From Microgenomates group bacterium (GTDB taxonomy: Bacteria > Patescibacteriota > Microgenomatia > Daviesbacterales > UBA10151): a DNA stretch of 64,000 nucleotides. The notes below the pieces were generated by a model that saw only the letters and a program-made list of their open reading frames with translations, had not been told where the DNA came from and ran no database searches. The stretch covers positions 512,589 through 576,588 of the forward strand of contig JBAZXP010000001.1 of assembly GCA_041659805.1 (NCBI GenBank), in the 5' to 3' direction. Positions 1 through 64,000 of this stretch are shown piece by piece; the stretch's first letter is position 1, and the number at the start of each line of letters is the position of its first letter. Both the position numbers and the translations under genes were made by a program.

Positions 1-1323
1 AATAATTTTTTTAAAAATAATAAGATTAGTGTTTTTAGTGCTTTATTTTTGGCTATTTCTCCCTGGCATATTTTTTATTCACGGATTGTTTCTGAGTCTC
101 AGGTTGCAATGGTTTTAGCAACACTGGGATTACTTGCGCTGATTAAATTCAAAAACGGAAACATACTTTGGGGATATATATCCGTATTCTCTATGGTTAG
201 TTCGATGTATGCTTATCATTCAGAGCGGTTATTTTTACCTTTGTTTTTTTTAATATGGGCATTCATAAATAAAAGTTGGTTAATAGTTAATAAAAAGAAA
301 GTGGCACTGATGCTTTTGATGGGAGCAATTTTAGCTTCACCACTTCTTATTGATCTTGTTTTTGGTAAAAGTACTATTCGGGCGGGTCAGCAAAGCATAT
401 ATAATGACATCAACTTTTTACGGCAGGTTTTTATTACCCCCGAACCTGTATATACTTATTTTGATCCTTTTTATATTTTATTTAATCAACAGTGGTTATA
501 TGTAATATTCTTTGTGATACGGAAATATCTTACTTTCTTTCAGCCTGATTTTTTATTTTTTAATGCTTTACCGATTCTTTCAACAGGATTATATGGTTTA
601 GGAGTTATGTATATTTTTCAGGCCCCGATTTTTTTGATAGGTTTAATTAAAGCTTTCAGTTTAAAATCGGATAATAAATATCTTCTTCCGATATGGTTTT
701 CCTTTGGTTTGTTACCTGCTGCTATAACACTGGCAGAATATCATACAGTACGCACCATGGTTGTAATTCCTGTTTTAGCTATTGTTTCTGGTGTTGGTTT
801 ATGGGTAGTTTTAAATTGGTTTATGCAAATCAGAAATAAATTTTTAAAGGTTGCAACCGGGTTGGTATTTTTTCTGGTAGTAAGTATTAATCTTTTTCAG
901 GCCTTTTTGATGTTTCATGTACATTTTCCGATTGAGCAATCTGATACTTTTATGGTTGGGAATAAAGAAGTGCTAGCTTGGATTGCAGAGAACAATAATA
1001 ATAAAGAAGAGGTAGTCTTCGATTCCAGGAGATTTTCAAACGGTCAAATTATAGTTAGTGTTCCGTATCTTTACTATTTATTTTATACAAAATATGATCC
1101 CAAGGCATTTCAAACTCTTTTCAATGATCACCCTGATAATCAGTTGAAAATAAATAATTTTACGTTCAGAGATATTGATTGGAGAACTGACCGGGGTCAG
1201 TCTGATATATTGTTTATCGGCAGCCCCTGGACTCTCCCCGAAGAAGATCTCACAGAAGCGACTATCTTAAAGAAAATATATCTACCGAACGGAAATGAGA
1301 CTTTAAGAGTGGTTGCTCCTTAA
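1..1323 (+). CDS. PMT/ArnT-like (GT39/PMT_2 family) polytopic GT-C glycosyltransferase, 5'-partial (runs off window start)
   Basis: Frame 1 is open from nt 1 with no stop before the annotated Met at 49. 'ALFLAISPWH' matches the mid-protein motif of the paralogues at 7137, 8773 and 10405 ('LLAISPWHLHFSRGAWEAN'), so about 130 aa of N-terminus including the loop-1 DE motif lie upstream. Shares the C-terminal 'YLPNGNETL' / 'FYTKYDP' motifs with the paralogues. Confidence 0.7.
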   Translation, partial: NNFFKNNKISVFSALFLAISPWHIFYSRIVSESQVAMVLATLGLLALIKFKNGNILWGYISVFSMVSSMYAYHSERLFLPLFFLIWAFINKSWLIVNKKKVALMLLMGAILASPLLIDLVFGKSTIRAGQQSIYNDINFLRQVFITPEPVYTYFDPFYILFNQQWLYVIFFVIRKYLTFFQPDFLFFNALPILSTGLYGLGVMYIFQAPIFLIGLIKAFSLKSDNKYLLPIWFSFGLLPAAITLAEYHTVRTMVVIPVLAIVSGVGLWVVLNWFMQIRNKFLKVATGLVFFLVVSINLFQAFLMFHVHFPIEQSDTFMVGNKEVLAWIAENNNNKEEVVFDSRRFSNGQIIVSVPYLYYLFYTKYDPKAFQTLFNDHPDNQLKINNFTFRDIDWRTDRGQSDILFIGSPWTLPEEDLTEATILKKIYLPNGNETLRVVAP

Positions 1324-1359
1324 TATTTTACTTACAAATACTCAACTGGTAAGATTAAT

Positions 1360-2259
1360 ATGATGAAAAATAAAATTTCAGTCGTTATAAATACCTTCAA
1401 TGAGGAAGAAAATATTGAAAGAGCCTTAAAGTCAGTTAAATGGGCAGATGAGACGGTTGTTTGCGATATGTTATCAGGTGATAAAACCGCAGAAATTGCC
1501 AAAAAAATGGGGGCCAAAGTAGTTTTGCACAAGCCTCAAAAGTATGTAGAATTAGTCCGTAACTTTAATATATCTCAAGCTTCAAATGATTGGGTGTTAA
1601 TTTTGGATCCTGATGAAGAAATTCCTGAAAGTTTAGCTAAAAAAATACAAGAAGTGACAGAGATGGATGGTGTGACATTCGCAGAGATCCCCCGGAAGAA
1701 TATTATTTTCGGCAAATGGATGGAAAATTCAATGTGGTGGCCTGATTATAATATCAGATTATTTAAAAAGGGTAGTGTGGTATGGAGTGAAGAGATCCAT
1801 AGACCGCCCCAAACAGAAGGTAAAGGCTTTCAGCTTGACTCAACAGAGGATTTGGCAATAATTCATCATCATTATGAGAGTATTTCACAATTTATTACCA
1901 GAATGGACCGTTATACTACCGCACAAGCTGGGGAATTGGCTAAAAGCGGTTATAAATTAAATTGGAAAGACCTAATTGAAAAACCTGTCAGTGAATTTCT
2001 AAACAGATATTTTGCAGGTCGTGGCTATGAGGATGGATTGCATGGATTGGCTTTAGGTTTGCTTCAGGCACTCTCTTTTTTGGTAATGTATCTGAAAGTA
2101 TGGGAAGAAGAAAAGTTTAAAGAGCAAAAACTACAATTTAAAGAAGTGTCTGATGAGGGTAAAAAGATTGGTAAAGAAATTAACTACTGGTTTAAATATG
2201 GTAACCTTTCTAAAAATCCTATTATACGTGCATTTCAAAAAGCTAAAAATAAATTTTAA
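1360..2259 (+). CDS. GT2 glycosyltransferase, WaaE/KdtX-like (LPS-core type)
   Basis: N-terminus 'ISVVINTFNEEENIERALKSVKWADETVVCD..SGDKTAEIAKKMGAKVV' matches the WaaE/KdtX signature (NEE..I..CL.S..WADE..V.DS.S.D.T..IA...GAKV). 'ILDPDEE' acidic DxD-like motif, 'WWPDYNIRLFKKG'. One of four paralogues in the window (1360, 3107, 11991, 60266). Confidence 0.75.
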   Translation: MMKNKISVVINTFNEEENIERALKSVKWADETVVCDMLSGDKTAEIAKKMGAKVVLHKPQKYVELVRNFNISQASNDWVLILDPDEEIPESLAKKIQEVTEMDGVTFAEIPRKNIIFGKWMENSMWWPDYNIRLFKKGSVVWSEEIHRPPQTEGKGFQLDSTEDLAIIHHHYESISQFITRMDRYTTAQAGELAKSGYKLNWKDLIEKPVSEFLNRYFAGRGYEDGLHGLALGLLQALSFLVMYLKVWEEEKFKEQKLQFKEVSDEGKKIGKEINYWFKYGNLSKNPIIRAFQKAKNKF

Positions 2260-3110
2260 TGGTAAAAGTTGCAGTTGTAATTTTAAATTTCAAAGTTAAA
2301 GAAGAAACACTGAAATGTGTGGCTTCTGTTGAAAAATCAGATTATCATGATATAGAAATTATTGTTGTAGATAATAATTCAGGAGATGATATCGAGGACA
2401 GTCTGCCTAAAAACAACAGAACAATTTTTATTCAGAGCGGAGACAATTTGGGATATACCGGCGGGAACAATTTAGGAATTAAAAGAGCGCTAGAAGATAA
2501 AGTAGATTATATTTTTGTATTGAATCCGGATACAGAGGTAACGATAACTGCTATAAGCAGTTTAGTGACTGAATCTGAAAAAGAAAAAATAGGAATAATG
2601 GGTCCTAAAATCCTTTTTGGGGATAGAAAGACGATTTGGTATGCGGGTGGGTTAATGGATTTGGCGAACGTTTTAGGCCAACATAGAGGGGTGGATGAGA
2701 TGGATGCAGGGCAATATGATAAAGTAGAGCAGACTGAATTTGTGACAGGAGGGGCAATGTTTGTAAGTAGTGAGGTTTTTGAGAAGATTGGTTTATTTGA
2801 TGAAAAATATTTTATGTATTTAGAAGATAGTGATTTTTGTTTTAGAGCCCAAAAAATGGGATATAAAATTTTATACAATCCTAAAGCGGTTGTTTATCAT
2901 GAAAATGCAAAATCAGCAGGATTAGGGTCACCTTTACAGGATTATTTTATAACCCGCAACAGAATGTATTTTGCCTCAAAGTTTTTGTCCTTCAGAACAA
3001 GATTTGCTCTCTTCAGGGAAGCTATAAGAAATATCGGAAGTCTAGTCAGAAGACTAGCTTTTTTTGATTTTTTAAGTGGTAATATGGGGAAGGGGAGTTA
3101 TATTCAATGA
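2259..3110 (+). CDS. GT2 glycosyltransferase, WbbL/rhamnosyltransferase-like
   Basis: 'VAVVILNFK..IEIIVVDNNSGDD', 'GYTGGNNLGI', 'DEKYFMYLEDSDFCFRAQKMGYKI' are typical of the non-processive GT2 rhamnosyltransferase-like family. Paralogues at 4984 (N-terminal domain), 17059 and 61231. Confidence 0.75.
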   Translation: MVKVAVVILNFKVKEETLKCVASVEKSDYHDIEIIVVDNNSGDDIEDSLPKNNRTIFIQSGDNLGYTGGNNLGIKRALEDKVDYIFVLNPDTEVTITAISSLVTESEKEKIGIMGPKILFGDRKTIWYAGGLMDLANVLGQHRGVDEMDAGQYDKVEQTEFVTGGAMFVSSEVFEKIGLFDEKYFMYLEDSDFCFRAQKMGYKILYNPKAVVYHENAKSAGLGSPLQDYFITRNRMYFASKFLSFRTRFALFREAIRNIGSLVRRLAFFDFLSGNMGKGSYIQ

Positions 3111-3910
3111 TCTCAATAATTATACTAACAAAAAATGAAGAGAGTATGATTCACGCCTGTTTGGAATCTGTTAAATGGGCTGACGAGGTAATTGTTATAG
3201 ATTCAAACAGTCAGGACAAAACAGCGGAAATTGCAAAAAATTTCGGAGCAAAGGTTTTTGCCCGTGAGTTTGATAATTATGTTAATCAAAAAGGATTTGC
3301 GATGACAAAAGCATCCGGGGATTGGATTTTATATGTTGATGCTGATGAGAGGGTTTTGGAACCTCTAAGACAGGAGGTTTTGGGTTTGATTGCCAAAGAT
3401 CAGATTTCTGCCTATGCTCTTTCCAGAAGGAATATTATTTTCGGAAAAGAGGAAAAGTATGGCCCGTTCTGGCCTGATTGGGTGATAAGGTTGGTAAAAA
3501 AAGATGACTTTGTTAAATGGGTGGGGGAAGTGCATGAGCATATGGAATTTGAAGGAAAATTAGGTTATACAAAAAATTCTTTACTTCATTTAACTCATAG
3601 AAATGTGGAGCAGGTAATTTTAAAAAATTTACAATGGTCAAAAATTGATGCTAAATTAAGAATGGACGCTCATCACCCCAAGATGTCCAGATGGAGATTT
3701 TTACGGATATTATGTTCAGAGCTATTTAATCAGGGAATTATAAGACGCGGATTTTTTAACGGGTCTGTCGGAACAATTGATGCCCTGTTGCAAACATTCA
3801 GTATGTTAACAACATATATCAGACTTTGGGAGATGCAGCAAAGAAAGCCTTTGGATGAAATATATAAAGATTTAGATACTCAGTTAATTAAGGAAAATTT
3901 TAATTTCTAA
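3107..3910 (+). CDS. GT2 glycosyltransferase, WaaE/KdtX-like
   Basis: 'ISIIILTKNEESMIHACLESVKWADEVIVIDSNSQDKTAEIAKNFGAKVF', 'YVDADERV', 'FWPDWVIRLVKK'. Paralogue of 1360. Confidence 0.75.
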   Translation: MISIIILTKNEESMIHACLESVKWADEVIVIDSNSQDKTAEIAKNFGAKVFAREFDNYVNQKGFAMTKASGDWILYVDADERVLEPLRQEVLGLIAKDQISAYALSRRNIIFGKEEKYGPFWPDWVIRLVKKDDFVKWVGEVHEHMEFEGKLGYTKNSLLHLTHRNVEQVILKNLQWSKIDAKLRMDAHHPKMSRWRFLRILCSELFNQGIIRRGFFNGSVGTIDALLQTFSMLTTYIRLWEMQQRKPLDEIYKDLDTQLIKENFNF

Positions 3911-4978
3911 ATGAGAGTCGGAATTTACACTCCATATCTGGACAGTTTTGGCGGTGGGGAGCGGTATATGTTAACTATCGCTGAAATTTTATCATCAAAT
4001 AACCGGGTTGATCTGTTGCTTGACCGGCATCTGCAAGTTTTGATTACCGAAGAAGTTAAAAAAAATCTTGGTGAAAGATTCAACTTAGATCTTTCTAAAG
4101 TAAATTTAATTGAAGCTCCTATAGGAGCTAATTCAGGATTTTGGAGAAAATTATTTTTTTTAAGAAAATACGATCTGCTGTTTTATTTAACAGATGGAAG
4201 TATTTTTTATTCAACCGCTAAAAAAAATATTTTACACTTTCAGGTTCCCTTTAAAAATACTGTAACCAATTCTTTTTGGGGAAGGATAAAACTTTTAAGC
4301 TGGAATCTGGCGATTTGTAATTCGAAGTTCACACAAAGCATTATCGAAAAAGAATGGCCGATTAAATCTCAGGTTCTTTATCCTCCGGTTGAAGTAGAAG
4401 TAATTGAACCGTTAGCTAAGAAAAAACAGATATTATCCGTTGGCAGGTTTGCCAGTTTTTCTAAATCAAAAAAGCACGAGGAGATGATAAAGGCTTTCGG
4501 AGATTTATTCCATTCCGGAAAAATTGATGGATGGGGTTTGCATTTGGCAGGATCGATCGAAGGAAGTGAAGACTATATCGCGGAACTAAAGAATTTGGCA
4601 GAAGGGTTGCCGGTAACCTTTTATCCCAACATTCCATTTAAAGATTTAAAGCGATTATTCGGTGAATCCAGTATTTATTGGCATGCAGCAGGGTATGGTG
4701 AAGAAGATCCTACCCAAATGGAACATTTTGGTATAGCGACAGTAGAAGCGATGGCCGGAGGATGCGTTCCGATAGTTATAAATCAAGGAGGACAAACAGA
4801 AATTGTTGAAAATGAAACTTCCGGATATCTCTGGAATCAAGTCAATGAATTAAAAGTTCTTACTGTTAAAGTAATTATGGACCATTCTTTATGGCAAAAA
4901 TTATCCGCTAATGCCATAAAAAGAAGTAAAAACTTTTCTAAAAAGACTTTTGAAGAAGACATTCTAAAAATCGTTTAA
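3911..4978 (+). CDS. GT4 (GT-B fold) glycosyltransferase
   Basis: C-terminal 'EHFGIATVEAMAGGCVPIVINQGGQTEIV' is the GT4 E-x7-E donor-binding motif; the N-terminal acceptor domain starts 'MRVGIYTPYLDSFGGGERY'. Confidence 0.8.
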   Translation: MRVGIYTPYLDSFGGGERYMLTIAEILSSNNRVDLLLDRHLQVLITEEVKKNLGERFNLDLSKVNLIEAPIGANSGFWRKLFFLRKYDLLFYLTDGSIFYSTAKKNILHFQVPFKNTVTNSFWGRIKLLSWNLAICNSKFTQSIIEKEWPIKSQVLYPPVEVEVIEPLAKKKQILSVGRFASFSKSKKHEEMIKAFGDLFHSGKIDGWGLHLAGSIEGSEDYIAELKNLAEGLPVTFYPNIPFKDLKRLFGESSIYWHAAGYGEEDPTQMEHFGIATVEAMAGGCVPIVINQGGQTEIVENETSGYLWNQVNELKVLTVKVIMDHSLWQKLSANAIKRSKNFSKKTFEEDILKIV

Positions 4979-4983
4979 ATCAT

Positions 4984-7140
4984 ATGAATAAGACGAGTAT
5001 TATTATTGTGACATTTAACAGTGCCAGAACAATCAAGGCTTGCTTGAATTCTGTTATTAGGTATTCTTCGGAAGCAGAAATTATTGTAGTTGATAACAAT
5101 TCAGAGGATCAGACTATAGATATAGTTAAAGCATTCGGAAATAAGGTAAAGTTAGCTAATTCTGGGGGGAATTTAGGGTTTGCTAAAGCAAACAATCTAG
5201 GGGTAAAGTCTGCCGGTGGAGATTATTTAATTTTTTTGAATCCTGATACAAAGATACTTGAAAAGGGTAGTTTGGAAAAATTAAAGATAAGTATGGAATT
5301 AAATCCTGAATATGGAATTATCGGACCAAAATTAATATATCCGGATGGGACGCCTCAAGACCGAGTACGTAATTTACCTACAATAGCTCGAGCATTTAAC
5401 GAGTATTTTTTAAACAAAAAGGGTGAGTATGACTTTTATTCCCCTGATTGTAAATCACTTTGTGAGGTAGAAAGCATTATCGGTGCCTGTATTATTATTA
5501 GGAAAGAATTATTTAAAAAAATCGGAGGATTTGATGAAAAATATTTTATGTATTATGAAGATTTGGAATTATGCAGAAGGGTAAGAGAACTGGGCTTTAA
5601 GGTAGGGTTTTTACCTGAAATTACCATTGAACATGCTGAAGGAAAATCAGGAATAAATCAAAAAACTTCTCAAATGTTGAATGAATCTGCCCAAAAATAT
5701 CATAGTTTAGTGGAATATTTTTTAATTCAATTGATATTGCGGTTAAGTAACGGAAAAAGAAAGTTGTTTTGGGCTTTGATTATTTTTCTCGGAGCAGCAT
5801 TTTTCAGAATATTTTTCTTTGATCTAATTGAATTTAAAGCAGATGAAGCAATAACGACTTTTCAAACGGTAGAGTTTTATTTAAATCCATATTTAATTCA
5901 AAGAGGTTTAATATCAGGAATCGGAGTTTATAATTTTCCACTTTTTAGTTATTTGATTATTATATTGGCAATTTTCTCTCGTGATCCACAATATATTAGT
6001 TTTCTCATTGCTTTAATTAATACGATGCTAGTTCCTGTTTTCTATATTGTTATAAGGAAATATTATGATCAGTTAACTGCAATTTTTGCCGGCTTTTTAT
6101 TGGCTTTTTCACCCTGGGCAATAATATTTTCCCGTAAAATTTGGGCTCAGGACCTAATTTTATTATTAGCCTTGCCTTTTTTTGCTTTAATTCACGGGCT
6201 GATTATTGATAAAAAGACAAAATTTACCTTGCCGATATTTACTCTTTTAGTTTTATTAAGTCAATTACACGCCTCAGGTTTTTTTCTATCAGCGGCCACT
6301 GTTTTGATTCTTATTATTCTAAGGGTAAAGATTAATTTTAAACAAGCTCTAATGGGAATCTGTATTGGAGCTATTACAACAATACCTTATATAGCTTTTC
6401 AATTATCAGCTATACCTATTTGTCCAGATTGTGATAACTTTTTTAGATATCAAAATTTGCCCCGGCCATTTGATTTATATAATTTAATCCGTCCGTTTCA
6501 GCTAATGAACGGTCAGGGGTATCATTTTGTCTTAGGGAATAGTTTTGATGGTTTCTTGTCTTCTTTCCCTCTTCTGAATATATTGAAATATTTCTTTTTA
6601 TCAAGTTTTGTTATTCCGTTTATCGGTGCATTTTTTATTATTTCCAAAAGACGTGAATATCTTTTCCTTGTTTTGTATTTAACTATCATTCCGATACTTT
6701 ATTTTATTACTAGAACAAATCCTTATATGCATTATTTCGTAATTTTAATTCCTATGGTTGCAACTTTGTATGCGTTCTCGTTTAGTAGTATATATAATTT
6801 TATGAAGAGTAATTTATTAAAAACACTTACATATATAGTTTTTATATTTTTTATTAGTGCCAATATTATTTTTGTTTTTTCTTTTAATCAATATTTGTCT
6901 TCTGCAAAAATAATCAACGGTGATTATGGACCTATTTTTTCTTTATCAAATCAAGTTATTAAAAACGAGCTGAAAGATTATAGGAGTGTTAGTTATTATA
7001 ACGAACTCGAAAGTTTCGCTTACATATTCTTAGGGAAAAAAGATTTTCATTTAAAATTAGCAGAATTTTTTAAATTAAAAGGTAATGAGGTATTTGCTGA
7101 TATAGAACTTAGGAAGAATCAACAGACTGTAAGCAAATGA
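4984..7140 (+). CDS. Fusion protein: N-terminal GT2 (WbbL-like) domain plus C-terminal PMT/ArnT-like GT-C polytopic membrane domain
   Basis: Residues ~1-240 ('SIIIVTFNSARTI..IIVVDNNSEDQT', 'DEKYFMYYEDLELCRRVRELGFKV') are GT2. Residues ~250-718 are polytopic, with 'FKADEAITTFQ' (loop-1 DE motif) and 'LLAFSPWAIIFSRKIWAQD' matching the paralogue motif 'LLAISPWHLHFSRGAWEAN'. Confidence 0.7.
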   Translation: MNKTSIIIVTFNSARTIKACLNSVIRYSSEAEIIVVDNNSEDQTIDIVKAFGNKVKLANSGGNLGFAKANNLGVKSAGGDYLIFLNPDTKILEKGSLEKLKISMELNPEYGIIGPKLIYPDGTPQDRVRNLPTIARAFNEYFLNKKGEYDFYSPDCKSLCEVESIIGACIIIRKELFKKIGGFDEKYFMYYEDLELCRRVRELGFKVGFLPEITIEHAEGKSGINQKTSQMLNESAQKYHSLVEYFLIQLILRLSNGKRKLFWALIIFLGAAFFRIFFFDLIEFKADEAITTFQTVEFYLNPYLIQRGLISGIGVYNFPLFSYLIIILAIFSRDPQYISFLIALINTMLVPVFYIVIRKYYDQLTAIFAGFLLAFSPWAIIFSRKIWAQDLILLLALPFFALIHGLIIDKKTKFTLPIFTLLVLLSQLHASGFFLSAATVLILIILRVKINFKQALMGICIGAITTIPYIAFQLSAIPICPDCDNFFRYQNLPRPFDLYNLIRPFQLMNGQGYHFVLGNSFDGFLSSFPLLNILKYFFLSSFVIPFIGAFFIISKRREYLFLVLYLTIIPILYFITRTNPYMHYFVILIPMVATLYAFSFSSIYNFMKSNLLKTLTYIVFIFFISANIIFVFSFNQYLSSAKIINGDYGPIFSLSNQVIKNELKDYRSVSYYNELESFAYIFLGKKDFHLKLAEFFKLKGNEVFADIELRKNQQTVSK

Positions 7141-8750
7141 AGACAAAAATATTTTTTTTAGGAATATTATTAATAGCCTTTTTTCTAAGGTTTATTAATC
7201 TTGACAATGTCCCCCCAAGCTTAAATTGGGATGAGGTGTCAATTGGCTATAATGCTTACTCAATTTTAAAAACAGGTACTGATGAATGGGGAAAATTTAT
7301 GCCATTAAATTTCCGGGCCTTCGGTGATTATAAATTACCATTATATATTTATGCAGACATTCCTTTTATCGCTTTATTTGGGTTGAATGCGGTTGGCGTG
7401 CGTTTATTATCAGTACTTTCCGGATTAGGAGTAGTCATTCTTAGCTATCTTATTCTAAAAAACTTAACTAAAAATAACACCATAGCACTTATCGGGATGT
7501 TTACGGCAGCAACATTGCCATGGTTAATAATTTTATCAAGAATAGGGCTAGAAGCAAATTTTGCATTATTTTTAGTAACCCTGTTTGTTTATCTTTTTTT
7601 AAGAGGAGTTGAGGAAAAACGATTTCTTGTGTGGTCCGGTATACCCCTTGGTCTGTCTCTTTTTACTTATAATAGCAGCCGCGTTACCACCCCTTTTCTT
7701 ATTTTTGCTGCTGTAATACTTTTTTGGAATAAGCTAAAGAGTCATAAGAGGGAAAGCATTCTAGCTGCAGTAGTTTTAATTTTTTTTGTTTCTGTAGTTA
7801 TTCCTTTGGCTTTATTTTCAGATTCCAGTGCGCGTTTTCAGTGGACGACCATACTTGATGAGGGAGCAATTTTATCTATTAATCAAGAAAGAGGTTTATC
7901 CTCTTTGCCTGCTGCATTTAAGCCTCTTGTTTATAACAAAGTGACTTATTTTATAGTCACATCTGCGCAAAATTATCTTTCGTATTATAATCCTGATTTT
8001 TTATTTATAAACGGAGGATCGAATTTTCAATTTTCAGTTCCGGGAACAGGGCTTTTGTTTTGGGCTTTAATTCCGTTTTTTCTTATCGGGATTTTTTATG
8101 TTCTTTCAAAAAGAAAAGACTGTCAATTGTTTATTCTGGCTTGGTTGTTTATTGCGCCAATCCCGGGTTCAATTACCAGAGATGCACCACATGCTTTACG
8201 TAGTTTATTTATTATTCCACCAATTATTATCATCAGCTCCTTAGGAATCGTTTTTTTAGGCAATAAACTTAAGCAAACATTATTTAAGATAGTTATTCTA
8301 ATTTTTCTTTTGTTGATGGTCTTTCAAACCTATCTTTTTTGGGTTAATTATAATGGCAGTTATAGACAGGAGTTTTCCTGGTCCTGGCAGTATGGTTATA
8401 AACAGGCGATGGAATATATTCAGGTCAATTATTCAAATTATTCCAAGATTGTAATTACAAAATCATACGGAGAACCGCATGAATTTCTGCTCTTTTACCT
8501 TAAATATGATTCTTATAAATATCAGCACGATCTGAGTTTGGTCCGTTATGAAAGGAGTCAGTGGTTTTGGGTTGATAGATTTGATAAGTTTGAATTCATA
8601 AATGATTGGGAAATAAAAGATAGAATGAAGAATGCTCATAATACACTTCTGGTAACAAGTCCCGGTAATTATCCTCCCGGAAGCGCGATTGTGCAGACAA
8701 TTGATTTTTTGGATGGGAAAAGGGCTTTTGATATAGTGGATATAGAGTAG
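7137..8750 (+). CDS. PMT/ArnT-like (GT39/PMT_2) GT-C glycosyltransferase
   Basis: About 11 predicted TM helices. Loop-1 'LNWDEVSIGYNAYSILKTGTDEWGKFMPL' (conserved DE). C-terminal soluble domain with 'ITKSYGEPHEFLLFYLKYDSYKYQ' and 'FLDGKRAF', shared by 8773 and 10405. ATGA overlap with the upstream gene. Confidence 0.75.
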   Translation: MKTKIFFLGILLIAFFLRFINLDNVPPSLNWDEVSIGYNAYSILKTGTDEWGKFMPLNFRAFGDYKLPLYIYADIPFIALFGLNAVGVRLLSVLSGLGVVILSYLILKNLTKNNTIALIGMFTAATLPWLIILSRIGLEANFALFLVTLFVYLFLRGVEEKRFLVWSGIPLGLSLFTYNSSRVTTPFLIFAAVILFWNKLKSHKRESILAAVVLIFFVSVVIPLALFSDSSARFQWTTILDEGAILSINQERGLSSLPAAFKPLVYNKVTYFIVTSAQNYLSYYNPDFLFINGGSNFQFSVPGTGLLFWALIPFFLIGIFYVLSKRKDCQLFILAWLFIAPIPGSITRDAPHALRSLFIIPPIIIISSLGIVFLGNKLKQTLFKIVILIFLLLMVFQTYLFWVNYNGSYRQEFSWSWQYGYKQAMEYIQVNYSNYSKIVITKSYGEPHEFLLFYLKYDSYKYQHDLSLVRYERSQWFWVDRFDKFEFINDWEIKDRMKNAHNTLLVTSPGNYPPGSAIVQTIDFLDGKRAFDIVDIE

Positions 8751-8760
8751 AAAATTTAGG

Positions 8761-8766
8761 TATAAT
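8761..8766 (+). promoter_or_regulatory. TATAAT -10-like box 6 nt upstream of ATG 8773 (near-leaderless start)
   Basis: 'aggTATAATattagtATG'. No Shine-Dalgarno between box and start. Confidence 0.3.
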
Positions 8767-8772
8767 ATTAGT

Positions 8773-10401
8773 ATGAGGATAAAAACTCCCTCCATTTATG
8801 TATTCATAATTTCAGTAATTTTTCTTCTGGGACTTTTGTTAAGGGTTGTTTCTCTTCAAAATTTTCCACCGGGCTTTAATGCAGATGAGGCAGCTTTAGG
8901 CTACAACGCTTATTCAATCATACAAACAGGTAAAGATGAATGGGGGCAAACTCTTCCTCTGGTATTTAAATCATTTTCAGACTACAAGCCTGGCTTATAC
9001 GTCTATTTGGATATACCTTTTGTTTATTTGTTCGGTTTAAATGAGCTAGCAGTTAGATTGCCCTCAATTATTTTAGGTTCGTTTTCAATTATACTTATTT
9101 ATCTTCTCTCGAAGCTTCTATTCAAAAAAGAGGTAGTTGCTTTGTCCACTGCATTTTTATTGGCGATTTCACCTTGGCATCTGCATTTTTCAAGAGGAGC
9201 TTGGGAAGCCAATGTGGCTACCTTTTTTATGCTCCTGGGAGTTTTTTCATTTTTAAAGTCTTTTACCAACCGCCGTTTCCTGTGGGTATCCGCGCTAGCT
9301 TTTATAGCCTCTATGTATGTATATCAAAGCACAAGGTTGGTGACGCCTGCATTACTGCTTTTGATAGGATTATTTCACTGGAAAAGATTGTTGATCAAAA
9401 AAAATATCTTAATAATTACTGCATCGTTTATTCTACTACTTCCTTTAATCCTCATTTTGCCTACTACAGCAGGTTTAGCCAGATTAAAAGGAGTTTCTAT
9501 TTTTTCCGATCCCGGTCCTATAAATCGGGCAAATGAAGAAAGAGGACAGCATCAAGATCCTGATTCGATTTCAGCTAAATTCTTTCACAATTATTTCTTT
9601 ACTTATTCAAAAAGCTATTTTAAACATTACACTGATCATATGAGTCCTGACTTTCTATTCATTTCAGGAGGTTCATTAAAGAGGAATGAAGAGCCTAATA
9701 TGGGACAGATGTATAGGTTTGAAATTATTACACTTCTTCTGGGTCTATATTTCCTTTTCCGGAATAAATTTAAAGATTCGGAAATAATAATTTTATGGTT
9801 TATTGTAGCTCCTATTGCTTCGTCGCTTACTTTCCAAACACCGGATGCTCACAGATCTCATAATATGGTTATTCCGTTAATCTTAGTTTCTGGTTCAGGC
9901 CTGGGGTTTTTAATTGAGAAAATTTGGCAAATAAAAAAGATTTTCAGGAGTATTTTCTTAATTTTACTTTTTTTTATAATAAGTTTTTTTGTTGTAGACT
10001 ATATGGATAATTATTATGTGCATCTTCCTAAAGAATATGCATTGGAATGGGAATATGGTTTTTCTCAAATGGTACCTTATGTTTTAGAAAATCAGAATAA
10101 ATATCAAAAAATAGTTATTACAGACCGGTATGATCAACCTTATATATTGTTATTATTTTATTCCAAATATGATCCGACAAAATATCAAAGAATGATTAAA
10201 AAAGAGGGTGATAATAAATTCGGATTTACAACTGTTACAAATTTTGATAAATACGAATTTAGGCCGGTTTCACAAGAAGAGGTATTAAATGATCGTAATA
10301 CACTTTTTGTCGGGACTGGAGAGGAGATTAAACAAGGCAATGTTTTGAAAACAATTAATTTCCCTAACGGTTCACCCGCCTTTAAAATAACCGGTATTTA
10401 A
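8773..10401 (+). CDS. PMT/ArnT-like (GT39/PMT_2) GT-C glycosyltransferase
   Basis: 'NFPPGFNADEAALGYNAYSIIQTGKDEWGQTLPL', 'LLAISPWHLHFSRGAWEAN', C-terminal 'ITDRYDQPYILLLFYSKYDPTKYQ ... FPNGSPAF'. Tandem paralogue. Confidence 0.75.
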   Translation: MRIKTPSIYVFIISVIFLLGLLLRVVSLQNFPPGFNADEAALGYNAYSIIQTGKDEWGQTLPLVFKSFSDYKPGLYVYLDIPFVYLFGLNELAVRLPSIILGSFSIILIYLLSKLLFKKEVVALSTAFLLAISPWHLHFSRGAWEANVATFFMLLGVFSFLKSFTNRRFLWVSALAFIASMYVYQSTRLVTPALLLLIGLFHWKRLLIKKNILIITASFILLLPLILILPTTAGLARLKGVSIFSDPGPINRANEERGQHQDPDSISAKFFHNYFFTYSKSYFKHYTDHMSPDFLFISGGSLKRNEEPNMGQMYRFEIITLLLGLYFLFRNKFKDSEIIILWFIVAPIASSLTFQTPDAHRSHNMVIPLILVSGSGLGFLIEKIWQIKKIFRSIFLILLFFIISFFVVDYMDNYYVHLPKEYALEWEYGFSQMVPYVLENQNKYQKIVITDRYDQPYILLLFYSKYDPTKYQRMIKKEGDNKFGFTTVTNFDKYEFRPVSQEEVLNDRNTLFVGTGEEIKQGNVLKTINFPNGSPAFKITGI

Positions 10402-10404
10402 AAG

Positions 10405-11994
10405 ATGACTAAGAAAATTAAAATAATTTTTTTTGTAATCATTGTCCTGGCAGCAGTTTTAAGAATATATAAACTTGATTCAATTCCACCTGCACTAAAT
10501 TGGGATGAAATTGATGCAGGATATAACGCATATACAATTGCAAATTGGGGACGTGACGAATGGGGGCAATCATTTCCTCTTGTTTTTACTTCGTTTAAGG
10601 ATGACAAACACCCTGTGCATATATACTTTGCTGCAATAAGTGTAAAACTATTGGGTTTGAATGATTTTTCAACAAGATTGCCGGCAGCTTTATTTGGAGT
10701 TTTTTGTGTTGCGGCGATGTTCTTTTTGGCAAGATTATGGTTTAAATCAGATTTAGTAGCTATTTTTGCAGCACTGTTTTTAGCAATTTCGCCTTATAAT
10801 ATACAATTTTCGAGAGGTCTTTGGGAGACAAATTTCGCACTATTTTTCTTTTTGATGGGTTTTATATTTTTTTATAAGTCAATAAACAGAAATGTCAAAT
10901 TTCTTATATTGTCTATAGTAAGTTTTTTTATAAGCATATTGTCATACCATTCTCCTGTTGTTGTAGTTCCCCCGATTATGTTGTTGCTAATCCTTCTTTA
11001 TTTCCGGGAAATAATTAAAATTAAACATCTGTTTGTTGGAATAATAGTGTTGGCATTACTCACATTAATATTAGTTTTAAATCCGCGAATATTAGGACTT
11101 GCCAGGATTAAACAAACAAAATTCGGAGATGATCTGTTGAGAAAAACACAGATGTACCAACTTACTAAAAATAATAATCTCGCTGCCCTTGAGATTGCTT
11201 TAAGTCAGTATCCGGTTCATTATACTTCTGAGTATCTGTTTGAAAAAGGTGATCAAAGTGCCAGAAACTCAGTTAAAGTTTTCGGGGAGTTTTATAAAAT
11301 AGACGCAATATTTATGTTGATTGGGTTTGCTGCCTTAGTTTTTTTAAGATCCAGAGTAACTCTTATTTTATTTGCCTGGATTTTACTGGCACCTTTGCCG
11401 TCTGCTTTAGTGATGAATCCGCCGAACGCAACAAGAGCTCTATTTATGATGGGGTCTTTGCATATGTTATCTGCTTTAGGTGCTGCAACAATTATAAAAC
11501 TAATACCTTTAAAGCCTTTAAAAATTATTTCAATAGTAGCTATTTTATTAATTTTAGGATCTTTCAGTAAAAATTACTTAGATTATTATTTCAATGTTTA
11601 CCCGAGTAAGGAATCTATTGATTGGCAATATGGAATGAAACAGATTGTTGAATATGTTAAGGACCACAATGGATATTCTCAAATTTATGTGACAGATATC
11701 AGATCCCAACCTTATATCTTTTTTCTTTATTATCTCAAAACACCTCTATCCGAATTTTTAGATACAGCATCTTATAATAACGGTAAAATGAAGGACACCA
11801 GTTTGGTATCATTTTATGATAAATATTACTTCGGGGAATGGGACCCGATTGAAAGTATGCCTAATCCGGGAGTTTTATATGCAGTTACAGCAAGTCAGTA
11901 TGACGGTTTAAGATATAAAAGTGTATTTGACGTTAAAAAACGTATAAAATATCTGGATGGAAGAGATGCGTTCTTTTTAGTAAGCTATCCATGA
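10405..11994 (+). CDS. PMT/ArnT-like (GT39/PMT_2) GT-C glycosyltransferase
   Basis: 'LNWDEIDAGYNAYTIANWGRDEWGQSFPL', 'LFLAISPYNIQFSRGLWETN', C-terminal 'VTDIRSQPYIFFLYYLK ... YLDGRDAF'. Third tandem paralogue. Confidence 0.75.
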   Translation: MTKKIKIIFFVIIVLAAVLRIYKLDSIPPALNWDEIDAGYNAYTIANWGRDEWGQSFPLVFTSFKDDKHPVHIYFAAISVKLLGLNDFSTRLPAALFGVFCVAAMFFLARLWFKSDLVAIFAALFLAISPYNIQFSRGLWETNFALFFFLMGFIFFYKSINRNVKFLILSIVSFFISILSYHSPVVVVPPIMLLLILLYFREIIKIKHLFVGIIVLALLTLILVLNPRILGLARIKQTKFGDDLLRKTQMYQLTKNNNLAALEIALSQYPVHYTSEYLFEKGDQSARNSVKVFGEFYKIDAIFMLIGFAALVFLRSRVTLILFAWILLAPLPSALVMNPPNATRALFMMGSLHMLSALGAATIIKLIPLKPLKIISIVAILLILGSFSKNYLDYYFNVYPSKESIDWQYGMKQIVEYVKDHNGYSQIYVTDIRSQPYIFFLYYLKTPLSEFLDTASYNNGKMKDTSLVSFYDKYYFGEWDPIESMPNPGVLYAVTASQYDGLRYKSVFDVKKRIKYLDGRDAFFLVSYP

Positions 11995-12857
11995 ATAATA
12001 AATTAACAGTTGTGCTGGCTACCTATAACGAAGAAAAAAATATTAAAGGATGTTTAGATTCAATAAAGTATATCACTGATGAAATTGTTATTGTTGACGG
12101 GTCTTCAACTGATAAAACAGTTGATATTGCAAAATCATATAATGCAAAAGTTGTTATAACTGATAATCCCAAAATTTTTCATATTAATAAACAAAAAGCA
12201 ATTGATATCGCGAGCAATGAATGGATTTTACAGCTTGATGCTGATGAAAGAGTGTCGCCGAAGCTTGCTGAAGAGATAAAGAAGATTATTTCTATGGATG
12301 AAAGTGGGATTGAAGCATATGAAAAAAAGTTACCAAATAGAAATCTTTTTTTACGGCACCAAAAGTTGGTTGAAGAAAGAGATGGGACAATAGGAGAAAA
12401 AAGTGGCGCATATAATGCTTTTTATTTTCCCAGACTTAATTATTTTTTAGGCAAATATTTGAGATACGGAGGTGTTTATCCGGACGGGGTAATCCGTTTA
12501 ATTAGAAAAGGAAAAGCATATCTACCCTGTAAAAGCGTTCATGAACAAATGGTTGTGAGCGGAAGGGTTGGCTGGCTCCAGCATGATTTATTGCATATGG
12601 CTGATACAACATTTGAAAGATATTTGCAAAGAAACAGCCGTTATATAGATCTTATCCGGGATGAGCTGAAAAGAGATAAAGTAGGTAAAAATATTATTCA
12701 AATGATTAATTATTTTATTTTAAAGCCTGTTTATTGGTATTTTTTAACTCAAATACGACACAAAGGTGTTTTAGATGGTTTTCAGGGAATAGTTTTTTCT
12801 TTTTTTTCTGCATTAAGATTTCCCAGGGCTTATTATAGATATATAACACAATTATGA
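11991..12857 (+). CDS. GT2 glycosyltransferase, WaaE/KdtX-like (divergent)
   Basis: 'LTVVLATYNEEKNIKGCLDSIKYITDEIVIVDGSSTDKTVDIAKSYNAKVV', 'LQLDADERV', 'VYPDGVIRLIRKG'. Has an insertion relative to the other three paralogues. Confidence 0.7.
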   Translation: MNNKLTVVLATYNEEKNIKGCLDSIKYITDEIVIVDGSSTDKTVDIAKSYNAKVVITDNPKIFHINKQKAIDIASNEWILQLDADERVSPKLAEEIKKIISMDESGIEAYEKKLPNRNLFLRHQKLVEERDGTIGEKSGAYNAFYFPRLNYFLGKYLRYGGVYPDGVIRLIRKGKAYLPCKSVHEQMVVSGRVGWLQHDLLHMADTTFERYLQRNSRYIDLIRDELKRDKVGKNIIQMINYFILKPVYWYFLTQIRHKGVLDGFQGIVFSFFSALRFPRAYYRYITQL

Positions 12858-13891
12858 AAATAGGTTTTTGCGTCTCAGCACTTTCAAGCGGACATAATAT
12901 AAGAGGAATAGGCGTTTATACGAAAAACCTTCTTGCAGCTCTAAAATCTAATGACGGGGTAGTCATTCAGGAATTTTCAGGTTCTGCGATTCCTAAAACT
13001 GACATAGTTCACTATCCTTTTTTTGATTTATTCAAAAAGTCGTTACCGATTCGAAAAGATGTTCCGACTGTTGTTACAATTCATGACGTTATACCTTTGG
13101 CATATTCTGAATTTTACCCTGCCGGGACTAGGGGTTTTGTAAATTTGTATTTACAGAAATTGTCTTTAAAAAACGTATCAGCGGTAATAACGGATTCTAA
13201 AGCTTCTAAGGAAGATATAATTAAATACCTGAAATTTCCTGCCTCAAAAATTTACACAATTCCGTTGGCCCCTGCAGATTATTTTCACAAGATAGATGAC
13301 AAGGATAAACTAAAAACGATAAGGCAAAAATTTAATCTGCCTGAAAAATTTGCTCTTTTTACAGGTAATGTTAATTGGAATAAAAATTTAGTTAATCTTA
13401 CTGCTGCTGCAATAAAAGCGGATATTGATGTTGTTTTAATCGGTAAGGGTTTTGAAGAAAAAGAGAATTTGGATCATCCGGAGCTTAGAAGCTTTAAGGA
13501 ATTTCTGAATAAATTTTCTACTAATTCGAAGGTTCATATTTTAGGGTTTGTTGAGGTTGGGGACTTAGTTGGTATAACTAATATGGCAACAATGGCATTA
13601 TTCCCGTCAAACGCAGAAGGGTTCGGTTTGCCTATCCTGGAGGCTCAAATTTGTGGTACGCCTGTTATTACATCAAATATTTCTTCTATGCCCGAAGTTG
13701 CCGGTAGAGGTGCTTTATTGGTTGATCCGAATTCGGTTGAAAGTATTTCACGGGCAATTTCAAGAATATTAACTAAGAAAGATCTTAGAGAAGAGTTGAT
13801 CAAAGAAGGGTTAAAGAACGTAAAAAGATTTTCCTGGAAAAAAACTGCCCAAGAAACTATTCAAGTATATGATAAAGTCCTACATTCCTAA
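12854..13891 (+). CDS. GT4 (GT-B fold) glycosyltransferase
   Basis: 'EGFGLPILEAQICGTPVITSNISSMPEV' is the E-x7-E motif. N-terminal 'MKIGFCVSALSSGH'. Confidence 0.75.
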   Translation: MKIGFCVSALSSGHNIRGIGVYTKNLLAALKSNDGVVIQEFSGSAIPKTDIVHYPFFDLFKKSLPIRKDVPTVVTIHDVIPLAYSEFYPAGTRGFVNLYLQKLSLKNVSAVITDSKASKEDIIKYLKFPASKIYTIPLAPADYFHKIDDKDKLKTIRQKFNLPEKFALFTGNVNWNKNLVNLTAAAIKADIDVVLIGKGFEEKENLDHPELRSFKEFLNKFSTNSKVHILGFVEVGDLVGITNMATMALFPSNAEGFGLPILEAQICGTPVITSNISSMPEVAGRGALLVDPNSVESISRAISRILTKKDLREELIKEGLKNVKRFSWKKTAQETIQVYDKVLHS

Positions 13892-15008
13892 AATTATTCT
13901 TATTTTTGCCTTTTGGAGAATTGCACTTTTTGTCGTTGCATTTTTGGCGCTTTTTGCATTTCCGGTTTTCGGTAACAGATTTCCTTATTGGGATATGTTA
14001 CTTTCAACAACCGGTCTTCCATCATGGATCTGGGGTTTTGGAAGTTTTGATGGTGTGCACTACCTTCGGATTGTAACAATGGGATATGAGTCATCACAAT
14101 ATTCACAAGCTTTTTTCCCGCTCTTTCCGTTATTTATAAAGATGGTGACTTTATATAGCGGAAATTTTTTAGTTGGGTTAATATTCACAAATTTGGTTTT
14201 TTTGATGGCTTTAATCGTTTTCTATAAATTGGTTGAGTTGGATTATAATCACAAGACTGCTTTACTTTCTATAATTTTGCTATTAGTTTTTCCAACTTCT
14301 TTTTATTTCGGATCTTTATATTCAGAATCTTTATTTTTATTTTTTACTGTCTCAACTGTTTATCTTTTACGCAAAAAGAACTATTTAGCTGCAGGAGTTT
14401 ATGGTTTGCTTGCTTGTAGCACCCGGATTATTGGACTATGGCTAATACCTTTATTTTTAACAGAAATCTTTTTTGAGTATAAGGGTACAAAGGTTGATAA
14501 GGGTACATCTACTAAAATAATCTTCGGATTATTTCTTATTCCCCTTGGTGTTTTTCTATACATGCTTTATTTAGGTTTTAATTTTAATGATCCGATTTTA
14601 TTTTTGAGTTCACAGCCTGCTTTCGGAGCCCAAAGAAGTAGCTTCATTGTAACGACTCCGCAGGTATTTTTTAGATATATAAAAATACTGCTTACAGTAC
14701 CCGTAAATTCCACTCTGTTTTTTAATGGTTTTCTGGAGTTTTGTTTTACCTTAATTTCTCTTATTTTTTTAATTATTGCATATGGAAAAACAAGGCTTAG
14801 CTATTGGGTATTTTCTTTCGGTTGTTGGCTAACACCTACTCTAACAGGTACTTTTTCTTCGATGCCCAGATATATTTTAATGATGTTTCTTTTATTACCC
14901 TTGATTGCAAAAATTAACAGTAAGTACTTTATTTTACTTGTAACATTGTTTATTATTCTAGGCATGTTACTAACAGCTTTATTTACCAGAGGATATTGGG
15001 TTGCATGA
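13869..15008 (+). CDS. PIG-V/Gpi18-like (GT76) polyprenyl-phosphate-mannose-dependent mannosyltransferase homologue
   Basis: 'FDGVHYLRIVTMGYESSQYSQAFFPLFPL' aligns with the PIG-V signature ('[28 protein letters not shown]'). Further 'SESLFLFFTVSTVYLL ... LLACSTRIIGLW' matches 'SEALFALLTFSAMGQL ... FATGVRSNGL'. Polytopic. Confidence 0.65.
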   Translation: MIKSYIPKIILIFAFWRIALFVVAFLALFAFPVFGNRFPYWDMLLSTTGLPSWIWGFGSFDGVHYLRIVTMGYESSQYSQAFFPLFPLFIKMVTLYSGNFLVGLIFTNLVFLMALIVFYKLVELDYNHKTALLSIILLLVFPTSFYFGSLYSESLFLFFTVSTVYLLRKKNYLAAGVYGLLACSTRIIGLWLIPLFLTEIFFEYKGTKVDKGTSTKIIFGLFLIPLGVFLYMLYLGFNFNDPILFLSSQPAFGAQRSSFIVTTPQVFFRYIKILLTVPVNSTLFFNGFLEFCFTLISLIFLIIAYGKTRLSYWVFSFGCWLTPTLTGTFSSMPRYILMMFLLLPLIAKINSKYFILLVTLFIILGMLLTALFTRGYWVA

Positions 15009-15664
15009 AGCTCGCCATCGTAGTTCCCGCATATAATGAGGAAAGCAGGATTGGCTCTGTGCTGCAGGATCTTATAAAAACGAAAATCCCCATTATTGTA
15101 ATTGACGACGGTTCGAGTGATAACACTTATAAAATTGTTCAAAGCAACAAGGTCATTCCTTTAAAACATAAAATTAATTTGGGCAAAGGCGCAGCTTTAA
15201 AAACCGGTTGTGAGGCAGCTTTTTCCTTGGGGGTGGAGGGCGTTATTATTATGGATTCGGATGGTCAGCATAGAGTAGGCGATCTCGATAAATTCGTCGC
15301 TGCACTTGAAACAGGAAATTATGATGTAGTATTCGGATCAAGAAATCTAAGTTTTGGAGTTCCGTTTATGCGGTTTGTAGGTAATAAATTTGCGTCTGTG
15401 CTAGTATCTTTTCTTTTTGGAATTTATGTGTCAGACTTGATCTGTGGCTACCGGGCTTTTACCAAAAAGGGCTATGATAACCTTAAGTGGCAATCGTCCG
15501 GATATGGAGTGGAGACAGAAATGGTTGTAAGGACCGGAAAACTAAAATTAAGATTTTGCGAAGTACCTGTGGAGACAATATATTTTGATAAATTTAAAGG
15601 GGTCACAATACTTGATGCGGTAGGTATTTTATTTAGTGTTTTGAAATGGAGAATTTATAAATGA
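14996..15664 (+). CDS. GT2 polyprenyl-phosphate sugar synthase (DPM1/GtrB-like), short soluble form
   Basis: 'KLAIVVPAYNEESRIGSVL', 'IIVIDDGSSDNT', 'IIMDSDGQH' (the DADLQH motif of DPM1/GtrB). No C-terminal TM helices. The start may be the internal Met at 15005. Confidence 0.7.
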   Translation: MGCMKLAIVVPAYNEESRIGSVLQDLIKTKIPIIVIDDGSSDNTYKIVQSNKVIPLKHKINLGKGAALKTGCEAAFSLGVEGVIIMDSDGQHRVGDLDKFVAALETGNYDVVFGSRNLSFGVPFMRFVGNKFASVLVSFLFGIYVSDLICGYRAFTKKGYDNLKWQSSGYGVETEMVVRTGKLKLRFCEVPVETIYFDKFKGVTILDAVGILFSVLKWRIYK

Positions 15665-16005
15665 TAATTGCACTACAACTAACAGCAATAGTCTTTGCGT
15701 TAATAATGATTTATTTTGCTTATTTGCATTTTTCCCGCGGAGAATTAAACGGCATTGAGATTTTGTCTTGGGTGGTTATATGGATGGTGACAATAGTAAT
15801 AGTTGTCTTCCCGGAATTACTGGCTGCTTTTGCAAAAACTTTTGCAATTTCAAGGGTGTTTGATTTGATGGTTATAGGAGGGTTTATTATGGTTATCTCT
15901 GTTGTTTATATTGCGTATGTTAGGACTAAGAGATTAGAAAAAAAGATTGAAGATTACGTGAGAGAGGAAAGCTTAAATAAAATAAGGAAAAATAGAAAAA
16001 AATAG
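15661..16005 (+). CDS. Small 3-TM membrane protein, DUF2304-like (GT2-associated)
   Basis: 114 aa with three predicted TM helices and a basic tail. Resembles what I recall of DUF2304 proteins that pair with DPM1-like GT2 genes. ATGA overlap with the upstream GT2. Confidence 0.45.
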   Translation: MIIALQLTAIVFALIMIYFAYLHFSRGELNGIEILSWVVIWMVTIVIVVFPELLAAFAKTFAISRVFDLMVIGGFIMVISVVYIAYVRTKRLEKKIEDYVREESLNKIRKNRKK

Positions 16006-16060
16006 TATAAGCGTCTGTTCTTTTTTGCCAAATTACTATTCTCACAATTTAAATGAACAT

Positions 16061-17062
16061 ATGAAAATATTGATAACAGGAGCGGCAGGATTTATAGGTA
16101 GCCACTTAGTTGATTTATTACTAGCTGAGGGGGTTGGTGCCAAAGATTTAAGATTGATTATTCCTAAGGGTGAGTCCCTAAATAATTTAGCAAAAGTTCC
16201 GTTTGAAATTATTCGAGGAGACATTCGTGATAAAAAATCTGTGGCGAAGGCAATGAAAGGCGTTGATGTTGTTTACCATTTAGCGGCAAAAATAGACTTT
16301 GATGGTAAAACATATCATGAGTACGGGGAAATAAACGTCGACGGTACACAGAATTTACTCGATGCCTGTAAAGGGAAAAAGATCCGGAAATTTATTTTCT
16401 TTTCCAGTATTGGGGTATTTGGTCTTCCTGCAGGGATCGGAGATATTATTAATTGGGATGAAAATCACCCTAAGACATACACTAATTTCTATGGCAAATC
16501 TAAGTGGGAGGGTGAGAAGAGGGTTATGAAAGCACATGATAAATGGGGTTTGCCTTATGCAATTATAAGACCTGCAAGTGTCTATGGACCCAGAGAAAAG
16601 GGTCCGACATATGGTATGTATCAGGCAATAAAAAAACATCAATTTTTGATGATAGGGAATGGAAAAAATAAAATGCATTATGTTTTTGTTGGAGATTTAG
16701 TGAAAGCCGCCCGCTTGGCAGAGTTAAGCCGTAAGATAAAAGGTGATTACATAATTGGAGGTCCGAGTGCCGATAAATTTATTGATATCGCCGATTCAAT
16801 TGCTGCAAGTATAGATATGAAAATCCCGAGGTTTTACTTACCGAAAAAATTAGCATTAGTACTTAGTTACTTAATGGAACTTGCAGGGAAAATGGTCGGC
16901 ATTAAGCCGCCGCTTTTTCCGTCACGTGTCAGAACCATGACAACTACTTACTTTTATAATATCAATAAAGCTAAAAAAGAATTGGGTTATAATCCTCAGA
17001 TAGATTTTAAAAAAGGATCTACCGTAACAGGCCGGTGGTATATGCAAAATAACTTATTATGA
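16061..17062 (+). CDS. NAD-dependent epimerase/dehydratase (extended SDR)
   Basis: 'MKILITGAAGFIGSHLVDLL' Rossmann motif, catalytic 'YGKSK'. The track ORF starts at 16025 but the Rossmann motif argues for Met at 16061. Confidence 0.75.
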   Translation: MKILITGAAGFIGSHLVDLLLAEGVGAKDLRLIIPKGESLNNLAKVPFEIIRGDIRDKKSVAKAMKGVDVVYHLAAKIDFDGKTYHEYGEINVDGTQNLLDACKGKKIRKFIFFSSIGVFGLPAGIGDIINWDENHPKTYTNFYGKSKWEGEKRVMKAHDKWGLPYAIIRPASVYGPREKGPTYGMYQAIKKHQFLMIGNGKNKMHYVFVGDLVKAARLAELSRKIKGDYIIGGPSADKFIDIADSIAASIDMKIPRFYLPKKLALVLSYLMELAGKMVGIKPPLFPSRVRTMTTTYFYNINKAKKELGYNPQIDFKKGSTVTGRWYMQNNLL

Positions 17063-18099
17063 AGCTTCCTTTAATTTCAGTAATAATTGTGACTTTTAAC
17101 TCAACTGATTATCTTGCAAAATGTTTAAGTTCACTTATGAAAGCTAAATATCCTAATTTAGAAATTATTGTTGTAGATAATAATTCCACTGATAATACAA
17201 TTAAATTTATAAAATCATTAAAACAAAACATAATTCCTATATTTTCTGATAAAAATTTAGGTTATGCAGGTGGTAATAATTTAGGGATAAATCAAGCCAA
17301 AGGGGAATTTGTTTTTTTGCTAAATCCTGATACTTTAGTTGATAAGAATATTTTTTCTTTCTTGATAGAGCCTTTTTTGTCTGATTCTAAAGTTGCCGTA
17401 AGTCAGCCGGCAATATACTTAATGAAAGATTCTGATCGTTTGAACTTAACCGGTAAAGTCACTCATTATTTAGGGTTCGATTGGGTGAGAGATTACGGGA
17501 AGAAGAATTCACCTGAAATGGGTGAGATAATGTCGTTTAGCGGCTGTGGAGTAATGATCAGGAAAAGTATCTTGGAAAGAACAAAAGCATTCGATTCAAA
17601 CTATTTTATGTACTATGAAGACAGTGATCTTTCATGGAGGCTGCGTCTATTTGGATACAAGTTAATATTTGTGCCATATGCAGTTATGTTCCATGATTAC
17701 AAATATATTCCCGTTGAAAGTTACCAGCCTTTAAAAAATAAGCTTTTTTATAATGAAAGGAATAGGCTTATTACCGTGTATAAAAATTATAGTATGGCGA
17801 CTCTTCTTTTAATTTTTCCTGCCGTATTAATCATTGAAATTTGTATGTTATTTTTTTCTTTAATAGGTGGATGGTTTGAAGAAAAGATAAAAGGTTATGC
17901 CTCTATTGTTAAACTTAGCAGCTCATTACATCAAAACAGAGTTTTTGTCCAAAAAAATAGAATATTATCCGATAAACAGGTAACTGCTATTTTTGCGAGT
18001 ACTTTAAACAGCAAAATATATGATAATTTGGGAGTAAAATATATTATTAATCCTTTTTTGTTTTGTTACTGGAGAATTATTAAAAATTTAATTAATTAA
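17059..18099 (+). CDS. GT2 glycosyltransferase, WbbL/rhamnosyltransferase-like
   Basis: 'ISVIIVTFNSTDYL', 'IIVVDNNSTDNT', 'GYAGGNNLGI', 'DSNYFMYYEDSDLSWRLRLFGYKL'. Confidence 0.75.
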   Translation: MKLPLISVIIVTFNSTDYLAKCLSSLMKAKYPNLEIIVVDNNSTDNTIKFIKSLKQNIIPIFSDKNLGYAGGNNLGINQAKGEFVFLLNPDTLVDKNIFSFLIEPFLSDSKVAVSQPAIYLMKDSDRLNLTGKVTHYLGFDWVRDYGKKNSPEMGEIMSFSGCGVMIRKSILERTKAFDSNYFMYYEDSDLSWRLRLFGYKLIFVPYAVMFHDYKYIPVESYQPLKNKLFYNERNRLITVYKNYSMATLLLIFPAVLIIEICMLFFSLIGGWFEEKIKGYASIVKLSSSLHQNRVFVQKNRILSDKQVTAIFASTLNSKIYDNLGVKYIINPFLFCYWRIIKNLIN

Positions 18100-18101
18100 A
18101 A

Positions 18102-18998
18102 ATGAAAAAAATAGCTATAACAGGTTTGAGCGGAGCAATAGGAACCAGATTTATGAAAAATCTTCCTGTGGGTTTTGAATTTTATGACCTTTATCACACC
18201 CATAAGGCATCTTCTGAACAAGTAATAAATAAGCACATAGAGTTGTTGGATCCGAAAAATATTCTTAAATGTTTAGAAGAAGTAAGTCCAGATATGATCA
18301 TACATATGGCAGCTATAACTCATATAGATAGATGTGAGGAGGACAGGAAATACGGAAAAGAAGGTAGTGTTTGGAAAGTTAATGTAGGCGCATCAGATGC
18401 AATATCCAAATATTGTAAAAAAAATCATACGAAACTGATATTCTTATCGACTGAATGTGTTTTTGACGGAGAGGAACCATTATATGAAGAAAAATCTTCA
18501 AAAAATCCTAAAAACTGGTATGGTAGAACTAAAAGTGAAGCCGAGGATATTATTAGAACTAATTTCCCGGAGGCATCAATTATTAGAGCAGTGATAGCTT
18601 ATCATGAAAATGACCTTGAAAAAACCTTATTCGGGAAATTATTGCAATCACTTAAAGATAAAAAGAGTTTTGGTGCAGTAACAGATCAAATAATTACCCC
18701 AACATATACAGATGATATTATCAAATCCATATCCTTATTAATTCAAAAGCCTCAATCAGGAATATTTCATATTTCTCCGGACTCTAAAACAACAATCTAT
18801 GATCTTGCATTTAAGTTGGCGAATAAATTTGGTTTTGATGATTCTTTAATTGTAGGGCAGACTTTGGAAGAGTATTTCGGAGAAGACAGAGCTAAATTAA
18901 GACTTAAAAATTCCTGCTTAAGGGGAGAGCAGACAAAATCTAAGTTAGGATTTGCTCCGTTAACGATAGATGATGTTTTGGATAAAATTAAGCTATGA
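18102..18998 (+). CDS. RmlD-like (dTDP-4-dehydrorhamnose reductase family) NAD(P)H sugar-nucleotide reductase
   Basis: 'IAITGLSGAIGTRF', 'IIHMAAITHIDRCEED', 'LIFLSTECVFDGEEPLYEE', 'YGRTKSEAE' (YxxxK) follow the RmlD substrate-binding-domain family pattern. Confidence 0.55.
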   Translation: MKKIAITGLSGAIGTRFMKNLPVGFEFYDLYHTHKASSEQVINKHIELLDPKNILKCLEEVSPDMIIHMAAITHIDRCEEDRKYGKEGSVWKVNVGASDAISKYCKKNHTKLIFLSTECVFDGEEPLYEEKSSKNPKNWYGRTKSEAEDIIRTNFPEASIIRAVIAYHENDLEKTLFGKLLQSLKDKKSFGAVTDQIITPTYTDDIIKSISLLIQKPQSGIFHISPDSKTTIYDLAFKLANKFGFDDSLIVGQTLEEYFGEDRAKLRLKNSCLRGEQTKSKLGFAPLTIDDVLDKIKL

Positions 18999-20179
18999 AA
19001 ATTTTGCAGATGGTTCCCTATTTCTATCCTGCCTGGGCTTATGGTGGCCCCGCTAAGCTGGTTTATGATACCAGTAAATATTTTGCCGAGTCAGGGCATG
19101 AAGTGACTGTTTATACTTCAGATTCTTACGACGAAAAGAAAAGAATGCCGAAGGAGAAGTATGTAACTGATGTAAAAGGTTTAAACGTGCGTTATTTCAG
19201 GAATATTAATAATAACTTAGCTTATGTTTATAATATATTTTTTACACCAGGTATATTTATTCAATCGCTTAAGGAGTTTAATAAGTTCGATGTAATACAT
19301 TTACATGATTTTTATACCCCTCAAAATGTTTGGATAAGCTTTTTGTCCGAAATATACAAAAAGCCTTATATTTTGAGTGTTCACGGATGTTTAGAGAAAC
19401 AACGGTTGGAGCAGAGAAGTTTATTTAAGCAGATTTTCTTAAAGCTTTTCGGAAAAATGCTATTAAATAATGCCTCCTTTTTAGTGGCAACATCCCTGAA
19501 TGAAATTGTTGCCTACCAGGAGTATGGTATACCGAAAGAAAAAATTGTATTTTTTGGTCATGGAGTAAACCCTGAAGAGTTTCAAACTGAAGTTAGCAAG
19601 TTGGTTGCGAGAAAAAATTTTGGATTAAACCGAAATGATTGCGTTGTTACATTTTTAGGTCGGATTCACCGTATTAAAGGATTAGATAATCTTGTTAAAG
19701 CTATAAGAAGAATAAAAAATCCTAAAATTCATTTTGTAATTGCAGGTTCAAATGATGGTTATTTGCCTCAGCTAAAAAAAGATATCCAAAAGTATAAATT
19801 ACAAAAGAAAATTACACTATGGGGAACATGTTTCGGAGAAGAAAAATCACAACTTTTTAAAGCCAGTGATATTTTTGTATACCCTTCATATTCAGAAGGA
19901 TTTTCATTAGGGATTTTAGAGGCAGCAGCATCAGGTTTGCCACTTGTTATTACATCCGGCTGCCATTTTGATGAGGTTGGTAAACAAAAAGCAGGTATTG
20001 TGGTTGATCCAGATGATGAACAAATAGCAAATGCAATTGAAAAGATAGCAGAGGATTATAAATTAAGGATTCAATTTGGAAAAAATGCTGAAAGATTAAT
20101 ATTTAATGACTTTTCTATGAAAGTAATCGGAGATAGGATTATAACTATCTATCAAAAGGCTGTTAAAATGAGTAGATAA
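18995..20179 (+). CDS. GT4 (GT-B fold) glycosyltransferase
   Basis: 'EGFSLGILEAAASGLPLVITSGCHFDEV' is the E-x7-E motif. Confidence 0.75.
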   Translation: MKILQMVPYFYPAWAYGGPAKLVYDTSKYFAESGHEVTVYTSDSYDEKKRMPKEKYVTDVKGLNVRYFRNINNNLAYVYNIFFTPGIFIQSLKEFNKFDVIHLHDFYTPQNVWISFLSEIYKKPYILSVHGCLEKQRLEQRSLFKQIFLKLFGKMLLNNASFLVATSLNEIVAYQEYGIPKEKIVFFGHGVNPEEFQTEVSKLVARKNFGLNRNDCVVTFLGRIHRIKGLDNLVKAIRRIKNPKIHFVIAGSNDGYLPQLKKDIQKYKLQKKITLWGTCFGEEKSQLFKASDIFVYPSYSEGFSLGILEAAASGLPLVITSGCHFDEVGKQKAGIVVDPDDEQIANAIEKIAEDYKLRIQFGKNAERLIFNDFSMKVIGDRIITIYQKAVKMSR

Positions 20180-20586
20180 TGTTAAACAAATTATCGAATA
20201 TTGGCTTAACAATATTAGTTTTATCGATATTTGTTTTGGTAATCCAAAATTTTTATGTTTCTTACTCAAAAATATTAGATCAATCATTATCAAGTTTATT
20301 TAAACCCGTTTATAAACCTGAAATAATCCTGGCTAAGTCATTAGGCCCTCAATTTCAGATACTCGAGTATATTTCCAAGAGTATTCCTGATTCATCAATC
20401 GTATGTTTTCCTGAAAATTATTATAAAATCGTTTTTAACCAAGACGAAGCTTACTTTCATTATTTTTGGCTTAATAGATCAGCCCTACCGGGAGAAGATA
20501 CCAGTTGTCAGTATAAAATAGAATTATTAGCTAATGAGGATAGACAACAAATTAATATAAATATTATAAATTTAAAAAAATCATGA
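20179..20586 (+). CDS. Hypothetical protein with N-terminal signal-anchor
   Basis: 135 aa, one N-terminal TM ('IGLTILVLSIFVLVI'), no recognisable motif. TAATG overlap upstream and ATGA overlap downstream. Confidence 0.4.
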   Translation: MLNKLSNIGLTILVLSIFVLVIQNFYVSYSKILDQSLSSLFKPVYKPEIILAKSLGPQFQILEYISKSIPDSSIVCFPENYYKIVFNQDEAYFHYFWLNRSALPGEDTSCQYKIELLANEDRQQININIINLKKS

Positions 20587-21944
20587 ACTACGATATATTC
20601 GGATACTTCTTTATATATATTTTCTATACATTATTTTGTTTAATCTGGTTTAAATCAACATTTATTATCAAATTATCACCGGTATTCCTTAGTAGTTTAA
20701 TTGCAAACCTTTCTTTCTTGGGGTTACTTAGCATTATATATCTTATATCCTTGATTTTTTCTGATAATATTTTGATTAATTATTTTTTTAGTTTCTCCTT
20801 TATTCTAATTTTCAGTATTTTTATCAGACAAAAAGTACTGACGAATAGTTCGATAATTACACTTAGAAAAGAAGAAAAATTATCTACAGGCGCAAAATGG
20901 TCATATTCTATTGCACAATCCCTAACATTAATATTTGGTTTGTTTATTCTGGCTAAGCAGTATTCTATTCCTAAATTTGGTTGGGATTCAGTAATCTATT
21001 GGGTGCCAAGAATGAAAGAAGTGGCATCAGGAGGCTTTATGCCATCTCTAAGCATTGGTTTCCCTTCATATCCGCCTTTATGGATTATCATCGGTTCACA
21101 TGCGCTGCACATTAATAGTAATTTTCTCTATCTATTACCCATTGTTCTTATAATTCATTTGGTATTGGCAACAGGAGACTATTTAAAAACAATTTCGGGG
21201 AAAAAGCTCATTCTCTATATTTATCCATTTTTTATACCAACCTTTATCAATTTAATTTTTAGTATGTATGCTTTAGAGCTTTATGCTAATTTTATAGTTG
21301 CTACCTTTTTATCTCTCGCTTTCTTTTTAAATGATCGGTTAGAGGAAAAAAGGATATGGATTTTATTAACCATAGTATTGATTGCTGCTGTGCTTAGCCG
21401 TCCTGAGGCCATTGTTTTTGTCGGACTTTGGTTTATCGTAAAGTTTATTCAATCATATAAAGAGAAACGAATGAAGCCGTTAATTAGATGTGCTATTTTA
21501 ATATTCTTATCATATATTTCATGGACTATTTTTTACATTAGTAATGGCATTTCAAATCCAATTACCGGTTATCTAATTCAGGGAGCTGGACAGATAAATG
21601 AGAATAAATCTTTAGTCGTATCAAAAGCAATTGAGATTTTACAATATAACTTACAAATTATGGCTTTAGATCAAATTTATTGGTTTATTTTGTTTTATGT
21701 TTTGCTAGCTTTTTTGATAAAAGGTTCAAAATTTTGGTTTTTTGTTAATATTCTTTGTTTCAGCTATTTGATTTTTGAGTATTTAACAGTGCCTGTTGCG
21801 GGAAAATCAACTATGAAGTGGTGGTTGCAAACTGGTTATTTAAGAATGTTCGGGGTATTTAGCTTGTGGATTTTCTTTGATTTCTTAATTAAACTAAATT
21901 CGGCTATGGAAATAACTTCGAAAACTCTAAAACGAGGTAAATAA
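20583..21944 (+). CDS. Polytopic membrane protein (about 12 TM), unassigned; candidate Wzy-like polymerase or GT-C
   Basis: Very hydrophobic 453 aa. External loop 'IPKFGWDSVIYWVPRMKEVASGGFMP'. No family signature recognised. Confidence 0.4.
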   Translation: MNYDIFGYFFIYIFYTLFCLIWFKSTFIIKLSPVFLSSLIANLSFLGLLSIIYLISLIFSDNILINYFFSFSFILIFSIFIRQKVLTNSSIITLRKEEKLSTGAKWSYSIAQSLTLIFGLFILAKQYSIPKFGWDSVIYWVPRMKEVASGGFMPSLSIGFPSYPPLWIIIGSHALHINSNFLYLLPIVLIIHLVLATGDYLKTISGKKLILYIYPFFIPTFINLIFSMYALELYANFIVATFLSLAFFLNDRLEEKRIWILLTIVLIAAVLSRPEAIVFVGLWFIVKFIQSYKEKRMKPLIRCAILIFLSYISWTIFYISNGISNPITGYLIQGAGQINENKSLVVSKAIEILQYNLQIMALDQIYWFILFYVLLAFLIKGSKFWFFVNILCFSYLIFEYLTVPVAGKSTMKWWLQTGYLRMFGVFSLWIFFDFLIKLNSAMEITSKTLKRGK

Positions 21945-21945
21945 T

Positions 21946-22632
21946 ATGATAATAAGCAAGATAATCAGGTATAAGAATATAATTTTTGGCATAGACCCAT
22001 ATTTTTTTGAACAAATTAAATGTTTGAGAAAACATTTTGGATCACAAAATGGCGGATGGACAATAGCAGTAGATGGTATTAACAAAAAAAGTATAATCTA
22101 TTCTTTTGGAATTGGAACTGACATATCATTCGATTTGGATTTAATTAATAACTATTCATTAAACGTATATGCTTTTGACCCGACTCCAAGATCTCTTGAG
22201 TGGCTTAAAAAGCAAAAAATTACTAAAAAATTTAGAATTTACCCTTGGGGGATAGCAGATTATGACGGAAAAGAAAAATTTACTCTTCCGCCTCAGGATC
22301 ACTTTGTTTCATTCAGAAAAACAAAAACAGGTTTAACAAAAAACATGATTTCTCTTCCTGTTTACCGGCTATCAACCATTATGAAAAAATTAGGTCATAA
22401 GAAGATTGATATTTTAAAAATGGATATAGAGGGATTTGAATATGGTGTTTTGGAGGATATTCTAAAAAGCCAATTAGATATAAAACAAATTCTGGTGGAG
22501 TTTCATCACCGTTTTTCCGGTTTTAATAAAAATGATACAGAAAAAGCTATTAAAAAACTAAATAAGGCGGGTTATAAGATATTTAATATTTCAGATATAG
22601 GGTTAGAGTATTCTCTAATCAGAAAGGTATAG
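21946..22632 (+). CDS. FkbM-family SAM-dependent methyltransferase
   Basis: 'YSFGIGTDISFDLDL' (SAM-binding glycine-rich motif) and 'DILKMDIEGFEYGVLEDIL' (FkbM KIDVEG-type motif). Confidence 0.65.
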   Translation: MIISKIIRYKNIIFGIDPYFFEQIKCLRKHFGSQNGGWTIAVDGINKKSIIYSFGIGTDISFDLDLINNYSLNVYAFDPTPRSLEWLKKQKITKKFRIYPWGIADYDGKEKFTLPPQDHFVSFRKTKTGLTKNMISLPVYRLSTIMKKLGHKKIDILKMDIEGFEYGVLEDILKSQLDIKQILVEFHHRFSGFNKNDTEKAIKKLNKAGYKIFNISDIGLEYSLIRKV

Positions 22633-22635
22633 GAT

Positions 22636-23490
22636 TTAGGCCTTCTTATTTTGAGATTTAGAACTTTTTAACTTTTCAGAAGCTTCCTTAGAATATTTTT
22701 TATTTTCATCTAAAATAAATTTAGTGAAATTAGTTTTATGAAATTTATCAAACATAATTACATCCGGGATTGTACAATGTCCACCGATAGGGCCCTTAAT
22801 AGGGGTTAATATCGGTCGAACGACATTAGGAAGTAGCTTCTTGTAACCTTCATTATAAATTTTGTTGTGCTTTGTATAAATTTGTTCGAAATTCAAATTT
22901 AAATCTTCAGCAATTTTAGACATCCATTTACAGAAAATTATATTCCAGGCAAAATATGTTAAGTCTAAAAGTTTTGCCGTTTCTGAATTTTCCGCACTGT
23001 CGTATATTTCAACCTTTAACCCTAAAGTTTTAAAATGTTTTTTAGCAAGCGATAAAGAAATATCATCTATGGCCCCAATTATTTTTGGGAAAGTTGATTT
23101 GATGGATTCGTAAAGGTGAGGATGAACGCCTATGACAGGAGAATGTACCATTGGTATGTTTGTATTTTTAAATATTTTTCTTGTGGTTCCTGTTGTGGTG
23201 GTACTATTAATAATTACTAATTTTGGTTTTAGTTCCTTTATATTCTGGGATATTATTTTAATGAAGATCTTAGGATTAATTTCAGGAATGTTGACGTGTA
23301 AGTAATCTATTTTATTGTTTCCGATTTGGTCGTAATCTAATTCTCGGATCAAAACATTATACCCTGCCCTTTCGCAGATTTTAGCCATGGCTTTACCAAT
23401 TTCGCCATATCCTAATATTCCGACTGTTTGTTTTTTGGGAGTTGAGTTGTTCATTAAATTTCTATTATAATGCTTTGACTGTGTTAACAA
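22636..23490 (-). CDS. Nucleotide-sugar dehydrogenase-like protein (UDP-Glc/ManNAc DH N-terminal and central domains only), C-terminally short
   Basis: 'VGILGYGEIGKAMAKI' Rossmann motif, 'LHVNIP' (cf. ICVPTP), 'INSTTTTGTT' (cf. STVPPGTT), 'GPIGGHCTIPDV' (cf. catalytic GFGGSCFPKD). Only ~45 aa follow the catalytic Cys, so the UDP-binding domain is absent. The real start is probably the internal Met (nt 23454). Confidence 0.5.
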   Translation of the reverse strand: MLTQSKHYNRNLMNNSTPKKQTVGILGYGEIGKAMAKICERAGYNVLIRELDYDQIGNNKIDYLHVNIPEINPKIFIKIISQNIKELKPKLVIINSTTTTGTTRKIFKNTNIPMVHSPVIGVHPHLYESIKSTFPKIIGAIDDISLSLAKKHFKTLGLKVEIYDSAENSETAKLLDLTYFAWNIIFCKWMSKIAEDLNLNFEQIYTKHNKIYNEGYKKLLPNVVRPILTPIKGPIGGHCTIPDVIMFDKFHKTNFTKFILDENKKYSKEASEKLKSSKSQNKKA

Positions 23491-23511
23491 TTATAGTGTG
23501 ATGTTAATCAT

Positions 23512-24603
23512 TTGTCTATGAAAAAAATCATTTTAGTTGTGGGTGCAAGACCCAATTTTATGAAGGCTGCACCTCTTTATCGTTACCTAAAGACGCAAAA
23601 TTTATTTAAAGTAATCTTATTGCATACAGGTCAGCATTATGATTACGAAATGTCACAAATATTTTTTGAAGATTTGGATTTACCAAAACCGGATTACTTT
23701 TTAAATGTTCAGTCAGGGTCACATGCTGCCCAGACTGCCAAAATAATGGTTAAGTTTGAAAAAGTTTTATTGAAAGAAAAACCTGAGTTAGTAGTTGTTT
23801 TTGGTGATGTTAATTCAACTGTTGCCTGTAGTCTAGTAGCTAAAAAAATACAAATACCTGTGGCTCACGTCGAAGCCGGTTTGAGAAGCTATGATGATAC
23901 GATGCCGGAAGAAATAAATCGGAGAATAACTGATTCTATTTCTGAAATTTTGCTTACTCCTTCAAAAGATGCGAATTTAAATTTATTAAAAGAGGGTATA
24001 AGCATGGAAAAAATATATTTGGTGGGAAATATTATGATTGATTCTTTAATGACTTCTGTAAGTAAAATGACACAGGGAGCAAAGTTTTTCAACAAATTTA
24101 AAATAGAGGACAAAAAATATTGTTTAGTAACGCTGCATAGACCTTCGAACGTTGATGAAAGAAATAAGTTAACAGAAATTATAGAAAAAGTTAACGAGAT
24201 TAGTCAAAAGATATCAGTTGTTTTTCCTGTTCATCCAAGGACAAATAAAAATTTACATGATTGGGGAATTACTGTAAGCAAAAAGCTCAAATTTATTCCT
24301 CCGTTAGGTTATAAAGATTTTACTTTTTTAGAAAAAAATGCCGGTTTAGTAATCACAGATTCAGGTGGTATTCAGGAAGAAACAACTTTTTTGGGAGTAC
24401 CTTGTTTAACACTTCGTCCAAATACAGAAAGACCAATTACTATTAAATTGGGGACTAATAAATTAGTAACAGAACAGAGCTTGCTGAAAGAAGTTGATTT
24501 TATTTTAAATGAAAAGAATAAAAAAGGGAAAATACCCCCTTTTTGGGACGGGCAAACAGCTTCAAGGATTACGAAAATTTTAACTCAAAAGCTCGGGAAT
24601 TAA
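23512..24603 (+). CDS. wecB: UDP-N-acetylglucosamine 2-epimerase, non-hydrolysing (WecB/MnaA family)
   Basis: 'KKIILVVGARPNFMKAAPLYRYL', 'HVEAGLRS', 'EEINRRITD' are classic Epimerase_2 signatures. Confidence 0.85.
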   Translation: MSMKKIILVVGARPNFMKAAPLYRYLKTQNLFKVILLHTGQHYDYEMSQIFFEDLDLPKPDYFLNVQSGSHAAQTAKIMVKFEKVLLKEKPELVVVFGDVNSTVACSLVAKKIQIPVAHVEAGLRSYDDTMPEEINRRITDSISEILLTPSKDANLNLLKEGISMEKIYLVGNIMIDSLMTSVSKMTQGAKFFNKFKIEDKKYCLVTLHRPSNVDERNKLTEIIEKVNEISQKISVVFPVHPRTNKNLHDWGITVSKKLKFIPPLGYKDFTFLEKNAGLVITDSGGIQEETTFLGVPCLTLRPNTERPITIKLGTNKLVTEQSLLKEVDFILNEKNKKGKIPPFWDGQTASRITKILTQKLGN

Positions 24604-24609
24604 TTTTAA

Positions 24610-25776
24610 ATGAAGATACTAATAGTAATTGATTATTACCAACCAAAGCTGGGGTATAGCGACAGCTTCTTAGCTAAAAATTTTAAAAAATTTGGTCATG
24701 AGGTTAAAATTTTGACCTCTAATTTTTACTTCCCATTTCCCGATTATGATAGTACTGTTAAAAAAGTACTTGGCAAACGAGAATTACCTATAGGTAAGGA
24801 AGTTTATGATGGATTAGAAATATTCCGCCAAAAAATGATTAGGGAAATTTTTACCAGGGCAATTTTTTCCGGACACGAGAGTTTGTTAAATACATTTAAA
24901 CCTGATTTGGTTCTTGTGAATAAGGCAGCAAGCTATAATGCTGTTAGAATGTGTCAGCTTAAAGATCAATTTAAATACAAACTATATTCTTATGATAGCC
25001 ATCTTCCCTCCGAACTCGAACGAGAAAACCTATTTGTAAAAAAGATTGTTTATTTTATCTTTAGACTTTTTTTTGCAAATATAATAAATTCGAGGATCGA
25101 TAAATTCATTGCTGTTCAGGAAAAAACCAAAATTATTTTAAAAGATTTTTATGGTGTTAAGAAAAATATTACAGTAATACCTCTAGGTACTGATACAGAT
25201 AGATTTAAGTTTAATGCAAAAGTGAGATCCGAGATAAGAAAAAAAAATGAGATTGGAAATCAAGATTTTGTTATTATTTATGCCGGAAAATTAATTGAAT
25301 CTAAGGGTGTGGATATTTTATTTAAAGCTTTCAATGAACTTTGTAAGAAAAATTTGCATATAAAGTTGATGATTGTAGGTGAAGGGAGTAAAGAATATAC
25401 AGATTTTTGCCTGTCAAAATTAGATAAGAAATATCATTCCAAAGTAATTTGGATAGAATTTCAGCGTCCTGAAAATTTGTATAAGTATTATTCAGCTTCA
25501 GAATCTGGTGTTTGGCCGCTTCAGGAGTCAACCAGTATGAATGATGCAGCTTCGAATTCTTTGCCGTTTATTGCAAACGATACGGTCGGAGATAAAACCA
25601 GAATAAGTAACAATAATGGTTTACTTTACAAAAAGGGTGACTACAAAGAATTAGCAAAAAAAATAGAATATCTCTATAATAATCCGATGGAAAGAAAACA
25701 AATGGGTAAAAAGGGAAGGGAGCTGGCAGTGGGGAAATTATCATGGGAAATCACCGCTGCTAAATTTTTACAATAA
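24610..25776 (+). CDS. GT4-like (GT-B fold) glycosyltransferase
   Basis: 'MKILIVIDYYQPKLGYSDSF' N-terminal domain, 'VIIYAGKLIESKGVDIL', C-terminal Rossmann-like half. Weaker than the other GT4 calls. Confidence 0.55.
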   Translation: MKILIVIDYYQPKLGYSDSFLAKNFKKFGHEVKILTSNFYFPFPDYDSTVKKVLGKRELPIGKEVYDGLEIFRQKMIREIFTRAIFSGHESLLNTFKPDLVLVNKAASYNAVRMCQLKDQFKYKLYSYDSHLPSELERENLFVKKIVYFIFRLFFANIINSRIDKFIAVQEKTKIILKDFYGVKKNITVIPLGTDTDRFKFNAKVRSEIRKKNEIGNQDFVIIYAGKLIESKGVDILFKAFNELCKKNLHIKLMIVGEGSKEYTDFCLSKLDKKYHSKVIWIEFQRPENLYKYYSASESGVWPLQESTSMNDAASNSLPFIANDTVGDKTRISNNNGLLYKKGDYKELAKKIEYLYNNPMERKQMGKKGRELAVGKLSWEITAAKFLQ

Positions 25777-25777
25777 T

Positions 25778-26947
25778 ATGCTCCGATTTTTGTCTCCAAC
25801 GACAGCTCTCATATGTATTCGTGACTTTCTAGGCGTATTATATCCTGAGCAAAAAAACGAAGCACATATTAAGGCAGGGTTAGATTGGTTGAAATGCGCT
25901 CAAGATAAAAGTGGTGATGGTGGAGTTGCTGCCTGGTATTCATTAGTCACGGGTTGGATGCCATCCTATATTGAAACAACAGGTTATATTGTCAGTACGT
26001 TTCTTCAGTGCTCTAAATATTTTAAAGATATTGATCTTAAAAAAAGAGCTATCAAAATGGGAGATTTTTTGATAAGTATGCAAAATTCAGACGGAAGTTT
26101 CAGACGTCAGGTGCCTCGTGTTACAAGTGATTCTAAACCGATAATTTTTGATACAGGACAAGATATAATCGGATTGGTAGATCTATATAAAGAAACGAAG
26201 GTTTCTAAATATTTGGCTTCTGCAAAAAAAGCCGCAGATTTTCTTTGTTCTGTTCAAGAAAAAAATGGCAGTTGGGTAAGGTTTGAATATGGAGGCTCTG
26301 CTCGAAGTTATGAAACCAGAACCGCCTGGGCTTTATTAAAAGTATATGCAGCAACTAATAACAAAAAGTATAGAGATTGCGGAATAAAGAATTTAGAATG
26401 GGTAGCTAAAAATCAATTGAAGAATGGTTGGTTCAAATACAACAATTTACCATATCCTGATCCTAAAGAGCCTTTGATTCATACTATTTCGTACGCTATC
26501 GAAGGATTTTTATGGTCAGGTGTTTTATTAAAAGAAAAAAAATATATTGATATTGCTAAAAAAGCTGCAGATCAAATATTGGAATACTTCAATAAATTTA
26601 ATTTTTTGCCCGGGACATTTGATAAGGATTGGAAAACAAAAGATCACTATTCATGCTTAACTGGGGATGCTCAAATATCGCTTGTTTGGTTGGAACTATA
26701 TAAAATTACTAAGGAAATTAAATACTTGAGGGAGGCAAAAAGACTAAATGCTTATCTCAAAAAGACTCAGGATATTTCAACATCAAATAAAAATATAAAA
26801 GGTGGGATTAAAGGCAGTTTTCCTATATATGGAGACTTGGTAGGATTTAAGGGTTATTGTAGAATGGCTTATCTAAATTGGGCGGTAAAATTTTTTATAG
26901 ATTCATTATTAACAGAAGAATTAATCACAAGACATCATAAAATATGA
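25778..26947 (+). CDS. Prenyltransferase/squalene-oxidase-repeat (alpha/alpha-toroid) protein
   Basis: Repeated motifs 'LKCAQDKSGDGG', 'LISMQNSDGSFRRQ', 'LCSVQEKNGSWVRFE', 'AKNQLKNGWF' resemble the Q-x-x-DG-[SG]-[WF] repeats of the prenyltransferase beta-subunit / terpene-cyclase fold. Confidence 0.45.
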   Translation: MLRFLSPTTALICIRDFLGVLYPEQKNEAHIKAGLDWLKCAQDKSGDGGVAAWYSLVTGWMPSYIETTGYIVSTFLQCSKYFKDIDLKKRAIKMGDFLISMQNSDGSFRRQVPRVTSDSKPIIFDTGQDIIGLVDLYKETKVSKYLASAKKAADFLCSVQEKNGSWVRFEYGGSARSYETRTAWALLKVYAATNNKKYRDCGIKNLEWVAKNQLKNGWFKYNNLPYPDPKEPLIHTISYAIEGFLWSGVLLKEKKYIDIAKKAADQILEYFNKFNFLPGTFDKDWKTKDHYSCLTGDAQISLVWLELYKITKEIKYLREAKRLNAYLKKTQDISTSNKNIKGGIKGSFPIYGDLVGFKGYCRMAYLNWAVKFFIDSLLTEELITRHHKI

Positions 26948-27843
26948 ATTACTTATTTTCATTTCAAAAAGTGTTGAATCATCCTAATAATAGAAACACT
27001 AAAATTAATACTTTAGGACGTTTATTGCTGTGGAAATTTAACCAGTTATTTTTGAAAAAGACTGTAATTGTTAATTTGACCCCTGAAATGAAATGCCTGT
27101 GTTATCCGGACAGTTCTTTCGGTAGCCTTATTATCTATACAAGGTTTCCCGAATACGAGGAGATGAATTTTATATATGATTATTTGCGTAGAGATGACGT
27201 CTTTTTAGATGTTGGAGCAAATATAGGTGCTCATACCTTAATGGCAGCATCAAAGATTAAAAACGGTAAGATAGTTTCATTTGAACCTTCTCTCAAAGCT
27301 TTGAAATATTTAAAAGAGAATATTCGAATCAACCACTTGGAGGCTTTAGTGACAATTATAGATAAAGTTGTTTCGAACAAGGATGGATATGAAAAATTCA
27401 TTTCAGGTAAGCATTCTGAAATCGATAGAATCGGGCAAAAAGATGATTCATCACAAGTAATTAAGCTGATTTCTTCGATTACTCTTGATAAATTTTTGAC
27501 TTTACATAGAATATCTTTTGTAGATTTTATAAAAATTGATGTTGAAGGTGCGGAGTTTAAAGTTATGGAAGGACTGAAAGGTTATCTAGAAAAAGGAAAA
27601 ATCGGGTTGATTTTATTCGAGGTTAATTCTAATAGTAAATCGTATGGTTATTCTGTTGGAGACATTATTAGTTTCTTGGAAGAAAATAATTATCTTCTTT
27701 ACTCATTGAGGGATAGCAATAAAATAAGTAGATTAACAGACAAAGATCTCAGATCTCACCATACTTTTAATATATTAGCTGTGAATAGATCTAAAAAGAT
27801 ACAAGATAGAATTAATAAATATGTTGTAAAGGCAAATAATTGA
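26944..27843 (+). CDS. FkbM-family SAM-dependent methyltransferase
   Basis: 'FLDVGANIGAHTLMAA' and 'FIKIDVEGAEFKVMEGL' are textbook FkbM motifs. Confidence 0.8.
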   Translation: MNYLFSFQKVLNHPNNRNTKINTLGRLLLWKFNQLFLKKTVIVNLTPEMKCLCYPDSSFGSLIIYTRFPEYEEMNFIYDYLRRDDVFLDVGANIGAHTLMAASKIKNGKIVSFEPSLKALKYLKENIRINHLEALVTIIDKVVSNKDGYEKFISGKHSEIDRIGQKDDSSQVIKLISSITLDKFLTLHRISFVDFIKIDVEGAEFKVMEGLKGYLEKGKIGLILFEVNSNSKSYGYSVGDIISFLEENNYLLYSLRDSNKISRLTDKDLRSHHTFNILAVNRSKKIQDRINKYVVKANN

Positions 27844-28547
27844 TGCATCCTACATACAATTATATTTTTCATCTCATTAACGAGTTTTTATCAAATGATA
27901 GAAAAGTCAGCCTGGTTGATTATGGATGCGGAAACGGACTGTTTTTAGAATATTTTCCAAAGGGAAGAATATTGAAATATCTTGGTTTGGATATCAATCT
28001 TAGCAGCATCGATTTTGCTAATAAAAACTACAGATCAAAAAAGATAAGTTTCGGATTAATTCGCCAAGGATATCCTGCTAAATTAGGTAAGCCAAATTCG
28101 ATTGATTTGATTGTATTAATCGGTGTTTTGCAATACATGTCACAAAAGGAAATCGATCTTTTTTTAAAAGAGGCAAGAAAAGTGCTGAGAAAAGACGGTA
28201 GGGTTATTATTAGTTGTGCTGTAGATCATGTTCCGTACCGAATATTCAATATATACAGACTGCTTTTGCCAAATTATTTTATAAATGAGGAAATTTTTTT
28301 GAGTACTGTAAAGAAATCAGATATGAAAATTATATATAAAAGCGAGAAAGGAATTTTTTTTGCGCCGTTGTTTTCTAATGTAATAAGTTTGTTTTTTGAT
28401 ATTTCGGACAAAATTATATTTCAAACTAAAGGTTCACTTGGACCTATTGGTAGGTTTGGTAGAGCCATGGTTAACCCTATATTAAGATTAGAGTATTCTT
28501 TGCCGATTAATTATGGCTACACCCTTTTCTTTGTTTTAAAAAAATAA
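27840..28547 (+). CDS. Class I SAM-dependent methyltransferase
   Basis: 'LVDYGCGNGLFLEYF' (motif I), 'LRKDGRVIIS' (motif III-like). Confidence 0.65.
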   Translation: MMHPTYNYIFHLINEFLSNDRKVSLVDYGCGNGLFLEYFPKGRILKYLGLDINLSSIDFANKNYRSKKISFGLIRQGYPAKLGKPNSIDLIVLIGVLQYMSQKEIDLFLKEARKVLRKDGRVIISCAVDHVPYRIFNIYRLLLPNYFINEEIFLSTVKKSDMKIIYKSEKGIFFAPLFSNVISLFFDISDKIIFQTKGSLGPIGRFGRAMVNPILRLEYSLPINYGYTLFFVLKK

Positions 28548-28558
28548 ATTGGGTTTAC

Positions 28559-30142
28559 TCAAGCTTTTCTGTGTCTTATGCCTAGTTTCCAAAGATAATA
28601 ACCCCAGGGGCCGGTAATTGTAGAAAAATCAAGCCTTTCTAAATGGGCTATTGCCCTTGAGATTAAGTATAAAGTTTTAATCGCCCAATATAAAGTAGGA
28701 TAGTTTTTTTGTTTTTCTTCGTAGCCTTTTACATATTTAAGAAGAAAAAAGAATATAAACTTCGGTGGTTTAAAAATGGCAAGGCTGTACAATAAGATAT
28801 TATCTAATGTTTTTCCAGTTTCTAAATATGAGGATTGTAAAGCCTGGATATCAATCTCTGGATGCTTCTTGAAATAATCAAAGAGTTTTGTTTTTGGAAA
28901 AATCCTTAAAGAAAAAATAGTCAAAGTATATGGTCTTTCCAACTCGTAAATAAACTTTAATGACTTGAGAATATCATCCAAAGTAGCAATAGGGTTGTCG
29001 GAAATAATATCATAGGCTGGAGGAATCATATTGTACTTTTTGGTTACTTTTGCCAGGATTTTAACTGATTGTTTGATATTTTTTAGAGATGTGGGGCGTT
29101 CGTAAAAGGCAAGTATTTTTTCACTTCCACTTTGAATTCCCATCCTTCCGCGGTTCATTCCTGCTTTTCCTAAAATTTCCATTTTTTGAGTGGTTACAAG
29201 ATTTGGATGAAGACCACTTACAGCGAAAGGCAAATTGATTCTTTTCTTATATTCTTTGGCAAATTTTTTAATGACGTCTAAAGGTAGCGCAATAAAATTA
29301 TCATCATTAAACATAATTGTTGTTATAAAAGGGTTTTTCTTTATATTTTCCTCAATTTCATCAAGAATATAATCGACAGAAGAGTAACGGATATTTCTGT
29401 AATTATTGTCAATTTTTATGAAGGCATCATTCGCACAATAAGTACACGAATAAGGGCACCCGAGTGTCCAAATTGTCCAATAGCACAAACCATTATACCT
29501 AAAAAAATCGCTCGTATTTAGATTTCGAAACGTTTTTATCTTTTGGTCATAGATGAAGCAATCATAATTGTGATAAAGATGGGGGAATAAACTTAATTCT
29601 TCTTTGGTATTTAGTGGACGGATAGGGTTTCGTATAATTCTTTTCCCTTGTCTAAACCACATATTAAGAGTTTGAGTATATTTTTTATTAATTAAATAAT
29701 TGGAATAAAACATTTCAAAAGGGACTTCACCTTCTCCGATGCAAATGGCATCAGCATGTTTTATTGCTTCTTCCGGATTAATTATGCAATGAACACCTCC
29801 CCAAACGATATAGGTCTTAGGATTGTATTTTTTTACAGCTGTTATTATTCGAGCAACGTATGATGAGCTAGGCGTCATAGAGGAGAAACAAAGTAGATCA
29901 GCCTTAGCAAGTTCCTTAGCTATTAAATTAATATCTTTATTGGTAAGCATGCTTTTATGAGAAGGTAACAGGTGATTTAAAAATGAATAGAGATTGCCAG
30001 GTGTAATAAAATAAATATCTATATTTGGATTAAGTTTACGTGCAACAGCTGCTACACGCCGGAATCCCAGGGCGTTTATACCTTCCTCCACAGAGACAAA
30101 TTTTACTTTTAAGTTCTTTTTATTGACTGTTTGTTTTGCCAT
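28559..30142 (-). CDS. B12-binding-domain radical SAM enzyme (class B)
   Basis: N-terminal ~200 aa Rossmann-like B12-binding-type domain, then 'LGCPYSCTYCAND' (CxxxCxxC). Confidence 0.8.
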   Translation of the reverse strand: MAKQTVNKKNLKVKFVSVEEGINALGFRRVAAVARKLNPNIDIYFITPGNLYSFLNHLLPSHKSMLTNKDINLIAKELAKADLLCFSSMTPSSSYVARIITAVKKYNPKTYIVWGGVHCIINPEEAIKHADAICIGEGEVPFEMFYSNYLINKKYTQTLNMWFRQGKRIIRNPIRPLNTKEELSLFPHLYHNYDCFIYDQKIKTFRNLNTSDFFRYNGLCYWTIWTLGCPYSCTYCANDAFIKIDNNYRNIRYSSVDYILDEIEENIKKNPFITTIMFNDDNFIALPLDVIKKFAKEYKKRINLPFAVSGLHPNLVTTQKMEILGKAGMNRGRMGIQSGSEKILAFYERPTSLKNIKQSVKILAKVTKKYNMIPPAYDIISDNPIATLDDILKSLKFIYELERPYTLTIFSLRIFPKTKLFDYFKKHPEIDIQALQSSYLETGKTLDNILLYSLAIFKPPKFIFFFLLKYVKGYEEKQKNYPTLYWAIKTLYLISRAIAHLERLDFSTITGPWGYYLWKLGIRHRKA

Positions 30143-30162
30143 GGTAACTTATACAATTATTG

Positions 30163-30798
30163 TTATTTCTTATGACAGACGAAAATTAGTGTTGAATCTG
30201 GAAAAATTGGGGAGCCGGTTAGAACCGTACAACCCAAACCCAGTTTACTAAAAACCTTGAGCCATTCTTTTCGAGTCCTAACGTTTATTTGTTCATTGGG
30301 ATATAGAACTTTTTCCCAAAAGTGACCAAACAAAAAGGGTAGTCTGTTAGAAGCATCAACTTCTTTAATAATTAGCAATGAACTCTTGTTTAATTTTTTA
30401 CTAAGAATGGTTAAAAGTTTTTGTTGTTCTTGAAATGGAATATGATGCAGCACATCTACCATTAGGTAATTTTCATATTTTTTGATGGTCATTTTTGTTA
30501 TATTGCCTAATTTAAACTTAATATTTTTTCTTCCACTAATCGACTGTTTTGCACTGATGATTCTGTTTTTTGAAAGATCGACCCCCAAAACCTTGCGTGC
30601 AGGAGAACATATTGCCAAGTAATTGCTCATGATTCCTGCACCGCATCCGACGTCCATAATAGTTCCTGAAAGAGGTAATGCTTTATCTATTTTCCAAAAA
30701 GGTAGTATTAATAGACGGATCATGCTTATGATGGACTTTTTAACACCCTGACTTTTATATATAAAAAAGAATGAAATTATATTAAAGATTGCATGCAT
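30163..30798 (-). CDS. Class I SAM-dependent methyltransferase
   Basis: 'IMDVGCGAGIMSNYLA', 'VLGVDLS', 'MVDVLHH'. Confidence 0.7.
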   Translation of the reverse strand: MHAIFNIISFFFIYKSQGVKKSIISMIRLLILPFWKIDKALPLSGTIMDVGCGAGIMSNYLAICSPARKVLGVDLSKNRIISAKQSISGRKNIKFKLGNITKMTIKKYENYLMVDVLHHIPFQEQQKLLTILSKKLNKSSLLIIKEVDASNRLPFLFGHFWEKVLYPNEQINVRTRKEWLKVFSKLGLGCTVLTGSPIFPDSTLIFVCHKK

Positions 30799-30802
30799 TG
30801 GA

Positions 30803-31765
30803 CTATTTTCTCTTAGGATGTATTGGTTTATTAAAAATACTTTTTACAATATATTTTGGTCGGTTTTTAACTTCTTCAAATATCTTACCAATATACTCCC
30901 CAAGGATACTTATTCCTAGAAGCTGTATTCCTCCTAAAAACAGAGTTAGTACTACGATTAGTGAAATGCCCCGTGGTGATTGAGGGTATAAAAGACGAAG
31001 AATAACTTGTATAACAATACCCACAAAAGAAAAGAAAACAACGAACATGGAAATATAAGTAATCATTTCTAAAGGTACATAGGAGAAAGAAAAAATTCCT
31101 TTTCTTGCCCAACCAAAGTTTTTATGCCAATTGTTTGTAGTTTTACCAAACATCCTCTCTGGTCTGGTGTATGGAATGCCAGTTTGATTAAAGCCTACCC
31201 AAGCCCGTAGACCTCTTAAAAAACGGTCTTTTTCAGGCATATTATTTAATACTTCAACGACATTTCTATCAATTAAAGAGAAATCACCGGCATCTACAGG
31301 AATCTTTATGTAAGATAGTTTTTGGAATATACGATAAAATAACTTGTAGCAAATTTGTAAGGTTGTGGTTGCTTCTCTTTTTACTCTTATGCCATAAATA
31401 ACATCATAGCCTTCTAACCACTTTCCGTAAAATTTTTCTATTAATTCTGGAGGATCCTGAAGATCTCCGTCTAAAAGTACAACAGCATCACCTGTTGCAA
31501 TCTCCATTCCACTGCTAAAAGCCATTTGTGATCCAAAATTGCGGGAATGGTTTATTGCAACTACTTTTTTATCCTTTTTTGCTAGTTTTTCCAGTATATT
31601 TTCTGTATCGTCGGGGCTTCCATCATTAACAAAAATAATTTCATAATCGATTTTTATTTTAGAAAAAACTTTAACTAATCTACTATACATAAATGGAACT
31701 GCCTGACCATCTTTGTAGCATGCAATAATTGCGGAAATTTTTCTTTTAGTTAAGATTTTAGCCAT
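30803..31765 (-). CDS. GtrB/ArnC/DPM1-like GT2 polyprenyl-phosphate glycosyltransferase with two C-terminal TM helices
   Basis: 'ISAIIACYKDGQAV', 'IIFVNDGSPDDT', 'VVLLDGDLQDPPELIEKF' (hallmark DxDLQDPP), then two C-terminal TM helices as in GtrB/ArnC. Confidence 0.8.
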   Translation of the reverse strand: MAKILTKRKISAIIACYKDGQAVPFMYSRLVKVFSKIKIDYEIIFVNDGSPDDTENILEKLAKKDKKVVAINHSRNFGSQMAFSSGMEIATGDAVVLLDGDLQDPPELIEKFYGKWLEGYDVIYGIRVKREATTTLQICYKLFYRIFQKLSYIKIPVDAGDFSLIDRNVVEVLNNMPEKDRFLRGLRAWVGFNQTGIPYTRPERMFGKTTNNWHKNFGWARKGIFSFSYVPLEMITYISMFVVFFSFVGIVIQVILRLLYPQSPRGISLIVVLTLFLGGIQLLGISILGEYIGKIFEEVKNRPKYIVKSIFNKPIHPKRK

Positions 31766-32676
31766 GTTAATGTCCTTTGTATTATAGAGTTGACGTCTAG
31801 ACCATCTAAGCTTCTCAGGTATTTTTGTGATCCTCCGACATTATGGTATTTGTCATCAATGCCAATTATTAATTGGTGACGCAAACAATCATTGCTTGCA
31901 ACATTTATCTCAGCAATAGCACTGCCCAATCCGCCAGTTATATTGTGTTCCTCGATTGTTATCAATTTAGAATGTTCTCCAATGATCTTTCTGATATGAT
32001 CCTTATCTAAAGGCTTAATAGTATGCACATGAATTAATGATGCATCTATCCCAACTTCCTGTAATTTCTCTTCAACAATGATAGATGATTCTAGCATGTT
32101 GCCGGTTGTAAAAATTACAAGATCTTTTCCTTTTTTTATTTCTACAGTTTTGCCTATACAGAAAGCACCTATATATTCATATGACAAAATTGGCTCACCT
32201 TTCTTACCCAAACGTAAATATACAGGCCCTTTTATACTAAACATATCATACGCTGCCCGGTAAGCTTCTAGCGGGTCTCCAGGGCAAATGACTGTCATGT
32301 TGGGAAGCGACCTCATTAAGGATATGTCTTCGATTGCACAATGAGATTGACCATTTAAGGAATAACCGTATCCTCCGCCGACACCAACTATTTTGACATT
32401 TAGATTTGGATAACAAACATCATTTCTAATTTGTTCGAATGCTCTGAAGGTTAAAAAAGGTACAATGCTATAGCAAACGGGTATGAGCCCGGAATGAGCC
32501 ATACCGGCTGCCATTCCGACCATATTTGCTTCTGAAATACCGGCATTAGTAAATCGTTCAGGAAATTTTTCGATAAATTCTTCAAAAACCTCGAAGCCCA
32601 AATCTGCAGTTGACAAGTGAATATTGCTATACTTTTTATTAGCGTTAATTAAGGCCTTAGAAAATGAAAGTCTCAT
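31750..32676 (-). CDS. Transketolase, C-terminal section (pyrimidine-binding and C-terminal domains), split form
   Basis: 'ADLGFEVFEEFIEKFPERFTNAGISEANMVGMAAGMA', 'VGGGYGYSLNGQSHCAIEDISLMRSLPNMTV' are transketolase central-domain signatures. 308 aa is the split TktB size. Confidence 0.8.
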   Translation of the reverse strand: MRLSFSKALINANKKYSNIHLSTADLGFEVFEEFIEKFPERFTNAGISEANMVGMAAGMAHSGLIPVCYSIVPFLTFRAFEQIRNDVCYPNLNVKIVGVGGGYGYSLNGQSHCAIEDISLMRSLPNMTVICPGDPLEAYRAAYDMFSIKGPVYLRLGKKGEPILSYEYIGAFCIGKTVEIKKGKDLVIFTTGNMLESSIIVEEKLQEVGIDASLIHVHTIKPLDKDHIRKIIGEHSKLITIEEHNITGGLGSAIAEINVASNDCLRHQLIIGIDDKYHNVGGSQKYLRSLDGLDVNSIIQRTLTWLKS

Positions 32677-33539
32677 AAATTTGTTTTACTTACAGTCTTC
32701 TTTACTTTTGTCCTTTTAAAATTTAGTGTTTCATCTATTTCCTTTAATGCTATCTGCATGTGTTGAGGTTTGGGGTCGTAATAATGCCACCTGAAATCTC
32801 CCTCCATAAAAGAAACTCCTTTACCAATTATCGTATTAGCGATAATAATATTAGGTTTGCTATCGGAGATGTTTGTTAAGGCTTTTGTGATTTGATCTAT
32901 GTTATGGCCATCGATTACAGACGTACTAAAATTGAATGTTTTCCACTTTGCTTCTAAAGGTTCCATATTAATAATATCCTTTGTATTTCCTAAACCTTGG
33001 GTTCCATCTCGGTCTAAAATTACAACTAAATTGTTTAGATGATGATGTCCTGCGAATAAAGCTGCTTCCCAAATTGTACCTTCGTTAATTTCTCCATCAG
33101 AAATTAGGACATAAATTTTATATTGTTTATTCATTAATTTAGCTGCATAGGCCATGCCAACACCAACCGATAAACCATGCCCTAATGAGCCGGTCCCCCA
33201 ATCAATCCCAGGTAAACCATTTGATTCCGGATGAACCATTAATTTACCACCGTCTTGGCAGAAAGTATCTAAAGTTTCCTTATTAAAAAAACCACGATGA
33301 TGTAATACAGTAAAAAGCCCTGCTCCTGCATGACCCTTACTTAAAATAAACCGATCGCGTTCCTCCCAAAAAGGATCATTTGTACGAATATTTAAAATTT
33401 TAAAATAAAGTGTTGTTAATAGATCTATTACTGATAAAGAGGAGCCGACATGACCGATTTGGACATTATGGGAGATTGTTAACATGTCGCGTTTTATTAT
33501 TTGACACATTTTTATTAAGGAGATATTTGATTTTGACAT
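32673..33539 (-). CDS. Transketolase, N-terminal section (ThDP-binding), split form
   Basis: 'GHVGSSLSVIDLLTTLY', 'DRFILSKGHAGAGLF', 'GSLGHGLSVGVGMA', 'ISDGEINEGTIWEA'. ATGA overlap with the C-terminal section gene. Confidence 0.8.
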   Translation of the reverse strand: MSKSNISLIKMCQIIKRDMLTISHNVQIGHVGSSLSVIDLLTTLYFKILNIRTNDPFWEERDRFILSKGHAGAGLFTVLHHRGFFNKETLDTFCQDGGKLMVHPESNGLPGIDWGTGSLGHGLSVGVGMAYAAKLMNKQYKIYVLISDGEINEGTIWEAALFAGHHHLNNLVVILDRDGTQGLGNTKDIINMEPLEAKWKTFNFSTSVIDGHNIDQITKALTNISDSKPNIIIANTIIGKGVSFMEGDFRWHYYDPKPQHMQIALKEIDETLNFKRTKVKKTVSKTNL

Positions 33540-33548
33540 GTTTTGAAT

Positions 33549-34523
33549 CTAATTTTTGTTATACAAGTCCTTATTGATTTTAAACCAATTAATTGCTTCC
33601 ATCAAACCTTCAGTGAGTGTATTTTTAGGTTGCCATTTGAGAACGTTTTTTGTAAGTTGATTATTTCCTAGCCAAAAACTAGTATCCCAAGGACGGCCTG
33701 GATAACTGCCTATAGCAATCTCAGATTTAGAATGTGCTAATTTCACAATCAGTCTGGTAATTTTTTCAATAGAGGTTTGTTTACCAGAGCAGATATTAAA
33801 AGTTCTTTGATCAAATTTTTTTAATTTAGTACATTGAAGATAAGCATCAATTAAGTCTTCGATGTATACAAAGTCTCTTTTTTGTGAGTTGCCTACAATA
33901 TTAATTTTTTGACTATTCAATGCTTGCATTATTACAGTCGGGATTAATCTTCCCGGCTCTTCATATGGACCAAATATAGAGAAAAGACGAATAGTTATTA
34001 TTGGCTTTTTCATCATAAGTCCGTAGGTATTACAGATTAAGGTGGAAGCTGCTTTAGTTGCTGAGTAGTAACTATTTGGTTCCAAAAGATCTGTTTCTTT
34101 CATGGGATGACTCTTATAACCATATTCAGATGAAGAACCGGTATTTACAAAAATTTGATAGTCGGTGTTTTCTAAGGCGAGTAATAAATTTTTTGTTCCA
34201 TTTATATTAATTTGTACCGCAGATTCCAAAGAGTTTTGTTTCGCGTAAGCACCATATGCTGCCAGATGAAAAATTATATCTGGTTTTATTTTTGATAAAT
34301 TTCTCTTGAGATTTTCTTGATCAGCTAAATCAACTTGTAAAATTTTAACTTTTTTAAGAATGTCCTTAATCCTCCAAGTATCAGAACTTTTTCTTAGGGT
34401 AATATATATTTTTGCTTGTGGGTAATTTGAAATTAAACGCCGTAATAAATTTGATCCGACAAAACCCGCTGCTCCTGTAATCAATATCTTCTTGCCATTT
34501 AAATTTGGTGCTTTTATAGCCAT
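33549..34523 (-). CDS. NAD-dependent epimerase/dehydratase (extended SDR)
   Basis: 'KKILITGAAGFVGSNLLRRL', 'YSATK' catalytic dyad. Confidence 0.75.
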   Translation of the reverse strand: MAIKAPNLNGKKILITGAAGFVGSNLLRRLISNYPQAKIYITLRKSSDTWRIKDILKKVKILQVDLADQENLKRNLSKIKPDIIFHLAAYGAYAKQNSLESAVQININGTKNLLLALENTDYQIFVNTGSSSEYGYKSHPMKETDLLEPNSYYSATKAASTLICNTYGLMMKKPIITIRLFSIFGPYEEPGRLIPTVIMQALNSQKINIVGNSQKRDFVYIEDLIDAYLQCTKLKKFDQRTFNICSGKQTSIEKITRLIVKLAHSKSEIAIGSYPGRPWDTSFWLGNNQLTKNVLKWQPKNTLTEGLMEAINWFKINKDLYNKN

Positions 34524-34581
34524 TTTTTAGAAATAATAGATCTAATGGCAGATTTTAAGTAGAGCTTATAACAACCTACTT

Positions 34582-34595
34582 TGTAGATTTCTACA
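34582..34595. promoter_or_regulatory. Perfect 6-2-6 inverted repeat TGTAGA-TT-TCTACA in the largest intergenic region
   Basis: Seen directly at 34582-34595, about 60 bp upstream of the minus-strand epimerase gene start (34523). Candidate operator or small structural element. Confidence 0.25.
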
Positions 34596-34665
34596 TTACA
34601 TTAAACAAGTAAAAATATCAATGACTCTTAGTTTAAATGATATAGAATGATTTAATAAATAATAG

Positions 34666-35439
34666 TTAAAAGGGGACACAAAGGGGAGAAACGGTCGACA
34701 AGCCCCCATCAACTCTTATTTCTGCTCCAACAATATAACTAGCAAGGTCAGAAGCTAAAAAGGATACTACCTGCGCAATTTCCAATGGAGTCCCCCACCT
34801 ACCCAAAGGAATTTTACTGGAGATCTCATTTACTTTTTCAGGTAAAGTCTTTTCGGTAATACCAGTAGGATAAATTGCACCAGGTGCAACTGCATTAACT
34901 CGGATCCCTTTTGACGCCCATTCAACAGCGGCAGTCCTCATAAAAGTCAACAAACCGCCTTTTGATGCATCATAGGCTCCGTTATCCAAAAAAGCTTGTC
35001 CAGTATGTACTGATGTAACAAAAGTAATAGAACCTTTATCCCCTCTTTTAAGAATTTTTCTCCCAATGATTTGGGTCATATTAAAAGAACCAGTTAAATT
35101 AACATCCAAGGTTTCTTGCCAAACTTGACTATCCATTTTTTCAACTGATCCTTCAGGATTAATACCCGCATTACTAACAAGTGTGTTAATATTTCCCAGC
35201 TCACTTTCCACTTCACTTAAAGACTTGCTAATATTTTCTCTATCTCTGACATCAACGACGTAACCTCTAAGTGAAGAAGATGATAGTTCCTCTATAGTTT
35301 TTTCTATCTGAAGCCTATTAACATCAAAAAGGGCTACAATAGCTCCTTCTTTCAGGAAGTTTTTGACTACCGCTTTACCAATGCCATAAGCTCCGCCAGT
35401 TACAACAGCAATTTTTCCGTCTAAAAGCAATCTTTCCAT
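34666..35439 (-). CDS. Classical short-chain dehydrogenase/reductase (SDR)
   Basis: 'GKIAVVTGGAYGIGKAV' (TGxxxGxG), 'NAGI', 'YDASKGG' (YxxxK). Confidence 0.8.
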   Translation of the reverse strand: MERLLLDGKIAVVTGGAYGIGKAVVKNFLKEGAIVALFDVNRLQIEKTIEELSSSSLRGYVVDVRDRENISKSLSEVESELGNINTLVSNAGINPEGSVEKMDSQVWQETLDVNLTGSFNMTQIIGRKILKRGDKGSITFVTSVHTGQAFLDNGAYDASKGGLLTFMRTAAVEWASKGIRVNAVAPGAIYPTGITEKTLPEKVNEISSKIPLGRWGTPLEIAQVVSFLASDLASYIVGAEIRVDGGLSTVSPLCVPF

Positions 35440-35442
35440 ACT

Positions 35443-36453
35443 TTAATAATGGCTAACTTGGTATTTTATATAACCACTATACCTTTGTCCAGGAGCTACT
35501 GATAATAGGTGGGATTCTTGTTTAAATCCTTGTTTATCAAGATTCAAAGCATCAGTGGAGCAAGTTTGATTTTCCATGCAGAAGAAAGGCTCTGTAACAG
35601 AGGGAGTATAAATAGTAAGATGGCTGAAGTCGCCCGAAGTTTCTAAGTTAATTTTTAGCTTTTCAGAAGTATAATCAATACTTCCATATTTTCCTGGTTC
35701 AAGTCCCGTAAATACATGATCAAGATTTAAACGATTAAGCCGTTGAGGTTGTCTTAAATCAAAAGCAGTTCCTTCAACGTTATCTAATCTTCCTGATGGC
35801 AGCAACTCGCTATCTGCTTTCATCACATAATTAGCCGGTGCCGAAATTAATATTGTTGATTTTTCTGATAAAGCTTTAAAATAAGGATGTAAACCAAATC
35901 CAAAAGGTAAATCTTGTTTTGATTGATTATCAATAGTATATACAACTTTCATACCATCAGTAGAAAGAATATAGTCTAAGGATATACGACTTTTAAAAGG
36001 AAACCCGGCAAAAAAGGGATGATTTTCATTAATTTCAGTATAAGTCCGTACTCGAGTAAAATTCTTACTAGCAATTGGTAAGTCAAAATTCCAAGGTTTA
36101 TCAAAGACTAAACCATGCACTAAAACATTATTACCCTGAGGTCTTTTTAAACCAGCTAAAGAATATTCCTCACCTTGCCAAGAATATTTTTTATCTTTCA
36201 GTCTATTTGGAATAGGCCACATTACAAAAGTTCCTGTAAAATCCCGTGCTCTTAATAAGTCAGAATCACAATGGATTAAATCTAAATCTCCCAACCGAAA
36301 CTTAAAAAGGTTACTGCCGAATTCAGGTGCAATGGAAGCAGTAAGATCTTTGGAAGGATCTATGTCTTTATAAGAAAGTTCAACAACTGGGCTCTTTTCT
36401 AAAGAGACATCAGTTTTAATATTAGCATCAAAAATTCCTAATTCCTTTGTCAT
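35443..36453 (-). CDS. Aldose 1-epimerase (galactose mutarotase-like) family protein
   Basis: 'HGLVFDKPWNF' and 'FGFGLHPYF' (the G-x-HPYF motif of Aldose_epim) with a catalytic-type Glu in 'FFCMENQ'. Confidence 0.55.
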   Translation of the reverse strand: MTKELGIFDANIKTDVSLEKSPVVELSYKDIDPSKDLTASIAPEFGSNLFKFRLGDLDLIHCDSDLLRARDFTGTFVMWPIPNRLKDKKYSWQGEEYSLAGLKRPQGNNVLVHGLVFDKPWNFDLPIASKNFTRVRTYTEINENHPFFAGFPFKSRISLDYILSTDGMKVVYTIDNQSKQDLPFGFGLHPYFKALSEKSTILISAPANYVMKADSELLPSGRLDNVEGTAFDLRQPQRLNRLNLDHVFTGLEPGKYGSIDYTSEKLKINLETSGDFSHLTIYTPSVTEPFFCMENQTCSTDALNLDKQGFKQESHLLSVAPGQRYSGYIKYQVSHY

Positions 36454-36454
36454 T

Positions 36455-37381
36455 TTACGCAGGATTAACTATTAAGTCCTCAGGTAAGTATTTTTGAAAA
36501 ATTTCAAGCATTTTAGGTTGCACCATAGGATTCCCTGCAATAACACCCCAATAATTTGGTCTCCATTTTTTCTCAACAGTTCCTGGGGCAGCTTCTTCTA
36601 TCATTGGGTGCCAATCTAAACCTTGCATATTTGTAACTGTTGCTCCAGCACGTCTGGCTATTAATGCTCCGGGTGCCAAATCATATGGGCTGGTCCAGGA
36701 AGATGCATAGCCATCTAATATACCTGACGCAACAAAAGATAATTCTAAGCCACCGGATTGAAGTTCACGATGGAATCTACCTGATCTATTAGTAATATCT
36801 TTCATCCCGGACCATAATGCTTCAACAAGTTCTTTTTCATAATATCCCCGTCCTTTTCTGACATTTCTTAAAGGTGCAAACGAGAGTAGACATTCCTCAA
36901 AAGGATGGTTGCTTACGTTGAGTGGTTGACCATTACGATATGCTTTTTCTCCTTCTGCAGAATAATAACAGTTATGATTGATGGGGTCATAAACTACTGC
37001 TGATCTAGTCTTACCGTCTACAACTTCCCCGATTGTGAAATTAAATATTGGGATACCGGTCGCAAAATTTGTGGTGCCGTCTACTCCGTCAACTGTCCAG
37101 AATTTTTTTCCGGAGACGTCTTCATCTTTTGAATATTCTTCTCCCAATATCTTGCTGTCAGGTTGTAGATTTCGTATGGCTTTTTTGGCCATCATTTCAA
37201 CCATTCCATCAAACTTGGTATAATTGCTTTTGTCATCATAAAGGTGAGTCTTAACACCTTTATAAAAAGCTGTTCTTAAAATTTTCCCAGCTTTAAGAGA
37301 GATCTCAATTGCTGTTTTTAAAGACTGATCTTCTGACACCAGTGGCCAGTTTTTATAATTTTTCTCAATAGCTCTTTCCAT
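36455..37381 (-). CDS. Inositol-monophosphatase-family (IMPase/FBPase/CysQ fold) sugar-phosphate phosphatase
   Basis: 'ILGEE' metal-ligand motif, 'WTVDGVDGTTNF' (DPIDGT motif), 'YDLAPGALIARRAG' (WDxAAG-like). Confidence 0.6.
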   Translation of the reverse strand: MERAIEKNYKNWPLVSEDQSLKTAIEISLKAGKILRTAFYKGVKTHLYDDKSNYTKFDGMVEMMAKKAIRNLQPDSKILGEEYSKDEDVSGKKFWTVDGVDGTTNFATGIPIFNFTIGEVVDGKTRSAVVYDPINHNCYYSAEGEKAYRNGQPLNVSNHPFEECLLSFAPLRNVRKGRGYYEKELVEALWSGMKDITNRSGRFHRELQSGGLELSFVASGILDGYASSWTSPYDLAPGALIARRAGATVTNMQGLDWHPMIEEAAPGTVEKKWRPNYWGVIAGNPMVQPKMLEIFQKYLPEDLIVNPA

Positions 37382-37419
37382 AGGATGCTCTTATTGGAAG
37401 GTATTATAACAAATTGGCT

Positions 37420-39216
37420 TTATTTTTGGGTGATAGACGAGGTTGATAGTTTTATAATATTGTTTACAGCTTTGGTAAAGGATTCTTTATCAAAATGCTT
37501 AAAATAGATAAGATAAAATAAATTTAAATCAGATAATTCATAGGATCCAACATTAATTTCAATAATAAATTCCGGATTTTTTACAATATATTCCTGCATG
37601 TTGTTAAGTTTATTGAATGTATTTAGGAATCCATTATTTTTAGGAAAAGAAAGTTGTTTTTCTCGAGATTCATTAATTGTTTGGTTATATGTTTTAAATT
37701 CATCAATGCTCGACCCAAATCTTTTTTCATCACCGAATGCTTTCTTCATAAAACCTGTGTATTCATAGAAAGCATAAGGCTTATGTTTTGCATTTAGATG
37801 TATGGTGTTATCAATAAAAAGAAAAGTAGTATTATTTTTTAGTTCCTGATTTCTTTTCATTTGTTCGATAACTGACATTTGTTTATATTGATCTTTGAGG
37901 AATTCTACATTTATTTTAAGATGGTAGCTTACAAACATGGCAATCAATATTGAGTAGATAGCGATTATTATATTTATTCTCACGCGTAAAAAATTACCAA
38001 TGATTTGAATTCCGTAAACGATCATGAAACTGGCCCCCAAAGGGGTCAGCAATAGGTGCCGGTCTGAGAATCCTTCAAGTATTGTGGGGATCTTATTTAC
38101 TACATAATAAGGAAAAACAGCTACATAAAAGGATATACATCCGAGAATAAATAAGATTGTATCTTTTGAATAATGTTTTTTCTTTATATCTTTAGTTTGA
38201 AGGGTGTGTCGCAAGGAAATAAAGATCGCTGTAATTCCTGAAGCAATAATTAATAGATTAGAAATAAGATTTTTTTGAAATAATGTTGCTGAAGTAATGA
38301 AAATAGTTTCTTTGAGAAGATCAAAAATATTTTTAAAGGTTAGAGGTGAGACATAAGGATGGAGCTCTAATTTTATTCCTGCTTGCCAGACTGTTGTAAT
38401 CAATGACATATTAAATAAAGAATAAAAGGAAGAGAGTAAAACAATTAGAAAAGAAAATCCATAGCCCTCAACGCTTCTATAAAAAGCAGTCAGTAGATTA
38501 AACGCAGTTATTTCATTATAGCCCTTGTTGATCTCTGGCAACGGGAAAAAATATTGCTTGTATAGAAAGAAAAATACTGGCAACAGAATAAAGTCAATAT
38601 GGTTAATGATTAAACGGCACACATCTTTTCGGGACTTTAACTGATTTTTTTGCTTGAAGGCTATATATGCAAGAATAAGGATATAAAAGAAAAGCATTGA
38701 ATTGATAGAAAATGAAAGTATTAGGGTAACCAGCGCAAGTAACCGGAAAATAACCTTTTTGTTAATTAAATAAAGAGTTGTTAACCACCAACCAAAATAG
38801 AAGAAAAAATAGCATACGCTATACCAAAGAATTACTAATACTACTCTGGCATCATTCGCCGGAAATAGCAAAAAAAAGATAGTTAATAGTAACCTTTTCT
38901 TAGAATCAATTTCTTTAATTGTGCTCAAAATTGAGTAGAAAAAATATCCAGAAAAGAGATACACGAGAAATGTCACAATGCGGTATGCAGTGAATGAATG
39001 AAAAATATTTATTGAATTAAATATATATGGAGCCAGAATCTGCCCAAATGAGTCGCATGTTGATTTTATTAGTTCCGGATCTTTGTTCACAATCACAGCC
39101 CAATCGTCCCAATAAGCACCTGAATTTAACAAAGATAGGCCGAAAGAAACAATATAAAGAATAACTATTAATATCACGTAAGATAGATGGTAATTTTTAT
39201 TGCTCTCTTTTGTCAA
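37420..39216 (-). CDS. Polytopic membrane protein (about 11 TM) with ~170 aa C-terminal soluble domain; GT-C-like, unassigned
   Basis: N-terminal 'LLNSGAYWDDWAVIVNKDPE' acidic loop after TM1, then a long hydrophobic core. No family motif recognised. Confidence 0.4.
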   Translation of the reverse strand: MTKESNKNYHLSYVILIVILYIVSFGLSLLNSGAYWDDWAVIVNKDPELIKSTCDSFGQILAPYIFNSINIFHSFTAYRIVTFLVYLFSGYFFYSILSTIKEIDSKKRLLLTIFFLLFPANDARVVLVILWYSVCYFFFYFGWWLTTLYLINKKVIFRLLALVTLILSFSINSMLFFYILILAYIAFKQKNQLKSRKDVCRLIINHIDFILLPVFFFLYKQYFFPLPEINKGYNEITAFNLLTAFYRSVEGYGFSFLIVLLSSFYSLFNMSLITTVWQAGIKLELHPYVSPLTFKNIFDLLKETIFITSATLFQKNLISNLLIIASGITAIFISLRHTLQTKDIKKKHYSKDTILFILGCISFYVAVFPYYVVNKIPTILEGFSDRHLLLTPLGASFMIVYGIQIIGNFLRVRINIIIAIYSILIAMFVSYHLKINVEFLKDQYKQMSVIEQMKRNQELKNNTTFLFIDNTIHLNAKHKPYAFYEYTGFMKKAFGDEKRFGSSIDEFKTYNQTINESREKQLSFPKNNGFLNTFNKLNNMQEYIVKNPEFIIEINVGSYELSDLNLFYLIYFKHFDKESFTKAVNNIIKLSTSSITQK

Positions 39217-39261
39217 TGTTAACGTATTCTGAAGGCACAGGATGTACTTTAAATATGGAAT

Positions 39262-40587
39262 ATGTTAAAAGAAATGATGGATAAATGTGACATACTGATC
39301 GTTATGTTCTTTTTTAAAGGAAGAGATGCCGAAATTATTATTCCACTTAAATATTATTTAGAAAATATATTCCATCTTAATGTAAAAGTTTGTTCAGTTT
39401 TTGATCCGTATATGATTGATATATATAATCCAGGAATTGTATTAATGGAAAATACTATTGGGTCTGAATTTCATGTCGCTTTCGGAAAATATGCTTTTAA
39501 AAAAGGATATCCTATAGTGAGTCTGGTTTCAGAAGGATATTTAACCGAACAAAATGTACAGACTGATTTATGGGGGTGTAACCTAAAGCATGAGATATAT
39601 TTCAATAAATGGTTTCTTTGGACGCCGGGTTTAAAAAGAATGGCATTAAAATATTTTCCTGACCTAAAGAAAAAAGTTGATCTTGATATCTCAGGAGCAA
39701 TTGGGTTTGATAGATATCAGATATATGATTTCGCTGATCAAAGAAAATTTTTAAAAAAATACCATAAAGAAAAATATAAAAAAGTTATCGGTTACGCAGG
39801 ATGGGTATTTTGTTCGTATTTTAATCCTAAAGAATACGAAAAACTTATTAGTGAATTCGGGCAAAAATACTTTTCCTATTTTAAAAATGATAAAGAGACA
39901 GTTAGTAATATTTTGCGTCAAATCATTAAATCAAATAAAGACACACTTTTTATTTTCAAATTGCATCCAAGCGAGATGGAAGATAATATGGATATTTCAA
40001 GAAGTTGGGCGCAAGAATTTGATAATGTTTTAGTTTTTCAAGCAGAGGAGCCTGTAGCAGATATTATCAACGTCTGTGATATTTGGATGGTTTATGATTC
40101 CACAACATGCACGGAAGCTTGGTTGTTGGGTAAGCCAACAATAGTGATTATGCCTTCACCTAACATAAAATTTCGCAGTGACTGTTATAAAGGTAGTGCG
40201 ATTGCTCGTAATTTACACCAACTTTCAGATCTTATTGATAATTATAAAGAAAAAGAGAGGGTGGAAGGTTTTTATGAGAAGAAAAAATATAGAAAAAAGA
40301 TTATAAGAGCGCTTGTTTACAGAGAAGATGGCCTTAATTTTAAAAGAACTGCAGAGAAGATTCATCAATTTCTTATGATATCTTCAAAACGCCGTGATAC
40401 TTCCCTTTTGTCTTTTAAAATTTGTTATTTAATACAACATTTATCATTGGTTTTGCTTTCTAGACTTATTTGGTTACCTTTTTTGAATAAGTCAACAATT
40501 TTAAAATGGTATAACGAACAACCAGATTTTATTAATTTAGAAAAAAAGTATACTCCTTATATTAGGAAATTCTTAAAAACATCTTAA
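39262..40587 (+). CDS. GT-B-fold transferase resembling TagB/TagF (CDP-glycerol glycerophosphotransferase) or KpsC/KpsS capsule families
   Basis: 'TLFIFKLHPSEMEDN', 'IINVCDIWMVYDSTTCTEAWLLGKPTIVI' resemble the HP catalytic motif and C-terminal Rossmann region of Glyphos_transf / Capsule_synth proteins. Assignment between the two is not possible by eye. Confidence 0.35.
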   Translation: MLKEMMDKCDILIVMFFFKGRDAEIIIPLKYYLENIFHLNVKVCSVFDPYMIDIYNPGIVLMENTIGSEFHVAFGKYAFKKGYPIVSLVSEGYLTEQNVQTDLWGCNLKHEIYFNKWFLWTPGLKRMALKYFPDLKKKVDLDISGAIGFDRYQIYDFADQRKFLKKYHKEKYKKVIGYAGWVFCSYFNPKEYEKLISEFGQKYFSYFKNDKETVSNILRQIIKSNKDTLFIFKLHPSEMEDNMDISRSWAQEFDNVLVFQAEEPVADIINVCDIWMVYDSTTCTEAWLLGKPTIVIMPSPNIKFRSDCYKGSAIARNLHQLSDLIDNYKEKERVEGFYEKKKYRKKIIRALVYREDGLNFKRTAEKIHQFLMISSKRRDTSLLSFKICYLIQHLSLVLLSRLIWLPFLNKSTILKWYNEQPDFINLEKKYTPYIRKFLKTS

Positions 40588-40591
40588 AGTT

Positions 40592-42001
40592 TTAGACAGC
40601 TCTGAAGCCGCGAAAACTAGAATCTTTATCAATGTAGAGTTTTCGTGCAGTTTTTATAGCATTTTTGCATGACTGTTTATAATATGCTTCTAGAAGGGTT
40701 TTATTTGCTTTAAATAATGCTTCATGGAATTTGTCGTCTGTCATATTTGTGAAATTAACCGCTAATAGGTCCGAATTGATGTGTTTATTTTCATAAAAAT
40801 CCTTCGGACCTTTTAATAAGCCTTTTTCTATCGCATAATAGTATAGAGGGGAACCTGGGTATGGAGTTACTGGCCGTATGGTACGGAGTTGAGCATGATC
40901 GTCGTATTTTAAAAGAAAATCGACACCTTTTTGCAACGAGGTTCTTGTTTCTCCTATGTTTCCGAAAATAATATTTAATCCGGGGCTAATTCCTACATCC
41001 AAAGTATTTTTTATTCCTTCATGGATCATTTTAATAGTTAAGCCTTTTTTCATAGTAATTAAGGCTTTTTGGTCTAAGGATTCAATGCCATAGTTTATAA
41101 AGATGCAGCCGGCTTTTTTCATGAGTTGTAAAACTTCTTTATTTGCGAAATTTAATCTGCCGTTACAATCCCATTTAAACTTCATTCCCGATTTTAATAT
41201 TCCTTCGCATAGCTCAACAGTTCTTTGTTGAGAAGACATTAACAAATCATCAGAAAAGGTAATTGCTGTAATATTGTAATCAGTTTGAAGTTTTTTAACT
41301 TCTTCTAAAATATTTCCTATTGATCTTGGTCTGAACCCTTTATCCATTCTGTAGCAGAAATTACACTGAAAAATACATCCTCTCCCTGAAAGAACGGGCA
41401 TTAGACGATCGCTTCTTAGTATATTGGGGGTTCGGTATAAAGAATAATGATTTATCGGAAATAATTCCCAAGAGGGAAAATCGATTTTATCTATATCTGT
41501 AATTAACGGTCTGGGCGGATTTATTACATATTTCTTGCCGTCTCTGTAGGCAATTCCATTAATGGGAGAAAGCGAGTGTTTCCCTGCAAGCGCCTTCATT
41601 ACTTCGAGAATAGTAATCTCTCCTTCTCCTCTGACGATAATGTCAGCACCGGTCTTTTTCAGAAAATATTCCGGTTCAGGTGCAGGCCCATGGCCACCTA
41701 ATATATAAATAGGACGTCTTTTTGATTTATTGATAGCATCAGAAAGTTTAAGAAGCTTTTGGTATTGATAATAACCTGCAATTACACTAACTCCGATTAC
41801 ATCAAAATGTTCTCTATCTAATAGGTCTGTGAGATGTTGTTCAGGCCAATGATAAATATCTTGATTATATACAGTAACATCGTAGCCAGCCTTTATTAGC
41901 GGTGTTGCAATGTATGCGAGTCCCTGAGGGAACCAGGAGACTAAAGAATCATTATCATAAACGACAAGAAGAACGCGACCTATATTTTTTTTGGCTTTCA
42001 T
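40592..42001 (-). CDS. B12-binding-domain radical SAM enzyme (class B)
   Basis: N-terminal 'RVLLVVYDNDS ... DVIGVSVIAGY' B12-binding-like domain, 'LSGRGCIFQCNFCY' (CxxxCxxC). Confidence 0.8.
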   Translation of the reverse strand: MKAKKNIGRVLLVVYDNDSLVSWFPQGLAYIATPLIKAGYDVTVYNQDIYHWPEQHLTDLLDREHFDVIGVSVIAGYYQYQKLLKLSDAINKSKRRPIYILGGHGPAPEPEYFLKKTGADIIVRGEGEITILEVMKALAGKHSLSPINGIAYRDGKKYVINPPRPLITDIDKIDFPSWELFPINHYSLYRTPNILRSDRLMPVLSGRGCIFQCNFCYRMDKGFRPRSIGNILEEVKKLQTDYNITAITFSDDLLMSSQQRTVELCEGILKSGMKFKWDCNGRLNFANKEVLQLMKKAGCIFINYGIESLDQKALITMKKGLTIKMIHEGIKNTLDVGISPGLNIIFGNIGETRTSLQKGVDFLLKYDDHAQLRTIRPVTPYPGSPLYYYAIEKGLLKGPKDFYENKHINSDLLAVNFTNMTDDKFHEALFKANKTLLEAYYKQSCKNAIKTARKLYIDKDSSFRGFRAV

Positions 42002-42088
42002 ATTTATAAGGATAAGAGGTGATAAGGTTATATATTAATAAGAATTTTTTGTCAAGTTAACTTTTCTTGCGTTTTATGATAAAAAGAT

Positions 42089-42883
42089 ATGAATAATATG
42101 GATAAAAGAATTAAATATTGGGAAAAAAACTATGTTGAATATTGGAAAGATAGGGTTAGCGATAATTCTAAAAACAATTTAGCTAAAAAAGATGTTTTAC
42201 CGCCTGATTTAAAAATATTTAAAAAATATTATAAAAAAGCTCTTAGCTATATAAATAAAAATTCTCCCACAATTCTTGATATAGGAATTGGCTTCGGAAG
42301 GTTTGCTCCTCTTTATAAAGAAAATTTTGAATCTAATATATGGGGTAGTGATATTTCCCAAGGAATGGTGGATGAATGTAAAAAGAATTATCCTGAAATA
42401 TCCAAACAGATTAAAACAGCACCTGCTGAAACTCAGCCATTTAAAGACGCAAGCATGGATTTAATTATTTGTTGGGCAACTTTTGATGCTACCTTTCAGG
42501 ACAAAACATTATGGGAATTTCAAAGACTTTTAAAAATAGGAGGTTTGGCTTTAATTACAGGAAAAAATGACAAGTATCTTGCAACTGATAAGAAAGCACT
42601 AACAGCTGAAATTAATGCACGTAAAAAGGGTCATCCGAATTATTTTACTGACATTAATTTTCTCGAACAACACATTAAAGATTTCGGTTTTGAGATTGTA
42701 AAACTATTTAAATTTAAAAGAAGAGGGGATTTTGCAAACGATTTAAGTACGAATGAATCCTCTCGAAAATTTTATGAATATATTTTGATTTTGAGAAAAA
42801 CTGCACAGGGTAAAAATAAGCACAAGATTGCCTCAAAATTTAGTAAAGTCTATAAACAAATAGATAAAACAATAGGTGAATAG
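42089..42883 (+). CDS. Class I SAM-dependent methyltransferase
   Basis: 'ILDIGIGFGRFAPLY', 'IWGSDIS', 'MDLIICWATFD'. Confidence 0.65.
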   Translation: MNNMDKRIKYWEKNYVEYWKDRVSDNSKNNLAKKDVLPPDLKIFKKYYKKALSYINKNSPTILDIGIGFGRFAPLYKENFESNIWGSDISQGMVDECKKNYPEISKQIKTAPAETQPFKDASMDLIICWATFDATFQDKTLWEFQRLLKIGGLALITGKNDKYLATDKKALTAEINARKKGHPNYFTDINFLEQHIKDFGFEIVKLFKFKRRGDFANDLSTNESSRKFYEYILILRKTAQGKNKHKIASKFSKVYKQIDKTIGE

Positions 42884-42885
42884 AT

Positions 42886-43749
42886 ATGGCATATTTTGCA
42901 ATAATTTTGAGTTTAACCTTTTGGTCTATTACTCAAATTATTCTCAAATCCATTGTTGATAAATTACCCAAGTCGAAGGCTCTCATCGCTCAATATATAA
43001 TTTCATTTTTATTCATCGTATTTTATGCGATCTTCACAGAACAAATCCAAATGGAAATAGGATTTTTTTTAATCACATTCGCAGGTTTTCTGAGCTCTAT
43101 CGGAGCTTATTTTCAATGGAGAGCATATAAAATTAGTCTAAGCAAGACAGGGTTATTTATGCCATTTATGAATATTATTGCTGCAATATTAACAGCAATA
43201 TTTTTGAAAGAAAAATTCCTTTATTCGAATATCGAATTTGTTTTAGGAGTTATTTTTTCTTTTATTGCTTCTTTTTTACTCGTTAGAAAGAAATCAAATG
43301 ATAAAAGTAAACTTGATTTGGAATGGTTATTTTCAGTTTTTGGGATGATAATTTTTACAGGAATCACATTATTTCTAATGAAAGTTTTTTCTTTTTCTAT
43401 ATCCAGGACTCAATTTTTAATTTACTGGTATTTGGGAGCAATTTTAGGTTCTGCAATATTTTTATGGGCAGGAAGGCACGATCAAAATAAATTATTTCAA
43501 AAAGGTTTTTGGAAAATTCCGTTAGCCAGCATAGGAACCTTAGGAACTTTGGCGGCTTTATATTGGGCTTTCCAAATTGCTCCTGCAGCTATAGTATTGC
43601 CTATACAGGCATTCGGGACTGCTTTTATTCCATTAATTTTAGGATTAGCAATTTTTAAAGAAAGAAAAATTTTGACAAAATATGAGATAATCGGTTTCTT
43701 ATTTGGAGCAATTGGAGTTGCACTAATTATAGTAAGCGGAAGAACATAA
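42886..43749 (+). CDS. 10-TM EamA/DMT-superfamily-like transporter
   Basis: Two internally repeated 5-TM halves, each ending with short charged loops. No ATP-binding motif. Confidence 0.45.
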   Translation: MAYFAIILSLTFWSITQIILKSIVDKLPKSKALIAQYIISFLFIVFYAIFTEQIQMEIGFFLITFAGFLSSIGAYFQWRAYKISLSKTGLFMPFMNIIAAILTAIFLKEKFLYSNIEFVLGVIFSFIASFLLVRKKSNDKSKLDLEWLFSVFGMIIFTGITLFLMKVFSFSISRTQFLIYWYLGAILGSAIFLWAGRHDQNKLFQKGFWKIPLASIGTLGTLAALYWAFQIAPAAIVLPIQAFGTAFIPLILGLAIFKERKILTKYEIIGFLFGAIGVALIIVSGRT

Positions 43750-43751
43750 AT

Positions 43752-44477
43752 ATGTATAAAAAGAAGAAAATAATTTTGACAATTTGTGCTAGAGGTGGCT
43801 CTAAAGGTTTACCTGGGAAAAATACGAAAAATCTTTTAGGAAAACCGCTAATAGCTTATTCTATAGAACAAGCTAAGACTCTTAGTTGGATAGACCGGAT
43901 AGTAATTTCAACTGATGATAAAGAAATAAAAAAGGTAGCAGAAAAAATGGGAGTAGAGGTACCATTTATGAGACCTGCAGCATTAGCTACAGATGTAGCT
44001 CCTAAAATCCCCGTATTTTTGCACGCTATTCAAGAAGCCGAAAAATATTGGAATGAGAAATATGATATTTGGGTGGATTTAGATGCTACCAGTCCTTTAC
44101 GCTTTACAGACGATATTAAAAAAACCATTGATCTTTTGTTTGCTCGTGATACATTGTCAGTCATCACAGCAATGGAGTCTCATCATAATCCTTATTATAA
44201 TATGGTAGAAATGGATGACCAAAAATATGTTTCTGTATCAAAGAAGCTTTCACAATCTGTTACAAGGAGACAGGATGCTCCGAAGGTATATGCCATGAAC
44301 GGGAGCATTTATGTTATGTGGAGGGACGAACTTCTTAAACGAGGAACCTTTTTTACCAATAAGACAAAATTGTATATTATGCCTCCTGAAAGATCTTTTG
44401 ATATAGATAATTTGGTAGATTTTGAAATAGTTAAGCTTTATTTAAAGCAGCGGGTAAAAAAGGAAAAAACTAATTAA
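43752..44477 (+). CDS. CMP-nonulosonic acid synthetase (acylneuraminate cytidylyltransferase family, NeuA/LegF-like)
   Basis: 'IILTICARGGSKGLPGKNTKNLLGKPLIAYSIEQA', 'IVISTDDKEIKKVAEKMG' are classic CTP_transf_3 signatures. 241 aa with no C-terminal esterase domain. Confidence 0.85.
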   Translation: MYKKKKIILTICARGGSKGLPGKNTKNLLGKPLIAYSIEQAKTLSWIDRIVISTDDKEIKKVAEKMGVEVPFMRPAALATDVAPKIPVFLHAIQEAEKYWNEKYDIWVDLDATSPLRFTDDIKKTIDLLFARDTLSVITAMESHHNPYYNMVEMDDQKYVSVSKKLSQSVTRRQDAPKVYAMNGSIYVMWRDELLKRGTFFTNKTKLYIMPPERSFDIDNLVDFEIVKLYLKQRVKKEKTN

Positions 44478-46086
44478 TTGTTTTCCTGGAATGTTTGGCA
44501 TAATAATCATTTACCATTTTTTCAACTATTTTAATTTTTTGTCCTAAAGTTTCTCCCCGTTCGCGATCCTTTTTTGTAACCAGTTTTCCCAGTCTATGCT
44601 TACCACGACAGGCATAAAGAATTTCTTTAGGTGTGTAATCGGCTTTTTTGCCATTAATATCGCTGGCAAATAACCCTGCGGCGTCCCATAAGGTCATGGT
44701 TGTCCAGGCATCCAGATCTCCTGTCCATTTCAACTTTCCTTCTTCTATCATCACTGCAAGTTGTGTACTTGGCAGAGGGGTACAGATTGAAATCATGGCA
44801 TATACAGCGCCTTTCTTTTCCAATTTCTGGATATATTTTAATGTTTCAAGAGTTTGTTGGGGGGTTTCTCCGGGGAGACCAACCATGTTTAATAATTTCA
44901 CTTCGATGCCCGCTTTAGCCATCGCCTCAGTCGCATCCTCTATAGTTTTATTAGAAATCATTTTTCCTATTGCTTGATACCTTAATATTTCGCTGCCTGT
45001 TTCAGGTGCGATGTGTAATTGACGACAGCCTGCTTTATATATTAGTTGCAAAAGATTCATTTTACGTCCTTTGTAAGTAACTTTATACTCAGCGGCTCTT
45101 GTAACTAAATTTGCTCTGGTAATAGCTGTCCAAATACAGCCTTTAAGTTTAGGATTTTCTAAAATCATTCGTGCGGTTTTTTCTACTACATCCAGTTGCA
45201 CTAAATAAAGATCATCAGTAAGATAAAAATCCACGACACCTAATTTTTTTAAATATTCCATATGTTTAATAATATTTTTAGGTGTTAGCCCTCTCCATTT
45301 ATGACCCGATACTTCCTGGTCACAAAAAAAGCATGCGTTAGGGCATCCCCGGGAAGTAAGCATGGCAAGTTGAAATTCTCCTTTTTGAGGAGTGAATTCA
45401 GAGAGATGATATTTGGTTAAATCACCCAGCAGCTCATATTCAGGAATCGGAATTTTATTAATATCTTCTATCCTTTCAGCATGTTTAGGCCAGTCAATTT
45501 TTTTACCCAAATCTTTAATGTTTTGGGTTAATCTGGTATACCCACGAACCTTATCCTTTACATAATGCAGTTTACCTTTTTTATCTTTGAATACAATTCC
45601 CGGCACTTTTTTCAATAATTTTTGATTACCCCAATTTTTAATTAAAATAGGAGTAACTAATTCGCCTTCACCGACAACCTCATAGGAAAAGATGTCACCA
45701 TATTTTTCCATTGTTCTTACCGGAACTGCACTTGGGTGAGGGCCTCCCAAAAACTGCCGGTATTTTGATGATTTTTCTTTAAGTTTTTTGGCAATCCGCG
45801 CAGTTTTATCAATTGTAGTTATCCATCCAGCCCATCCCACATACCCTCCATCCGGCATTATTTCCAGTATTCTATCTACTGTTTCATCTTCAGTTAACAA
45901 TTCCTTATCTGCATCAAGAACAGCAACTTTGAACCCCTGTTTTTTTAAGCATGTCGCTACGCATAAGATTCCGACAGAAGGTATACTGTGTGCACCACCC
46001 CTTGCTTTAAGTTCGGGAATATCTCTTTCGGCAAATGAATTAGGAGCCACAAGTACGATATCAGGAGTAATAATTTTTTTAGCCAT
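44470..46086 (-). CDS. B12-binding-domain radical SAM enzyme (class B)
   Basis: 'SRGCPNACFFCDQ' (CxxxCxxC) preceded by a ~240 aa B12-binding-type domain. 3' end overlaps the NeuA-like gene by 8 bp, convergently. Confidence 0.8.
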   Translation of the reverse strand: MAKKIITPDIVLVAPNSFAERDIPELKARGGAHSIPSVGILCVATCLKKQGFKVAVLDADKELLTEDETVDRILEIMPDGGYVGWAGWITTIDKTARIAKKLKEKSSKYRQFLGGPHPSAVPVRTMEKYGDIFSYEVVGEGELVTPILIKNWGNQKLLKKVPGIVFKDKKGKLHYVKDKVRGYTRLTQNIKDLGKKIDWPKHAERIEDINKIPIPEYELLGDLTKYHLSEFTPQKGEFQLAMLTSRGCPNACFFCDQEVSGHKWRGLTPKNIIKHMEYLKKLGVVDFYLTDDLYLVQLDVVEKTARMILENPKLKGCIWTAITRANLVTRAAEYKVTYKGRKMNLLQLIYKAGCRQLHIAPETGSEILRYQAIGKMISNKTIEDATEAMAKAGIEVKLLNMVGLPGETPQQTLETLKYIQKLEKKGAVYAMISICTPLPSTQLAVMIEEGKLKWTGDLDAWTTMTLWDAAGLFASDINGKKADYTPKEILYACRGKHRLGKLVTKKDRERGETLGQKIKIVEKMVNDYYAKHSRKTIN

Positions 46087-46124
46087 GATTGCGAAATTAT
46101 AGCATAAGGAAAGTCATCATAAAA

Positions 46125-47291
46125 TTATATTTCAAAGACTTTCGTAAAAGTATTTCCTTCTAAATCATGAGCTGCTATGCCAGCAGTTTTACCCCTATCT
46201 TCCGGAATTAAATTATATTCCCATGTATCCTTGTCTTTTTTAAACATTGGCTTCCAAATATAGATATTTTTACTATATTTAATTGCTAAAAAAGGCTGGT
46301 GGTTATATAAGCTTTTGTTGGTTTTAATTTGTATTTTTTCCGATTCTTTTTTAATCCTAAGTTTTAAAATTTTTCCTGATCGGATTTTCTGAAACATTTT
46401 TATGGCATCTTTGCCTGAGGTATATGAAAATTTAATCCCAGTTTTTTTTGAGGATTCTGAAATCCATTGCATGATTTGTTCAAATTCATGAGCTCGGTCA
46501 CGAAAATCATGATCAAAAACAGATAAAATAATATCAGAATTTTTTGCATCTTTAAAAGCTTTCAAAATTTCTTCTTTTATAACGGTATGTGCACCAGATT
46601 TAACATCCAAGGAGCGGATGATCAACCTTTTCATTTTTCCAGAGACTGTAAAATCAACTTCTGACGGATGATATGGAATCCAATTGTTTGGAGCTTTGTG
46701 CCAGCTAAGCAAGTCTCTCAATTTATTACCATCCGCTTCAATTTTCTCCCAGTTTATATTACTGCCATTTCTATTTGAATAGTCATAAGGAATCCACTGT
46801 TCTAACCAATTAGATTGATTAGTATCTTCGATTGTTCCGCCCGAACGATAAACTATCGGAAAGAACTTTCGATCAATGATAAATCTGCATAATTGATTTT
46901 CATATTCACGGTTTGTAAACCAGTTTAAACCCCATTCATTTCCAATCCCGGTTATTGAAGCATGGTGATAGTGCCAGCCAATTTCATCTTGATACTTTTT
47001 GATCTGTTTACCCCATTTTTTTAAATAATGGTCATAAACTTTATGATAACCGAGTTCATGTTGAATGGGGTTTGTAAGAAATCCTGTCCAATTTAACATA
47101 AACCAGGTGAAAACTGCAGGCTTTCCGGTACTATCGGGAAATGAATAACGGAAATTATCAGAAAAGACTTTTGATAAAAATATTTTATCAATATCTTTCC
47201 AACTACCTAAAAGTTGGGAAGGTTGATGATAGTTTGGGTCTGTGAAAGGTCCTTCAGTATCAATACAAAAAACAACAAAAACTCTATTCAT
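46125..47291 (-). CDS. Hypothetical protein; possible divergent polysaccharide-deacetylase/(beta/alpha)-barrel hydrolase-like
   Basis: 'VFVVFCIDTEGP' and His-rich 'WHYHHASITG' recall metal-dependent CE4-type deacetylases, but no firm motif match. Confidence 0.3.
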   Translation of the reverse strand: MNRVFVVFCIDTEGPFTDPNYHQPSQLLGSWKDIDKIFLSKVFSDNFRYSFPDSTGKPAVFTWFMLNWTGFLTNPIQHELGYHKVYDHYLKKWGKQIKKYQDEIGWHYHHASITGIGNEWGLNWFTNREYENQLCRFIIDRKFFPIVYRSGGTIEDTNQSNWLEQWIPYDYSNRNGSNINWEKIEADGNKLRDLLSWHKAPNNWIPYHPSEVDFTVSGKMKRLIIRSLDVKSGAHTVIKEEILKAFKDAKNSDIILSVFDHDFRDRAHEFEQIMQWISESSKKTGIKFSYTSGKDAIKMFQKIRSGKILKLRIKKESEKIQIKTNKSLYNHQPFLAIKYSKNIYIWKPMFKKDKDTWEYNLIPEDRGKTAGIAAHDLEGNTFTKVFEI

Positions 47292-47323
47292 TTATTTTTA
47301 TTTGTGATATTCTACCACATATT

Positions 47324-48373
47324 ATGATGGAAATTGGCGAAAAAAAGATTGGTGGAAATAATCCTGTATTCATTATTGCCGAAGCTGGTGTAAATCACAA
47401 TGGTAAGTTAGATTTAGCTCTGCAGCTGGTTGACGTTGCTGCAGCATCCGGAGCTGATGTTATAAAATTTCAAACCTTCAAAGCAGAACAAGTAGCAACT
47501 GAAAAAGGGGAAATGGCTGATTATCAAAAAGCTAACTTGGGTAAAGTGGAATCTCAACAGGATATGCTCAGGAAGCTTGAGCTAAAAGAACAATTTTATG
47601 AACCTATTATTAAAAGATGCAAGGAAAAGAATATCATGTTTCTTTCTACACCTCATGGGGGAGTAGAAAGTGTAGATTTTTTAGAAAATTTGGGAGTGGA
47701 GGCATTTAAGGTAGGATCAGGTGACTTAACCAATTACTTACTTTTAAACAGACTGGCAAAAACCAAAAAACCTGTAATTCTAAGTTCAGGAATGGCAACT
47801 TTAAAAGAAGTTATTGATGCAGTTGAATTCATAAAAAGCAAAGGTTGTAAAAAGTTAGCAATGCTTCACTGCACCACCGATTATCCGTGTTCTTCCGAGA
47901 AAGTGAATATGGCCTCAATGGTTACCATGATGAAAAGATTAGATGTTCCTGTAGGATATTCTGATCATACTCAAGGTGTTGTTGCAGCTATTATGGCAAC
48001 AACACTGGGTGCAACAATTTATGAATGCCATTTCACTGTAGATAAAAAATTACCTGGTCCTGATCATGTCGCTTCAGTTAGTCCTGAAGAACTAAAAATG
48101 AGAATAGATGCCATAAGGGACGTAGGAGTAATGATGGGGAGCGCCAAAAAGGTTCCTAATAAAAGTGAATTGAAATTAATTTCAATTGTAAGAAGAAGTA
48201 TTGTAGCTGCATCAGATTTATCCTCAGGGCATTTGTTAACGCTTAAAGATTTAGAAGCAAAAAGACCGGGTGATGGTATTTCTCCGAAAGAATACGAAAA
48301 GCTTTTAGGGAAAACTCTCAAGAATGATTTATCAAAAGATCAACAGATCCAAAAAACTGATATTAGACACTAG
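47324..48373 (+). CDS. Nonulosonic acid synthase (NeuB/LegI/PseI family)
   Basis: 'NPVFIIAEAGVNHNGKLDLALQLVDVAAASGADVIKFQTF' is the classic NeuB N-terminus. C-terminal SAF domain 'IVAASDLSSGHLLTLKDLEAKRPGDGI'. Confidence 0.9.
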   Translation: MMEIGEKKIGGNNPVFIIAEAGVNHNGKLDLALQLVDVAAASGADVIKFQTFKAEQVATEKGEMADYQKANLGKVESQQDMLRKLELKEQFYEPIIKRCKEKNIMFLSTPHGGVESVDFLENLGVEAFKVGSGDLTNYLLLNRLAKTKKPVILSSGMATLKEVIDAVEFIKSKGCKKLAMLHCTTDYPCSSEKVNMASMVTMMKRLDVPVGYSDHTQGVVAAIMATTLGATIYECHFTVDKKLPGPDHVASVSPEELKMRIDAIRDVGVMMGSAKKVPNKSELKLISIVRRSIVAASDLSSGHLLTLKDLEAKRPGDGISPKEYEKLLGKTLKNDLSKDQQIQKTDIRH

Positions 48374-48420
48374 CATTCATAAATTGACGTATATATAATC
48401 TGTCTCATAAAGGGAATTTT

Positions 48421-49569
48421 GTGAGAAAAAGAAAAATTGCATATATAACTGGTACAAGAGCAGATTATGGTTTAATGACCCCTGTTTTGCGAAGTATTGA
48501 AGAAAGCAAAAAATTAGAACTCCAACTTTATACAACTGGTATCCATTTAATGCCGCAATTTGGTGAAACAGCTAAATTAGTTAAAAAAGAATTTCCACAA
48601 ACAAGAAGAATCAAAGCAATTTTTAAAACAGATGAAAAATCCAGCGTGGTTGATTTTTCCGGACTTTATATTAATTTATTGAACAAGGTTTTTAAAAAGG
48701 ATAAACCGGATATTGTCTTAATTTTGGGTGATAGGGTAGAGATGCTATGTACGGCAATGGTTTGTTTATATTTAGGAATTCCTACTGCACATATTCACGG
48801 AGGAGAGAAAACTTTTACAGTTGATGAGGTTTCCCGTCATGCAATTTCTAAAATTTCTAGTTTGCATTTTCCTGCAACAAAAGAATCTGCCGAAAGAATT
48901 CTAAAAATGGGGGAAGAAAAATGGCGGATACATGTAGTTGGAGCCCCGACATTGGATAGTATCTTAAATAAAAAACTACCAACAAGAATAGAAGTTCTTG
49001 AAAAATTAAGTATGGATCCAAAGCAAAAATTTATTTTGGTAGTTCAACATCCAGTGAGCAGTGAAATGAAAGATTCGGGTTATCAAATGCAAGAAACAAT
49101 TACTGCAGTAAAAGAAATTAATTTGCCCGTTGTGATAATTTATCCCCATCCTGATCCGGGTGGGAGAAAGATTATTAAAATTATAGAAAAAGAAAAGAAT
49201 AACCCATTATTTCATATTTTCCCGAACATAGATTTTGAATCGTTTTTAGCACTGGAGCGCGAAGCAATAGTTTGGGTAGGTAATAGCAGTGCAGCGATGA
49301 TAGAGTCGTCATCTTTTAAAACTCCAGTGGTAAATATCGGTACGAGACAGATCGGTAGACAGCGGGGAGAAAATGTAATTGATGTAGGATATAACAGAAA
49401 AAATATCTTAATAGCCATAAAAAAATCCTTGACTGATAAGTCATATCTTGCTAAGCTGCAAACTATCAAGAATCCTTGGGGAGATGGTAAAACAGGATCA
49501 AGGATTGTCCGAATTTTGGAAGAAATTGAAATTAACTCCAAAATATTAATCAAACAAATAACATATTAA
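48421..49569 (+). CDS. Hydrolysing UDP-sugar 2-epimerase (NeuC/LegG family)
   Basis: 'KIAYITGTRADYGLMTPVL', 'ILGDRVEMLCTAMV', 'HIHGGE' are the NeuC-type Epimerase_2 signature. GTG start with an 'AAAGGGA' motif 6 nt upstream. Confidence 0.8.
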   Translation: MRKRKIAYITGTRADYGLMTPVLRSIEESKKLELQLYTTGIHLMPQFGETAKLVKKEFPQTRRIKAIFKTDEKSSVVDFSGLYINLLNKVFKKDKPDIVLILGDRVEMLCTAMVCLYLGIPTAHIHGGEKTFTVDEVSRHAISKISSLHFPATKESAERILKMGEEKWRIHVVGAPTLDSILNKKLPTRIEVLEKLSMDPKQKFILVVQHPVSSEMKDSGYQMQETITAVKEINLPVVIIYPHPDPGGRKIIKIIEKEKNNPLFHIFPNIDFESFLALEREAIVWVGNSSAAMIESSSFKTPVVNIGTRQIGRQRGENVIDVGYNRKNILIAIKKSLTDKSYLAKLQTIKNPWGDGKTGSRIVRILEEIEINSKILIKQITY

Positions 49570-51095
49570 TGCACGATAATTTTAAAAATTGGAAACTGCC
49601 TAAATTTAATAAAACTGGCATGACCAAATGGAATTGGATGTGTCAATATCACGAAAATCTTAAATTAGGCAAATACACAGATATAGGCGCTTTTACTTAT
49701 ATTAATGCTAATTTTGGAGTCGAGATAGAAGATTATGTAGAGATCGGTTCGGGGTGTAGTATTTATTCTAACAATACTATCGACGGAATAACCGGAAAAA
49801 TTGTTATCAAAAAAAATGCTAAAATCGGAGCTCATTGTACCATTATGCCAGGAGTAACAATCGGAGAGAACTCTTTGATTGGAGCATATAGTTTTGTAAA
49901 GAACGATATCCCCGCAAATTGTACGGCATTCGGAATTCCGGCTAAAGTTATTAAAAAAACCAACCGGCATAACGATAAGATTCAGATTGCCAAGCCGTTC
50001 ATTGATGAAACTGATAAAAGAGCTGTAATGGACGTTTTGGAATCAGGTTGGCTTTCATTGGGTCCAAAATATAAGGAATTTGAAACCAATATAGCTTCGT
50101 ATACCAGTGCAACTTATGCTTGTGCGGTATCCAGTGGTACTTCAGGACTTCATTTGGCAGTCATTGCACTGGGATTAAAAGCAGGAGATGAGGTAATTAC
50201 TACACCATTTTCTTTTGTAGCCTCATCGAATTGTCTAATATACGAAGGGGTAAAACCGGTATTTGTTGATATAGAAGAAGAGACTTTTAATTTAGATCCT
50301 GATAAAATCGAAGCGGCAATAACAAAAAGAACAAAAGCAATTTTAGTTGTACATATCTTCGGTCAATCCGCGCGGATGGATAAGATTTTGAAAATTGCTA
50401 AAAAATATAAACTGAAAGTTATTGAGGATTCATGTGAGAGTTTGGGCGCCAGGTTCCAAGATAAGATGACAGGAACATTCGGAGATATCGGTGTTTATTC
50501 TTTTTACCCCAATAAACAAATGACTACAGGAGAAGGAGCGGTAATTGTTACAAATTCAAAAAAGTTATATGAATTATGTGATAGTTTGAGAAATCAGGGT
50601 AGAGGTTTAAGAGAGTCTAAAAAAGGGAAAGATTGGGATTGGCTCATGAGTGAAAGGGTAGGATATAACTACCGGATGGATGAAATGAGCGCTGCGCTTG
50701 GAGTGACACAACTCCAAAAAATTGATTGGATGATTGGTGAAAGAAGGAAAATTGTAGATCTATATAAAAAATATTTAGGAGAAATGGAAAGTATTATGGT
50801 TCCCATAATAGGTAAAAACAGAACCCATACATGGTTTGTATATGTCATTAGAGTGTTGAATAACAAACGAGATAAATTAATGAGCGATCTATCTGCTTCG
50901 GGTATTCAAGTAAGACCCTATTTACCGGCAATTCACTTACAATCGTTTATGAAAAAAATGTTCGGTTTTAAAAAGGGAGATTTTCCTGTAACCGAAAATA
51001 TTTCCTCCCAGACACTTGCGCTACCTTTTTATATTGGATTAGCAGAAGATGATATTAAATATATAGCAAATAAAATAAGGGAATCGCTTAAATGA
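49569..51095 (+). CDS. Fused left-handed-beta-helix N-acetyltransferase (PglD/LegH-like) plus DegT/DnrJ/EryC1 PLP-dependent sugar aminotransferase (PglE/LegC-like)
   Basis: Residues ~40-150 are hexapeptide repeats ('IGSGCSIYSNNTIDG', 'IGAHCTIMPGVTIGENSLIGAYSFV'). Residues ~160-508 are 'DVLESGWLSLGPKYKEFE', 'SFYPNKQMTTGEGA' (PLP-Lys region), 'YYRMDEMSAALG'. Confidence 0.8.
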   Translation: MHDNFKNWKLPKFNKTGMTKWNWMCQYHENLKLGKYTDIGAFTYINANFGVEIEDYVEIGSGCSIYSNNTIDGITGKIVIKKNAKIGAHCTIMPGVTIGENSLIGAYSFVKNDIPANCTAFGIPAKVIKKTNRHNDKIQIAKPFIDETDKRAVMDVLESGWLSLGPKYKEFETNIASYTSATYACAVSSGTSGLHLAVIALGLKAGDEVITTPFSFVASSNCLIYEGVKPVFVDIEEETFNLDPDKIEAAITKRTKAILVVHIFGQSARMDKILKIAKKYKLKVIEDSCESLGARFQDKMTGTFGDIGVYSFYPNKQMTTGEGAVIVTNSKKLYELCDSLRNQGRGLRESKKGKDWDWLMSERVGYNYRMDEMSAALGVTQLQKIDWMIGERRKIVDLYKKYLGEMESIMVPIIGKNRTHTWFVYVIRVLNNKRDKLMSDLSASGIQVRPYLPAIHLQSFMKKMFGFKKGDFPVTENISSQTLALPFYIGLAEDDIKYIANKIRESLK

Positions 51096-52087
51096 ATGAT
51101 TTCCGTACTACTTTTAAAAACAAAAGAATTTTGGTTACAGGAGGTACTGGTTCGATTGGTAGTGAAATTGTCAGACAACTAATTCCTTTAAAACCTAAAC
51201 AAATCAGGATTTATTCGAGAGATGAATCAAAACAATACCAACTACAGCATGAACTAAGTTACTTTACTAACAATAAAGATATTTTACGTTTTTTGATCGG
51301 AGATATTCGGGATAAAGAAAGATTGAAAAGAGCCTTTAATGATATAGATATTGTTTTTCATGCAGCTGCGCTAAAACATGTGCCCTTTTGCGAAGATAAC
51401 CCCTTTGAAGCCACAAAAACTAATGTTCAAGGTACCCAAAACGTCCTAGATTTAGCGATTGACCATAGGGTAGAAAAAGTAATAGCTATTTCATCTGATA
51501 AAGCTGTAAATCCAAACACGTTTATGGGAATAACTAAATTAATGATGGAAAGAATGGTGATTTCTGCTGCTAACTACTCAGGGCAACTGGAAACTAAATT
51601 CGCTGCGGTAAGATTTGGTAATGTTATCAATTCAAGGGGTTCTGTGATTCCTTTGTGGATAGATCAAATAAAAAAGGGTGGGCCGGTTACTGTAACAGAT
51701 AAAAAGATGGAAAGATATTTTATGACTATTAGAGATGCTGTAAATCTTATATTTATGTCCACAAAAATTATGTTGGGAAAGGAGATCTTTGTTCTTAAAA
51801 TGTCTAAGTGTAATATCTATGAATTAGCTCAAGAAGTAATTGATCGTTATAGTAGTGGTAAGTTAATTAAAATAAAGATTACTGGTTCTAGAATAAGAGA
51901 AAAATTAGACGAACGTTTATATACAGATGAAGAAGAACAATTGATGATTGATGCGGGATTGTTTAATATTATTCAACCAACTATGGAGGACCTCAAAAAA
52001 CGATTATCTAAATATAATATTAGCAAAAAAAATAGAAATATTAAAATTGCCGATATATTTGATTCACTTCCAAAATTAAACAACTAG
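51092..52087 (+). CDS. UDP-GlcNAc 4,6-dehydratase (Polysacc_synt_2; PseB/PglF/CapD type)
   Basis: 'KRILVTGGTGSIGSEIVRQL', 'FLIGDIRDKERL', 'VFHAAALKHVPFCEDNPFEATKTNVQGT', 'ISSDKAVNPNTFMGITK', 'VRFGNVINSRGSVIPLW'. Confidence 0.85.
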   Translation: MNDFRTTFKNKRILVTGGTGSIGSEIVRQLIPLKPKQIRIYSRDESKQYQLQHELSYFTNNKDILRFLIGDIRDKERLKRAFNDIDIVFHAAALKHVPFCEDNPFEATKTNVQGTQNVLDLAIDHRVEKVIAISSDKAVNPNTFMGITKLMMERMVISAANYSGQLETKFAAVRFGNVINSRGSVIPLWIDQIKKGGPVTVTDKKMERYFMTIRDAVNLIFMSTKIMLGKEIFVLKMSKCNIYELAQEVIDRYSSGKLIKIKITGSRIREKLDERLYTDEEEQLMIDAGLFNIIQPTMEDLKKRLSKYNISKKNRNIKIADIFDSLPKLNN

Positions 52088-52110
52088 ATTGTCTAATGTT
52101 ACTATGACTT

Positions 52111-53682
52111 TTATTTTTTTAATGAGAATTGTTTTAAGAAACTATTGATTCGAACAAGGGTATTTAATATTTTTGGATATTGATTACCAATTGCAATAAA
52201 ATTATTAGTTTCTGTAATTATAGTAATAAAATAATCAAATATACCAAGAGCAAGTCCAAAAACAAATACTATGAAGCTGTAAATTATTCCAGTAATGATG
52301 AATTGAATGAAATTATGTGGAGCAAAACCTGTAAATTCAATAAAAATATATAAAAATAAGGAAAAAATAATAATGATGCCGTAAAGTTTGAATGGAAAAT
52401 TAAAAATTAATTCTTTTTTGACTGTTTTTGCGAACAAAATTATTGACAATAAATATACTGCCGTGCTAGCAACTGCAGCACCTGTGATTCCATAAAGTCT
52501 AATTAAAATTATACTCAAGATTACATTGAATATGGCGATTATTACTGATATTTGCATTCTTTCCCGGACTTTTCCCATTCCGCTGGCTATAGTTGTTAAA
52601 AAACTTGAAAGTAAGGCAAGAATAGAGCCGAAAGCCATAATTCTTAATGGAGTTTCTACTAAACCAACCCATTTTGCACCGAAGATTATTTGAACTGTAA
52701 ACGAAGGGAAGAGAATAATGAATAAAGAAAAATAAGATCCAACAAAGGGGATAAGCTGAAGGCTGGCATTTAATATATAACGTGTTTTTGTCTGCTCTCC
52801 TTCCATAAGATGAGAAACTAACGGAAATAATAAATTATTTATTGGAGAAAGAAAAATACTTGGAATTGATATTAAAGGTAGTATTATATTGTAGATACCA
52901 ACTTCTCTAACATTTTTAAATAAAGTTAAGAAAAAATTATCAGTGAAGGTTATAAAAGTATAAATAGATGTAGTAATTAATGTAGGAATTGCGTATTGAA
53001 GCATTGTTGTAAATAATTTTCTATCCCATGACAAAGTTTTTTTCTTGAAATCCATATTTTGGCTTAATGAGTATGTATAAACAACAGTGCATATTATGTG
53101 TGATAGTGCCCAGGCAAGAGTGAAATAAAGTATGTTAGCATAATCAAAAACTAAGAATAATAAGGAAAATATCAATGCTAAAAATAGTCTGGAAAATTGT
53201 ATCGAGGAATAGATTTTTTCTTGCTGCAGTCCTGTAAACATTTTATACAATGCTTCTAAAAAGCTATTGGCAATAAAATAGATACAAAAAATATAAATTA
53301 GATTTTGTGCCTCGGGGACCTTAAAATAATTGATGCTCAACCAAGGTGCGGAAGCGATTAAGATTAATGAGAGTAAAATTGATGTCCCGACTTCAATAAA
53401 CTGGTTATATTTAAAAACCAGCCAACTTTTTTGAAAATCTTTTTGTTTGATAAATTTAGGAATTAGATAAGTGACACTATAACCGAATCCGAGATCCTTA
53501 TATGTTGTTAAGATCCCAAAAAAAGCAAGTAATGAATAGAATAGTCCATACATCTCAATCGATAAAGAATTAGAATAAAGAATTCGTAAGACATATCCTA
53601 ATGGGGATGTTAAAAGCGAGAAGAAAATGATAATGGATGTTCCTTTAAATATTCTTTTTGACAAAATTTCTTGGTTATGCAT
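52111..53682 (-). CDS. wzx: Wzx-type oligosaccharide flippase (MOP superfamily; Polysacc_synt family)
   Basis: 523 aa, about 14 TM helices, typical Wzx N-terminus ('KGTSIIIFFSLLTSPLGYVLRILYSNSL'). Confidence 0.55.
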   Translation of the reverse strand: MHNQEILSKRIFKGTSIIIFFSLLTSPLGYVLRILYSNSLSIEMYGLFYSLLAFFGILTTYKDLGFGYSVTYLIPKFIKQKDFQKSWLVFKYNQFIEVGTSILLSLILIASAPWLSINYFKVPEAQNLIYIFCIYFIANSFLEALYKMFTGLQQEKIYSSIQFSRLFLALIFSLLFLVFDYANILYFTLAWALSHIICTVVYTYSLSQNMDFKKKTLSWDRKLFTTMLQYAIPTLITTSIYTFITFTDNFFLTLFKNVREVGIYNIILPLISIPSIFLSPINNLLFPLVSHLMEGEQTKTRYILNASLQLIPFVGSYFSLFIILFPSFTVQIIFGAKWVGLVETPLRIMAFGSILALLSSFLTTIASGMGKVRERMQISVIIAIFNVILSIILIRLYGITGAAVASTAVYLLSIILFAKTVKKELIFNFPFKLYGIIIIFSLFLYIFIEFTGFAPHNFIQFIITGIIYSFIVFVFGLALGIFDYFITIITETNNFIAIGNQYPKILNTLVRINSFLKQFSLKK

Positions 53683-53742
53683 TTAGGAGAAGACTCAGGT
53701 AATTATAGTATCATACAAATTAGCGTGATGCTATTTTCTTTG

Positions 53743-53751
53743 TGATATAAT
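53743..53751 (+). promoter_or_regulatory. Extended -10 element (TGATATAAT) upstream of radical SAM gene 53784
   Basis: 'TGATATAAT' matches TGnTATAAT. It lies 32 nt upstream of the ATG in a 101 bp divergent intergenic region. A second TATAAT on the opposite strand (complement of 53702-53707) sits 19 nt before the wzx start. Confidence 0.35.
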
Positions 53752-53783
53752 CATCGGATTGAATAGCCCTTCACTTTAGGAAG

Positions 53784-55466
53784 ATGTTGTTATTATTAAA
53801 AAGCATTGTTACGAATATTCCGTTTTCCATAAGGTTATACATTTTATGGCGAAAGTCTAATATTTTATGGAATACAAAAATTTCCCCGTTTGTGATTCCG
53901 GATAAGAAAAAAGAATACTTAAGTAAAACTTTTTTTGATAGGAAATCAGTCAGTAAAAAGAAAGGTCCGGTGGTTCTTGTTTCCAGGGATATTGCTTTTA
54001 CATTTCCTTTATCATATGCATATTTGGCAGGTTATTTAAAAGAAAAAGGAGTTGATGTAGTTATCCTTTTTAAAAACATAGGCCAGGACGAATTGGTTAA
54101 AAAAATAAAAAAACTCCATCCCATTTTAGTCGGTTTTGGAAATTTATATCCGGAACTTGAGGAGATCTCAAGTATTATATATAAACTAAATCAATCAGGA
54201 CGTGATTTTCCAATTGTTATTGGCGGGCAGATGTTTTCCCCTATTCCGGAATTTGCTATGAAATTAACTGGTGCAGATTACGGAGTGATCGGTGAAGGAG
54301 AAATCATACTCTATAAATTAGTAAAAGCTTTACAGAAAAATTCTGATCTTTCTAAAATCAAAGGCTTAGTCATCAGAGATAAGGATAAAATTACTATTAA
54401 TGACGGAGGAGAGTATATTGATGACCTGTCAAAACTTCCCAAAATTCCATATGAATTATTTGATGTCGATAAATGGTTGTTGATTGGAAGATGGTTTACC
54501 CAATTCAGGCCTGAACAACCACATTGGAGATTTGATGACAGGGTTATTAATGTACATGGTGGACGAGGATGTCCGTTTAAATGTAATTTTTGTTATCACC
54601 ATAATAAACCAAGGTACCGTGATATTAACGATATGATGGACGAAGCGGAAAAAGCATTAGAAAGGTTTGACGCAAACATGCTTTACTTTTCAGACGATTT
54701 AGTAATCGCCAATCCTCAAAGAGTTAGAGAATTGATAGCCAGGGTTAAAAGACTCAAGCGCCCGATAAGTTATAAAATTTCAACTAGGTTTGATATTTTA
54801 GAAAGGCTTAGTGATGAACTGCTTAAGGAGCTACATGAAACAGGATGCAGGATTATTGGTTTAGGGGTAGAATCCGGATCTAATAGGATACTAAAATTAG
54901 TTGGTAAAAATACAACTTCTGAAAAGATCTTAAAAGGACTTAAAAGGATCAAACAGTCCGGAATATTACCGACTGTTTCTGTAATGGTAGGTCAATATAC
55001 GGAAACAAGAGAGGATGTAGAGAAATCTTTTGAACTGATGAAAAAAGCTGTTAAAACTAATCCCTTAATTTCGTTCGCTTTTACTATCACAACTCCTTTT
55101 CCCGGCTCAATTTTATACGATATCTTATTTGCCAAAAAATTGTTGAAAAGTGATGAGGACTTTTATTACCGCTATATCGCTGGAAAAGTTGGACCATGGA
55201 ATCAGGTGGTTAATATGTCATCAATGTCTGATTACGAAGTAATAAAATTAAGAAATGAACTTGAGAAAAGCTATAACGAAGAAAGGCTTAAAGCGTTAGG
55301 GGAAGAGCGTTTCGAAAAGATAACAAGAATATGTAATAAACAAAGAAGAGCTGCAGAAGTTTTTGAAAGTAAGACTAAAAGAGAAAAGAAAAGGGATGAG
55401 GCTGCTTATTCTGAGGAACAACTAGAACTTGAAAATGAAAAATTATCTCTAATGGGAGTAGCTTGA
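53784..55466 (+). CDS. B12-binding-domain radical SAM enzyme (class B) with charged C-terminal tail
   Basis: 'GPVVLVSRDIAFTFPLSYAYLAGYLKEKGVDVVIL' B12-binding-like domain, 'HGGRGCPFKCNFCYH' (CxxxCxxC). Confidence 0.8.
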   Translation: MLLLLKSIVTNIPFSIRLYILWRKSNILWNTKISPFVIPDKKKEYLSKTFFDRKSVSKKKGPVVLVSRDIAFTFPLSYAYLAGYLKEKGVDVVILFKNIGQDELVKKIKKLHPILVGFGNLYPELEEISSIIYKLNQSGRDFPIVIGGQMFSPIPEFAMKLTGADYGVIGEGEIILYKLVKALQKNSDLSKIKGLVIRDKDKITINDGGEYIDDLSKLPKIPYELFDVDKWLLIGRWFTQFRPEQPHWRFDDRVINVHGGRGCPFKCNFCYHHNKPRYRDINDMMDEAEKALERFDANMLYFSDDLVIANPQRVRELIARVKRLKRPISYKISTRFDILERLSDELLKELHETGCRIIGLGVESGSNRILKLVGKNTTSEKILKGLKRIKQSGILPTVSVMVGQYTETREDVEKSFELMKKAVKTNPLISFAFTITTPFPGSILYDILFAKKLLKSDEDFYYRYIAGKVGPWNQVVNMSSMSDYEVIKLRNELEKSYNEERLKALGEERFEKITRICNKQRRAAEVFESKTKREKKRDEAAYSEEQLELENEKLSLMGVA

Positions 55467-55473
55467 TTGTATA

Positions 55474-56232
55474 TTACAGTTTTGAATTTTCTTCATCCTG
55501 TTTGAGAATATGATGATATCTTTCAAATACTTCAGAGGGCTTTCCTTCTGCAATCATTTTTCCCTGATCAAGCAAAATTACTTTTTCACAGAAGTCCTTA
55601 ACTAGCTGCTCGCTGTGACTAACAAAAATAATTGTTTTCTCTCCAGATTTTTTTACCTCCTGTAAATAATTTATACATTTTTTTTGGAAACCTTCATCCC
55701 CGACTGCTAAAACTTCATCAATCAGCAAAAGAGGGGCGTTGGTGTTAATAGCAATAGAAAATGCCAGTCTCATATACATTCCGGAGGAATATTTTTTTAC
55801 AGGTGCATAGATAAAATCTTTTAATTCAGAGAAGTTAATAATATCGTCGAGTTTTAATTCGATTTCTTTTTTATGCATACCTAAAATTGCAGCGTTGAGA
55901 AAAATGTTTTCATATCCTGTAAGTTCATGATGAAACCCTGCTCCAAGTTCGATCAGAGGTGCTACCTTGCCCGTAATTATGACTTTTCCTGTTGTAGGTG
56001 TCGTTACTCCGGCAATTAATTTTAAAGCTGTTGATTTACCTGCACCGTTTTTGCCGATTATCCCCACAGTTTCACCCTGAAATATTTTAAATGAAACATC
56101 GTCAAGCGCAGCCACTTTTTTAGCCCAAGGTTTACCCAAAAATAAATTTGGTAAGAATTCTTTAAATGTTTTTTCTTCCTGAATATAAAAATTTTTATTA
56201 ACTTTTTCAAAAATTATTACCGGATTATCCAT
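55474..56232 (-). CDS. wzt: ABC transporter ATP-binding protein, Wzt/TagH/KpsT type (polysaccharide export), no C-terminal carbohydrate-binding domain
   Basis: Walker A 'GIIGKNGAGKSTALKLIAG', signature 'YSSGMYMRLAFSIA', Walker B 'LLLIDEVLAVGDEGFQKKC' (the Wzt/TagH-typical VGD..F..K). Confidence 0.85.
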   Translation of the reverse strand: MDNPVIIFEKVNKNFYIQEEKTFKEFLPNLFLGKPWAKKVAALDDVSFKIFQGETVGIIGKNGAGKSTALKLIAGVTTPTTGKVIITGKVAPLIELGAGFHHELTGYENIFLNAAILGMHKKEIELKLDDIINFSELKDFIYAPVKKYSSGMYMRLAFSIAINTNAPLLLIDEVLAVGDEGFQKKCINYLQEVKKSGEKTIIFVSHSEQLVKDFCEKVILLDQGKMIAEGKPSEVFERYHHILKQDEENSKL

Positions 56233-56234
56233 AG

Positions 56235-57020
56235 TTATACAATATCAGCAAACACTTTTTCGCTTTTCTTGAAAAAAATAAACCCGCTTAGAAAAACAAA
56301 GACTGAAAATATAAATGACCAATATATAGTACCTGTATCAAAAGGTAAATTGAATAATGCAGACCTATATCCTTCAATAATTCCGACCATAGGGTTTAAT
56401 TTATAAATAGCTACATATGTTTTTGGAACAAGTGAAAGAGCGTAAACAACCGGTGTAATGTATGTCCATAATAAAAGCAGTAAAGGAACAAGATACTGAA
56501 TATCCCGGTAAAATAAATTAAATGTACTGAAAATCAGAGACAACCCACTCATAAGTATTATTTGAATGAGAAAAAGAGGGAATATATATAAAATAGTGAT
56601 CCCAATAGGGATTTGATAAGCCAGCATGAAGATAAGCAATAATGAAAGAGCAAAAAAGAAATCAATTGTTTTAGATAGGACAACTGAATATGGTAGTATT
56701 TCGCGCGGAAAATAAACTTTCCTAATAAGATCTGAATTATCAATTAAAGAGCTTGTAGCAGTAATTAAGACATTTTGCAGATAAATCCATGGCAACAGCC
56801 CTGCAAACAGAAAGACCGGGTAGGGTATGTTGTTAGTCGGAAATTTAAAGATCACCGAAAAGACAAAAGTGTACACCAGGAGTTGGGCAAGAGGATTAAT
56901 CAATACCCATGCGTAACCGATGATAGATTGTTTGTAACGGGCTTTGATTGATCTTTGGGTAAGTTGAAATAAAAGATATTTATGGGTAAGAAAAGGTTGA
57001 ATTAATAATTTCAGCATCAT
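56235..57020 (-). CDS. wzm: ABC-2-type permease, Wzm/TagG/KpsM type
   Basis: 'LTQRSIKARYKQSIIGYAWVLINPLAQLLVYTFVFSVIF' is the canonical ABC-2 N-terminal motif. 6 TM. Sits directly upstream of, and on the same strand as, the ATPase gene. Confidence 0.8.
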   Translation of the reverse strand: MMLKLLIQPFLTHKYLLFQLTQRSIKARYKQSIIGYAWVLINPLAQLLVYTFVFSVIFKFPTNNIPYPVFLFAGLLPWIYLQNVLITATSSLIDNSDLIRKVYFPREILPYSVVLSKTIDFFFALSLLLIFMLAYQIPIGITILYIFPLFLIQIILMSGLSLIFSTFNLFYRDIQYLVPLLLLLWTYITPVVYALSLVPKTYVAIYKLNPMVGIIEGYRSALFNLPFDTGTIYWSFIFSVFVFLSGFIFFKKSEKVFADIV

Positions 57021-57089
57021 CTAAAATTATAATCTATCATGGTTAATTATTCTATATAAATAAGGGTTGTTAGCCTGAGAAAAAATACC

Positions 57090-57095
57090 TATAAT
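57090..57095 (+). promoter_or_regulatory. TATAAT -10-like box 11 nt upstream of ATG 57107 (near-leaderless start)
   Basis: 'acctTATAATatgggcaccatATG'. Divergent 86 bp region also has 'attataat' next to the wzm start on the other strand. Confidence 0.3.
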
Positions 57096-57106
57096 ATGGG
57101 CACCAT

Positions 57107-58090
57107 ATGCTTAAAAAACCTATAGTAAAGATTTTTAAAAAAATACTAAATTATCCTCCTTTTGCTGAAAAGAGCAGAGGAATAATAGCCAAAGCAATTG
57201 TTATATTAGTAGGCTCATTGAAAATTAAAAATGCTGATTTTACACATTATGATTTTTTTGAATATTGGCAGAAAAACGGATTTTCAATTATTCCTAATAA
57301 TTTTTATCAACCGATTCCTGATTTCTCTTCAATGAATCAAAGATCTTTAAGCAATGTAAGTTCGCTTGAGGGAATTGATATGCATGAAAAAGGTCAAATG
57401 AATTTATTAGGCAAGTTTGCAAAGTTCAAAAAAGAGTACGAGAGGATTCCTTTGAAAGGGGATTCACAGGGACATGTGTTTTATTTTAAAAATCTGGCTT
57501 TTGATGGAGTGGATGCTCTGGTCTACTATTGTATGATTCGTTATTTTAAACCTAAAAATATTATTGAAGTTGGGTCGGGTTGGTCAACAAAAATTGCTGC
57601 TCAGGCTGTGCTTAAGAATGGTCAAGGCGAATTAATCAGCATTGAACCTTATCCACAGCCTTTTATGCAGAGAACATTTCCGGGATTATTCAAGGTTATT
57701 GCAAAAAAAGTAGAGGAACTACCCTTAAGTACGTTCGGTCAATTGACAGACGGAGATATTTTATTTATTGATTCTTCACATACTGTAAAAACACAAGGCG
57801 ATGTAAATTATCTATTTTTAGAGGTATTACCCAGACTTAATAAAGGGGTTATTATCCATATTCATGATATTTTTTTTCCTTTTGATTATCCCAAGGACTG
57901 GATTATAAAAGAGCATAGATCATGGGGAGAGCAATATCTATTGCAAGCTTTTTTAATGTTTAACGATAGCTTTAAAATTATTTATTCTAACAGTTTTATG
58001 GGGTACAAGTATTTGAAAAATGTTAAAAAAGTATTTTCTAAATCGCCTTTTTATAAAGGCGGATCGATTTGGATACAAAGAGTTAAATAA
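57107..58090 (+). CDS. TylF/MycF/CmcI-like (Methyltransf_24) metal-dependent SAM O-methyltransferase
   Basis: 'IIEVGSGWSTKIAAQAV', 'ILFIDSSHTVKTQGDVNYLFLEVLPRLNKGVIIHIHDIF' match the 'DGDLYEST...L..GG.I..DDY' architecture of macrocin-O-methyltransferase-like sugar O-MTases. Confidence 0.6.
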   Translation: MLKKPIVKIFKKILNYPPFAEKSRGIIAKAIVILVGSLKIKNADFTHYDFFEYWQKNGFSIIPNNFYQPIPDFSSMNQRSLSNVSSLEGIDMHEKGQMNLLGKFAKFKKEYERIPLKGDSQGHVFYFKNLAFDGVDALVYYCMIRYFKPKNIIEVGSGWSTKIAAQAVLKNGQGELISIEPYPQPFMQRTFPGLFKVIAKKVEELPLSTFGQLTDGDILFIDSSHTVKTQGDVNYLFLEVLPRLNKGVIIHIHDIFFPFDYPKDWIIKEHRSWGEQYLLQAFLMFNDSFKIIYSNSFMGYKYLKNVKKVFSKSPFYKGGSIWIQRVK

Positions 58091-60187
58091 TTATTTAAGT
58101 TTTTTTTGCATTGAATATATTTTTTGTGCGGTGAATAAAACCAGGCTGAGATTTAATAGAAATGCAGCCAAAAATATCTGTTTAGGAAAATCCCAATAAT
58201 ATATAGCTTTAACCCACCAGAAATCCGGTACTCGTTCAAAGATTTGAGTATGAATTTGCCATGTTTTCCAAGGGTCTTGATTTGTTCCTCCATAATTTTG
58301 ATATGTTGTACCAGTCATTTTGGGTCCCAGGGGTGATATATAGGGGATATCAATGCTTTCCATATTTATAGGAATATTGTTAATGCTTGAATTAATTAAT
58401 CCGATTATTTGGGTGTGGTTTATAACTACATTGGGATCATCAAATTGAATCTTAATTATCAATTGGTTATTTGTGGATTTAAGATATTCTTTTTTAATTG
58501 GTATTTTAATCAATTTTCTTTCCCTTAGGGACAAAACTTCCTTTTCCAATGATATTGGGTGATTATTCAGCATAAATTGAAGATTAGCTGACGAACTCGA
58601 ATTGCCTATTGGATGATTAATTATTCCAAAGATTATTTCTTTGATAGGTTGTTTATCATTATTGTCAAAAGAAATGTGTCCTGTTTCATCTATGACTCGC
58701 CATCTCTCCGGGCCAACATTAAAAGGAAAATCTACGCCATCATAGAATTTTACGTTATAAATTCCATGCTCCAATGTTTTTGGGAATAATTGAATTGTTT
58801 TAATAAAGCTTTTCGACATTGTATAGATTGGACTGAAACGAGGTAAAAAATTACTATATATAGAAACTGGATATTCTATTCCATTAATGAAGAAACGGCT
58901 TTCTAGGTTGTGGTATTTAATTTGATAGGGCATAAAAATACCTAGTAACTCAATGTAAAGACCGAGAATCGCAAGAGGCAGGAAGATAAATATTTTTTGC
59001 ATTTTTGATAAAGCAACAAAAATATTTCCAACAACCAGCATTCCGAAAGGAATAAGTGGTGTTAAATAACGCGGTCCCCAGCTTGATTCTCCATGCCATA
59101 ATTCAGCAACAACCTGGTCGGATTCTCTAAAGGCATATTGGGTAGAGAAAAAAAATATATATATAATAGATATCATTAGAAATACTATTAATTCAGATAC
59201 TATTTTATTGCGGATTTTGTGCCAGAAGAATAAGATAATGAGTATCAAAGGAGAATATAAGAAGAAGCTTCTTCCTGGGCTAAGCAATTGTCCGTATAAC
59301 CCTTCAATAATAACTGGTATTTGAATATGAGATAAGGTGTTAGCAGCAACACTGGAAAAATATTGAGGAGAAGATGAGCTAATACTACCTTGAGCACGAA
59401 TATTTTCAAACCAAACGTAAATTATCATTAGAGGTATAAGTCCGAGTAAAAAGACATAAGCGTCTTTAAGGATTGATATAAATGAATTTCGGTTTAATTG
59501 AGGTTTTGTAAGGAGCAAATAATAAAGTATGAGTACAGGGAAAGGTAATAAGAAAGTTGGATTATAGGCAATCAGTACTATACCGTAAGAAATGGCTGAA
59601 AAAAATAATAGAAATTTTTTATGTGATAAAGAATATTTTTTAACAAGAAAAAATGCTAACACTAGAAAGCTGGTAAACACCATATGTGCAACACTGTGTT
59701 TGCTGTAAACTAAAAGATTGGTTGCAAATAATGAAACCATACTCATTAACAAAGCTTGTTTTAGTCTAATTTTTAGAGCTAGAAAATAAAGGAACAGTAT
59801 AAGACCCAAACTTGCAGCAAAAAAAGAATTCGTAAAACTAGCTAGTAAAAAAATAAGCCAATCTGATTCTAATGGAAAATGGACTGGTGGAGAAACGTTA
59901 TAATATTTGTATACCATATCTGTAATTGCAACAGCTGGTAAGTATGCTAGTGAAAATCCTAAACCAGTTGGACTGTATGTCTTGCCATCCTTGCCAATGT
60001 ATGTGCTCATATGTATATTTTTATTCTCATTAAATTCATATAAGGGTCCTGTGGGCTCACCTTTGTAATAGATATTACGAGCTACGGCAAGATACTGTAA
60101 CCCATCTTGTGAATCTATCACGCCTGATGATAGAAAAATGAATGTGGAATAAAGAAATAAGAAATAATAAATTATCAGTCTTTTCAT
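58091..60187 (-). CDS. ArnT/PMT_2-like GT-C polytopic glycosyltransferase with large C-terminal extracytoplasmic domain and terminal TM anchor
   Basis: Loop-1 'DSQDGLQYLAVARNIYYKGEPTGP' resembles the ArnT 'DETRYAEISREM..G' motif. About 12 TM, then a ~300 aa soluble region, then a final TM ('IFLAAFLLNLSLVLF'). Confidence 0.5.
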   Translation of the reverse strand: MKRLIIYYFLFLYSTFIFLSSGVIDSQDGLQYLAVARNIYYKGEPTGPLYEFNENKNIHMSTYIGKDGKTYSPTGLGFSLAYLPAVAITDMVYKYYNVSPPVHFPLESDWLIFLLASFTNSFFAASLGLILFLYFLALKIRLKQALLMSMVSLFATNLLVYSKHSVAHMVFTSFLVLAFFLVKKYSLSHKKFLLFFSAISYGIVLIAYNPTFLLPFPVLILYYLLLTKPQLNRNSFISILKDAYVFLLGLIPLMIIYVWFENIRAQGSISSSSPQYFSSVAANTLSHIQIPVIIEGLYGQLLSPGRSFFLYSPLILIILFFWHKIRNKIVSELIVFLMISIIYIFFFSTQYAFRESDQVVAELWHGESSWGPRYLTPLIPFGMLVVGNIFVALSKMQKIFIFLPLAILGLYIELLGIFMPYQIKYHNLESRFFINGIEYPVSIYSNFLPRFSPIYTMSKSFIKTIQLFPKTLEHGIYNVKFYDGVDFPFNVGPERWRVIDETGHISFDNNDKQPIKEIIFGIINHPIGNSSSSANLQFMLNNHPISLEKEVLSLRERKLIKIPIKKEYLKSTNNQLIIKIQFDDPNVVINHTQIIGLINSSINNIPINMESIDIPYISPLGPKMTGTTYQNYGGTNQDPWKTWQIHTQIFERVPDFWWVKAIYYWDFPKQIFLAAFLLNLSLVLFTAQKIYSMQKKLK

Positions 60188-60265
60188 AAGCTTGATGATA
60201 ACATACTATTAATCCAGGGAAAATTATTGTAGGATCATAGGTATTCATAAAGTCAGTAAAAAAGA

Positions 60266-61234
60266 ATGAATATAAAAATCGGTTTAAGTTTAATAATCCA
60301 TACCAAAAACGAAGAGGCTAATATCGCGGAATGTATAAGGTCTGCTCAAAGTATTGCTTCTGAGATTATTATTGCCGATATGCAAAGTTCGGATGAAACT
60401 ATTGCAATAGCAAAAAAAATGGGAGCAAAAGTTTTTTCAGTGCCTGATTATAATTTTGCTGATCCTGCAAGAAATTTTGCCATAAGTAAGGCTACCAACA
60501 AATGGATCTTTATATTAGATGCTGACGAGCGAATATCTGAGATATTATGCAAAAAAATTAATGAAATTATTGTCGCTGATAATTTTGACGTAGTGGCTTT
60601 TCCGAGAAAGAATATTCATTTTGAAAAATGGATTAAACACACTGCCTGGTGGCCTGATTATCAGCATAGATTATTCAAAAAGGGATTTGTTAATTGCCCG
60701 GATATAATTCATAAACGATATAAAATTAAAGGTAGGATACTTACACTACCTCCCAAAGAAGAAAACTCGATCCTCCATTTTCAAACCAAAACAAGCAAGG
60801 AGTTGATATTTAAAATAGATCGATATACTTCACTTGAGAAATATTTTGAGAAAGAAAAAAAACTTTCTTTTAATGATGTCATAAACTACATAGATCAAGA
60901 GTTCCAGTGGAGGTTCTTTGAAGAAAAAGGATATCTGGATGGAATGAGAGGTTATATTTTAAGTAAATTCATGGAATATTATCGCTTTTTAGTTTTTGTG
61001 AAGTATTGGGAAACTCACAAATATCCTGAATTGTGTAGCCCTATTCAATTAAAAAAATATGTTGAACAGAATAAGCATTTGTCTTTAGGAATAACCAAAT
61101 TGAATGTTTCTGAGAAGCAACATTTTGATAAAATTATCAATTCTAAATTTTACAAAGCATGGCGTGTATATAGTGATATGAAAGATAAGTTTTTTGAAAT
61201 TATAAAGTTAGGAAAAGGAGCGATTGCTTCATGA
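60266..61234 (+). CDS. GT2 glycosyltransferase, WaaE/KdtX-like
   Basis: 'LSLIIHTKNEEANIAECIRSAQSIASEIIIADMQSSDETIAIAKKMGAKVF', 'ILDADERI', 'WWPDYQHRLFKKG'. Closest paralogue of 1360. Confidence 0.75.
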   Translation: MNIKIGLSLIIHTKNEEANIAECIRSAQSIASEIIIADMQSSDETIAIAKKMGAKVFSVPDYNFADPARNFAISKATNKWIFILDADERISEILCKKINEIIVADNFDVVAFPRKNIHFEKWIKHTAWWPDYQHRLFKKGFVNCPDIIHKRYKIKGRILTLPPKEENSILHFQTKTSKELIFKIDRYTSLEKYFEKEKKLSFNDVINYIDQEFQWRFFEEKGYLDGMRGYILSKFMEYYRFLVFVKYWETHKYPELCSPIQLKKYVEQNKHLSLGITKLNVSEKQHFDKIINSKFYKAWRVYSDMKDKFFEIIKLGKGAIAS

Positions 61235-62682
61235 GAGAAACATATCCTAATTGTTCGGTTGTTGTTCTCAATTATTTTGGAGAGAGAGTAATCAAAAATA
61301 CGATTAACTCGCTTTTGAATCTGGATTATCCGAAAGAAAAACTTGAGATCCTTATTGTTGATAATAACTCCCAAGATAAAAGTCGCGAAATAATTATGAA
61401 TTATGCGGAACAAGAAAAAAATATCAAATACATATTCCTTAACAAGAATAAAGGTTTTGCGGGCGGCAACAATGAGGGGATAAAAGTAGCGAAAGGTGAG
61501 TACGTAACATTATTGAATAATGATTGTATCGTAGAAAAGGATTGGTTAACGGAGTTAGTAAAAACAGCACGGAAGGATCCAAAAATTTTCGCAGTTTCTT
61601 CTAAGATTAAGCTTTATCCAAAATATTACAATCTAAAATTTAATTATACTAGTGGTTTATTTTTAGTGAATGCTTTTTTAAAGGACGGGTATCTTGCTAA
61701 GCTGGAAAAACCCAGAAACGTAAACCTCGAAGTAATACTTGAAGATGGGTATTCTGTACTGGAAATTCCATATGTTGCCAAGGACGGATTATTTTCAGTA
61801 GAAATGGTCTTTGAACTCGATAAACAGGATTCTATAAAATCATACGAACAATTAGTTACGATACTAAACGATGAAGGGGTTGAAGGACATCCTAAGATAA
61901 CTGTTCATAAACAACGACTTGTTTTTACGGTTAAGTTTGATGCTGAAAAATTTGATAAAAATAGTGTTTTTGACAAAATACAGAATGCAGGAATTGTAGT
62001 TTTTCAGAATGGTGCGGGACGTGATATCGGAGCACAAATCATAGTCCAGAGACAATTTTACGAATGTGATTATGGGCAATATGCGGAAGAACAGGAAGTA
62101 TATGCTGCATGTGGGGCGGCAGTGATGTATAACAAAAAGATTTTAGGTAAAATAGGTTTTTTGGAGGATTTATTTTTTATGTATTATGAAGATGTAGAAA
62201 TTTCTGAAAGAGCACGTCTTAGAGGATATAAAATATTCTATTGTCCAAACGCTGAAGTTCGTCATCTCCATGCTTTTTCTAGCAAAGAATGGTCTAATTT
62301 TTTCATTTACCAGGCTGAAAAAGGTAGGTTGCTACACATCTTTTTTAGCTTTCCGTTGCGTGTATTTATTAAGGAATTTTTTATATTGATAATAAAAATT
62401 GCAGAGGTTGGAGTTAGGATTATGAAAAACCTTTCTGATCGAAAAAGGGTTATAAAATTTATTCGGGGGGTTGTTGGATATGTTTTTAGAGAAGCTGAGA
62501 AAGAGGGTGCCGGCAAGACTGATTTTGGAAAAGTAATGCAATATATAAAGATAATATTGTATTTCTCGGGAAATATGCCCATGCTTATTCTAAAAAGATA
62601 CATAAAGCATAGACATATATCTAGTAATGCTATTATTAATAATTATCAAGATATCCTAAAAGGAAAATGGTATTTTAACTAA
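61231..62682 (+). CDS. GT2 glycosyltransferase, WbbL/rhamnosyltransferase-like with ~120 aa internal insertion
   Basis: 'CSVVVLNYFGERVI', 'ILIVDNNSQDKS', 'GFAGGNNEGI', 'EDLFFMYYEDVEISERARLRGYKI'. The insertion lies between the DxD region and the C-terminal half (residues ~120-250). Confidence 0.7.
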   Translation: MRETYPNCSVVVLNYFGERVIKNTINSLLNLDYPKEKLEILIVDNNSQDKSREIIMNYAEQEKNIKYIFLNKNKGFAGGNNEGIKVAKGEYVTLLNNDCIVEKDWLTELVKTARKDPKIFAVSSKIKLYPKYYNLKFNYTSGLFLVNAFLKDGYLAKLEKPRNVNLEVILEDGYSVLEIPYVAKDGLFSVEMVFELDKQDSIKSYEQLVTILNDEGVEGHPKITVHKQRLVFTVKFDAEKFDKNSVFDKIQNAGIVVFQNGAGRDIGAQIIVQRQFYECDYGQYAEEQEVYAACGAAVMYNKKILGKIGFLEDLFFMYYEDVEISERARLRGYKIFYCPNAEVRHLHAFSSKEWSNFFIYQAEKGRLLHIFFSFPLRVFIKEFFILIIKIAEVGVRIMKNLSDRKRVIKFIRGVVGYVFREAEKEGAGKTDFGKVMQYIKIILYFSGNMPMLILKRYIKHRHISSNAIINNYQDILKGKWYFN

Positions 62683-64000
62683 TGAAAAAAAATGCTGTAG
62701 TTTATGATAAATGGTTAAGGTCTTTGGGAGGGGGGGAAGTTGTTGCATGCAATATTGCAAAAATATTAGCTGATAACGGTTACGAGGTAACTTTTATTGC
62801 CGGGAAAAAGGTAGATAAAGAGATCATAAAGAATAAACTCAGTATAGATCTATCAAAAGTTTCTATGGTAGAGGTTTGGACAGATGAAGCAAAGGTGAAG
62901 CAACTTTCTAAAGATAAAGACCTATTCATTAATACTTCCTTTCTTGATTATACATATGGGATTGCTAAAAAGAATATTTACTACACTCATTTTCCGAAAG
63001 AGCCTTATAACACAATCGGAGAAATGTTGTTTACTAAATTTTTATTTCCCCTCGTAGTAAATTTTATAAATCCCTTTGAAATGTTTAGTGATTTGGAGAT
63101 GACAACAGTTATTAAAACAGTAGAGGATAGTGAGCCGGCATACCTACTTAAAGAAAACAATAAGGTTGCTATTTCATATTTACAAAAAAATAAGATTCAT
63201 GTTATCGAATTTTCATTATTTCTTAGTTCATTTTCACAATCCTTAATGAGAGATATAAAGATATATTTTGAAGAAGCAAATATTCGTTCGCGGGAGGTGT
63301 TTATTGATCATAATCATAATCAAATTAACTTTCGGTTTAAGATAAAAGCGTTAAGTTCAACTGCGTATTTAGGAATCGAAATATTAAAGTCTCAGCTTGC
63401 GGTAAAAGATGATCAAGTTTATTTACTTTATCCAAAAATAAAAATTAGAAATGTTTATGAATCTGTTTTTAAAGTAATTTATAATAAAATAAATAACAAG
63501 CTAAGGTCAGGGGTTTTTTCTAACCCGTTAGAAAGGTTAGGCAGTTATCAACTAATTTTGGCAAACTCATCTTTTACACAAAAATGGATAAAAAATTATT
63601 GGAAGCGAGAATCCACCATACTTTATCCTCCCGTGGAATTATTATTTCATAAATATAATTTAGACAATCAAAAAAAGAAAAAATGGATTTGTTCGGTCGG
63701 AAGATTTTTTATGTTAGGCCACGGGAAGAAACAAGAAATTTTGATTAAAGCATTTAAAAAATTCTATGATTTGGGTAACAATGATTGGGAGTTACATTTA
63801 TGTGGAGGAATAAGTACAGAAGAGAGTAGTCTTGATTTCTTAGAAAGGTTAAAGTCTGAAGTAAACGGTTATCCAGTCTATTTCCACTTGAATGTTTCTA
63901 GAAGCGAAATAGAGAGAATATTATTAAATTCGAAAATTTATTGGCACGCAACAGGATTTGGAGAGAATGAGGACACGAGTCCCATAAAATTTGAACATTT
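62682..64000 (+). CDS. GT4 (GT-B fold) glycosyltransferase, 3'-partial (runs off window end)
   Basis: ATG at 62682 overlaps the upstream TAA (TAATG). 'AVVYDKWLRSLGGGEVVACNIAKILADNGYEV' is a GT4 N-terminal domain. 'RFFMLGHGKKQEILIKAF' and 'YWHATGFGENED' approach the E-x7-E region. No stop before nt 64000. Confidence 0.65.
   Translation, partial: MKKNAVVYDKWLRSLGGGEVVACNIAKILADNGYEVTFIAGKKVDKEIIKNKLSIDLSKVSMVEVWTDEAKVKQLSKDKDLFINTSFLDYTYGIAKKNIYYTHFPKEPYNTIGEMLFTKFLFPLVVNFINPFEMFSDLEMTTVIKTVEDSEPAYLLKENNKVAISYLQKNKIHVIEFSLFLSSFSQSLMRDIKIYFEEANIRSREVFIDHNHNQINFRFKIKALSSTAYLGIEILKSQLAVKDDQVYLLYPKIKIRNVYESVFKVIYNKINNKLRSGVFSNPLERLGSYQLILANSSFTQKWIKNYWKRESTILYPPVELLFHKYNLDNQKKKKWICSVGRFFMLGHGKKQEILIKAFKKFYDLGNNDWELHLCGGISTEESSLDFLERLKSEVNGYPVYFHLNVSRSEIERILLNSKIYWHATGFGENEDTSPIKFEH

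Follow-up and report, generated by a model that had tools for sequence, protein, structure and literature searches.

Comparison with described glycosylation systems

Three-component glycosylation, in which a synthase, a flippase and a GT-C enzyme act together, is a common and well-documented scheme (PMC8035078; PMC11127046; PMC5836110; PMC12041528), and the BFO_1060 family of transferases includes characterised members from Tannerella forsythia (PMC5420450). How does a 64-kb stretch of DNA (the window, throughout this text) from the small, about 1.1-Mb Daviesbacteria-like metagenome-assembled genome (MAG) of a Microgenomates/CPR bacterium compare with these systems? Its nonulosonic acid (NulO) module with a BFO_1060-type transferase agrees with the T. 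forsythia O-glycan system (PMC5420450). Its GT-C enzymes, which are PMT_2/ArnT-like, PIG-V-like or members of a Pfam-less family, differ from the mycobacterial GT-C families. The actinobacterial LM/LAM parallel drawn in the original prediction thus holds at the level of logic and not at that of the GT-C families. The accompanying statement that the architecture is ‘not a described system’ was too strong, because three-component glycosylation is already well described and the NulO module matches T. forsythia; the island is built from known glycan machinery.

Extent, integrity and conservation of the island

The window makes up ~5.7% of its 1,130,263-bp contig and holds 57 non-overlapping ORFs, with 98.8% of the sequence coding and a widest intergenic gap of 142 nt. 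A Pfam scan of all 57 placed glycan-type domains in 50, not a non-glycan majority, bearing out the notion of an uninterrupted glycan island. The tally comprises GT2 domains in 10 genes and GT4 in five; four PMT/PMT_2 matches (plus one at relaxed threshold) and one PIG-V-like match; six SAM methyltransferases and four B12-binding radical SAM enzymes; and ~17 sugar or sugar-nucleotide enzymes alongside Wzx, Wzm, Wzt, EamA and DUF2304. Five of the seven Pfam-less ORFs (g1, g19, g20, g37, g38, g44 and g54) were assigned by other means, namely g1 and, by structure or profile comparison (used also for the C-terminal domain of g6), g37, g38, g44 and g54. That every gene is glycan-related, as originally proposed, is therefore true of most ORFs but not of g19 and g20, which have no detectable homology, nor clearly of g31/g32, g34, g35 and g36, which belong to general carbohydrate-metabolism families. 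The expected lack of housekeeping genes, tRNAs and mobile elements was confirmed for the 64 kb: Pfam matched no transposase, integrase, ribosomal, tRNA-synthetase or other housekeeping family in the 57 ORFs, ARAGORN found no tRNA gene and Rfam no RNA family. Long repeats are absent from the window, the only repeats being conserved GT2 motifs among paralogues, and GC content is even (0.29–0.37). Neither end is a cluster boundary, also as predicted, both edges interrupting glycosyltransferase genes (g1 at the start, g57 at the end).

Could the window be a chimeric assembly of several loci? This is unlikely, because the same proteins occur with identical gene spacing in two separate NCBI accession series (g8 and g44 each have a Microgenomates MAG counterpart at 100% identity, the accession numbers lying exactly 36 apart in both series), and because three independent relatives reproduce the gene order over most module junctions. 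The Daviesbacteria assembly GCA_028687915.1 keeps the gene order between 459,678 and 526,935, without g19-g20, g28-g37, g39 and g41; a closer relative (85%) retains g40-g57 and the g30-g32 block; and a third has g2 and g4-g12 in common, carries another PMT_2 gene at the g1 position and then diverges. One relative's island extends over 67 kb or more, and no boundary was seen within that span. The outer parts of the island are thus conserved among relatives and the middle (g28-g39, g41) and g19-g20 are variable, which is the pattern expected for a surface-antigen locus under diversifying selection.

Outward-facing GT-C enzymes and polyprenyl-phosphate sugar synthases

The large GT-C set that had been predicted is present, with at least eight domains (g1, g6C, g7, g8, g9, g12, g37 and g54):

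g1, 1..1323, +, GT-C, PMT_2 paralogue lacking its N-terminus at the window edge (weak PMT_2 match, E 2e-3, relaxed threshold; ~7 TM segments)
g6, 4984..7140, +, GT2 domain (aa 1-250; PF00535, E 2e-24) fused to a GT-C PMT_2-like membrane domain (aa ~250-718)
g7, 7137..8750, +, GT-C, PMT/PMT_2 family, loop 1 motif NWDE (PF02366, E 3e-11)
g8, 8773..10401, +, GT-C, PMT_2 family, loop 1 motif NADE (PF13231, E 2.5e-10)
g9, 10405..11994, +, GT-C, PMT_2 family, loop 1 motif NWDE (PF13231, E 8e-13)
g12, 13869..15008, +, GT-C, PIG-V-like, Mannosyl_trans2 (PF04188, E 1.8e-6, exceeding the gathering score; ~10 TM segments)
g37, 37420..39216, -, GT-C-fold membrane glycosyltransferase of a Pfam-less family (AF2 model, Foldseek)
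g54, 58091..60187, -, divergent PMT_2-like GT-C with a large C-terminal extracytoplasmic domain (homologs, hhalign)

By BLASTP, g1 is related to g8 (E 2e-35) and g7 (E 6e-20). Against the profile of the g8 family, the C-terminal domain of g6 scores 96.7% in hhalign (E 3.8e-10), and it has an ADEA motif after its first TM; the GT2 and GT-C halves of g6 are two separate genes in relatives. At 100% identity, g8 is MFA5932965.1, named ‘glycosyltransferase family 39 protein [Microgenomates group bacterium]’ at NCBI, and it matches ArnT 5EZM in a profile search (E 1e-3). Several homologs of g54 (50-58%) carry PF02366/PF13231, one of them bearing the UniRef name ‘Glycosyltransferase R...’, and g54 itself aligns with the g8 family (hhalign 79%, E 1.7e-5). 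Acidic DE/DD motifs immediately follow TM1 in g6C, g7, g8, g9, g37 and g54. The g37 family (1,442 representative homologs) has no Pfam match for g37 and an invariant WDDW after TM1; the best 11 Foldseek matches of the g37 AF2 model (pLDDT 90) in the PDB are all GT-C enzymes (STT3, DPY19, ArnT, Pmt1/2).

The polyprenyl-phosphate-monosaccharide synthases that had been proposed to feed these enzymes were likewise recovered:

g13, 14996..15664, +, polyprenyl-phosphate sugar synthase, DPMS/PpgS/AglJ-like GT2, catalytic domain only (NCBIfam, PDB)
g14, 15661..16005, +, DUF2304 small 3-TM protein (PF10066, E 1e-16)
g30, 30803..31765, -, GtrB/ArnC/PgfS-type polyprenyl-phosphate glycosyltransferase with two C-terminal TM helices (PDB, NCBIfam)

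For g13, the PpgS (E 3e-33) and AglJ (E 4e-28) matches in NCBIfam fall under cutoff, and the PDB match is DPMS 5MLZ (E 4e-10); g14, its presumed membrane partner, stays paired with it in relative locus L003. Along its entire length the g30 product aligns with the solved structures of GtrB (5EKP, E 5e-77) and ArnC (E 8e-40); it also matches PgfS (E 6e-72), and its TM segments lie at 238 and 267. A survey of g37-family genes covered 49 metagenome loci whose flanking sequence totalled 3 kb or more. Of these, 27 carried a GtrB/DPMS-like synthase and 35 a DegT aminotransferase, which directly adjoined the g37-family gene in about 20 cases; this frequent company supports a handover from synthase to GT-C.

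Sugar-nucleotide enzymes and the nonulosonic acid branch

By homology, a legionaminic-acid-type pathway appears complete in the window, with its own transferase (g38):

g38, 39262..40587, +, nonulosonic-acid (Leg/Pse) transferase, BFO_1060 family (NF046086, 356.7 bits, cutoff 200)
g42, 43752..44477, +, CMP-nonulosonate synthetase, cytidylyltransferase (PF02348, E 4e-22; PseF TIGR03584, E 2e-45, under cutoff)
g45, 47324..48373, +, NeuB/LegI-type nonulosonate synthase (TIGR03569, 421.7 bits, cutoff 399.65)
g46, 48421..49569, +, NeuC/LegG-type hydrolysing 2-epimerase (TIGR03568, 397 bits, cutoff 235.9)
g47, 49569..51095, +, hexapeptide N-acetyltransferase fused to DegT/LegC/PseC-type aminotransferase (PF00132 + PF01041, E 2e-120; PseC E 1e-98 and LegC E 2.5e-85 in NCBIfam; fusion kept in relatives)
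g48, 51092..52087, +, UDP-GlcNAc 4,6-dehydratase, PseB/PglF/FnlA-like (PF02719, E 1e-103; TIGR03589, 299 bits, under cutoff)

The other enzymes of this group are:

g15, 16025..17062, +, SDR sugar epimerase/dehydratase, HpnA-like (PF01370, E 2e-40; TIGR03466, E 1e-44, under cutoff)
g17, 18102..18998, +, RmlD-like NDP-4-keto-sugar reductase (PF04321, E 2e-45; TIGR01214, E 8e-44, under cutoff)
g22, 22636..23490, -, short NDP-sugar dehydrogenase-like protein (TIGR03026, E 5e-12, partial match; ortholog 72% over the 174 aa covered by a relative's locus, where the called gene is 286 aa)
g23, 23512..24603, +, non-hydrolysing UDP-GlcNAc 2-epimerase, WecB (TIGR00236, 346 bits, cutoff 210)
g31, 31750..32676, -, transketolase C-terminal subunit (PF02779 + PF02780)
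g32, 32673..33539, -, transketolase N-terminal (ThDP) subunit (PF00456, E 9e-42)
g33, 33549..34523, -, NDP-sugar 4,6-dehydratase/epimerase, SDR (PF01370, E 1e-47; TIGR01181, E 1e-43, under cutoff)
g34, 34666..35439, -, FabG-like short-chain dehydrogenase (PF13561, E 9e-58)
g35, 35443..36453, -, aldose 1-epimerase family (PF01263, E 7e-32)
g36, 36455..37381, -, inositol-monophosphatase-family (IMPase) sugar phosphatase (PF00459, E 6e-37)

The transketolase/IMPase/aldose-epimerase block could represent ordinary pentose-phosphate or sugar metabolism merely located in the island. A glycan role for g31/g32, g34, g35 and g36 is suggested by gene context alone. The g31 ortholog (83%) in locus L005 adjoins a g30 ortholog.

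Cytoplasmic glycosyltransferases and modifying enzymes

g2, 1360..2259, +, GT2 (PF00535, E 5e-14; ortholog, 74%, in Daviesbacteria locus L008)
g3, 2259..3110, +, GT2 (PF00535, E 6e-15; ortholog, 72%, in L003)
g4, 3107..3910, +, GT2 (PF00535, E 9e-19)
g5, 3911..4978, +, GT4, GT-B (PF00534, E 1.5e-18)
g10, 11991..12857, +, GT2 (PF00535, E 8e-20)
g11, 12854..13891, +, GT4 (PF00534, E 1.6e-28)
g16, 17059..18099, +, GT2 (PF00535, E 6e-29)
g18, 18995..20179, +, GT4 (PF00534, E 5e-34)
g24, 24610..25776, +, GT4 (PF00534, E 9e-22)
g55, 60266..61234, +, GT2 (PF00535, E 2e-18)
g56, 61231..62682, +, GT2, 483 aa (PF00535, E 3e-31)
g57, 62685..64000, +, GT4 lacking its C-terminus at the window edge (PF00534, E 6.5e-7; orthologs in relatives 522-523 aa)
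g21, 21946..22632, +, FkbM-family methyltransferase (PF05050, E 5.5e-17)
g26, 26944..27843, +, FkbM-family methyltransferase (PF05050, E 1.3e-24)
g27, 27840..28547, +, class I SAM methyltransferase (PF08241, E 2e-13)
g29, 30163..30798, -, class I SAM methyltransferase (PF13847, E 5e-13)
g40, 42089..42883, +, class I SAM methyltransferase (PF08241, E 5e-15)
g53, 57107..58090, +, Methyltransf_24 class I methyltransferase (PF13578, E 4e-14)
g28, 28559..30142, -, B12-binding radical SAM enzyme (PF04055 + PF02310)
g39, 40592..42001, -, B12-binding radical SAM enzyme (PF04055 + PF02310)
g43, 44470..46086, -, B12-binding radical SAM enzyme (PF04055 + PF02310)
g50, 53784..55466, +, B12-binding radical SAM enzyme (PF04055, E 5e-24, + PF02310)
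g44, 46125..47291, -, NodB/CE4-fold deacetylase-like enzyme with C-terminal beta-sandwich (AF2 model, Foldseek; no Pfam match)
g25, 25778..26947, +, alpha/alpha-toroid protein, candidate C5-epimerase, lyase or GH-like (weak Pec_lyase, C5-epim_C and GH127 matches; ortholog bears Ulvan_lyase_N)

The AF2 model of g44 (pLDDT 95) retrieved 3qbu, 5z34 and 3s6o with Foldseek (E 8e-5 to 4e-4, probability 1.0); in other phyla its homologs frequently occur as fusions with SAM methyltransferases, and orthologs of g43 (84-92%) adjoin g44 in every case.

Exporters and missing components

The two export routes of the original prediction are there, as Wzx (g49) and as Wzm/Wzt (g52/g51); they are listed here with the EamA transporter g41 and the unassigned membrane proteins g19 and g20:

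g41, 42886..43749, +, EamA/DMT 10-TM transporter, candidate flippase (PF00892, two stretches; ortholog, 88%, at the equivalent position in L005)
g49, 52111..53682, -, Wzx-type (MOP) flippase (PF01943, E 4e-23; PF13440)
g51, 55474..56232, -, Wzt/TagH-type ABC ATPase, 252 aa, without carbohydrate-binding extension (PF00005; TagH E 3e-59, galactan Wzt E 3e-54)
g52, 56235..57020, -, Wzm/TagG-type ABC-2 permease (PF01061, E 4e-18)
g19, 20179..20586, +, small single-TM protein (no Pfam match even at E 10)
g20, 20583..21944, +, polytopic membrane protein, ~10-12 TM (no Pfam or NCBIfam match)

Neither g19 nor g20 has a counterpart in L003, and gene context alone suggests that they take part in the glycan island; g20 is a candidate polymerase/ligase or GT-C, and hhalign comparison with both GT-C profiles was negative. 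Cytoplasmic assembly of a lipid-linked oligosaccharide, also part of the original prediction, was not supported in full, as the enzyme that defines its first step is missing here: neither the 57 ORFs nor the flanking sequence of the relatives gave a Bac_transf or MraY/WecA-type priming transferase match. Nor did the window, or ~47 kb of relatives' sequence past its equivalents, reveal a Wzy_C ligase/polymerase, an STT3/PglB oligosaccharyltransferase, a chain-length regulator, a GtrA-type flippase or an acceptor protein. Because priming enzyme, ligase, oligosaccharyltransferase and acceptor were not detected, we infer the exported lipid-linked product and its acceptors in their entirety.

A proposed composite cell-envelope glycan supercluster

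We favour, with moderate confidence, the reading that the window spans the centre of a composite cell-envelope glycan supercluster in a monoderm, small-genome CPR bacterium, with several pathways side by side instead of one assembly line. The supercluster would cover at least 64 kb and probably more than 75 kb; its division into separate pathways is our judgement from the two exporters, the strand switches and the modular variation. Cytoplasmic enzymes would supply unusual activated sugars: by homology, UDP-ManNAc from g23 and a legionaminic-acid-type nonulosonic acid from UDP-GlcNAc via g48, g47, g46, g45 and g42, and perhaps deoxy or otherwise modified sugars from g15, g17, g33-g36 and the transketolase g31/32. 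Soluble GT2/GT4 enzymes and g38 would then assemble lipid-carried oligo- or polysaccharides on the inner side of the membrane, the priming enzyme necessarily being encoded outside the window, and judging from family roles the products may leave via the Wzx flippase g49 or Wzm/Wzt (g52/g51). In parallel, g13 (with DUF2304 g14) and GtrB-type g30 are predicted to charge polyprenyl phosphate with single sugars, which would be flipped (candidates, EamA g41 and DUF2304 g14) and moved at the outer membrane face by the at least eight GT-C domains onto surface proteins and/or wall polymers; what is established for these domains is their fold, family and acidic loop-1 motifs. The six SAM methyltransferases, the four B12-radical-SAM enzymes and the NodB-fold g44 may modify the sugars. 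We found no CPR/Microgenomates genome in the searchable literature with an island as large and as dense in GT-C enzymes; what is unusual here is the scale and the density of outward-facing GT-C enzymes in a CPR genome.

Gene content and organization of the island

The 57 genes (g1 to g57 in order), the number also arrived at in the original prediction, cover 98.8% of the 64,000 bases according to a mechanical ORF listing and an inspection of both ends. Intergenic gaps are at most 142 nt, the starts and stops of many ORFs overlap, and GC is even and low (0.29-0.37 across the window). When all 57 ORFs were scanned against Pfam, and selected ORFs against NCBIfam, no transposase, integrase, ribosomal or other housekeeping family was matched among the 57 in Pfam; no tRNA or tmRNA was found in the window, Rfam returned no family at the gathering threshold, and repeats are confined to short conserved motifs common to paralogous GT2 genes, with no long repeats. 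The earlier description of the stretch as free of housekeeping genes, tRNAs and mobile elements is thus borne out and, since its Pfam content is of the glycan type and transposase and housekeeping matches are lacking, the glycan island can be regarded as real and far beyond chance. It holds 23 glycosyltransferase genes.

Table. Pfam families among the 57 ORFs
GT2 domain genes (n = 10): g2, g3, g4, g6, g10, g13, g16, g30, g55, g56
GT4 genes (n = 5): g5, g11, g18, g24, g57
PMT/PMT_2 matches (n = 3): g7-g9
PIG-V-type GT-C (n = 1): g12
SAM methyltransferases (n = 6): g21 and g26 (FkbM), g27, g29, g40, g53
B12-binding radical SAM enzymes (n = 4): g28, g39, g43, g50
Sugar and sugar-nucleotide enzymes: about 17
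Transporters (n = 4): Wzx g49, Wzm g52, Wzt g51, EamA g41
DUF2304 small membrane protein: g14

Seven of the 57 ORFs are Pfam-less, and a relaxed Pfam scan of all seven yielded only a weak PMT_2 match for g1; sequence searches of the PDB with g37, g54, g44 and g38 returned nothing significant. The genes fall into five modules, in which GT-C stands for the membrane glycosyltransferase fold acting outside and g6C for the C-terminal GT-C domain of g6:

1-16,005, module (a): GT-C battery (g1, g6C, g7, g8, g9, g12) among soluble GT2 and GT4 genes, ending with g13-g14
16,025-28,547, module (b): sugar modification and transfer, with SDR epimerase/reductase genes g15 and g17, a short dehydrogenase-like g22, WecB g23 (above its equivalog cutoff), the alpha/alpha-toroid g25, GT2 and GT4 genes and three methyltransferases
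28,559-39,216, minus strand, module (c): variable, with a radical SAM enzyme, a methyltransferase, g30, g31-g36 (split transketolase g31/g32, two SDRs, aldose epimerase, IMPase-family phosphatase) and the predicted GT-C g37
39,262-53,682, module (d): complete legionaminic-acid-type pathway, g38, two radical SAM enzymes, a methyltransferase, g44, EamA g41 and Wzx g49
53,784-64,000, module (e): a radical SAM enzyme, Wzm/Wzt, a methyltransferase, GT-C g54 and three glycosyltransferases

GC skew is +0.1 to +0.33 over plus-strand genes and merely -0.05 to -0.09 over minus-strand genes, and its cumulative value climbs almost monotonically along the window (1-64000), a pattern that suggests a replication-strand bias on top of the coding-strand bias; in another Microgenomates genome, a disparity in strand composition is described in the literature (PMC7143001).

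Relatives, extent and contiguity

A Microgenomates group bacterium MAG, whose longest contig measures 1,130,263 bp, encodes proteins 100% identical to g8, g44 and g54. In NCBI, the accessions of g8 and g44 (MFA5932965 and MFA5933001 in one series, MFA6453433 and MFA6453469 in another) lie 36 apart in each case, and because this spacing equals 44 minus 8, the NCBI gene calls agree with ours and neither record has a break in the stretch. At 62-85% identity, the next-best homologs belong to Candidatus Daviesbacteria and to metagenome contigs, and the boundaries of the island were judged from such relatives. In a Daviesbacteria genome (GCA_028687915.1; hereafter relative A), four overlapping or abutting loci span 459,678-526,935 of the 1,096,538 bp contig JAQTZF010000001.1, minus about 0.9 kb (491,309-492,208). 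Its gene order is that of the window for g2-g18, g21-g27, g40 and g42-g57 at protein identities of 47-88%, and it has no g19-g20, g28-g37, g39 or g41. Upstream of its g2 equivalent lie three additional PMT_2 genes and a pair of large polytopic Pfam-less proteins, a YfhO-type GT-C sits between the equivalents of g2 and g3, and the g57 equivalent is followed by a DUF6311 membrane protein, methyltransferases, two GT2 genes, one of them with a C-terminal TM domain, and another polytopic protein. The glycan genes of relative A thus occupy at least 67 kb, and neither side shows a boundary. A closer relative (85% identity; locus L005 on a 63 kb Logan contig) keeps g40-g57 with the g30-g32 block adjoining, and its island has a weak TagF-like (Glyphos_transf) gene. 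A JGI contig has g2 and g4-g12 in common with the window, carries another PMT_2 gene in place of g1 and, beyond g4-g12, diverges to a Wzx/GT2/GT4 set.

It follows from these conserved, co-linear relatives that the window is not a chimera, that, as originally proposed, neither of its edges is a boundary, and that the island is modular, its outer parts conserved and its middle variable, as expected for surface-antigen loci. The window corresponds to about 5.7% of a CPR (Patescibacteria) genome of about 1.1 Mb, and the true island probably exceeds 75 kb. Its flanks in relatives (L008 1-11752, in relative A; L006 1-5749; L007 1-5968; L001 1-2487) contain YfhO, three PMT_2 genes, DUF6311 and Pfam-less polytopic proteins of 458-1148 aa, of which some have a soluble domain at the C-terminus. 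Each of these genomes, about 1.1 Mb in size, probably encodes well over a dozen GT-C-like proteins.

Could the window be an artefact of assembly or binning, i.e. a chimera of glycan loci from several organisms or a non-CPR locus in a CPR bin? Glycan loci are repetitive in domain content, often vary between strains and can mislead assemblers. Against this stand the uniform GC and the lack of long repeats, the occurrence of the same proteins on a 1.13 Mb contig in two NCBI accession series that agree in their 36-gene spacing, the co-linear islands on the 1.10 Mb Daviesbacteria contig and on contigs of 52-63 kb from other samples, which cover most module junctions, and the closest homologs of g8, g44 and g54, which all come from Microgenomates, Daviesbacteria or Patescibacteria. 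We therefore regard an artefact as highly improbable. The affiliation of g8, g44 and g54, which are identical or closest to Microgenomates/Daviesbacteria proteins, also led us to reject an archaeal or methanogen source and an rfb locus of the Leptospira kind, two readings that the low GC, the NulO genes and the B12-radical-SAM enzymes had suggested.

GT-C enzymes and their lipid-phosphate sugar synthases

At least eight GT-C domains are encoded in the 64 kb. Both g7 and g8 match PF02366 in Pfam (E 3e-11 and E 5e-9, respectively), and g1, which matches g8 in BLASTP (E 2e-35) and PMT_2 weakly, is their truncated paralogue, as it is of g9. On direct reading, the PMT/PMT_2 genes g7-g9 have NWDE/NADE motifs in loop 1, a DE pair lies just past the first TM helix in g6C, g7, g8 and g9, and at the same position g37 has WDDW and g54 has DSQDG. 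No MIR domain was matched by Pfam in g1 or g6-g9, and the sole profile match of g8, which NCBI names GT39, to a solved structure is the lipid-modifying enzyme ArnT (E 1e-3). The C-terminal 468 aa of g6 align with the g8-family profile (96.7% probability, E 3.8e-10), the ADEA loop-1 and SPW..FSR motifs both falling within the aligned stretch, and g6 is therefore assigned as a fusion:

4984-7140, plus strand: g6, in-frame GT2-GT-C fusion

In relative A (L003 4607-8303), the two halves of g6 (69% identical each) are encoded by separate genes on either side of a PMT_2 gene of 498 aa, and thus the fusion looks like the product of a deletion. As for g54, its homologs at 50-72% identity are named in Microgenomates-type sources only, some of them with precomputed PMT/PMT_2 domains, and its family profile aligns with that of the g8 family at 79% probability (E 1.7e-5).

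What would supply these enzymes with sugars? Polyprenyl-phosphate glycosyltransferases of the GtrB/ArnC/DPMS type, a feature of three-component glycosylation systems, are present as g30 and g13. The former aligns over its full length (aa 9-313) with the solved Synechocystis GtrB 5EKP (E 5e-77) and also matches ArnC (E 8e-40); two TM helices lie at its C-terminus. The latter, a GT2 of 222 aa, has its best NCBIfam matches in PpgS (E 3e-33) and archaeal AglJ, both under cutoff (115 bits against 370 for the model named for PpgS, NF058614), and its best solved match is the Pyrococcus dolichol-phosphate-mannose synthase 5MLZ (E 4e-10). It is followed by the DUF2304 gene g14, with the GT-C gene g12 immediately upstream; in Mycobacterium tuberculosis the small protein Rv3632, the equivalent of g14, stimulates PpgS. 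A further feature of three-component systems, a GT-C with an acidic first-loop motif, is found in g7-g9 (Pfam), g37 (structural model) and g6C and g54 (profiles). A flippase of the GtrA family had no Pfam match among the 57 ORFs, and EamA g41 and DUF2304 g14 are candidate sugar flippases by membrane topology and position.

A widespread family of predicted GT-Cs represented by g37

37420-39216, minus strand: g37, predicted GT-C of a family that has no Pfam model

The g37 family has 1,442 representative homologs at E <= 0.001, and a scan of 56 members gave essentially no Pfam matches, one member matching GtrII. The structural model of g37 (pLDDT 90) predicts a GT-C fold: its top eleven PDB matches are all GT-C enzymes (STT3 of OST-A and OST-B, DPY19, ArnT, Pmt1/2), with AftB, GPI-MT-I and ALG6 among the lower-ranked ones, and since the TM-scores are low (0.26-0.39), this is a fold-level call. 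An hhalign comparison with the PMT_2 family was negative; g37 is therefore no divergent PMT_2 member, and its assignment to the GT-Cs is based on the predicted fold. On direct reading, g37 has no WWDYG-type motif, and no STT3 match occurs in Pfam among the 57 ORFs.

A profile of the family retrieved 75 metagenome loci (L009-L083) from many lineages, with GC from 0.21 to 0.66; neighbours were counted in 49 of them, those whose flanks add up to at least 3 kb.

Table. Genes near g37 homologs in 49 metagenome loci
GtrB-like (g30-type) synthase: 23 of 49
DPMS-like (g13-type) synthase: 4 of 49 (GtrB-like and DPMS-like together, 27 of 49)
DegT-type aminotransferase, any distance: 35 of 49
DegT-type aminotransferase within 3 kb: 26 of 49
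NeuB-type synthase: 18 of 49

The aminotransferase directly adjoins the g37 homolog in about 20 of the 49. This recurrent triad of g37-type enzyme, synthase and aminotransferase is the ArnB/ArnC/ArnT pattern; the neighbourhoods support the view that GT-Cs of this type would use an amino sugar carried on polyprenyl phosphate as their donor, and the family looks like an undescribed Arn-like system of amino-sugar transfer. It could instead be a Pgl-like oligosaccharyltransferase accompanied by bacillosamine genes, with which the STT3 fold matches and the bacillosamine-type neighbours would agree, but the frequent GtrB-like neighbours make this less likely, as does the lack of a PglC-type motif in the 75 loci, although this motif test is a weak one.

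The nonulosonic acid branch and its candidate modifying enzymes

Module (d) covers all six activities of legionaminic acid (Leg) synthesis by the UDP-linked route (LegB/PglF, LegC, LegH/PglD, LegG/NeuC, LegI/NeuB, LegF), a complete set made up of a dehydratase (g48), the two-domain acetyltransferase-aminotransferase g47, a NeuC-type epimerase (g46), a NeuB-type synthase (g45) and a cytidylyltransferase (g42). The scores of g45 with TIGR03569 (421.7 bits, cutoff 399.65) and of g46 with TIGR03568 (397.2 bits, cutoff 235.9) lie above threshold. The Pfam matches of the others are PF02719 for g48 (E 1e-103), PF01041 (E 2e-120) plus Hexapep for g47 and PF02348 for g42, and because these three fall below the specific equivalog cutoffs, the exact nonulosonic acid (NulO) is uncertain: the product would be of the legionaminic-acid type, Leg and its epimers not being separable by sequence. 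In g47, two of the activities reside in one 508 aa protein, and the fusion is kept in relatives at 83-85% identity:

49569-51095, plus strand: g47, hexapeptide N-acetyltransferase joined to a LegC/PseC-type aminotransferase

A dedicated NulO transferase is also present, g38 scoring 356.7 bits with the 'BFO_1060 family glycosyltransferase' model NF046086 (cutoff 200). The proteins BFO_1060, Tanf_01245 and TFUB4_00887 of Tannerella forsythia are, as knock-out and mass spectrometry have shown, the transferases of the terminal pseudaminic (Pse) or legionaminic acid derivative of the S-layer O-glycan, a cap that is placed on a ManNAcA residue (PMC5420450).

Genes for two B12-radical-SAM enzymes, a NodB-fold enzyme, a methyltransferase and the EamA transporter are interleaved with the Leg pathway, an arrangement that suggests a further modified NulO. 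The NodB-fold member is g44:

46125-47291, minus strand: g44, member of a Pfam-less family with a predicted NodB fold

More than 600 homologs of g44 carry no annotation; those in Bacteroidetes, Omnitrophica and Proteobacteria are often fusions with SAM methyltransferases, as proteins of about 650 aa. Its AlphaFold model (73 sequences; pLDDT 95) resembles the NodB/CE4 deacetylases 3qbu, 5z34 and 3s6o (E 8e-5 to 4e-4, probability 1.0), with a beta-sandwich at the C-terminus. In relatives, g44 always adjoins the B12-radical-SAM gene g43 and the NulO genes; together with the fold and the fusions, this suggests that it may take part in de-N-acetylation and re-modification of a NulO. The enzyme g43 is one of four paralogs in a CPR host, a group generally described as minimal in biosynthesis, and their substrates may be sugars that undergo C-methylation:

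28559-30142, 40592-42001, 44470-46086 and 53784-55466: four paralogous B12-binding radical SAM enzymes

Export, first and last steps, and unassigned genes

The two export routes named in the original prediction are both in place: a Wzx (MOP) flippase, g49 (PF01943, E 4e-23, and PF13440), and an export pair of the ABC-2 permease g52 (Wzm; PF01061) and the ATPase g51 (Wzt; PF00005). With 252 aa, g51 lacks a carbohydrate-binding extension; its strongest resemblance is to TagH (E 3e-59), followed by galactan Wzt (E 3e-54), both matches being under the equivalog cutoffs. Neither the 57 ORFs nor the relatives' loci gave a PF02397 or PF00953 match for a priming phosphoglycosyltransferase, and a scan of the same sequences for the priming-transferase motif, a weak test, was negative too. 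Matches to a Wzy_C ligase/polymerase, Wzz, STT3/PglB or GtrA were likewise lacking among the 57 ORFs and in the relatives' loci, as were S-layer, pilin or other candidate acceptor genes in the window and the relatives' loci. With neither priming, ligase/polymerase and oligosaccharyltransferase genes nor acceptors, the first and last steps of every pathway are inferred ones, which is where all mechanistic models are weakest, the original one included: of the cytoplasmic lipid-linked-oligosaccharide assembly that it proposed, the priming step has no matching enzyme family in these sequences.

Two sets of genes stand somewhat apart:

20179-21944, plus strand: g19 (135 aa, single TM) and g20 (453 aa, about 10-12 TM)
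31750-37381, minus strand: g31-g36, split transketolase, FabG-like SDR, aldose 1-epimerase and IMPase-family phosphatase, between the GtrB-type synthase g30 and the GT-C g37

No homology of g19 or g20 was found among the families tested (relaxed Pfam for both, Pfam/NCBIfam for g20), and a comparison of g20 with the GT-C profiles was negative. The pair is absent from the co-linear relative A, where the equivalents of g18 and g21 adjoin, and it looks like a lineage-specific insertion; possibly it is a polymerase with its co-polymerase. The transketolase pair of the second block also adjoins the g30 ortholog in L005 and in the metagenome locus L071. Does this block make an unusual (branched or higher-carbon) sugar? 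It could, or it could belong to ordinary pentose-phosphate or sugar metabolism; searching the literature for split transketolases within polysaccharide clusters turned up no relevant paper.

One pathway or several?

The reading that we favour, with some reserve, is that the window is a composite envelope-glycan supercluster, in which several side-by-side pathways share sugar-supply genes. It is based on the presence of two different export systems, on several strand switches, on the independent gain and loss of modules among relatives, and on the 23 glycosyltransferase genes, which go far beyond the normal need of one glycan. The island could alternatively be one assembly line for general protein O-glycosylation of the T. 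forsythia type, with an S-layer protein, pilin or adhesin as the target, in which a lipid-linked oligosaccharide with a modified legionaminic cap and methylated sugars would be exported to protein and the GT-Cs would extend it outside in sequence. Membership of g38 in the family of the T. forsythia Pse/Leg transferases speaks for such a line, and so do WecB g23 with the adjoining dehydrogenase-like g22, the many methyltransferases and Wzx, the contiguity of the full set and its co-linearity in relatives, and the match of g7-g9 to the protein O-mannosyltransferase Pfam family, with its DE motif. However, Wzx and the ABC-2 exporter argue for at least two products, modules come and go independently, the window has no PglL/Wzy_C or PglB/STT3 Pfam match and no acceptor gene was found in it, and the 23 glycosyltransferase genes would far exceed the need of any single bacterial protein glycan known. 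A single line is, in our judgement, unlikely.

A division of labour of another kind would make the GT-C battery a set of PMT-like protein O-glycosyltransferases with various targets, lying beside an unrelated locus for a wall polymer of the teichoic-acid type. The PMT/PMT_2 Pfam matches, the NCBI name GT39, the similarity of Wzt to the TagH teichoic-acid exporters above all others and the weak TagF-like gene in the L005 island are in keeping with this, as is the finding that streptococcal systems of GtrB and GT-C O-glycosylate Ser/Thr-rich regions of membrane proteins (PMC12041528). On the other hand, there is no MIR domain, the only solved-structure profile match is to ArnT, which modifies lipid (E 1e-3), and the GT-Cs lie scattered among soluble GT2 and GT4 genes in a conserved order that suggests a joint function; the acceptor of a GT-C, moreover, is not inferable from sequence. 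We consider this division quite improbable, more so than the single line. A more far-reaching scheme is speculative as a whole and, in our judgement, rather unlikely. Daviesbacteria-like CPR would build much of their coat outside the membrane by a dozen or more GT-Cs acting in sequence; these enzymes (at least eight domains in the window, plus 5 to 9 GT-Cs or candidates in the flanks of relatives) would use lipid-phosphate sugars in a process resembling synthesis in the ER lumen or of mycobacterial LAM, and the product would be capped with a legionaminic acid modified by radical SAM enzymes and methylation. Within this scheme, g37 would represent an undescribed GT-C family that works, Arn-like, with a GtrB-type synthase and a DegT aminotransferase in many phyla.

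Comparison with known systems

Three-component glycosylation is widespread, known examples being Gtr, Arn (ArnC/ArnE-F/ArnT), CsbB/GtcA/YfhO, GacI/GacL and PgfS/PgfM (PMC8035078, PMC11127046, PMC5836110, PMC12041528). The window resembles these systems in having a GT2 with C-terminal TM helices to load polyprenyl phosphate (g30, with the DPMS-like g13) and GT-Cs with an acidic loop-1 motif for transfer outside, and YfhO itself occurs in the islands of relatives. By contrast, the known systems pair one synthase with one GT-C for a side-branch, whereas here at least eight GT-C domains stand against two recognisable synthases, and EamA and DUF2304 are the sole candidates for the place of a GtrA/GtcA-type flippase. 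With the T. forsythia locus (PMC5420450), the window shares the BFO_1060-family g38, the Leg-type pathway, methyltransferases, Wzx and nearby ManNAc genes. It differs in that T. forsythia is a Gram-negative member of the Bacteroidota whose locus is much smaller and lacks a GT-C battery, and the host of the window is a monoderm CPR; the O-oligosaccharyltransferase and S-layer targets of T. forsythia are known or sought elsewhere. From known Leg biosynthesis, the window differs in the fusion of acetyltransferase and aminotransferase in g47 and in the other genes interleaved with the pathway.

The mycobacterial galactosamine system consists of PpgS (Rv3631), Rv3632 and Rv3779. The best match of g13 to PpgS, the DUF2304 gene next to it, the GT-C g12 upstream and the many GT-Cs that would be fed by polyprenyl phosphate recall this system and LM/LAM synthesis, but the window GT-Cs are PMT_2- and PIG-V-like rather than Emb/Aft/Pim, and genes for decaprenyl-phospho-arabinose are absent. 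No arabinosyltransferase, PimE or UbiA-type Pfam match occurs in the 57 ORFs, AftB appearing only as a distant fold match of g37, so the likeness to actinobacterial LM/LAM drawn in the original prediction holds for the shared logic and fails for family membership. Among very large loci of the O-antigen/rfb type, the Leptospira rfb locus is about 100 kb long. NulO genes are present in Leptospira (PMC3438082), and such loci resemble the window in that tens of glycan genes, NulO genes among them, lie contiguously, with exporters of the Wzx and ABC kinds and a large number of methyltransferases; in contrast, they serve a diderm LPS O-antigen with priming transferase/Wzy/ligase logic and few GT-Cs, whereas the host here is a monoderm with a 1.1 Mb genome, of which the island therefore makes up about 6%. 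The earlier claim that the combined architecture is not a described system was accordingly too broad: the logic of synthase plus GT-C is not new, the exporters are standard, and the NulO branch with its transferase has a characterised counterpart.

Biological significance

CPR bacteria (Patescibacteria) are thought to live attached to hosts with very little biosynthetic capacity (PMC11665869). The literature searched, a PNAS perspective on Patescibacteria included, gave no direct description of glycan islands, NulO pathways or GT-C enzymes in CPR, none of an island of such size and GT-C density in a CPR genome, and no paper on glycosylation in Microgenomates; the complete genome paper on another Microgenomates gives 29 glycosyltransferases as a count only, and a preprint on pili calls glycosylation 'unexplored' in Saccharibacteria, the best-studied CPR class (PMC11623550). 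Three side findings seem worth attention in their own right: the GT-C family with Arn-like neighbourhoods, the NodB-fold family tied to NulO genes and the four B12-radical-SAM enzymes. The g37 GT-C and g44 NodB-fold families, which are widespread outside CPR, could both be characterised in tractable organisms.

That about 6% of a genome of about 1.1 Mb is given over to one contiguous glycan island, with 23 glycosyltransferase genes, a pathway for a sialic-acid-like sugar and four cobalamin-dependent radical SAM enzymes, implies a central place for surface glycans in the CPR lifestyle. The genes of the island are candidates for host recognition, for variation of phage receptors and for antibody- or lectin-based capture of uncultured cells, and if the scheme of a coat assembled outside the membrane is true, this coat would be the variable determinant of host attachment or phage evasion.

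Follow-up and report, generated by a model that had tools for sequence, protein, structure and literature searches.

Tandem GT-C glycosyltransferase paralogues and a facultative GT2::GT-C fusion in a putative cell-envelope glycopolymer operon of a Microgenomates bacterium

A row of related membrane glycosyltransferase genes, one of which also carries a cytoplasmic-type domain, raises the question of what such an operon would make and what the fusion would contribute. The window, meaning the whole stretch of DNA analysed here, is a glycan-biosynthesis island of 64 kb from an uncultured member of the Microgenomates (CPR). Its first part, from position 1 to 20179 (~20.2 kb), forms an operon in which every gene junction overlaps or leaves a gap of 36 bp or less, and the GT-C genes share it with more than ten genes for cytoplasmic GT2 and GT4 enzymes (Pfam). 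A sequence-only reading had described five PMT/ArnT-like GT-C paralogues, one of them (4984) fused to a GT2 domain, and the open reading frames that it named were all located where it had placed them. Four of these genes are paralogues related to the PMT/PMT_2 family:

1..1323, plus strand: 3′ part (440 aa) of a GT-C paralogue, N-terminus cut by the window edge (BLASTP to 8773)
7137..8750, plus strand: GT-C paralogue A, 537 aa, PMT/PMT_2 family (PMT 43.6 bits, PMT_2 34.8 bits)
8773..10401, plus strand: GT-C paralogue B, 542 aa (PMT 36.6 bits, PMT_2 41.2 bits)
10405..11994, plus strand: GT-C paralogue C, 529 aa (PMT_2 49.4 bits)

The gathering cut-offs are 22.7 bits for PMT (PF02366) and 26.1 bits for PMT_2 (PF13231). 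Both models passed in 7137 and 8773; in 10405, PMT_2 passed and PMT reached 22.5 bits against 22.7. The partial gene had no PMT match, and its PMT_2 score of 18.7 bits lies under 26.1 because the gene is truncated. Pairwise identity among the four is 23-37%: by BLASTP, 7137 matched 8773 at 37% over 536 aa (E 9e-92), 10405 matched 8773 at 31% (E 2e-73) and 7137 at 28% (E 4e-58), and the partial gene matched 8773 at 24% over 450 aa (E 4e-36). In contrast to these four, 4984 is distant (25% over 395 aa, E 5e-7, against 7137), and the Pfam scan gave no match in its membrane part. PF13231 is carried by many stand-alone homologues of the 4984 GT-C part. NCBI labels 8773 as a 'glycosyltransferase family 39 protein', and the JGI automatic name on homologues is 'L-Ara4N transferase-like'.

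The claim that all five proteins share the same motifs was compared in alignment A3, and it holds for the four paralogues; in 4984 the likeness is confined to the first Asp-Glu motif and SPW..SR. The loop-1 motif N[WA]DE..GYNAY.I...G.DEWG was found in 7137, 8773 and 10405 and is not visible in gene 1-1323 because the N-terminus is cut at the window edge, while in 4984 it is reduced to 'EFKADEA', without GYNAY or DEWG. The mid-protein SPW..SR motif is present in all five proteins. The C-terminal motifs 'P..F.L.Y.KYDP' and 'F[LP][DN]G..AF' occur in four of the five and are missing in 4984, which ends in a helical tail of ~70 aa compared to the ~115 aa alpha/beta tail of the paralogues. Within the 8773 family (alignment A2), D38, E39, D55 and E56 are invariant; D38-E39 (nt 8884-8889) and D55-E56 are placed in outer loop 1 of 8773, and the C-terminal alpha/beta domain is placed outside. 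As judged by sequence, the group consists of four real paralogues and one distant family member, with a similarity far beyond chance.

The fold is consistent with this assignment. The 8773 model (pLDDT 92.1, pTM 0.91) gave 26 Foldseek matches in the PDB at E <= 1e-3, all of them GT-C enzymes with TM ~0.5, the best being STT3, ArnT, PglB, AglB and Pmt4, with Pmt1/Pmt2, EmbA/B/C, AftA and AftB also among them. The best PDB sequence-profile match was ArnT (5ezm), a weak one (E 1.2e-3) that covers residues 68-220 only. Together with the Pfam matches, these results bear out the PMT/ArnT-type GT-C identity proposed earlier, and the models place the enzymes in the polytopic GT-C_A fold common to STT3, PglB, ArnT and PMT. 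The models have 11 hydrophobic helices. Every short K/R-rich loop lies on the same side as the N-terminus, and the opposite face carries the acidic loop 1 together with the C-terminal domain. The model helix boundaries and the positive-inside rule thus suggest an N-terminus inside and an Asp-Glu loop outside, as had been predicted. The enzymes resemble ArnT (GT83) in their outer C-terminal domain and in TM ~0.5 to 5ezm/5f15; with 11 helices rather than 13, the weak profile match and no lipid A genes found in the island, they were not assigned to that family.

Two known activities of such enzymes have to be weighed. In one, the tandem paralogues would be protein O-glycosyl(mannosyl)transferases, each for different secreted, pilus or S-layer proteins. 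Like PMTs (GT39; yeast Pmt1/2/4 and Mycobacterium tuberculosis PMT), they have PF02366, the GT-C fold with 11 predicted helices, and an Asp-Glu pair in outer loop 1. The gathering-level PF02366 scores of 7137 and 8773 would equally allow protein O-glycosylation, the GT39 naming and the Pmt4 and Pmt1/Pmt2 fold matches point the same way, and fungi also keep several PMT paralogues. However, PMT_2, a model that also covers ArnT-type lipid/glycan transferases, scores equally well or better, the Foldseek ranking puts STT3 and ArnT ahead of the PMTs, a MIR domain is absent, the ~115 aa C-terminal alpha/beta domain is extra, and the many cytoplasmic GT2/GT4 genes of the operon are typical of polysaccharide or glycopolymer assembly; we therefore consider protein O-glycosylation unlikely, though worth keeping in view. 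In the other, ArnT-like enzymes would attach an aminoarabinose-type sugar to lipid A phosphates, as the 5ezm match and the JGI name might indicate. Given how short and weak that match is, the helix count, the lack of any lipid A or Ara4N genes found in the 64-kb island, and that CPR bacteria are generally considered to be without LPS, this is extremely improbable.

Relatives keep a separate orthologue of each paralogue: for 7137, L004_9371 (57%), L001_9407 (47%) and L003_11686 (45%); for 10405, L001_12748 (57%), L003_14971 (55%) and L004_12619 (51%); and for the gene at 1-1323, the 560-aa L003_1124 and L004_3498, at the same position in the cluster. Overall, 7137, 8773 and 10405 are each 45-66% identical to their own orthologue elsewhere, compared to 28-37% among themselves, which fits distinct, non-redundant roles. 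Given the old divergence of the four paralogues and the retention of each in relatives, they most likely differ in acceptor or linkage specificity, and the serial, linkage-specific additions suggested in the sequence-only reading are a reasonable supposition.

The surrounding genes indicate which substrates such enzymes might use:

1360..4978, plus strand: block of four cytoplasmic GT genes (Pfam, NCBIfam), as follows
1360-2259, plus strand: GT2
2259-3110, plus strand: WbbL-like GT2
3107-3910, plus strand: GT2
3911-4978, plus strand: GT4
11991-12857, plus strand: cytoplasmic GT2 of the same operon (Pfam)
12854-13891, plus strand: cytoplasmic GT4 of the same operon (Pfam)
13869..15008, plus strand: PIG-V-like (Mannosyl_trans2) polytopic glycosyltransferase, also of GT-C type (PF04188, 28.0 bits)
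14996-15664, plus strand: PpgS/GacI-like GT2, candidate lipid-linked donor supplier (NCBIfam)
15661-16005, plus strand: small DUF2304 (GacJ/Rv3632-like) membrane partner (DUF2304, 61.4 bits)
52111-53682, minus strand: Wzx/Polysacc_synt flippase, candidate exporter (Pfam)
53784-55466, plus strand: radical-SAM gene between the exporters, not export machinery (Pfam)
55474-57020, minus strand: ABC-2 permease and ATPase, candidate exporter (Pfam)

The gene order of the 1360..4978 block is kept in L001, L003 and L007, the 11991..13891 pair is syntenic in L001, L003 and L004, and the PIG-V-like protein has an orthologue in L004_16075 (52% identity). With it, the operon has at least six GT-C-type genes (the four PMT/PMT_2 paralogues, the 4984 relative and this one). 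The best NCBIfam match of 14996 is PpgS, full-length at 115 bits and below the equivalog cut-off of 370, followed by AglJ and dolichyl-phosphate hexose transferase. GacJ, a DUF2304 member, activates GacI, and Rv3632 activates PpgS (bioRxiv 10.1101/180810). We propose that 14996 and its DUF2304 partner probably supply a lipid-linked donor; with this pair in the operon, the GT-C enzymes are putative users of polyprenyl-phosphate-linked donors. A distance of 36-40 kb separates the GT-C genes from the Wzx and ABC-2 genes, which are on the opposite strand; the sole Wzx-type gene is 36 kb off. No GtrA was found within the 64-kb island, and a Pfam scan of ORFs of at least 120 aa, which left out two short ORFs of the region under study, gave no priming phosphoglycosyl transferase.

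Gene 4984 consists of the following parts:

4984..5748, plus strand: GT2 domain, residues 1-255, GT-A fold of WbbL/rhamnosyltransferase-like type, two amphipathic helices at its C-terminus (Pfam, NCBIfam, Foldseek)
5749..5763, plus strand: junction, basic linker NGKRK, residues 256-260, directly before GT-C TM1 (fused versus split alignment)
5758..7140, plus strand: GT-C domain, residues 259-718 (~460 aa), 11 predicted TM helices (hhalign, model)

The GT2 domain scored 86.6 bits with Pfam Glycos_transf_2 over residues 5-230, and its Foldseek matches are GT-A enzymes. Its best NCBIfam match is the rhamnosyltransferase TIGR01556 (residues 18-254, 78.1 bits compared to a cut-off of 200.55). Rhamnosyltransferase, GlfT1 and EpsD-type models align with its full length, whereas AglJ/AglG-type polyprenyl-phosphate enzyme models match the N-terminal half only. 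In fused and free forms alike, D37, N86, D88, E192, D193 and H217 show 95% conservation or more. This GT2 is thus most likely of a WbbL-like type that would elongate lipid-linked glycans in the cytoplasm, and it does not resemble enzymes that synthesise polyprenyl-phosphate sugars. Close free homologues are named WbbL by automatic annotation. For the membrane part, hhalign of A1 against A2 gave a probability of 99.1% (E 1.5e-18), with 4984 residues 260-650 on 8773 residues 9-430. Its first outer loop has K285-x-D287-E288 (D-E at nt 5842-5847), and within the 4984 family the conservation of K285, D287 and E288 is 90% or more. Further along come SPW376-378/SRK383-385, C480-x-D482-C483 in the large loop outside, and a short outer tail that is helical. 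From these alignments, the last two-thirds of 4984 belong to a different GT-C subfamily from the paralogues, to which they are more distantly related. The best 4984 model has pLDDT 90.6 and pTM 0.74, the other four have pLDDT ~80, and the relative placement of the two domains is less certain. With the same charge bias, the GT2 domain would face inward and the Asp-Glu loop outward. The earlier description of this topology as unusual does not stand: GT-C enzymes begin in the cytoplasm, and therefore an N-terminal cytoplasmic domain fits without rearrangement.

Is the fusion real, and does it matter? One might suspect an artefact of assembly or sequencing, or a pseudogene in decay with one working half, as the halves are separate genes in most relatives (or the GT2 is absent). 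However, nine distinct full-length, uninterrupted fused sequences with 50-100% identity were found in NCBI, JGI, ENA and Logan assemblies, L008 has an additional ORF of 672 aa, and catalytic residues are conserved in both halves, with 75 invariant GT2 positions among the nine fusions; an artefact or pseudogene is scarcely credible. The Pfam, homologue and hhalign results all confirm the GT2::GT-C fusion as genuine. In the sister Daviesbacteria genome L001, two genes with another GT-C gene between them encode the halves, and each has 69% identity with the corresponding half of 4984. Residues 1-252 of the free GT2 (266 aa) align with 4984 residues 1-252, and residues 7-468 of the free GT-C with residues 257-718, so that the GT2 end and the GT-C start both fall within a few residues of the 4984 junction, and the fusion point lies exactly between the GT2 C-terminal amphipathic helix and the first transmembrane helix of the GT-C. 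Fused and split forms are interleaved in the tree, and the fusion is facultative. By these alignments, 4984 joins two genes of the cluster that related genomes keep apart. L004 keeps the GT-C without the GT2, and therefore functional dependence between the halves is not obligatory.

The same data bear on whether 4984 is a self-contained GtrB-GtrC-type unit, in which the GT2 would make a polyprenyl-phosphate sugar and its own GT-C would use it outside. The amphipathic helices at the membrane surface directly after the GT2 domain fit this, as do the adjacent or fused GT2 and GT-C of many relatives and the occurrence elsewhere of this type of GT2 joined to other polytopic enzymes that act on glycans. 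On the other hand, the full-length model matches are of the rhamnosyltransferase/GlfT1/EpsD type, the operon already holds a dedicated PpgS/GacI-like GT2 with a DUF2304 partner, and the L004 GT-C does without this GT2, which makes such a unit very unlikely.

We instead favour, as moderately probable, an operon for cell-envelope glycopolymer assembly, in which a lipid-linked glycan is built inside, exported and extended by GT-C enzymes outside. We infer the following order of steps, along with the donors and acceptors involved and the activity of both 4984 domains. First, cytoplasmic GT2 and GT4 enzymes would assemble the glycan at the inner membrane face, with polyprenyl as its carrier. Second, the Wzx-type flippase and/or the ABC-2 transporter would export it. 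Third, several GT-C enzymes would add or transfer sugars outside from polyprenyl-phosphate-linked donors, at least one of which would come from 14996 and its DUF2304 partner. The 4984 GT2 would work inside, with the Asp-Glu loop and the remaining catalytic face outside; since its active sites would lie on opposite sides of the membrane, the intermediate would still need flipping. The fusion would then tether two steps of the pathway without a new reaction; functional coupling of its domains is reasonable to suppose, and the fusion, although real, departs only modestly from the familiar machinery of cell-envelope glycosylation.

By analogy, the product would probably be a polymer of the kind represented by streptococcal rhamnose polysaccharides or mycobacterial arabinogalactan. 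The streptococcal and lactococcal systems (GacI/GacJ/GacK/GacL; WpsA/WpsB/WpsG/WpsH/WpsJ) likewise have a GT2 polyprenyl-phosphate sugar synthase (here putatively 14996) with a DUF2304 activator (here putatively 15661), a Wzx-type flippase and an ABC-2 exporter, cytoplasmic GT2/GT4 enzymes that would elongate lipid-linked glycans, and GT-C enzymes that would act outside. In contrast to their one to three GT-C enzymes, at least six GT-C-type genes stand in a row here and are of the PMT/PMT_2 family, the host is a CPR bacterium, and one GT-C is fused to a WbbL-like GT2; the streptococcal/lactococcal literature describes GacJ::GacI fusions only, and not a GT2::GT-C fusion. The mycobacterial arabinogalactan/lipoarabinomannan system (WbbL, GlfT1/2, Wzm-Wzt, PpgS/Rv3632/Rv3779, Emb/Aft/Mpt GT-C) resembles the present one in the WbbL-like type of its GT2, in pairing a PpgS-like synthase with a DUF2304 protein, in having an ABC-2 exporter, and in its many GT-C enzymes in series outside, of which EmbA/B/C, AftA and AftB were seen above as fold matches. 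However, the PpgS and rhamnosyltransferase matches here are below equivalog cut-offs, and the GT-C enzymes of this operon, at ~530 aa and 11 helices, are small and resemble PMT, not Emb.

A broader pattern, in which Patescibacteria repeatedly tether the last cytoplasmic WbbL-like GT to the outer-face enzyme that consumes its flipped product, seems rather unlikely at present. If it were true, each fusion would be a 'Rosetta stone' revealing the lipid-linked donor of an orphan GT-C, and, in a stronger form, the GT-C domain would also help to move the lipid-linked product of its own GT2 across the membrane. In distant Patescibacteria, the same GT2 type is fused to other membrane domains; the partners recorded to date are a PMT-like GT-C (in 4984 and in L014), a PTPS_related domain (L013) and a Wzy_C ligase/polymerase domain (L022).

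We found that every gene between positions 1 and 20179 is on the plus strand and overlaps its neighbors or lies at most 36 bp from them, so that together these genes very probably form a single operon; the next gap is 403 bp. The window is AT-rich (G+C of about 29-37%), and the open reading frame coordinates proposed by the sequence-only reading were all confirmed. The main genes, named here by their start positions, are:

1-1323, plus strand, GT-C paralogue whose N-terminus lies beyond the window edge
4984-7140, plus strand, 718-aa protein with a GT2 domain (residues 1-255) and a GT-C domain (residues 259-718)
7137, 8773 (to 10401) and 10405, plus strand, three complete tandem GT-C paralogues
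14996-15664, plus strand, PpgS/GacI-like GT2
15661-16005, plus strand, DUF2304 protein

The sequence of the 4984 product recurs unchanged in a 'Microgenomates group bacterium' MAG, where NCBI names the protein 'glycosyltransferase', and the 8773 product of the same MAG contig is named 'glycosyltransferase family 39 protein'.

Five paralogues with the same motifs had been described from the sequence alone. In pairwise BLASTP, the three complete genes 7137, 8773 and 10405 proved to be clear paralogues, with identities of 37%, 31% and 28% along the full length (E ~1e-58 to 1e-92), and the gene at 1-1323 a fourth (24% identity to 8773, E 4e-36). The membrane part of 4984 is far more distant: its match to 7137 covers 395 aa with 25% identity (E 5e-7). 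A profile-profile comparison settles, at the sequence level, the homology of this part to the 8773 family: alignments of the 4984 GT-C family (A1, 84 sequences) and of the 8773 family (A2, 63 sequences) matched over 376 columns (probability 99.1%, E 1.5e-18), pairing 4984 residues 260-650 with 8773 residues 9-430, the entire membrane domain. Aligning the five proteins together showed the SPW..SR motif in every one of them. In contrast, the complete loop-1 motif N-[WA]-D-E..GYNAY......DEWG, found in all three complete paralogues, has shrunk to 'EFKADEA' in 4984, and both C-terminal motifs are carried by the other four proteins only; in the models, the C-terminal tail of 4984 is a short helical segment compared to an alpha/beta domain of about 115 aa in the others. 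As judged from these alignments, the original observation is real but was overstated for 4984. In addition, three related loci (L001 from a sister Daviesbacteria genome, L003 and L004) each hold separate orthologues of the three tandem paralogues with 45-66% identity, compared to 28-37% between paralogues; the duplication is therefore old, with every copy retained, which argues for different specificities.

The Pfam results show that 7137 and 8773 exceed the gathering scores for both PMT (PF02366) and PMT_2 (PF13231), that 10405 passes for PMT_2 but is 0.2 bits short for PMT, and that the truncated gene at 1-1323 scores 18.7 bits with PMT_2. For the membrane part of 4984 the Pfam scan gave no match, although PF13231 is found on many of its stand-alone homologues. 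Since single-sequence phmmer searches of the PDB with 8773 and 4984 yielded no GT-C match (for 4984, just GT2 matches), a profile search was needed, and with the A2 profile the top sequence was ArnT (5ezm), a weak match (E 1.2e-3). An ArnT function for these enzymes was considered and rejected. The AlphaFold model of 8773 (pLDDT 92.1, pTM 0.91) gave 26 Foldseek matches with E ≤ 1e-3, all of which are GT-C enzymes (STT3, ArnT, PglB, AglB, Pmt4, ALG12, ALG9, EmbC, EmbB, Pmt1 and DPY19), with TM scores of about 0.5 for whole-chain alignments. The whole 4984 model was uninformative on its GT-C domain, with GT-A folds alone among the 50 matches listed. Residues D38, E39, D55 and E56 (8773 numbering) are invariant in A2, and K285, D287 and E288 (4984 numbering) are at least 90% conserved in A1. 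The array is real, and its GT-C glycosyltransferases belong to a known kind for which NCBI already uses the name GT39.

Topology was derived from the helix boundaries of the 8773 and 4984 models, with hydrophobicity and charge scoring under the positive-inside rule. Both models have 11 hydrophobic helices, and their short K/R-rich loops ('KKE', 'NRR', 'WKRLLIKKN', 'NKFKDS' and 'QIKK' in 8773; 'NGKRK', 'RKYY', 'DKKTK', 'RVKINFK', 'SKRRE' and 'MKSN' in 4984) all share a side with the basic N-terminus, while the acidic loop 1, the large loop after helix 7 and the C-terminal domain are on the opposite side. A GT2 domain that uses a nucleotide sugar is necessarily cytoplasmic. From this and the charge sidedness, we infer that the N-terminus is inside and that the Asp-Glu loop and the C-terminus are outside. 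The models thus support the earlier placement of the Asp-Glu loop outside and the GT2 domain inside; PMT matches and pairwise similarity above background were both found, and no Asp-Glu motif was predicted in the cytoplasm. The topology of 4984 had been called unusual, but the fusion is topologically unremarkable. The 4984 GT-C family has a nearly invariant C-x-D-C motif (C480-P-D482-C483, window 6421-6432; D482 invariant, C480 and C483 at least 90% conserved) in its large outer loop. This motif has no counterpart in the tandem paralogues and could be a disulfide or metal site.

In the N-terminal part of 4984, residues 5-230 match Glycos_transf_2 (86.6 bits), and the model has a GT-A fold with ppGalNAc-T, TarP, WrtF and SpsA among the 50 Foldseek matches listed. 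Homology searches returned nine distinct full-length fused proteins with 50-100% identity to 4984. Below these, the matches are stand-alone GT-C proteins, numbering in the hundreds and about 460 aa long; several are recorded as 'hypothetical protein' of Candidatus Daviesbacteria. Among the best 150 matches in a library of 1.84 billion representatives, only one cluster (P0003) spans the whole protein. That the fusion is an artefact was rejected on the basis of independent sequences from several sources, a 672-aa ORF in locus L008, and catalytic residues conserved in both halves.

The syntenic Daviesbacteria locus L001 has the order GT4, GT2 (266 aa), PMT_2 gene (498 aa), GT-C (468 aa) and three PMT paralogues. 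Its GT2 residues 1-252 correspond to 4984 residues 1-252, and its GT-C residues 7-468 to 4984 residues 257-718, both with 69% identity. The junction alignment shows that the join sits exactly between the terminal amphipathic helix of the GT2 and TM1 of the GT-C, with a five-residue basic linker. Just ahead of TM1 is an in-frame TTG at codon 261 (window 5764-5766), preceded by a weak purine-rich stretch (GGAAAAAGAAAG); the GT-C part could be translated on its own from this codon. Where the GT2 and the GT-C are free, the slot between them has gene cargo that varies among relatives:

L001, 6520-8016, single plus-strand PMT_2 gene
L007, 3079-5879, minus-strand pair of a 541-aa PMT and a 392-aa protein with no Pfam match
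L005, 1-2153, and L006, 245-3045 (shorter contigs), the same minus-strand pair upstream of the GT-C

This slot looks like a hot spot for GT-C cassette swapping. L004 has a GT-C without any GT2 in front, and L003 has the fused form with a longer linker. In a neighbor-joining tree of the GT-C domain, which is indicative only, split forms fall among fused ones (P0010, which is split, is the sister of the window protein, and split P0011-13 are the sisters of fused P0007), which suggests that fusion or fission at this boundary has occurred more than once. The 4984 product is genuinely a GT2 fused to a GT-C, as first read, although the fusion is facultative, being split or GT2-less in relatives.

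A scan of species-representative genomes found one further high-identity fusion only, that of L008. Among the longer matches from the representative library, P0345, P0353 and P0383 were rejected as further fusions since all three are double-GT2 proteins, and P0266, also checked, is a GT2 of 486 aa whose tail is unassigned. In distant Patescibacteria, a GT2 of the same type (37-40% identity) is N-terminal to other polytopic domains, and a less similar one is also fused:

L014, 6885-9086, 734 aa, whose membrane part is a homologue of the 4984 GT-C family (hhalign probability 97%, E 1e-10) and reads 'FGFEQGRD' where 4984 has 'EFKADEA'
L013, 7288-9879, GT2 fused to PTPS_related
L022, 7827-10790, GT2 (28% identity) fused to Wzy_C and TPR repeats

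By these comparisons, the GT2-membrane domain architecture is rare in the orthologous family of 4984 and recurrent in the phylum. A word-index search with the GT2 domain alone (4984-5751) missed the nine fused proteins, even the 100%-identical one, so absence from its list is not evidence of absence. Literature searches covering GT2/GT-C fusions, GT-C arrays in CPR bacteria, GT39 in Patescibacteria and co-occurring Pfam names turned up no account of such a fusion, and the only fusions returned were of GacJ to GacI (PMC10821137; bioRxiv 10.1101/180810). Several contigs with this Microgenomates-type cluster, L008, L012 and L016-L018 among them, are titled 'uncultured Gammaproteobacteria bacterium', probably through mislabelled MAG taxonomy.

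The best NCBIfam model for the 4984 GT2 is the rhamnosyltransferase TIGR01556 (residues 18-254 aligned, below cut-off), followed by EpsD, MftF, HpsE and GlfT1-type models aligned to most of the domain; the polyprenyl-phosphate sugar synthase models AglJ and AglG match its N-terminal nucleotide-binding half only. The free homologues closest to it come from Patescibacteria and are 258-280 aa long; some are auto-named WbbL. The best family for 14996-15664 is PpgS (polyprenyl-phospho-GalNAc synthase) over the full length, then AglJ and dolichyl-phosphate hexose transferase, and a DUF2304 gene follows directly. The DUF2304 member GacJ of S. pyogenes activates GacI, as Rv3632 does PpgS (bioRxiv 10.1101/180810). 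The operon therefore already holds a candidate dedicated donor synthase, and the 4984 GT2 most likely extends a lipid-linked glycan at the inner face.

By gene content, the remainder of the window is one glycan island. It holds further GT2 and GT4 genes, an RmlD-like reductase, epimerases, dehydratases, two UDP-GlcNAc 2-epimerases, a Wzx-type flippase, an ABC-2 exporter pair, several methyltransferases with FkbM-type and class I among them, and:

43752-52087, nonulosonic-acid (pseudaminic/legionaminic-type) set of cytidylyltransferase, NeuB, second UDP-GlcNAc 2-epimerase and PseB-like dehydratase
49569-51095, within this set, hexapeptide acetyltransferase fused to DegT aminotransferase
28559-30142 (minus), 40592-42001 (minus), 44470-46086 (minus) and 53784-55466 (plus), four B12-binding radical SAM genes
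31750-33539, minus strand, transketolase split into N-terminal and pyrimidine/C-terminal halves as two genes, beside a GT2 and an epimerase
20583-21944 (plus), 37420-39216 (minus), 39262-40587 (plus), 46125-47291 (minus) and 58091-60187 (minus), five proteins of 388-698 aa with no Pfam match

To our knowledge, the lipid-linked donors and acceptors of GT-C enzymes cannot be read from sequence, and these enzymes are therefore hard to assign; nor do we know of CPR bacteria that can be cultured for glycan chemistry. The parts list of the island has a parallel in mycobacterial arabinogalactan and LAM assembly. It also parallels the rhamnose polysaccharides of streptococci and lactococci (PMC10821137; bioRxiv 10.1101/180810). 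The locus most likely serves to assemble or decorate an envelope glycopolymer; the main rival is that the GT-C array O-glycosylates proteins. Two points are useful in what is otherwise the expected kind of cell-envelope glycosylation locus. One is the inside/outside pairing implied by the 4984 fusion: the conserved operon combines four to six GT-C enzymes, a PpgS/GacI-like donor synthase and a GT2 found fused to one GT-C in some relatives and split from it in others, and so yields a concrete, testable pair of steps, one inside and one outside. The other is that 'hypothetical' Daviesbacteria and Microgenomates proteins of about 460 aa are recognized as GT-C glycosyltransferases, a family so far unannotated.

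The radical SAM genes alongside FkbM-type and class I methyltransferases suggest unusual C-methylation or another radical sugar modification. The split transketolase may be used in sugar-chain extension and not in central metabolism. The strongly hydrophobic 20583-21944 product could be a polymerase or one more GT-C.

Follow-up and report, generated by a model that had tools for sequence, protein, structure and literature searches.

The three genes described here lie on the plus strand of a 64,000-nt stretch of DNA from a Microgenomates bacterium, the whole of which we refer to as the window. All three ORFs are present (13869-15008, 14996/15005-15664 and 15661-16005):

13869-15008, plus strand: PIG-V-like GT-C, a compact membrane glycosyltransferase of the GT-C fold (379 aa, PF04188)
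15005-15664, plus strand: short GT2 of 219 aa without a transmembrane (TM) domain, DxD motif DSD
15661-16005, plus strand: DUF2304 small membrane protein of 114 aa with about three hydrophobic (TM) segments (PF10066)

The motifs quoted in the first-pass annotation were also found: SFDGVHYLRIVTMGYESSQYSQAFFPLFPL lies within the 379-aa GT-C ORF 13869-15008 and IIMDSDGQH within the short GT2 ORF 14996-15664. For the short GT2, the mechanically called ORF starts at TTG 14996 and yields 222 aa, and the public annotation starts at ATG 15005 and yields 219 aa. Among the 120 matches listed, homologues are nearly all 217-239 aa long and mostly exactly 219. The three genes are tightly packed: the GT-C stop codon and the GT2 start at ATG 15005 share an ATGA overlap, and so do the GT2 stop codon and the DUF2304 start. 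Pfam searches bore out the family assigned to each protein, with the thresholds of all three families passed. The GT-C matched PF04188 at 28.0 bits (cut-off 22.4, E 1.8e-6), the short GT2 matched PF00535 at 86.3 bits, and the DUF2304 protein matched PF10066 at 61.4 bits (cut-off 25.5) over 103 of the 106 profile positions.

The PF04188 alignment pairs GT-C residues 54-226 with profile positions 55-242 of 443 and thus covers 43% of the profile. Of the 30 GT-C homologues, 28 match PF04188 (best E 9e-18) and have it as their top-ranking Pfam family. An AF2 model of the GT-C (pLDDT 85.5, pTM 0.89) was compared with the PDB using Foldseek, and all matches at E≤0.001 were GT-C enzymes (ALG12, STT3). 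The structural matches included PimE (GT87, mycobacteria), itself a compact GT-C (about 380 aa), with a TM-score of 0.48 in both directions. Residues D61, G62, V63 and H64 of the FDGVHY motif are invariant in all 30 GT-C sequences. In the first external loop just one Asp is invariant, and it corresponds to the residue that serves PimE, ALG6, ArnT and PglB as catalytic Asp. PimE is metal-independent and has a single catalytic Asp, D58, at the tip of its first juxtamembrane helix. By analogy, we propose that D61 is the catalytic base.

This enzyme had been described as near-textbook PIG-V with uncommon prokaryotic homologues. It does share with eukaryotic PIG-V/Gpi18 (GT76, PF04188, GPI mannosyltransferase II) its best-matching Pfam family, above the gathering threshold, as well as the GT-C fold and an external loop that comes after an N-terminal TM helix and carries the catalytic acidic residue. 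However, it has 379 aa instead of 493, and its match of 28 bits over profile positions 55-242 is weak and partial compared with that of human PIG-V (E 4e-216). The D/ExE signature of PIG-V (PMC6056205) is replaced by the invariant D-G-V-H, and the genomic partners are bacterial (DUF2304, PMT_2) rather than genes of the GPI pathway. Nor are prokaryotic relatives uncommon: we found 9,563 clusters at 50% identity (E≤1e-3) and at least 3,354 matches in a 90%-identity database, and GT76 routinely appears in bacterial CAZyme inventories.

From its sequence, we propose that the short GT2 is a polyprenyl-phosphate sugar synthase of the PpgS/GacI/DPM1 clade. Its best-scoring curated model is NCBIfam PpgS (115 bits, full length, residues 8-215 against model positions 4-219 of 226), AglJ scored 99 bits, and the best PDB sequence match was the Dol-P-Man synthase of P. 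furiosus (5mlz, E 4e-10). The sugar cannot be assigned because the GT2 falls far below the equivalog cut-offs (115 vs. 370 bits for PpgS), and GalNAc specificity is therefore not implied. The nearest characterized synthases are makers of HexNAc-P-polyprenol and not of Man-P-dolichol. The earlier naming of hexoses or mannose as the donor sugar is therefore not upheld, as the best model, PpgS, makes a GalNAc lipid and specificity is not readable from the sequence. DPM1 lacks a TM domain of its own and acts with small membrane subunits. The human Dol-P-Man synthase (DPM1/DPM2/DPM3) thus resembles the present pair in its architecture, and the short GT2 is related in sequence to the archaeal enzyme. 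Yet DUF2304 is comparable to DPM2/DPM3 by analogy only, and the closest curated models for the GT2 are bacterial HexNAc-lipid synthases.

The GT2 and DUF2304 proteins together form a pair that is already characterized in bacteria, as GacI/GacJ, PpgS/Rv3632, EpaI/EpaJ (Enterococcus) and WpsA/WpsB (Lactococcus). GacI produces GlcNAc-P-Und. Its partner GacJ, a DUF2304 protein of 113 aa with 3 TM, co-purifies with GacI and stimulates it; neither the activity nor the membrane association of GacI requires GacJ. The GT-C protein GacL is the transferase for the GlcNAc, and a separate Wzx protein, GacK, is the proposed flippase. PpgS (Rv3631)/Rv3632/Rv3779 of Mycobacterium tuberculosis follow the same scheme with GalNAc/GalN on arabinogalactan, with the DUF2304 protein Rv3632 stimulating PpgS, and cgp_0394/0393/0658 of Corynebacterium glutamicum likewise serve GalN decoration of arabinogalactan. 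By analogy with GacJ, Rv3632, EpaJ and WpsB, we propose that the DUF2304 protein is a membrane partner and activator of the GT2. Two earlier ideas do not fit these precedents. A flipping role for DUF2304 is not what the tested homologues display, as these act in complex with the synthase, which they stimulate, while flipping is ascribed to a separate Wzx protein, and the arrangement is not eukaryote-style, as both sets of GT2, DUF2304 and GT-C are bacterial. The proposal that the pair supplies a polyprenyl-phosphate sugar to GT-C enzymes is, on the other hand, supported by the PpgS, AglJ and 5mlz matches and by the characterized homologues.

The likeness to GacI/GacJ/GacL extends to the order of a TM-less short GT2 directly followed by DUF2304, to the polytopic GT-C in the cluster, and to the logic of a polyprenyl-P-sugar made in the cytoplasm and transferred extracytoplasmically. 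Here, however, the host is a CPR bacterium, rhamnan genes are not adjacent, no Wzx gene adjoins the module, and the GT-C is of the PF04188 type and is likened to GacL by described role. The PpgS system shares the end-to-end model alignment, the DUF2304 partner, a nearby epimerase-type gene (there a UDP-sugar 4-epimerase) and final transfer by a GT-C. It differs in that the M. tuberculosis GT-C gene is distant from ppgS, whereas the GT-C and GT2 genes overlap here, and in that the adjacent SDR here is HpnA-like and not GalE-like. Unlike the Gac genes, the module belongs to a larger block that also includes PMT_2 GT-Cs and a GT2-GT4 pair. The following genes of the block and the window bear on its function:

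49-1323: PMT-like GT-C paralogue
7137-8750, 8773-10401 and 10405-11994, plus strand: three tandem PMT/PMT_2-type GT-C paralogues (PF02366, PF13231)
11991-12857, plus strand: cytoplasmic GT2 of 288 aa (PF00535, 71.9 bits), in the conserved block
12854-13891, plus strand: cytoplasmic GT4 (PF00534, 99.8 bits), overlapping the GT-C start by 23 nt
16025-17062, plus strand: SDR-family NAD-dependent epimerase/dehydratase (PF01370, 139 bits)
17059-18099: cytoplasmic GT2
30803-31765, minus strand: second synthase of the GtrB/ArnC/PgfS type (PF00535, 99.7 bits)

The SDR, whose best NCBIfam model is HpnA-like (152 bits, below cut-off), is by sequence a candidate maker of the nucleotide sugar for the GT2. 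SDR genes are frequent members of the block in variable place and type: in about 20 related loci one lies between GT-C and GT2 or between GT2 and DUF2304, and it is GalE-like in locus L062 and GDP-fucose-synthase-like in L011.

In 54 of 70 loci, the gene directly before that of the GT-C encodes a homologue of the GT4. PIG-A and PimA belong to the GT4 family, and in the PIM pathway GT-C steps come after cytoplasmic GT4 steps. These neighbors bear on a reading that takes the GT-C for a genuine PIG-V/GT76 orthologue and an alpha-1,6-mannosyltransferase acting on polyprenyl-P-mannose from a DPM1-type GT2 in the synthesis of a GPI-like or PIM-like mannosylated glycolipid. If it held, the module would represent a prokaryotic equivalent of the eukaryotic pathway, or its ancestor. 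The Pfam ranking of the homologues, the PDB match of the GT2 and the structural match to PimE, a GT-C of the same size, also speak for it. In mycobacteria, Ppm1 and PimE elongate phosphatidylinositol mannosides from polyprenyl-P-mannose, and genome annotation has suggested PIM-like glycolipid synthesis in Saccharibacteria (PMC6031116). We nevertheless consider this reading improbable. The weak, partial profile match and the D-G-V-H motif argue against it, as do the PpgS match and the restriction of known DUF2304 partnerships to HexNAc synthases; Ppm1 has no such partner. The SDR genes point to modified or epimerized sugars rather than GDP-mannose, the GT87 profile was touched weakly by just three of the 30 homologues, and no PIG-L, PIG-M, PIG-B or inositol-related families, including inositol-lipid genes, were seen among about 35 window proteins scanned.

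To assess gene order we used 69 Patescibacteria loci with enough flanking sequence, in which GT-C identity was 36-74%. A same-strand short GT2 and DUF2304 follow the GT-C in 52 of them, within a larger conserved block, [PMT_2]n-GT2-GT4-PIGV-like-(SDR)-GT2-DUF2304. The three genes are contiguous in 22 loci and separated by one or two inserted genes in 23; GT2 and DUF2304 are apart in six, and neither is present within 8 kb in 16. DUF2304 directly follows GT2 in 46 of the 69, confirming the expected adjacency, and six of seven loci reached from DUF2304 homologues have this GT-C family at most two genes upstream. The two remain paired where they are detached from the PIG-V-like gene. In two of the 16 pair-less loci they lie 20-30 kb off, beside an AftD-type GT-C, and in L085 they stand beside PMT_2 proteins only. 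Thus, the constant unit is the GT2-DUF2304 pair, and its GT-C neighbor varies: usually PIG-V-like, in some genomes AftD-like or PMT_2. It follows that the PIG-V-like enzyme is not the exclusive consumer of the donor and possibly not an obligate one, in agreement with the earlier suggestion of a donor shared among several GT-Cs.

The tandem PMT/PMT_2 proteins, which match one another at 182-313 bits, are likely further consumers of the lipid-linked sugar. Of the seven or more GT-C enzymes first counted, five are supported (these three, 49-1323 and the PIG-V-like protein). The membrane domain of a sixth (4984-7140) has weak GT-C support (17.5 bits), and no family or PDB match was found for the polytopic proteins 20583-21944, 37420-39216 and 58091-60187. 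The second synthase, also predicted earlier, is present as described, with LLDGDLQDPP in its GT2 domain followed by two C-terminal hydrophobic segments (TM helices) and with matches to PgfS (242.6 bits) and ArnC (147.9 bits), both below the equivalog cut-offs. Conceivably, the pair mainly feeds the PMT_2-type GT-Cs for protein O-glycosylation of the Ppm1/Pmt kind, while the PIG-V-like enzyme uses another donor, for example from this second synthase, and the adjacency reflects shared regulation only. In 59 of 64 loci a PMT-type GT-C precedes the PIG-V-like gene, which agrees with this, as do the PMT_2 and AftD-type neighborhoods above. We nevertheless give it little credence, as the PIG-V-like gene is the pair's immediate and translationally coupled neighbor both in the window and in 22 other loci, and is never moved more than two genes away by several rearrangements.

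No flippase gene was found inside the module of the window. Two candidates are encoded elsewhere in it:

42886-43749, plus strand: EamA-family transporter, alternative flippase candidate (PF00892, 46.7 bits)
52111-53682, minus strand: Wzx/MurJ-superfamily flippase candidate with 13 hydrophobic segments (PF01943 82.6 bits, PF13440 56 bits)

By analogy with GacK, the latter may translocate the lipid-linked sugar from its distant locus; a link of the EamA transporter to the module is conjectural. In related loci, the genes inserted in the module encode SDR sugar-nucleotide enzymes and small membrane proteins resembling SMR/EamA (the latter in L035, L042, L045, L052 and L054), a kind proposed as lipid-sugar flippases. 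Both fit the split system outlined below, and the small proteins are better flippase candidates than DUF2304.

The Wzx-like gene also bears on a reading in which the pair makes a polyprenyl-P-HexNAc primer instead of a single-sugar donor. The cytoplasmic GT2 and GT4 enzymes (11991-12857, 12854-13891 and 17059-18099) would extend it into an oligosaccharide, a Wzx-type protein would flip the product and a GT-C would transfer it whole, as proposed for WpsA/WpsB...WpsJ in Lactococcus. There, a GacI/GacJ-like pair primes a decoration that GT2 enzymes extend and a membrane protein attaches. Consistent with this, GT2..GT4 directly precede the GT-C in 62 of 70 loci, and a further GT2 is often found after DUF2304. 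We regard it as unlikely, since the Wzx-like gene lies at a distance of 36 kb, a Wzy-like polymerase was not identified, and tandem GT-C paralogues more typically accompany the stepwise addition of sugars outside the membrane from monosaccharide donors.

Taken together, our results favor, with reasonable though not strong confidence, a split, three-component extracytoplasmic glycosylation system in which the three translationally coupled genes provide for the intracellular synthesis of a lipid-linked sugar and for its attachment to a surface molecule outside the cell. By analogy with the Gac and PpgS systems, the 219-aa GT2 would load polyprenyl (undecaprenyl-type) phosphate with a sugar taken from a nucleotide sugar at the cytoplasmic face, and its complex with the 3-TM DUF2304 protein would raise catalytic efficiency. 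A separate protein, of the Wzx or the EamA/SMR type, would flip the polyprenyl-P-sugar. Outside the membrane, the compact GT-C would take the sugar from this donor and add it to an acceptor on the cell surface. Its catalytic base would be the invariant Asp61, which the first external loop carries at the tip of a juxtamembrane helix. The neighboring PMT_2-type GT-Cs may share this donor. Against this, the upstream GT4 and GT2 are conserved more tightly than the pair, which fits a lipid-linked oligosaccharide equally well as a single-sugar decoration. Most likely, the locus represents the bacterial scheme of GacI/GacJ/GacL and PpgS/Rv3632/Rv3779 in a new lineage, the uncultured Microgenomates (CPR), and not an imported eukaryotic pathway.

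Three open reading frames that the first-pass annotation had described as a eukaryote-style PIG-V, DPM1-like and DUF2304 module were found where it placed them, with the sequence strings it had quoted: a GT-C glycosyltransferase gene (13869–15008, + strand, 379 aa), a short GT2 synthase gene (15005–15664, +) and a DUF2304 gene (15661–16005, +). The three family calls hold in Pfam (PF04188, PF00535 and PF10066, respectively), with PF00535 scoring 86.3 bits on the GT2 and PF10066 scoring 61.4 bits against a gathering score of 25.5 over nearly the full length of the DUF2304 protein. Public databases already carry family-level annotation for the genes, and NCBI names their products “mannosyltransferase family protein”, “glycosyltransferase family 2 protein” and “DUF2304 domain-containing protein”. 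The start of the GT-C gene is overlapped by 23 nt by the upstream GT4 gene, and its TGA stop (15006–15008) overlaps the ATG of the GT2 at 15005. The public 219-aa protein begins at this codon, a choice consistent with nearly all homologues. The GT2 and DUF2304 genes share an ATGA (15661–15664), in which the GT2 stop lies at 15662–15664 and the DUF2304 ATG at 15661. The three genes are translationally coupled. In the AT-rich window (∼32% GC), promoter-like sites between 4000 and 23600 occurred at shuffle expectation (97 vs. 90.5 ± 9.3), and terminator-like sites in the same interval were weak stems of five to eight pairs.

PF04188, the PIG-V family, is clearly the best Pfam family for the GT-C protein, yet the match is remote. 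It reached 28.0 bits (gathering threshold 22.4, E = 1.8e-6) and was partial, aligning residues 54–226 with profile positions 55–242 of 443. Among 30 homologues, 28 matched PF04188 with a best E of 9.3e-18, and the competing families were weaker (PMT_2 in 6/30 and GT87 in 3/30). For comparison, human PIG-V matches the profile with an E of 4e-216 (PMC6056205), and it is 493 aa long vs. 379 aa for the window protein. The Pfam profile search did not show full-length, orthologue-grade similarity to PIG-V.

The expected GT-C fold has an N-terminal transmembrane helix, a first external loop that is large and holds juxtamembrane helices, and about 11 transmembrane helices in a 1-6-4 layout (PMC6801728). 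The AlphaFold2 model of the protein (pLDDT 85.5, pTM 0.89) shows this fold, with a helix at 6–30, a loop of ∼70 residues containing short helices (31–99) and then about 10 membrane helices, and its Foldseek matches at E ≤ 0.001 were GT-C enzymes only. The alignment of the 30 homologues (48–76% identity) revealed an invariant F-D61-G-V-H64-Y motif in the first loop after TM1, as well as invariant TGTxSSMPRY (326–335) and RGYW (374–377). The catalytic signature of PIG-V between TM1 and TM2 is D/ExE (PMC6056205, Table 1). Compared with this published description, rather than with the PIG-V sequence itself, the signature is absent from the window protein: D61 is the sole invariant acidic residue of the first external loop in the 30 sequences, the residue at +2 is Val in 30/30, and [DE]xE occurs anywhere in the loop in only four of the 30. 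As the catalytic base of PimE (D58), ALG6, ArnT and PglB is in each case one Asp, placed where the first juxtamembrane helix has its tip (PMC12041525), D61 is the obvious catalytic candidate. The PIG-V reading stands as far as the best family and a score above threshold are concerned, but the match is weak and partial and D-G-V replaces D/ExE. The scan of some 35 window proteins turned up no PIG-L, PIG-M or PIG-B family.

The first-pass annotation had also regarded prokaryotic homologues as uncommon and uncharacterised. They are not uncommon, as the relatives of this protein fill 9,563 clusters (50% identity) at E ≤ 1e-3 and 4,394 at E ≤ 1e-10, and GT76 is routinely listed in bacterial CAZyme inventories. 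Our literature search found no characterised bacterial PF04188/GT76 enzyme and no described GT-C system from the CPR.

The GT2 (219 aa, no transmembrane domain) belongs to the polyprenyl-phosphate sugar synthase clade, with the size of ∼220–230 aa expected there. Its best curated model is PpgS (NF058614), the mycobacterial polyprenyl-phospho-N-acetylgalactosaminyl synthase, at 115.2 bits over positions 4–219 of 226; this lies far below the equivalog cut-off of 370 and does not imply GalNAc specificity. The next models were AglJ (98.7 bits) and a haloarchaeal Dol-P-hexose transferase (59.9 bits), and the best solved relative was the Dol-P-Man synthase of P. furiosus (5mlz, E = 4e-10). The label “DPM1-like” is therefore right at the level of the clade, but the closest characterised enzymes are bacterial. 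Together with the family assignment of the GT-C, this clade membership is what a genuine PIG-V/DPM1-like mannolipid pathway would have in its favour. We disfavour such a pathway because the PIG-V match is weak and partial, the D/ExE signature is missing, the nearest synthases are of the HexNAc type and the genomic partners are bacterial.

The arrangement instead resembles two bacterial systems, GacI/J/L and PpgS/Rv3632/Rv3779, in which a short GT2 is likewise followed immediately by DUF2304 and a GT-C performs the transfer. In S. pyogenes, GacI makes GlcNAc-P-undecaprenol, the DUF2304 protein GacJ (113 aa, three TM) is purified together with GacI and makes it catalytically more efficient, the GT-C GacL moves GlcNAc onto polyrhamnose, and the proposed flippase is the Wzx protein GacK; GacI without GacJ is still active and membrane-associated (bioRxiv 10.1101/180810). 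For GalN on arabinogalactan, M. tuberculosis and C. glutamicum have PpgS/Rv3632/Rv3779 in the equivalent role, and a UDP-sugar epimerase is encoded close by (PMC9671496). Other GT2 and DUF2304 pairs are EpaI/J and WpsA/B (PMC8327497); binding and stimulation of the synthase by the DUF2304 protein have been shown for GacJ and Rv3632 only (bioRxiv 10.1101/180810; PMC9671496). By analogy, the DUF2304 protein of the window is predicted to be a complex partner and stimulator of the GT2. The earlier suggestion of an anchor comes close to this, while that of a flippase lacks support. GT2-DUF2304 fusions are reported elsewhere (bioRxiv 10.1101/180810), and none was seen among the 120 closest GT2 homologues. 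Nor did four GT-C homologues (P0295, P0341, P0380 and P0371) contain a Rosetta-stone fusion of the GT-C domain to GT2 or DUF2304; in one of them it is fused to another GT-C-like domain (PTPS_related).

In order to assess the conservation of the gene order we scanned one genome per species, which gave 80 loci with a GT-C 36–74% identical to that of the window. All are Patescibacteria by organism or content, and they span Daviesbacteria, Woesebacteria, Curtissbacteria, Gottesmanbacteria, Chisholmbacteria, Collierbacteria, WWE3 and Paceibacterota. The positions listed below refer to the 69 loci where the GT-C ORF is intact and 2.5 kb or more of downstream sequence is available.

Position of the GT2 and DUF2304 genes relative to the GT-C gene at the 69 counted loci
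GT-C, GT2 and DUF2304 contiguous on one strand: 22/69
GT2-DUF2304 pair preceded by one or two inserted genes: 23/69
GT2 and DUF2304 both downstream, with one gene between them: 6/69
Pair elsewhere in the flank: 1/69
GT2 only: 1/69
Neither GT2 nor DUF2304: 16/69

All three genes were thus present at 52 of the 69 loci, and the adjacency of DUF2304 and GT2 that the first-pass annotation had proposed as a check is conserved in relatives, the two being direct neighbours at 46/69. Upstream conservation is even stronger, with a GT2 and a GT4 preceding the GT-C at 62/70 loci and PMT-type GT-Cs at 59/64. The conserved unit is therefore a larger block, [PMT_2]n-GT2-GT4-PIGV-like-(SDR)-GT2-DUF2304, of which 7137–17062 is the window copy. 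Across the related loci L001–L089 it comprises one to four tandem PMT/PMT_2 paralogues, a 288-aa GT2, a GT4, the GT-C, an optional SDR, the short GT2 and DUF2304. One locus (L006) carries two PIG-V-like genes, a local duplication as with the PMT_2 genes. At a Saccharimonadales-labelled locus (L081:7360-7737 and L082:7360-7737) a PF05635 gene (“23S rRNA intervening sequence protein”) lies inside the glycan block directly 3′ of DUF2304.

Of the two flanking pairs, the upstream GT2-GT4 shows tighter linkage to the GT-C than the downstream GT2-DUF2304 (62/70 vs. 52/69). This bears on a less likely rival explanation, a Wps-like priming in which the tightly linked GT2 and GT4 would extend a lipid-linked oligosaccharide. 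A search starting from DUF2304 homologues led back to the GT-C as well: six of seven distinct loci had a GT-C of the window protein's family (A1) at most two genes upstream, and some of these have diverged so far that no Pfam match is on record, yet they score 257–562 bits on the A1 profile. At the seventh locus (L085) the pair occurs with PMT_2 GT-Cs only, as would be expected on another rival reading, in which the donor mainly feeds the PMT_2 enzymes. In two genomes the PIG-V-like locus (L004 and L005) lacks the pair, and the same contig carries it 20–30 kb off, as a 62%-identical GT2 whose gene overlaps that for DUF2304. These detached pairs (L090 and L091), in which GT2 and DUF2304 are again direct neighbours, are located beside a GT-C of ∼1,145 aa that matches PF11847 (AftD-type) in L090 and has no Pfam match on record in L091 (regions L090:1566-5335 and L091:3192-6969). 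Judged from its sequence, this large protein would be a second, different GT-C partner for the donor pair. It is followed by an unannotated protein of 112–113 aa, and in L090 a GT2 and a methyltransferase lie between the pair and the GT-C/small protein. L085, L090 and L091 weaken the case for a pair that serves the PIG-V-like GT-C exclusively, and the earlier proposal of a donor supplying several GT-Cs is vindicated in part. GT2-DUF2304 is the constant unit, with the PIG-V-like GT-C as its most frequent but not sole neighbour, and the donor may serve several GT-Cs.

The SDR of the window (16025–17062), HpnA-like and downstream of DUF2304, is not a fixed fourth member, as a close homologue follows DUF2304 in only 1/56 loci. 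Inserted SDRs elsewhere are of differing subfamily (GalE-like in L062, GDP-fucose-synthase-like in L011). An SDR is often present, but because position and subfamily vary it is no consistent guide to the sugar. The variety of SDR types suggests that different lineages use different sugars. Small SMR/EamA-like membrane proteins of 122–138 aa lie between GT-C and GT2 at four loci (L035:4292-4660, L042:9251-9634, L052:9100-9516 and L054:9109-9477), and a full EamA transporter at a fifth (L045:9126-10010). Proteins of the SMR/EamA type have been proposed to flip undecaprenyl-P-sugars by analogy with ArnE/F, and those at the five loci are plausible candidate flippases for the lipid-linked sugar. 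The window module has no SMR/EamA-type gene inside.

The most likely course has three steps. A predicted GT2-DUF2304 complex would work on the cytoplasmic side of the membrane and attach the sugar to polyprenyl phosphate, a separate transporter would flip the polyprenyl-P-sugar, and the PIG-V-like GT-C would transfer the sugar with inversion to an extracytoplasmic acceptor, with D61 as the putative base. The PMT_2 paralogues probably transfer sugar too.

A second GtrB/ArnC-type synthase with a “DGDLQDPP” motif had been noted and is present at 30803–31765 (−), where “LLDGDLQDPP” in the GT2 domain is accompanied by two C-terminal hydrophobic helices, as in GtrB/ArnC/PgfS-type enzymes. PgfS (242.6 bits) and ArnC (147.9 bits) align with it end to end, both below their equivalog cut-offs (500 and 529). 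It is followed on its strand by genes for a SAM-dependent methyltransferase (30163–30798) and a B12-binding radical SAM protein (28559–30142) with HpnJ-like and TIGR04013-like matches, and the set at 28559–31765 points to a sugar or lipid with an unusual modification, C-methylation or another. The 718-aa protein at 4984–7140 has an N-terminal GT2 domain and ∼11 TM helices; the weak resemblance of its membrane part to the PMT-type paralogues (17.5 bits, E = 3e-6) raises the possibility of a GT2-GT-C fusion. Apart from the tandem three, a fourth PMT-type GT-C is encoded at 49–1323, its ORF starting near the window edge: the 424-aa polytopic protein has no Pfam match and is a clear PMT_2 paralogue (120 bits vs. 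8773–10401). Three polytopic proteins with 10–11 hydrophobic segments, at 20583–21944 (453 aa), 37420–39216 (598 aa) and 58091–60187 (698 aa), had no Pfam, NCBIfam or PDB sequence match and could be further GT-Cs, polymerases or ligases.

Many MAG records carrying the block (L001, L004, L005, L017 and L018 among others) bear the title “uncultured Gammaproteobacteria” or “Pseudomonadales”; for L066 it is Limisphaerales and for L067 Vitreimonas. Since gene content and low GC where measured (∼31% in L001 and L065) indicate Patescibacteria, these titles look like taxonomic mislabels; L067 (42% GC, 1.41-Mb contig) and L078 (54.5%) are outside this inference.

CPR/Patescibacteria are mostly uncultured episymbionts whose surface glycans probably mediate host attachment, and to our knowledge essentially nothing about CPR envelope glycosylation has been tested. 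It is a long shot that the block is a CPR lineage-specific PIM- or GPI-like lipoglycan or surface-protein glycosylation pathway central to the episymbiotic surface, with the compact PF04188 GT-C representing the bacterial stock of the eukaryotic GPI mannosyltransferase II. What is new is the recognition of a conserved CPR block and not a new kind of system, and the public name “mannosyltransferase” is a family label, not a substrate assignment. Taken together, one of the most conserved CPR glycan gene blocks follows the logic of GacI/J/L and PpgS/Rv3632/Rv3779, and we propose this as a working role for the bacterial branch of the “PIG-V” Pfam family, which is large and uncharacterised.
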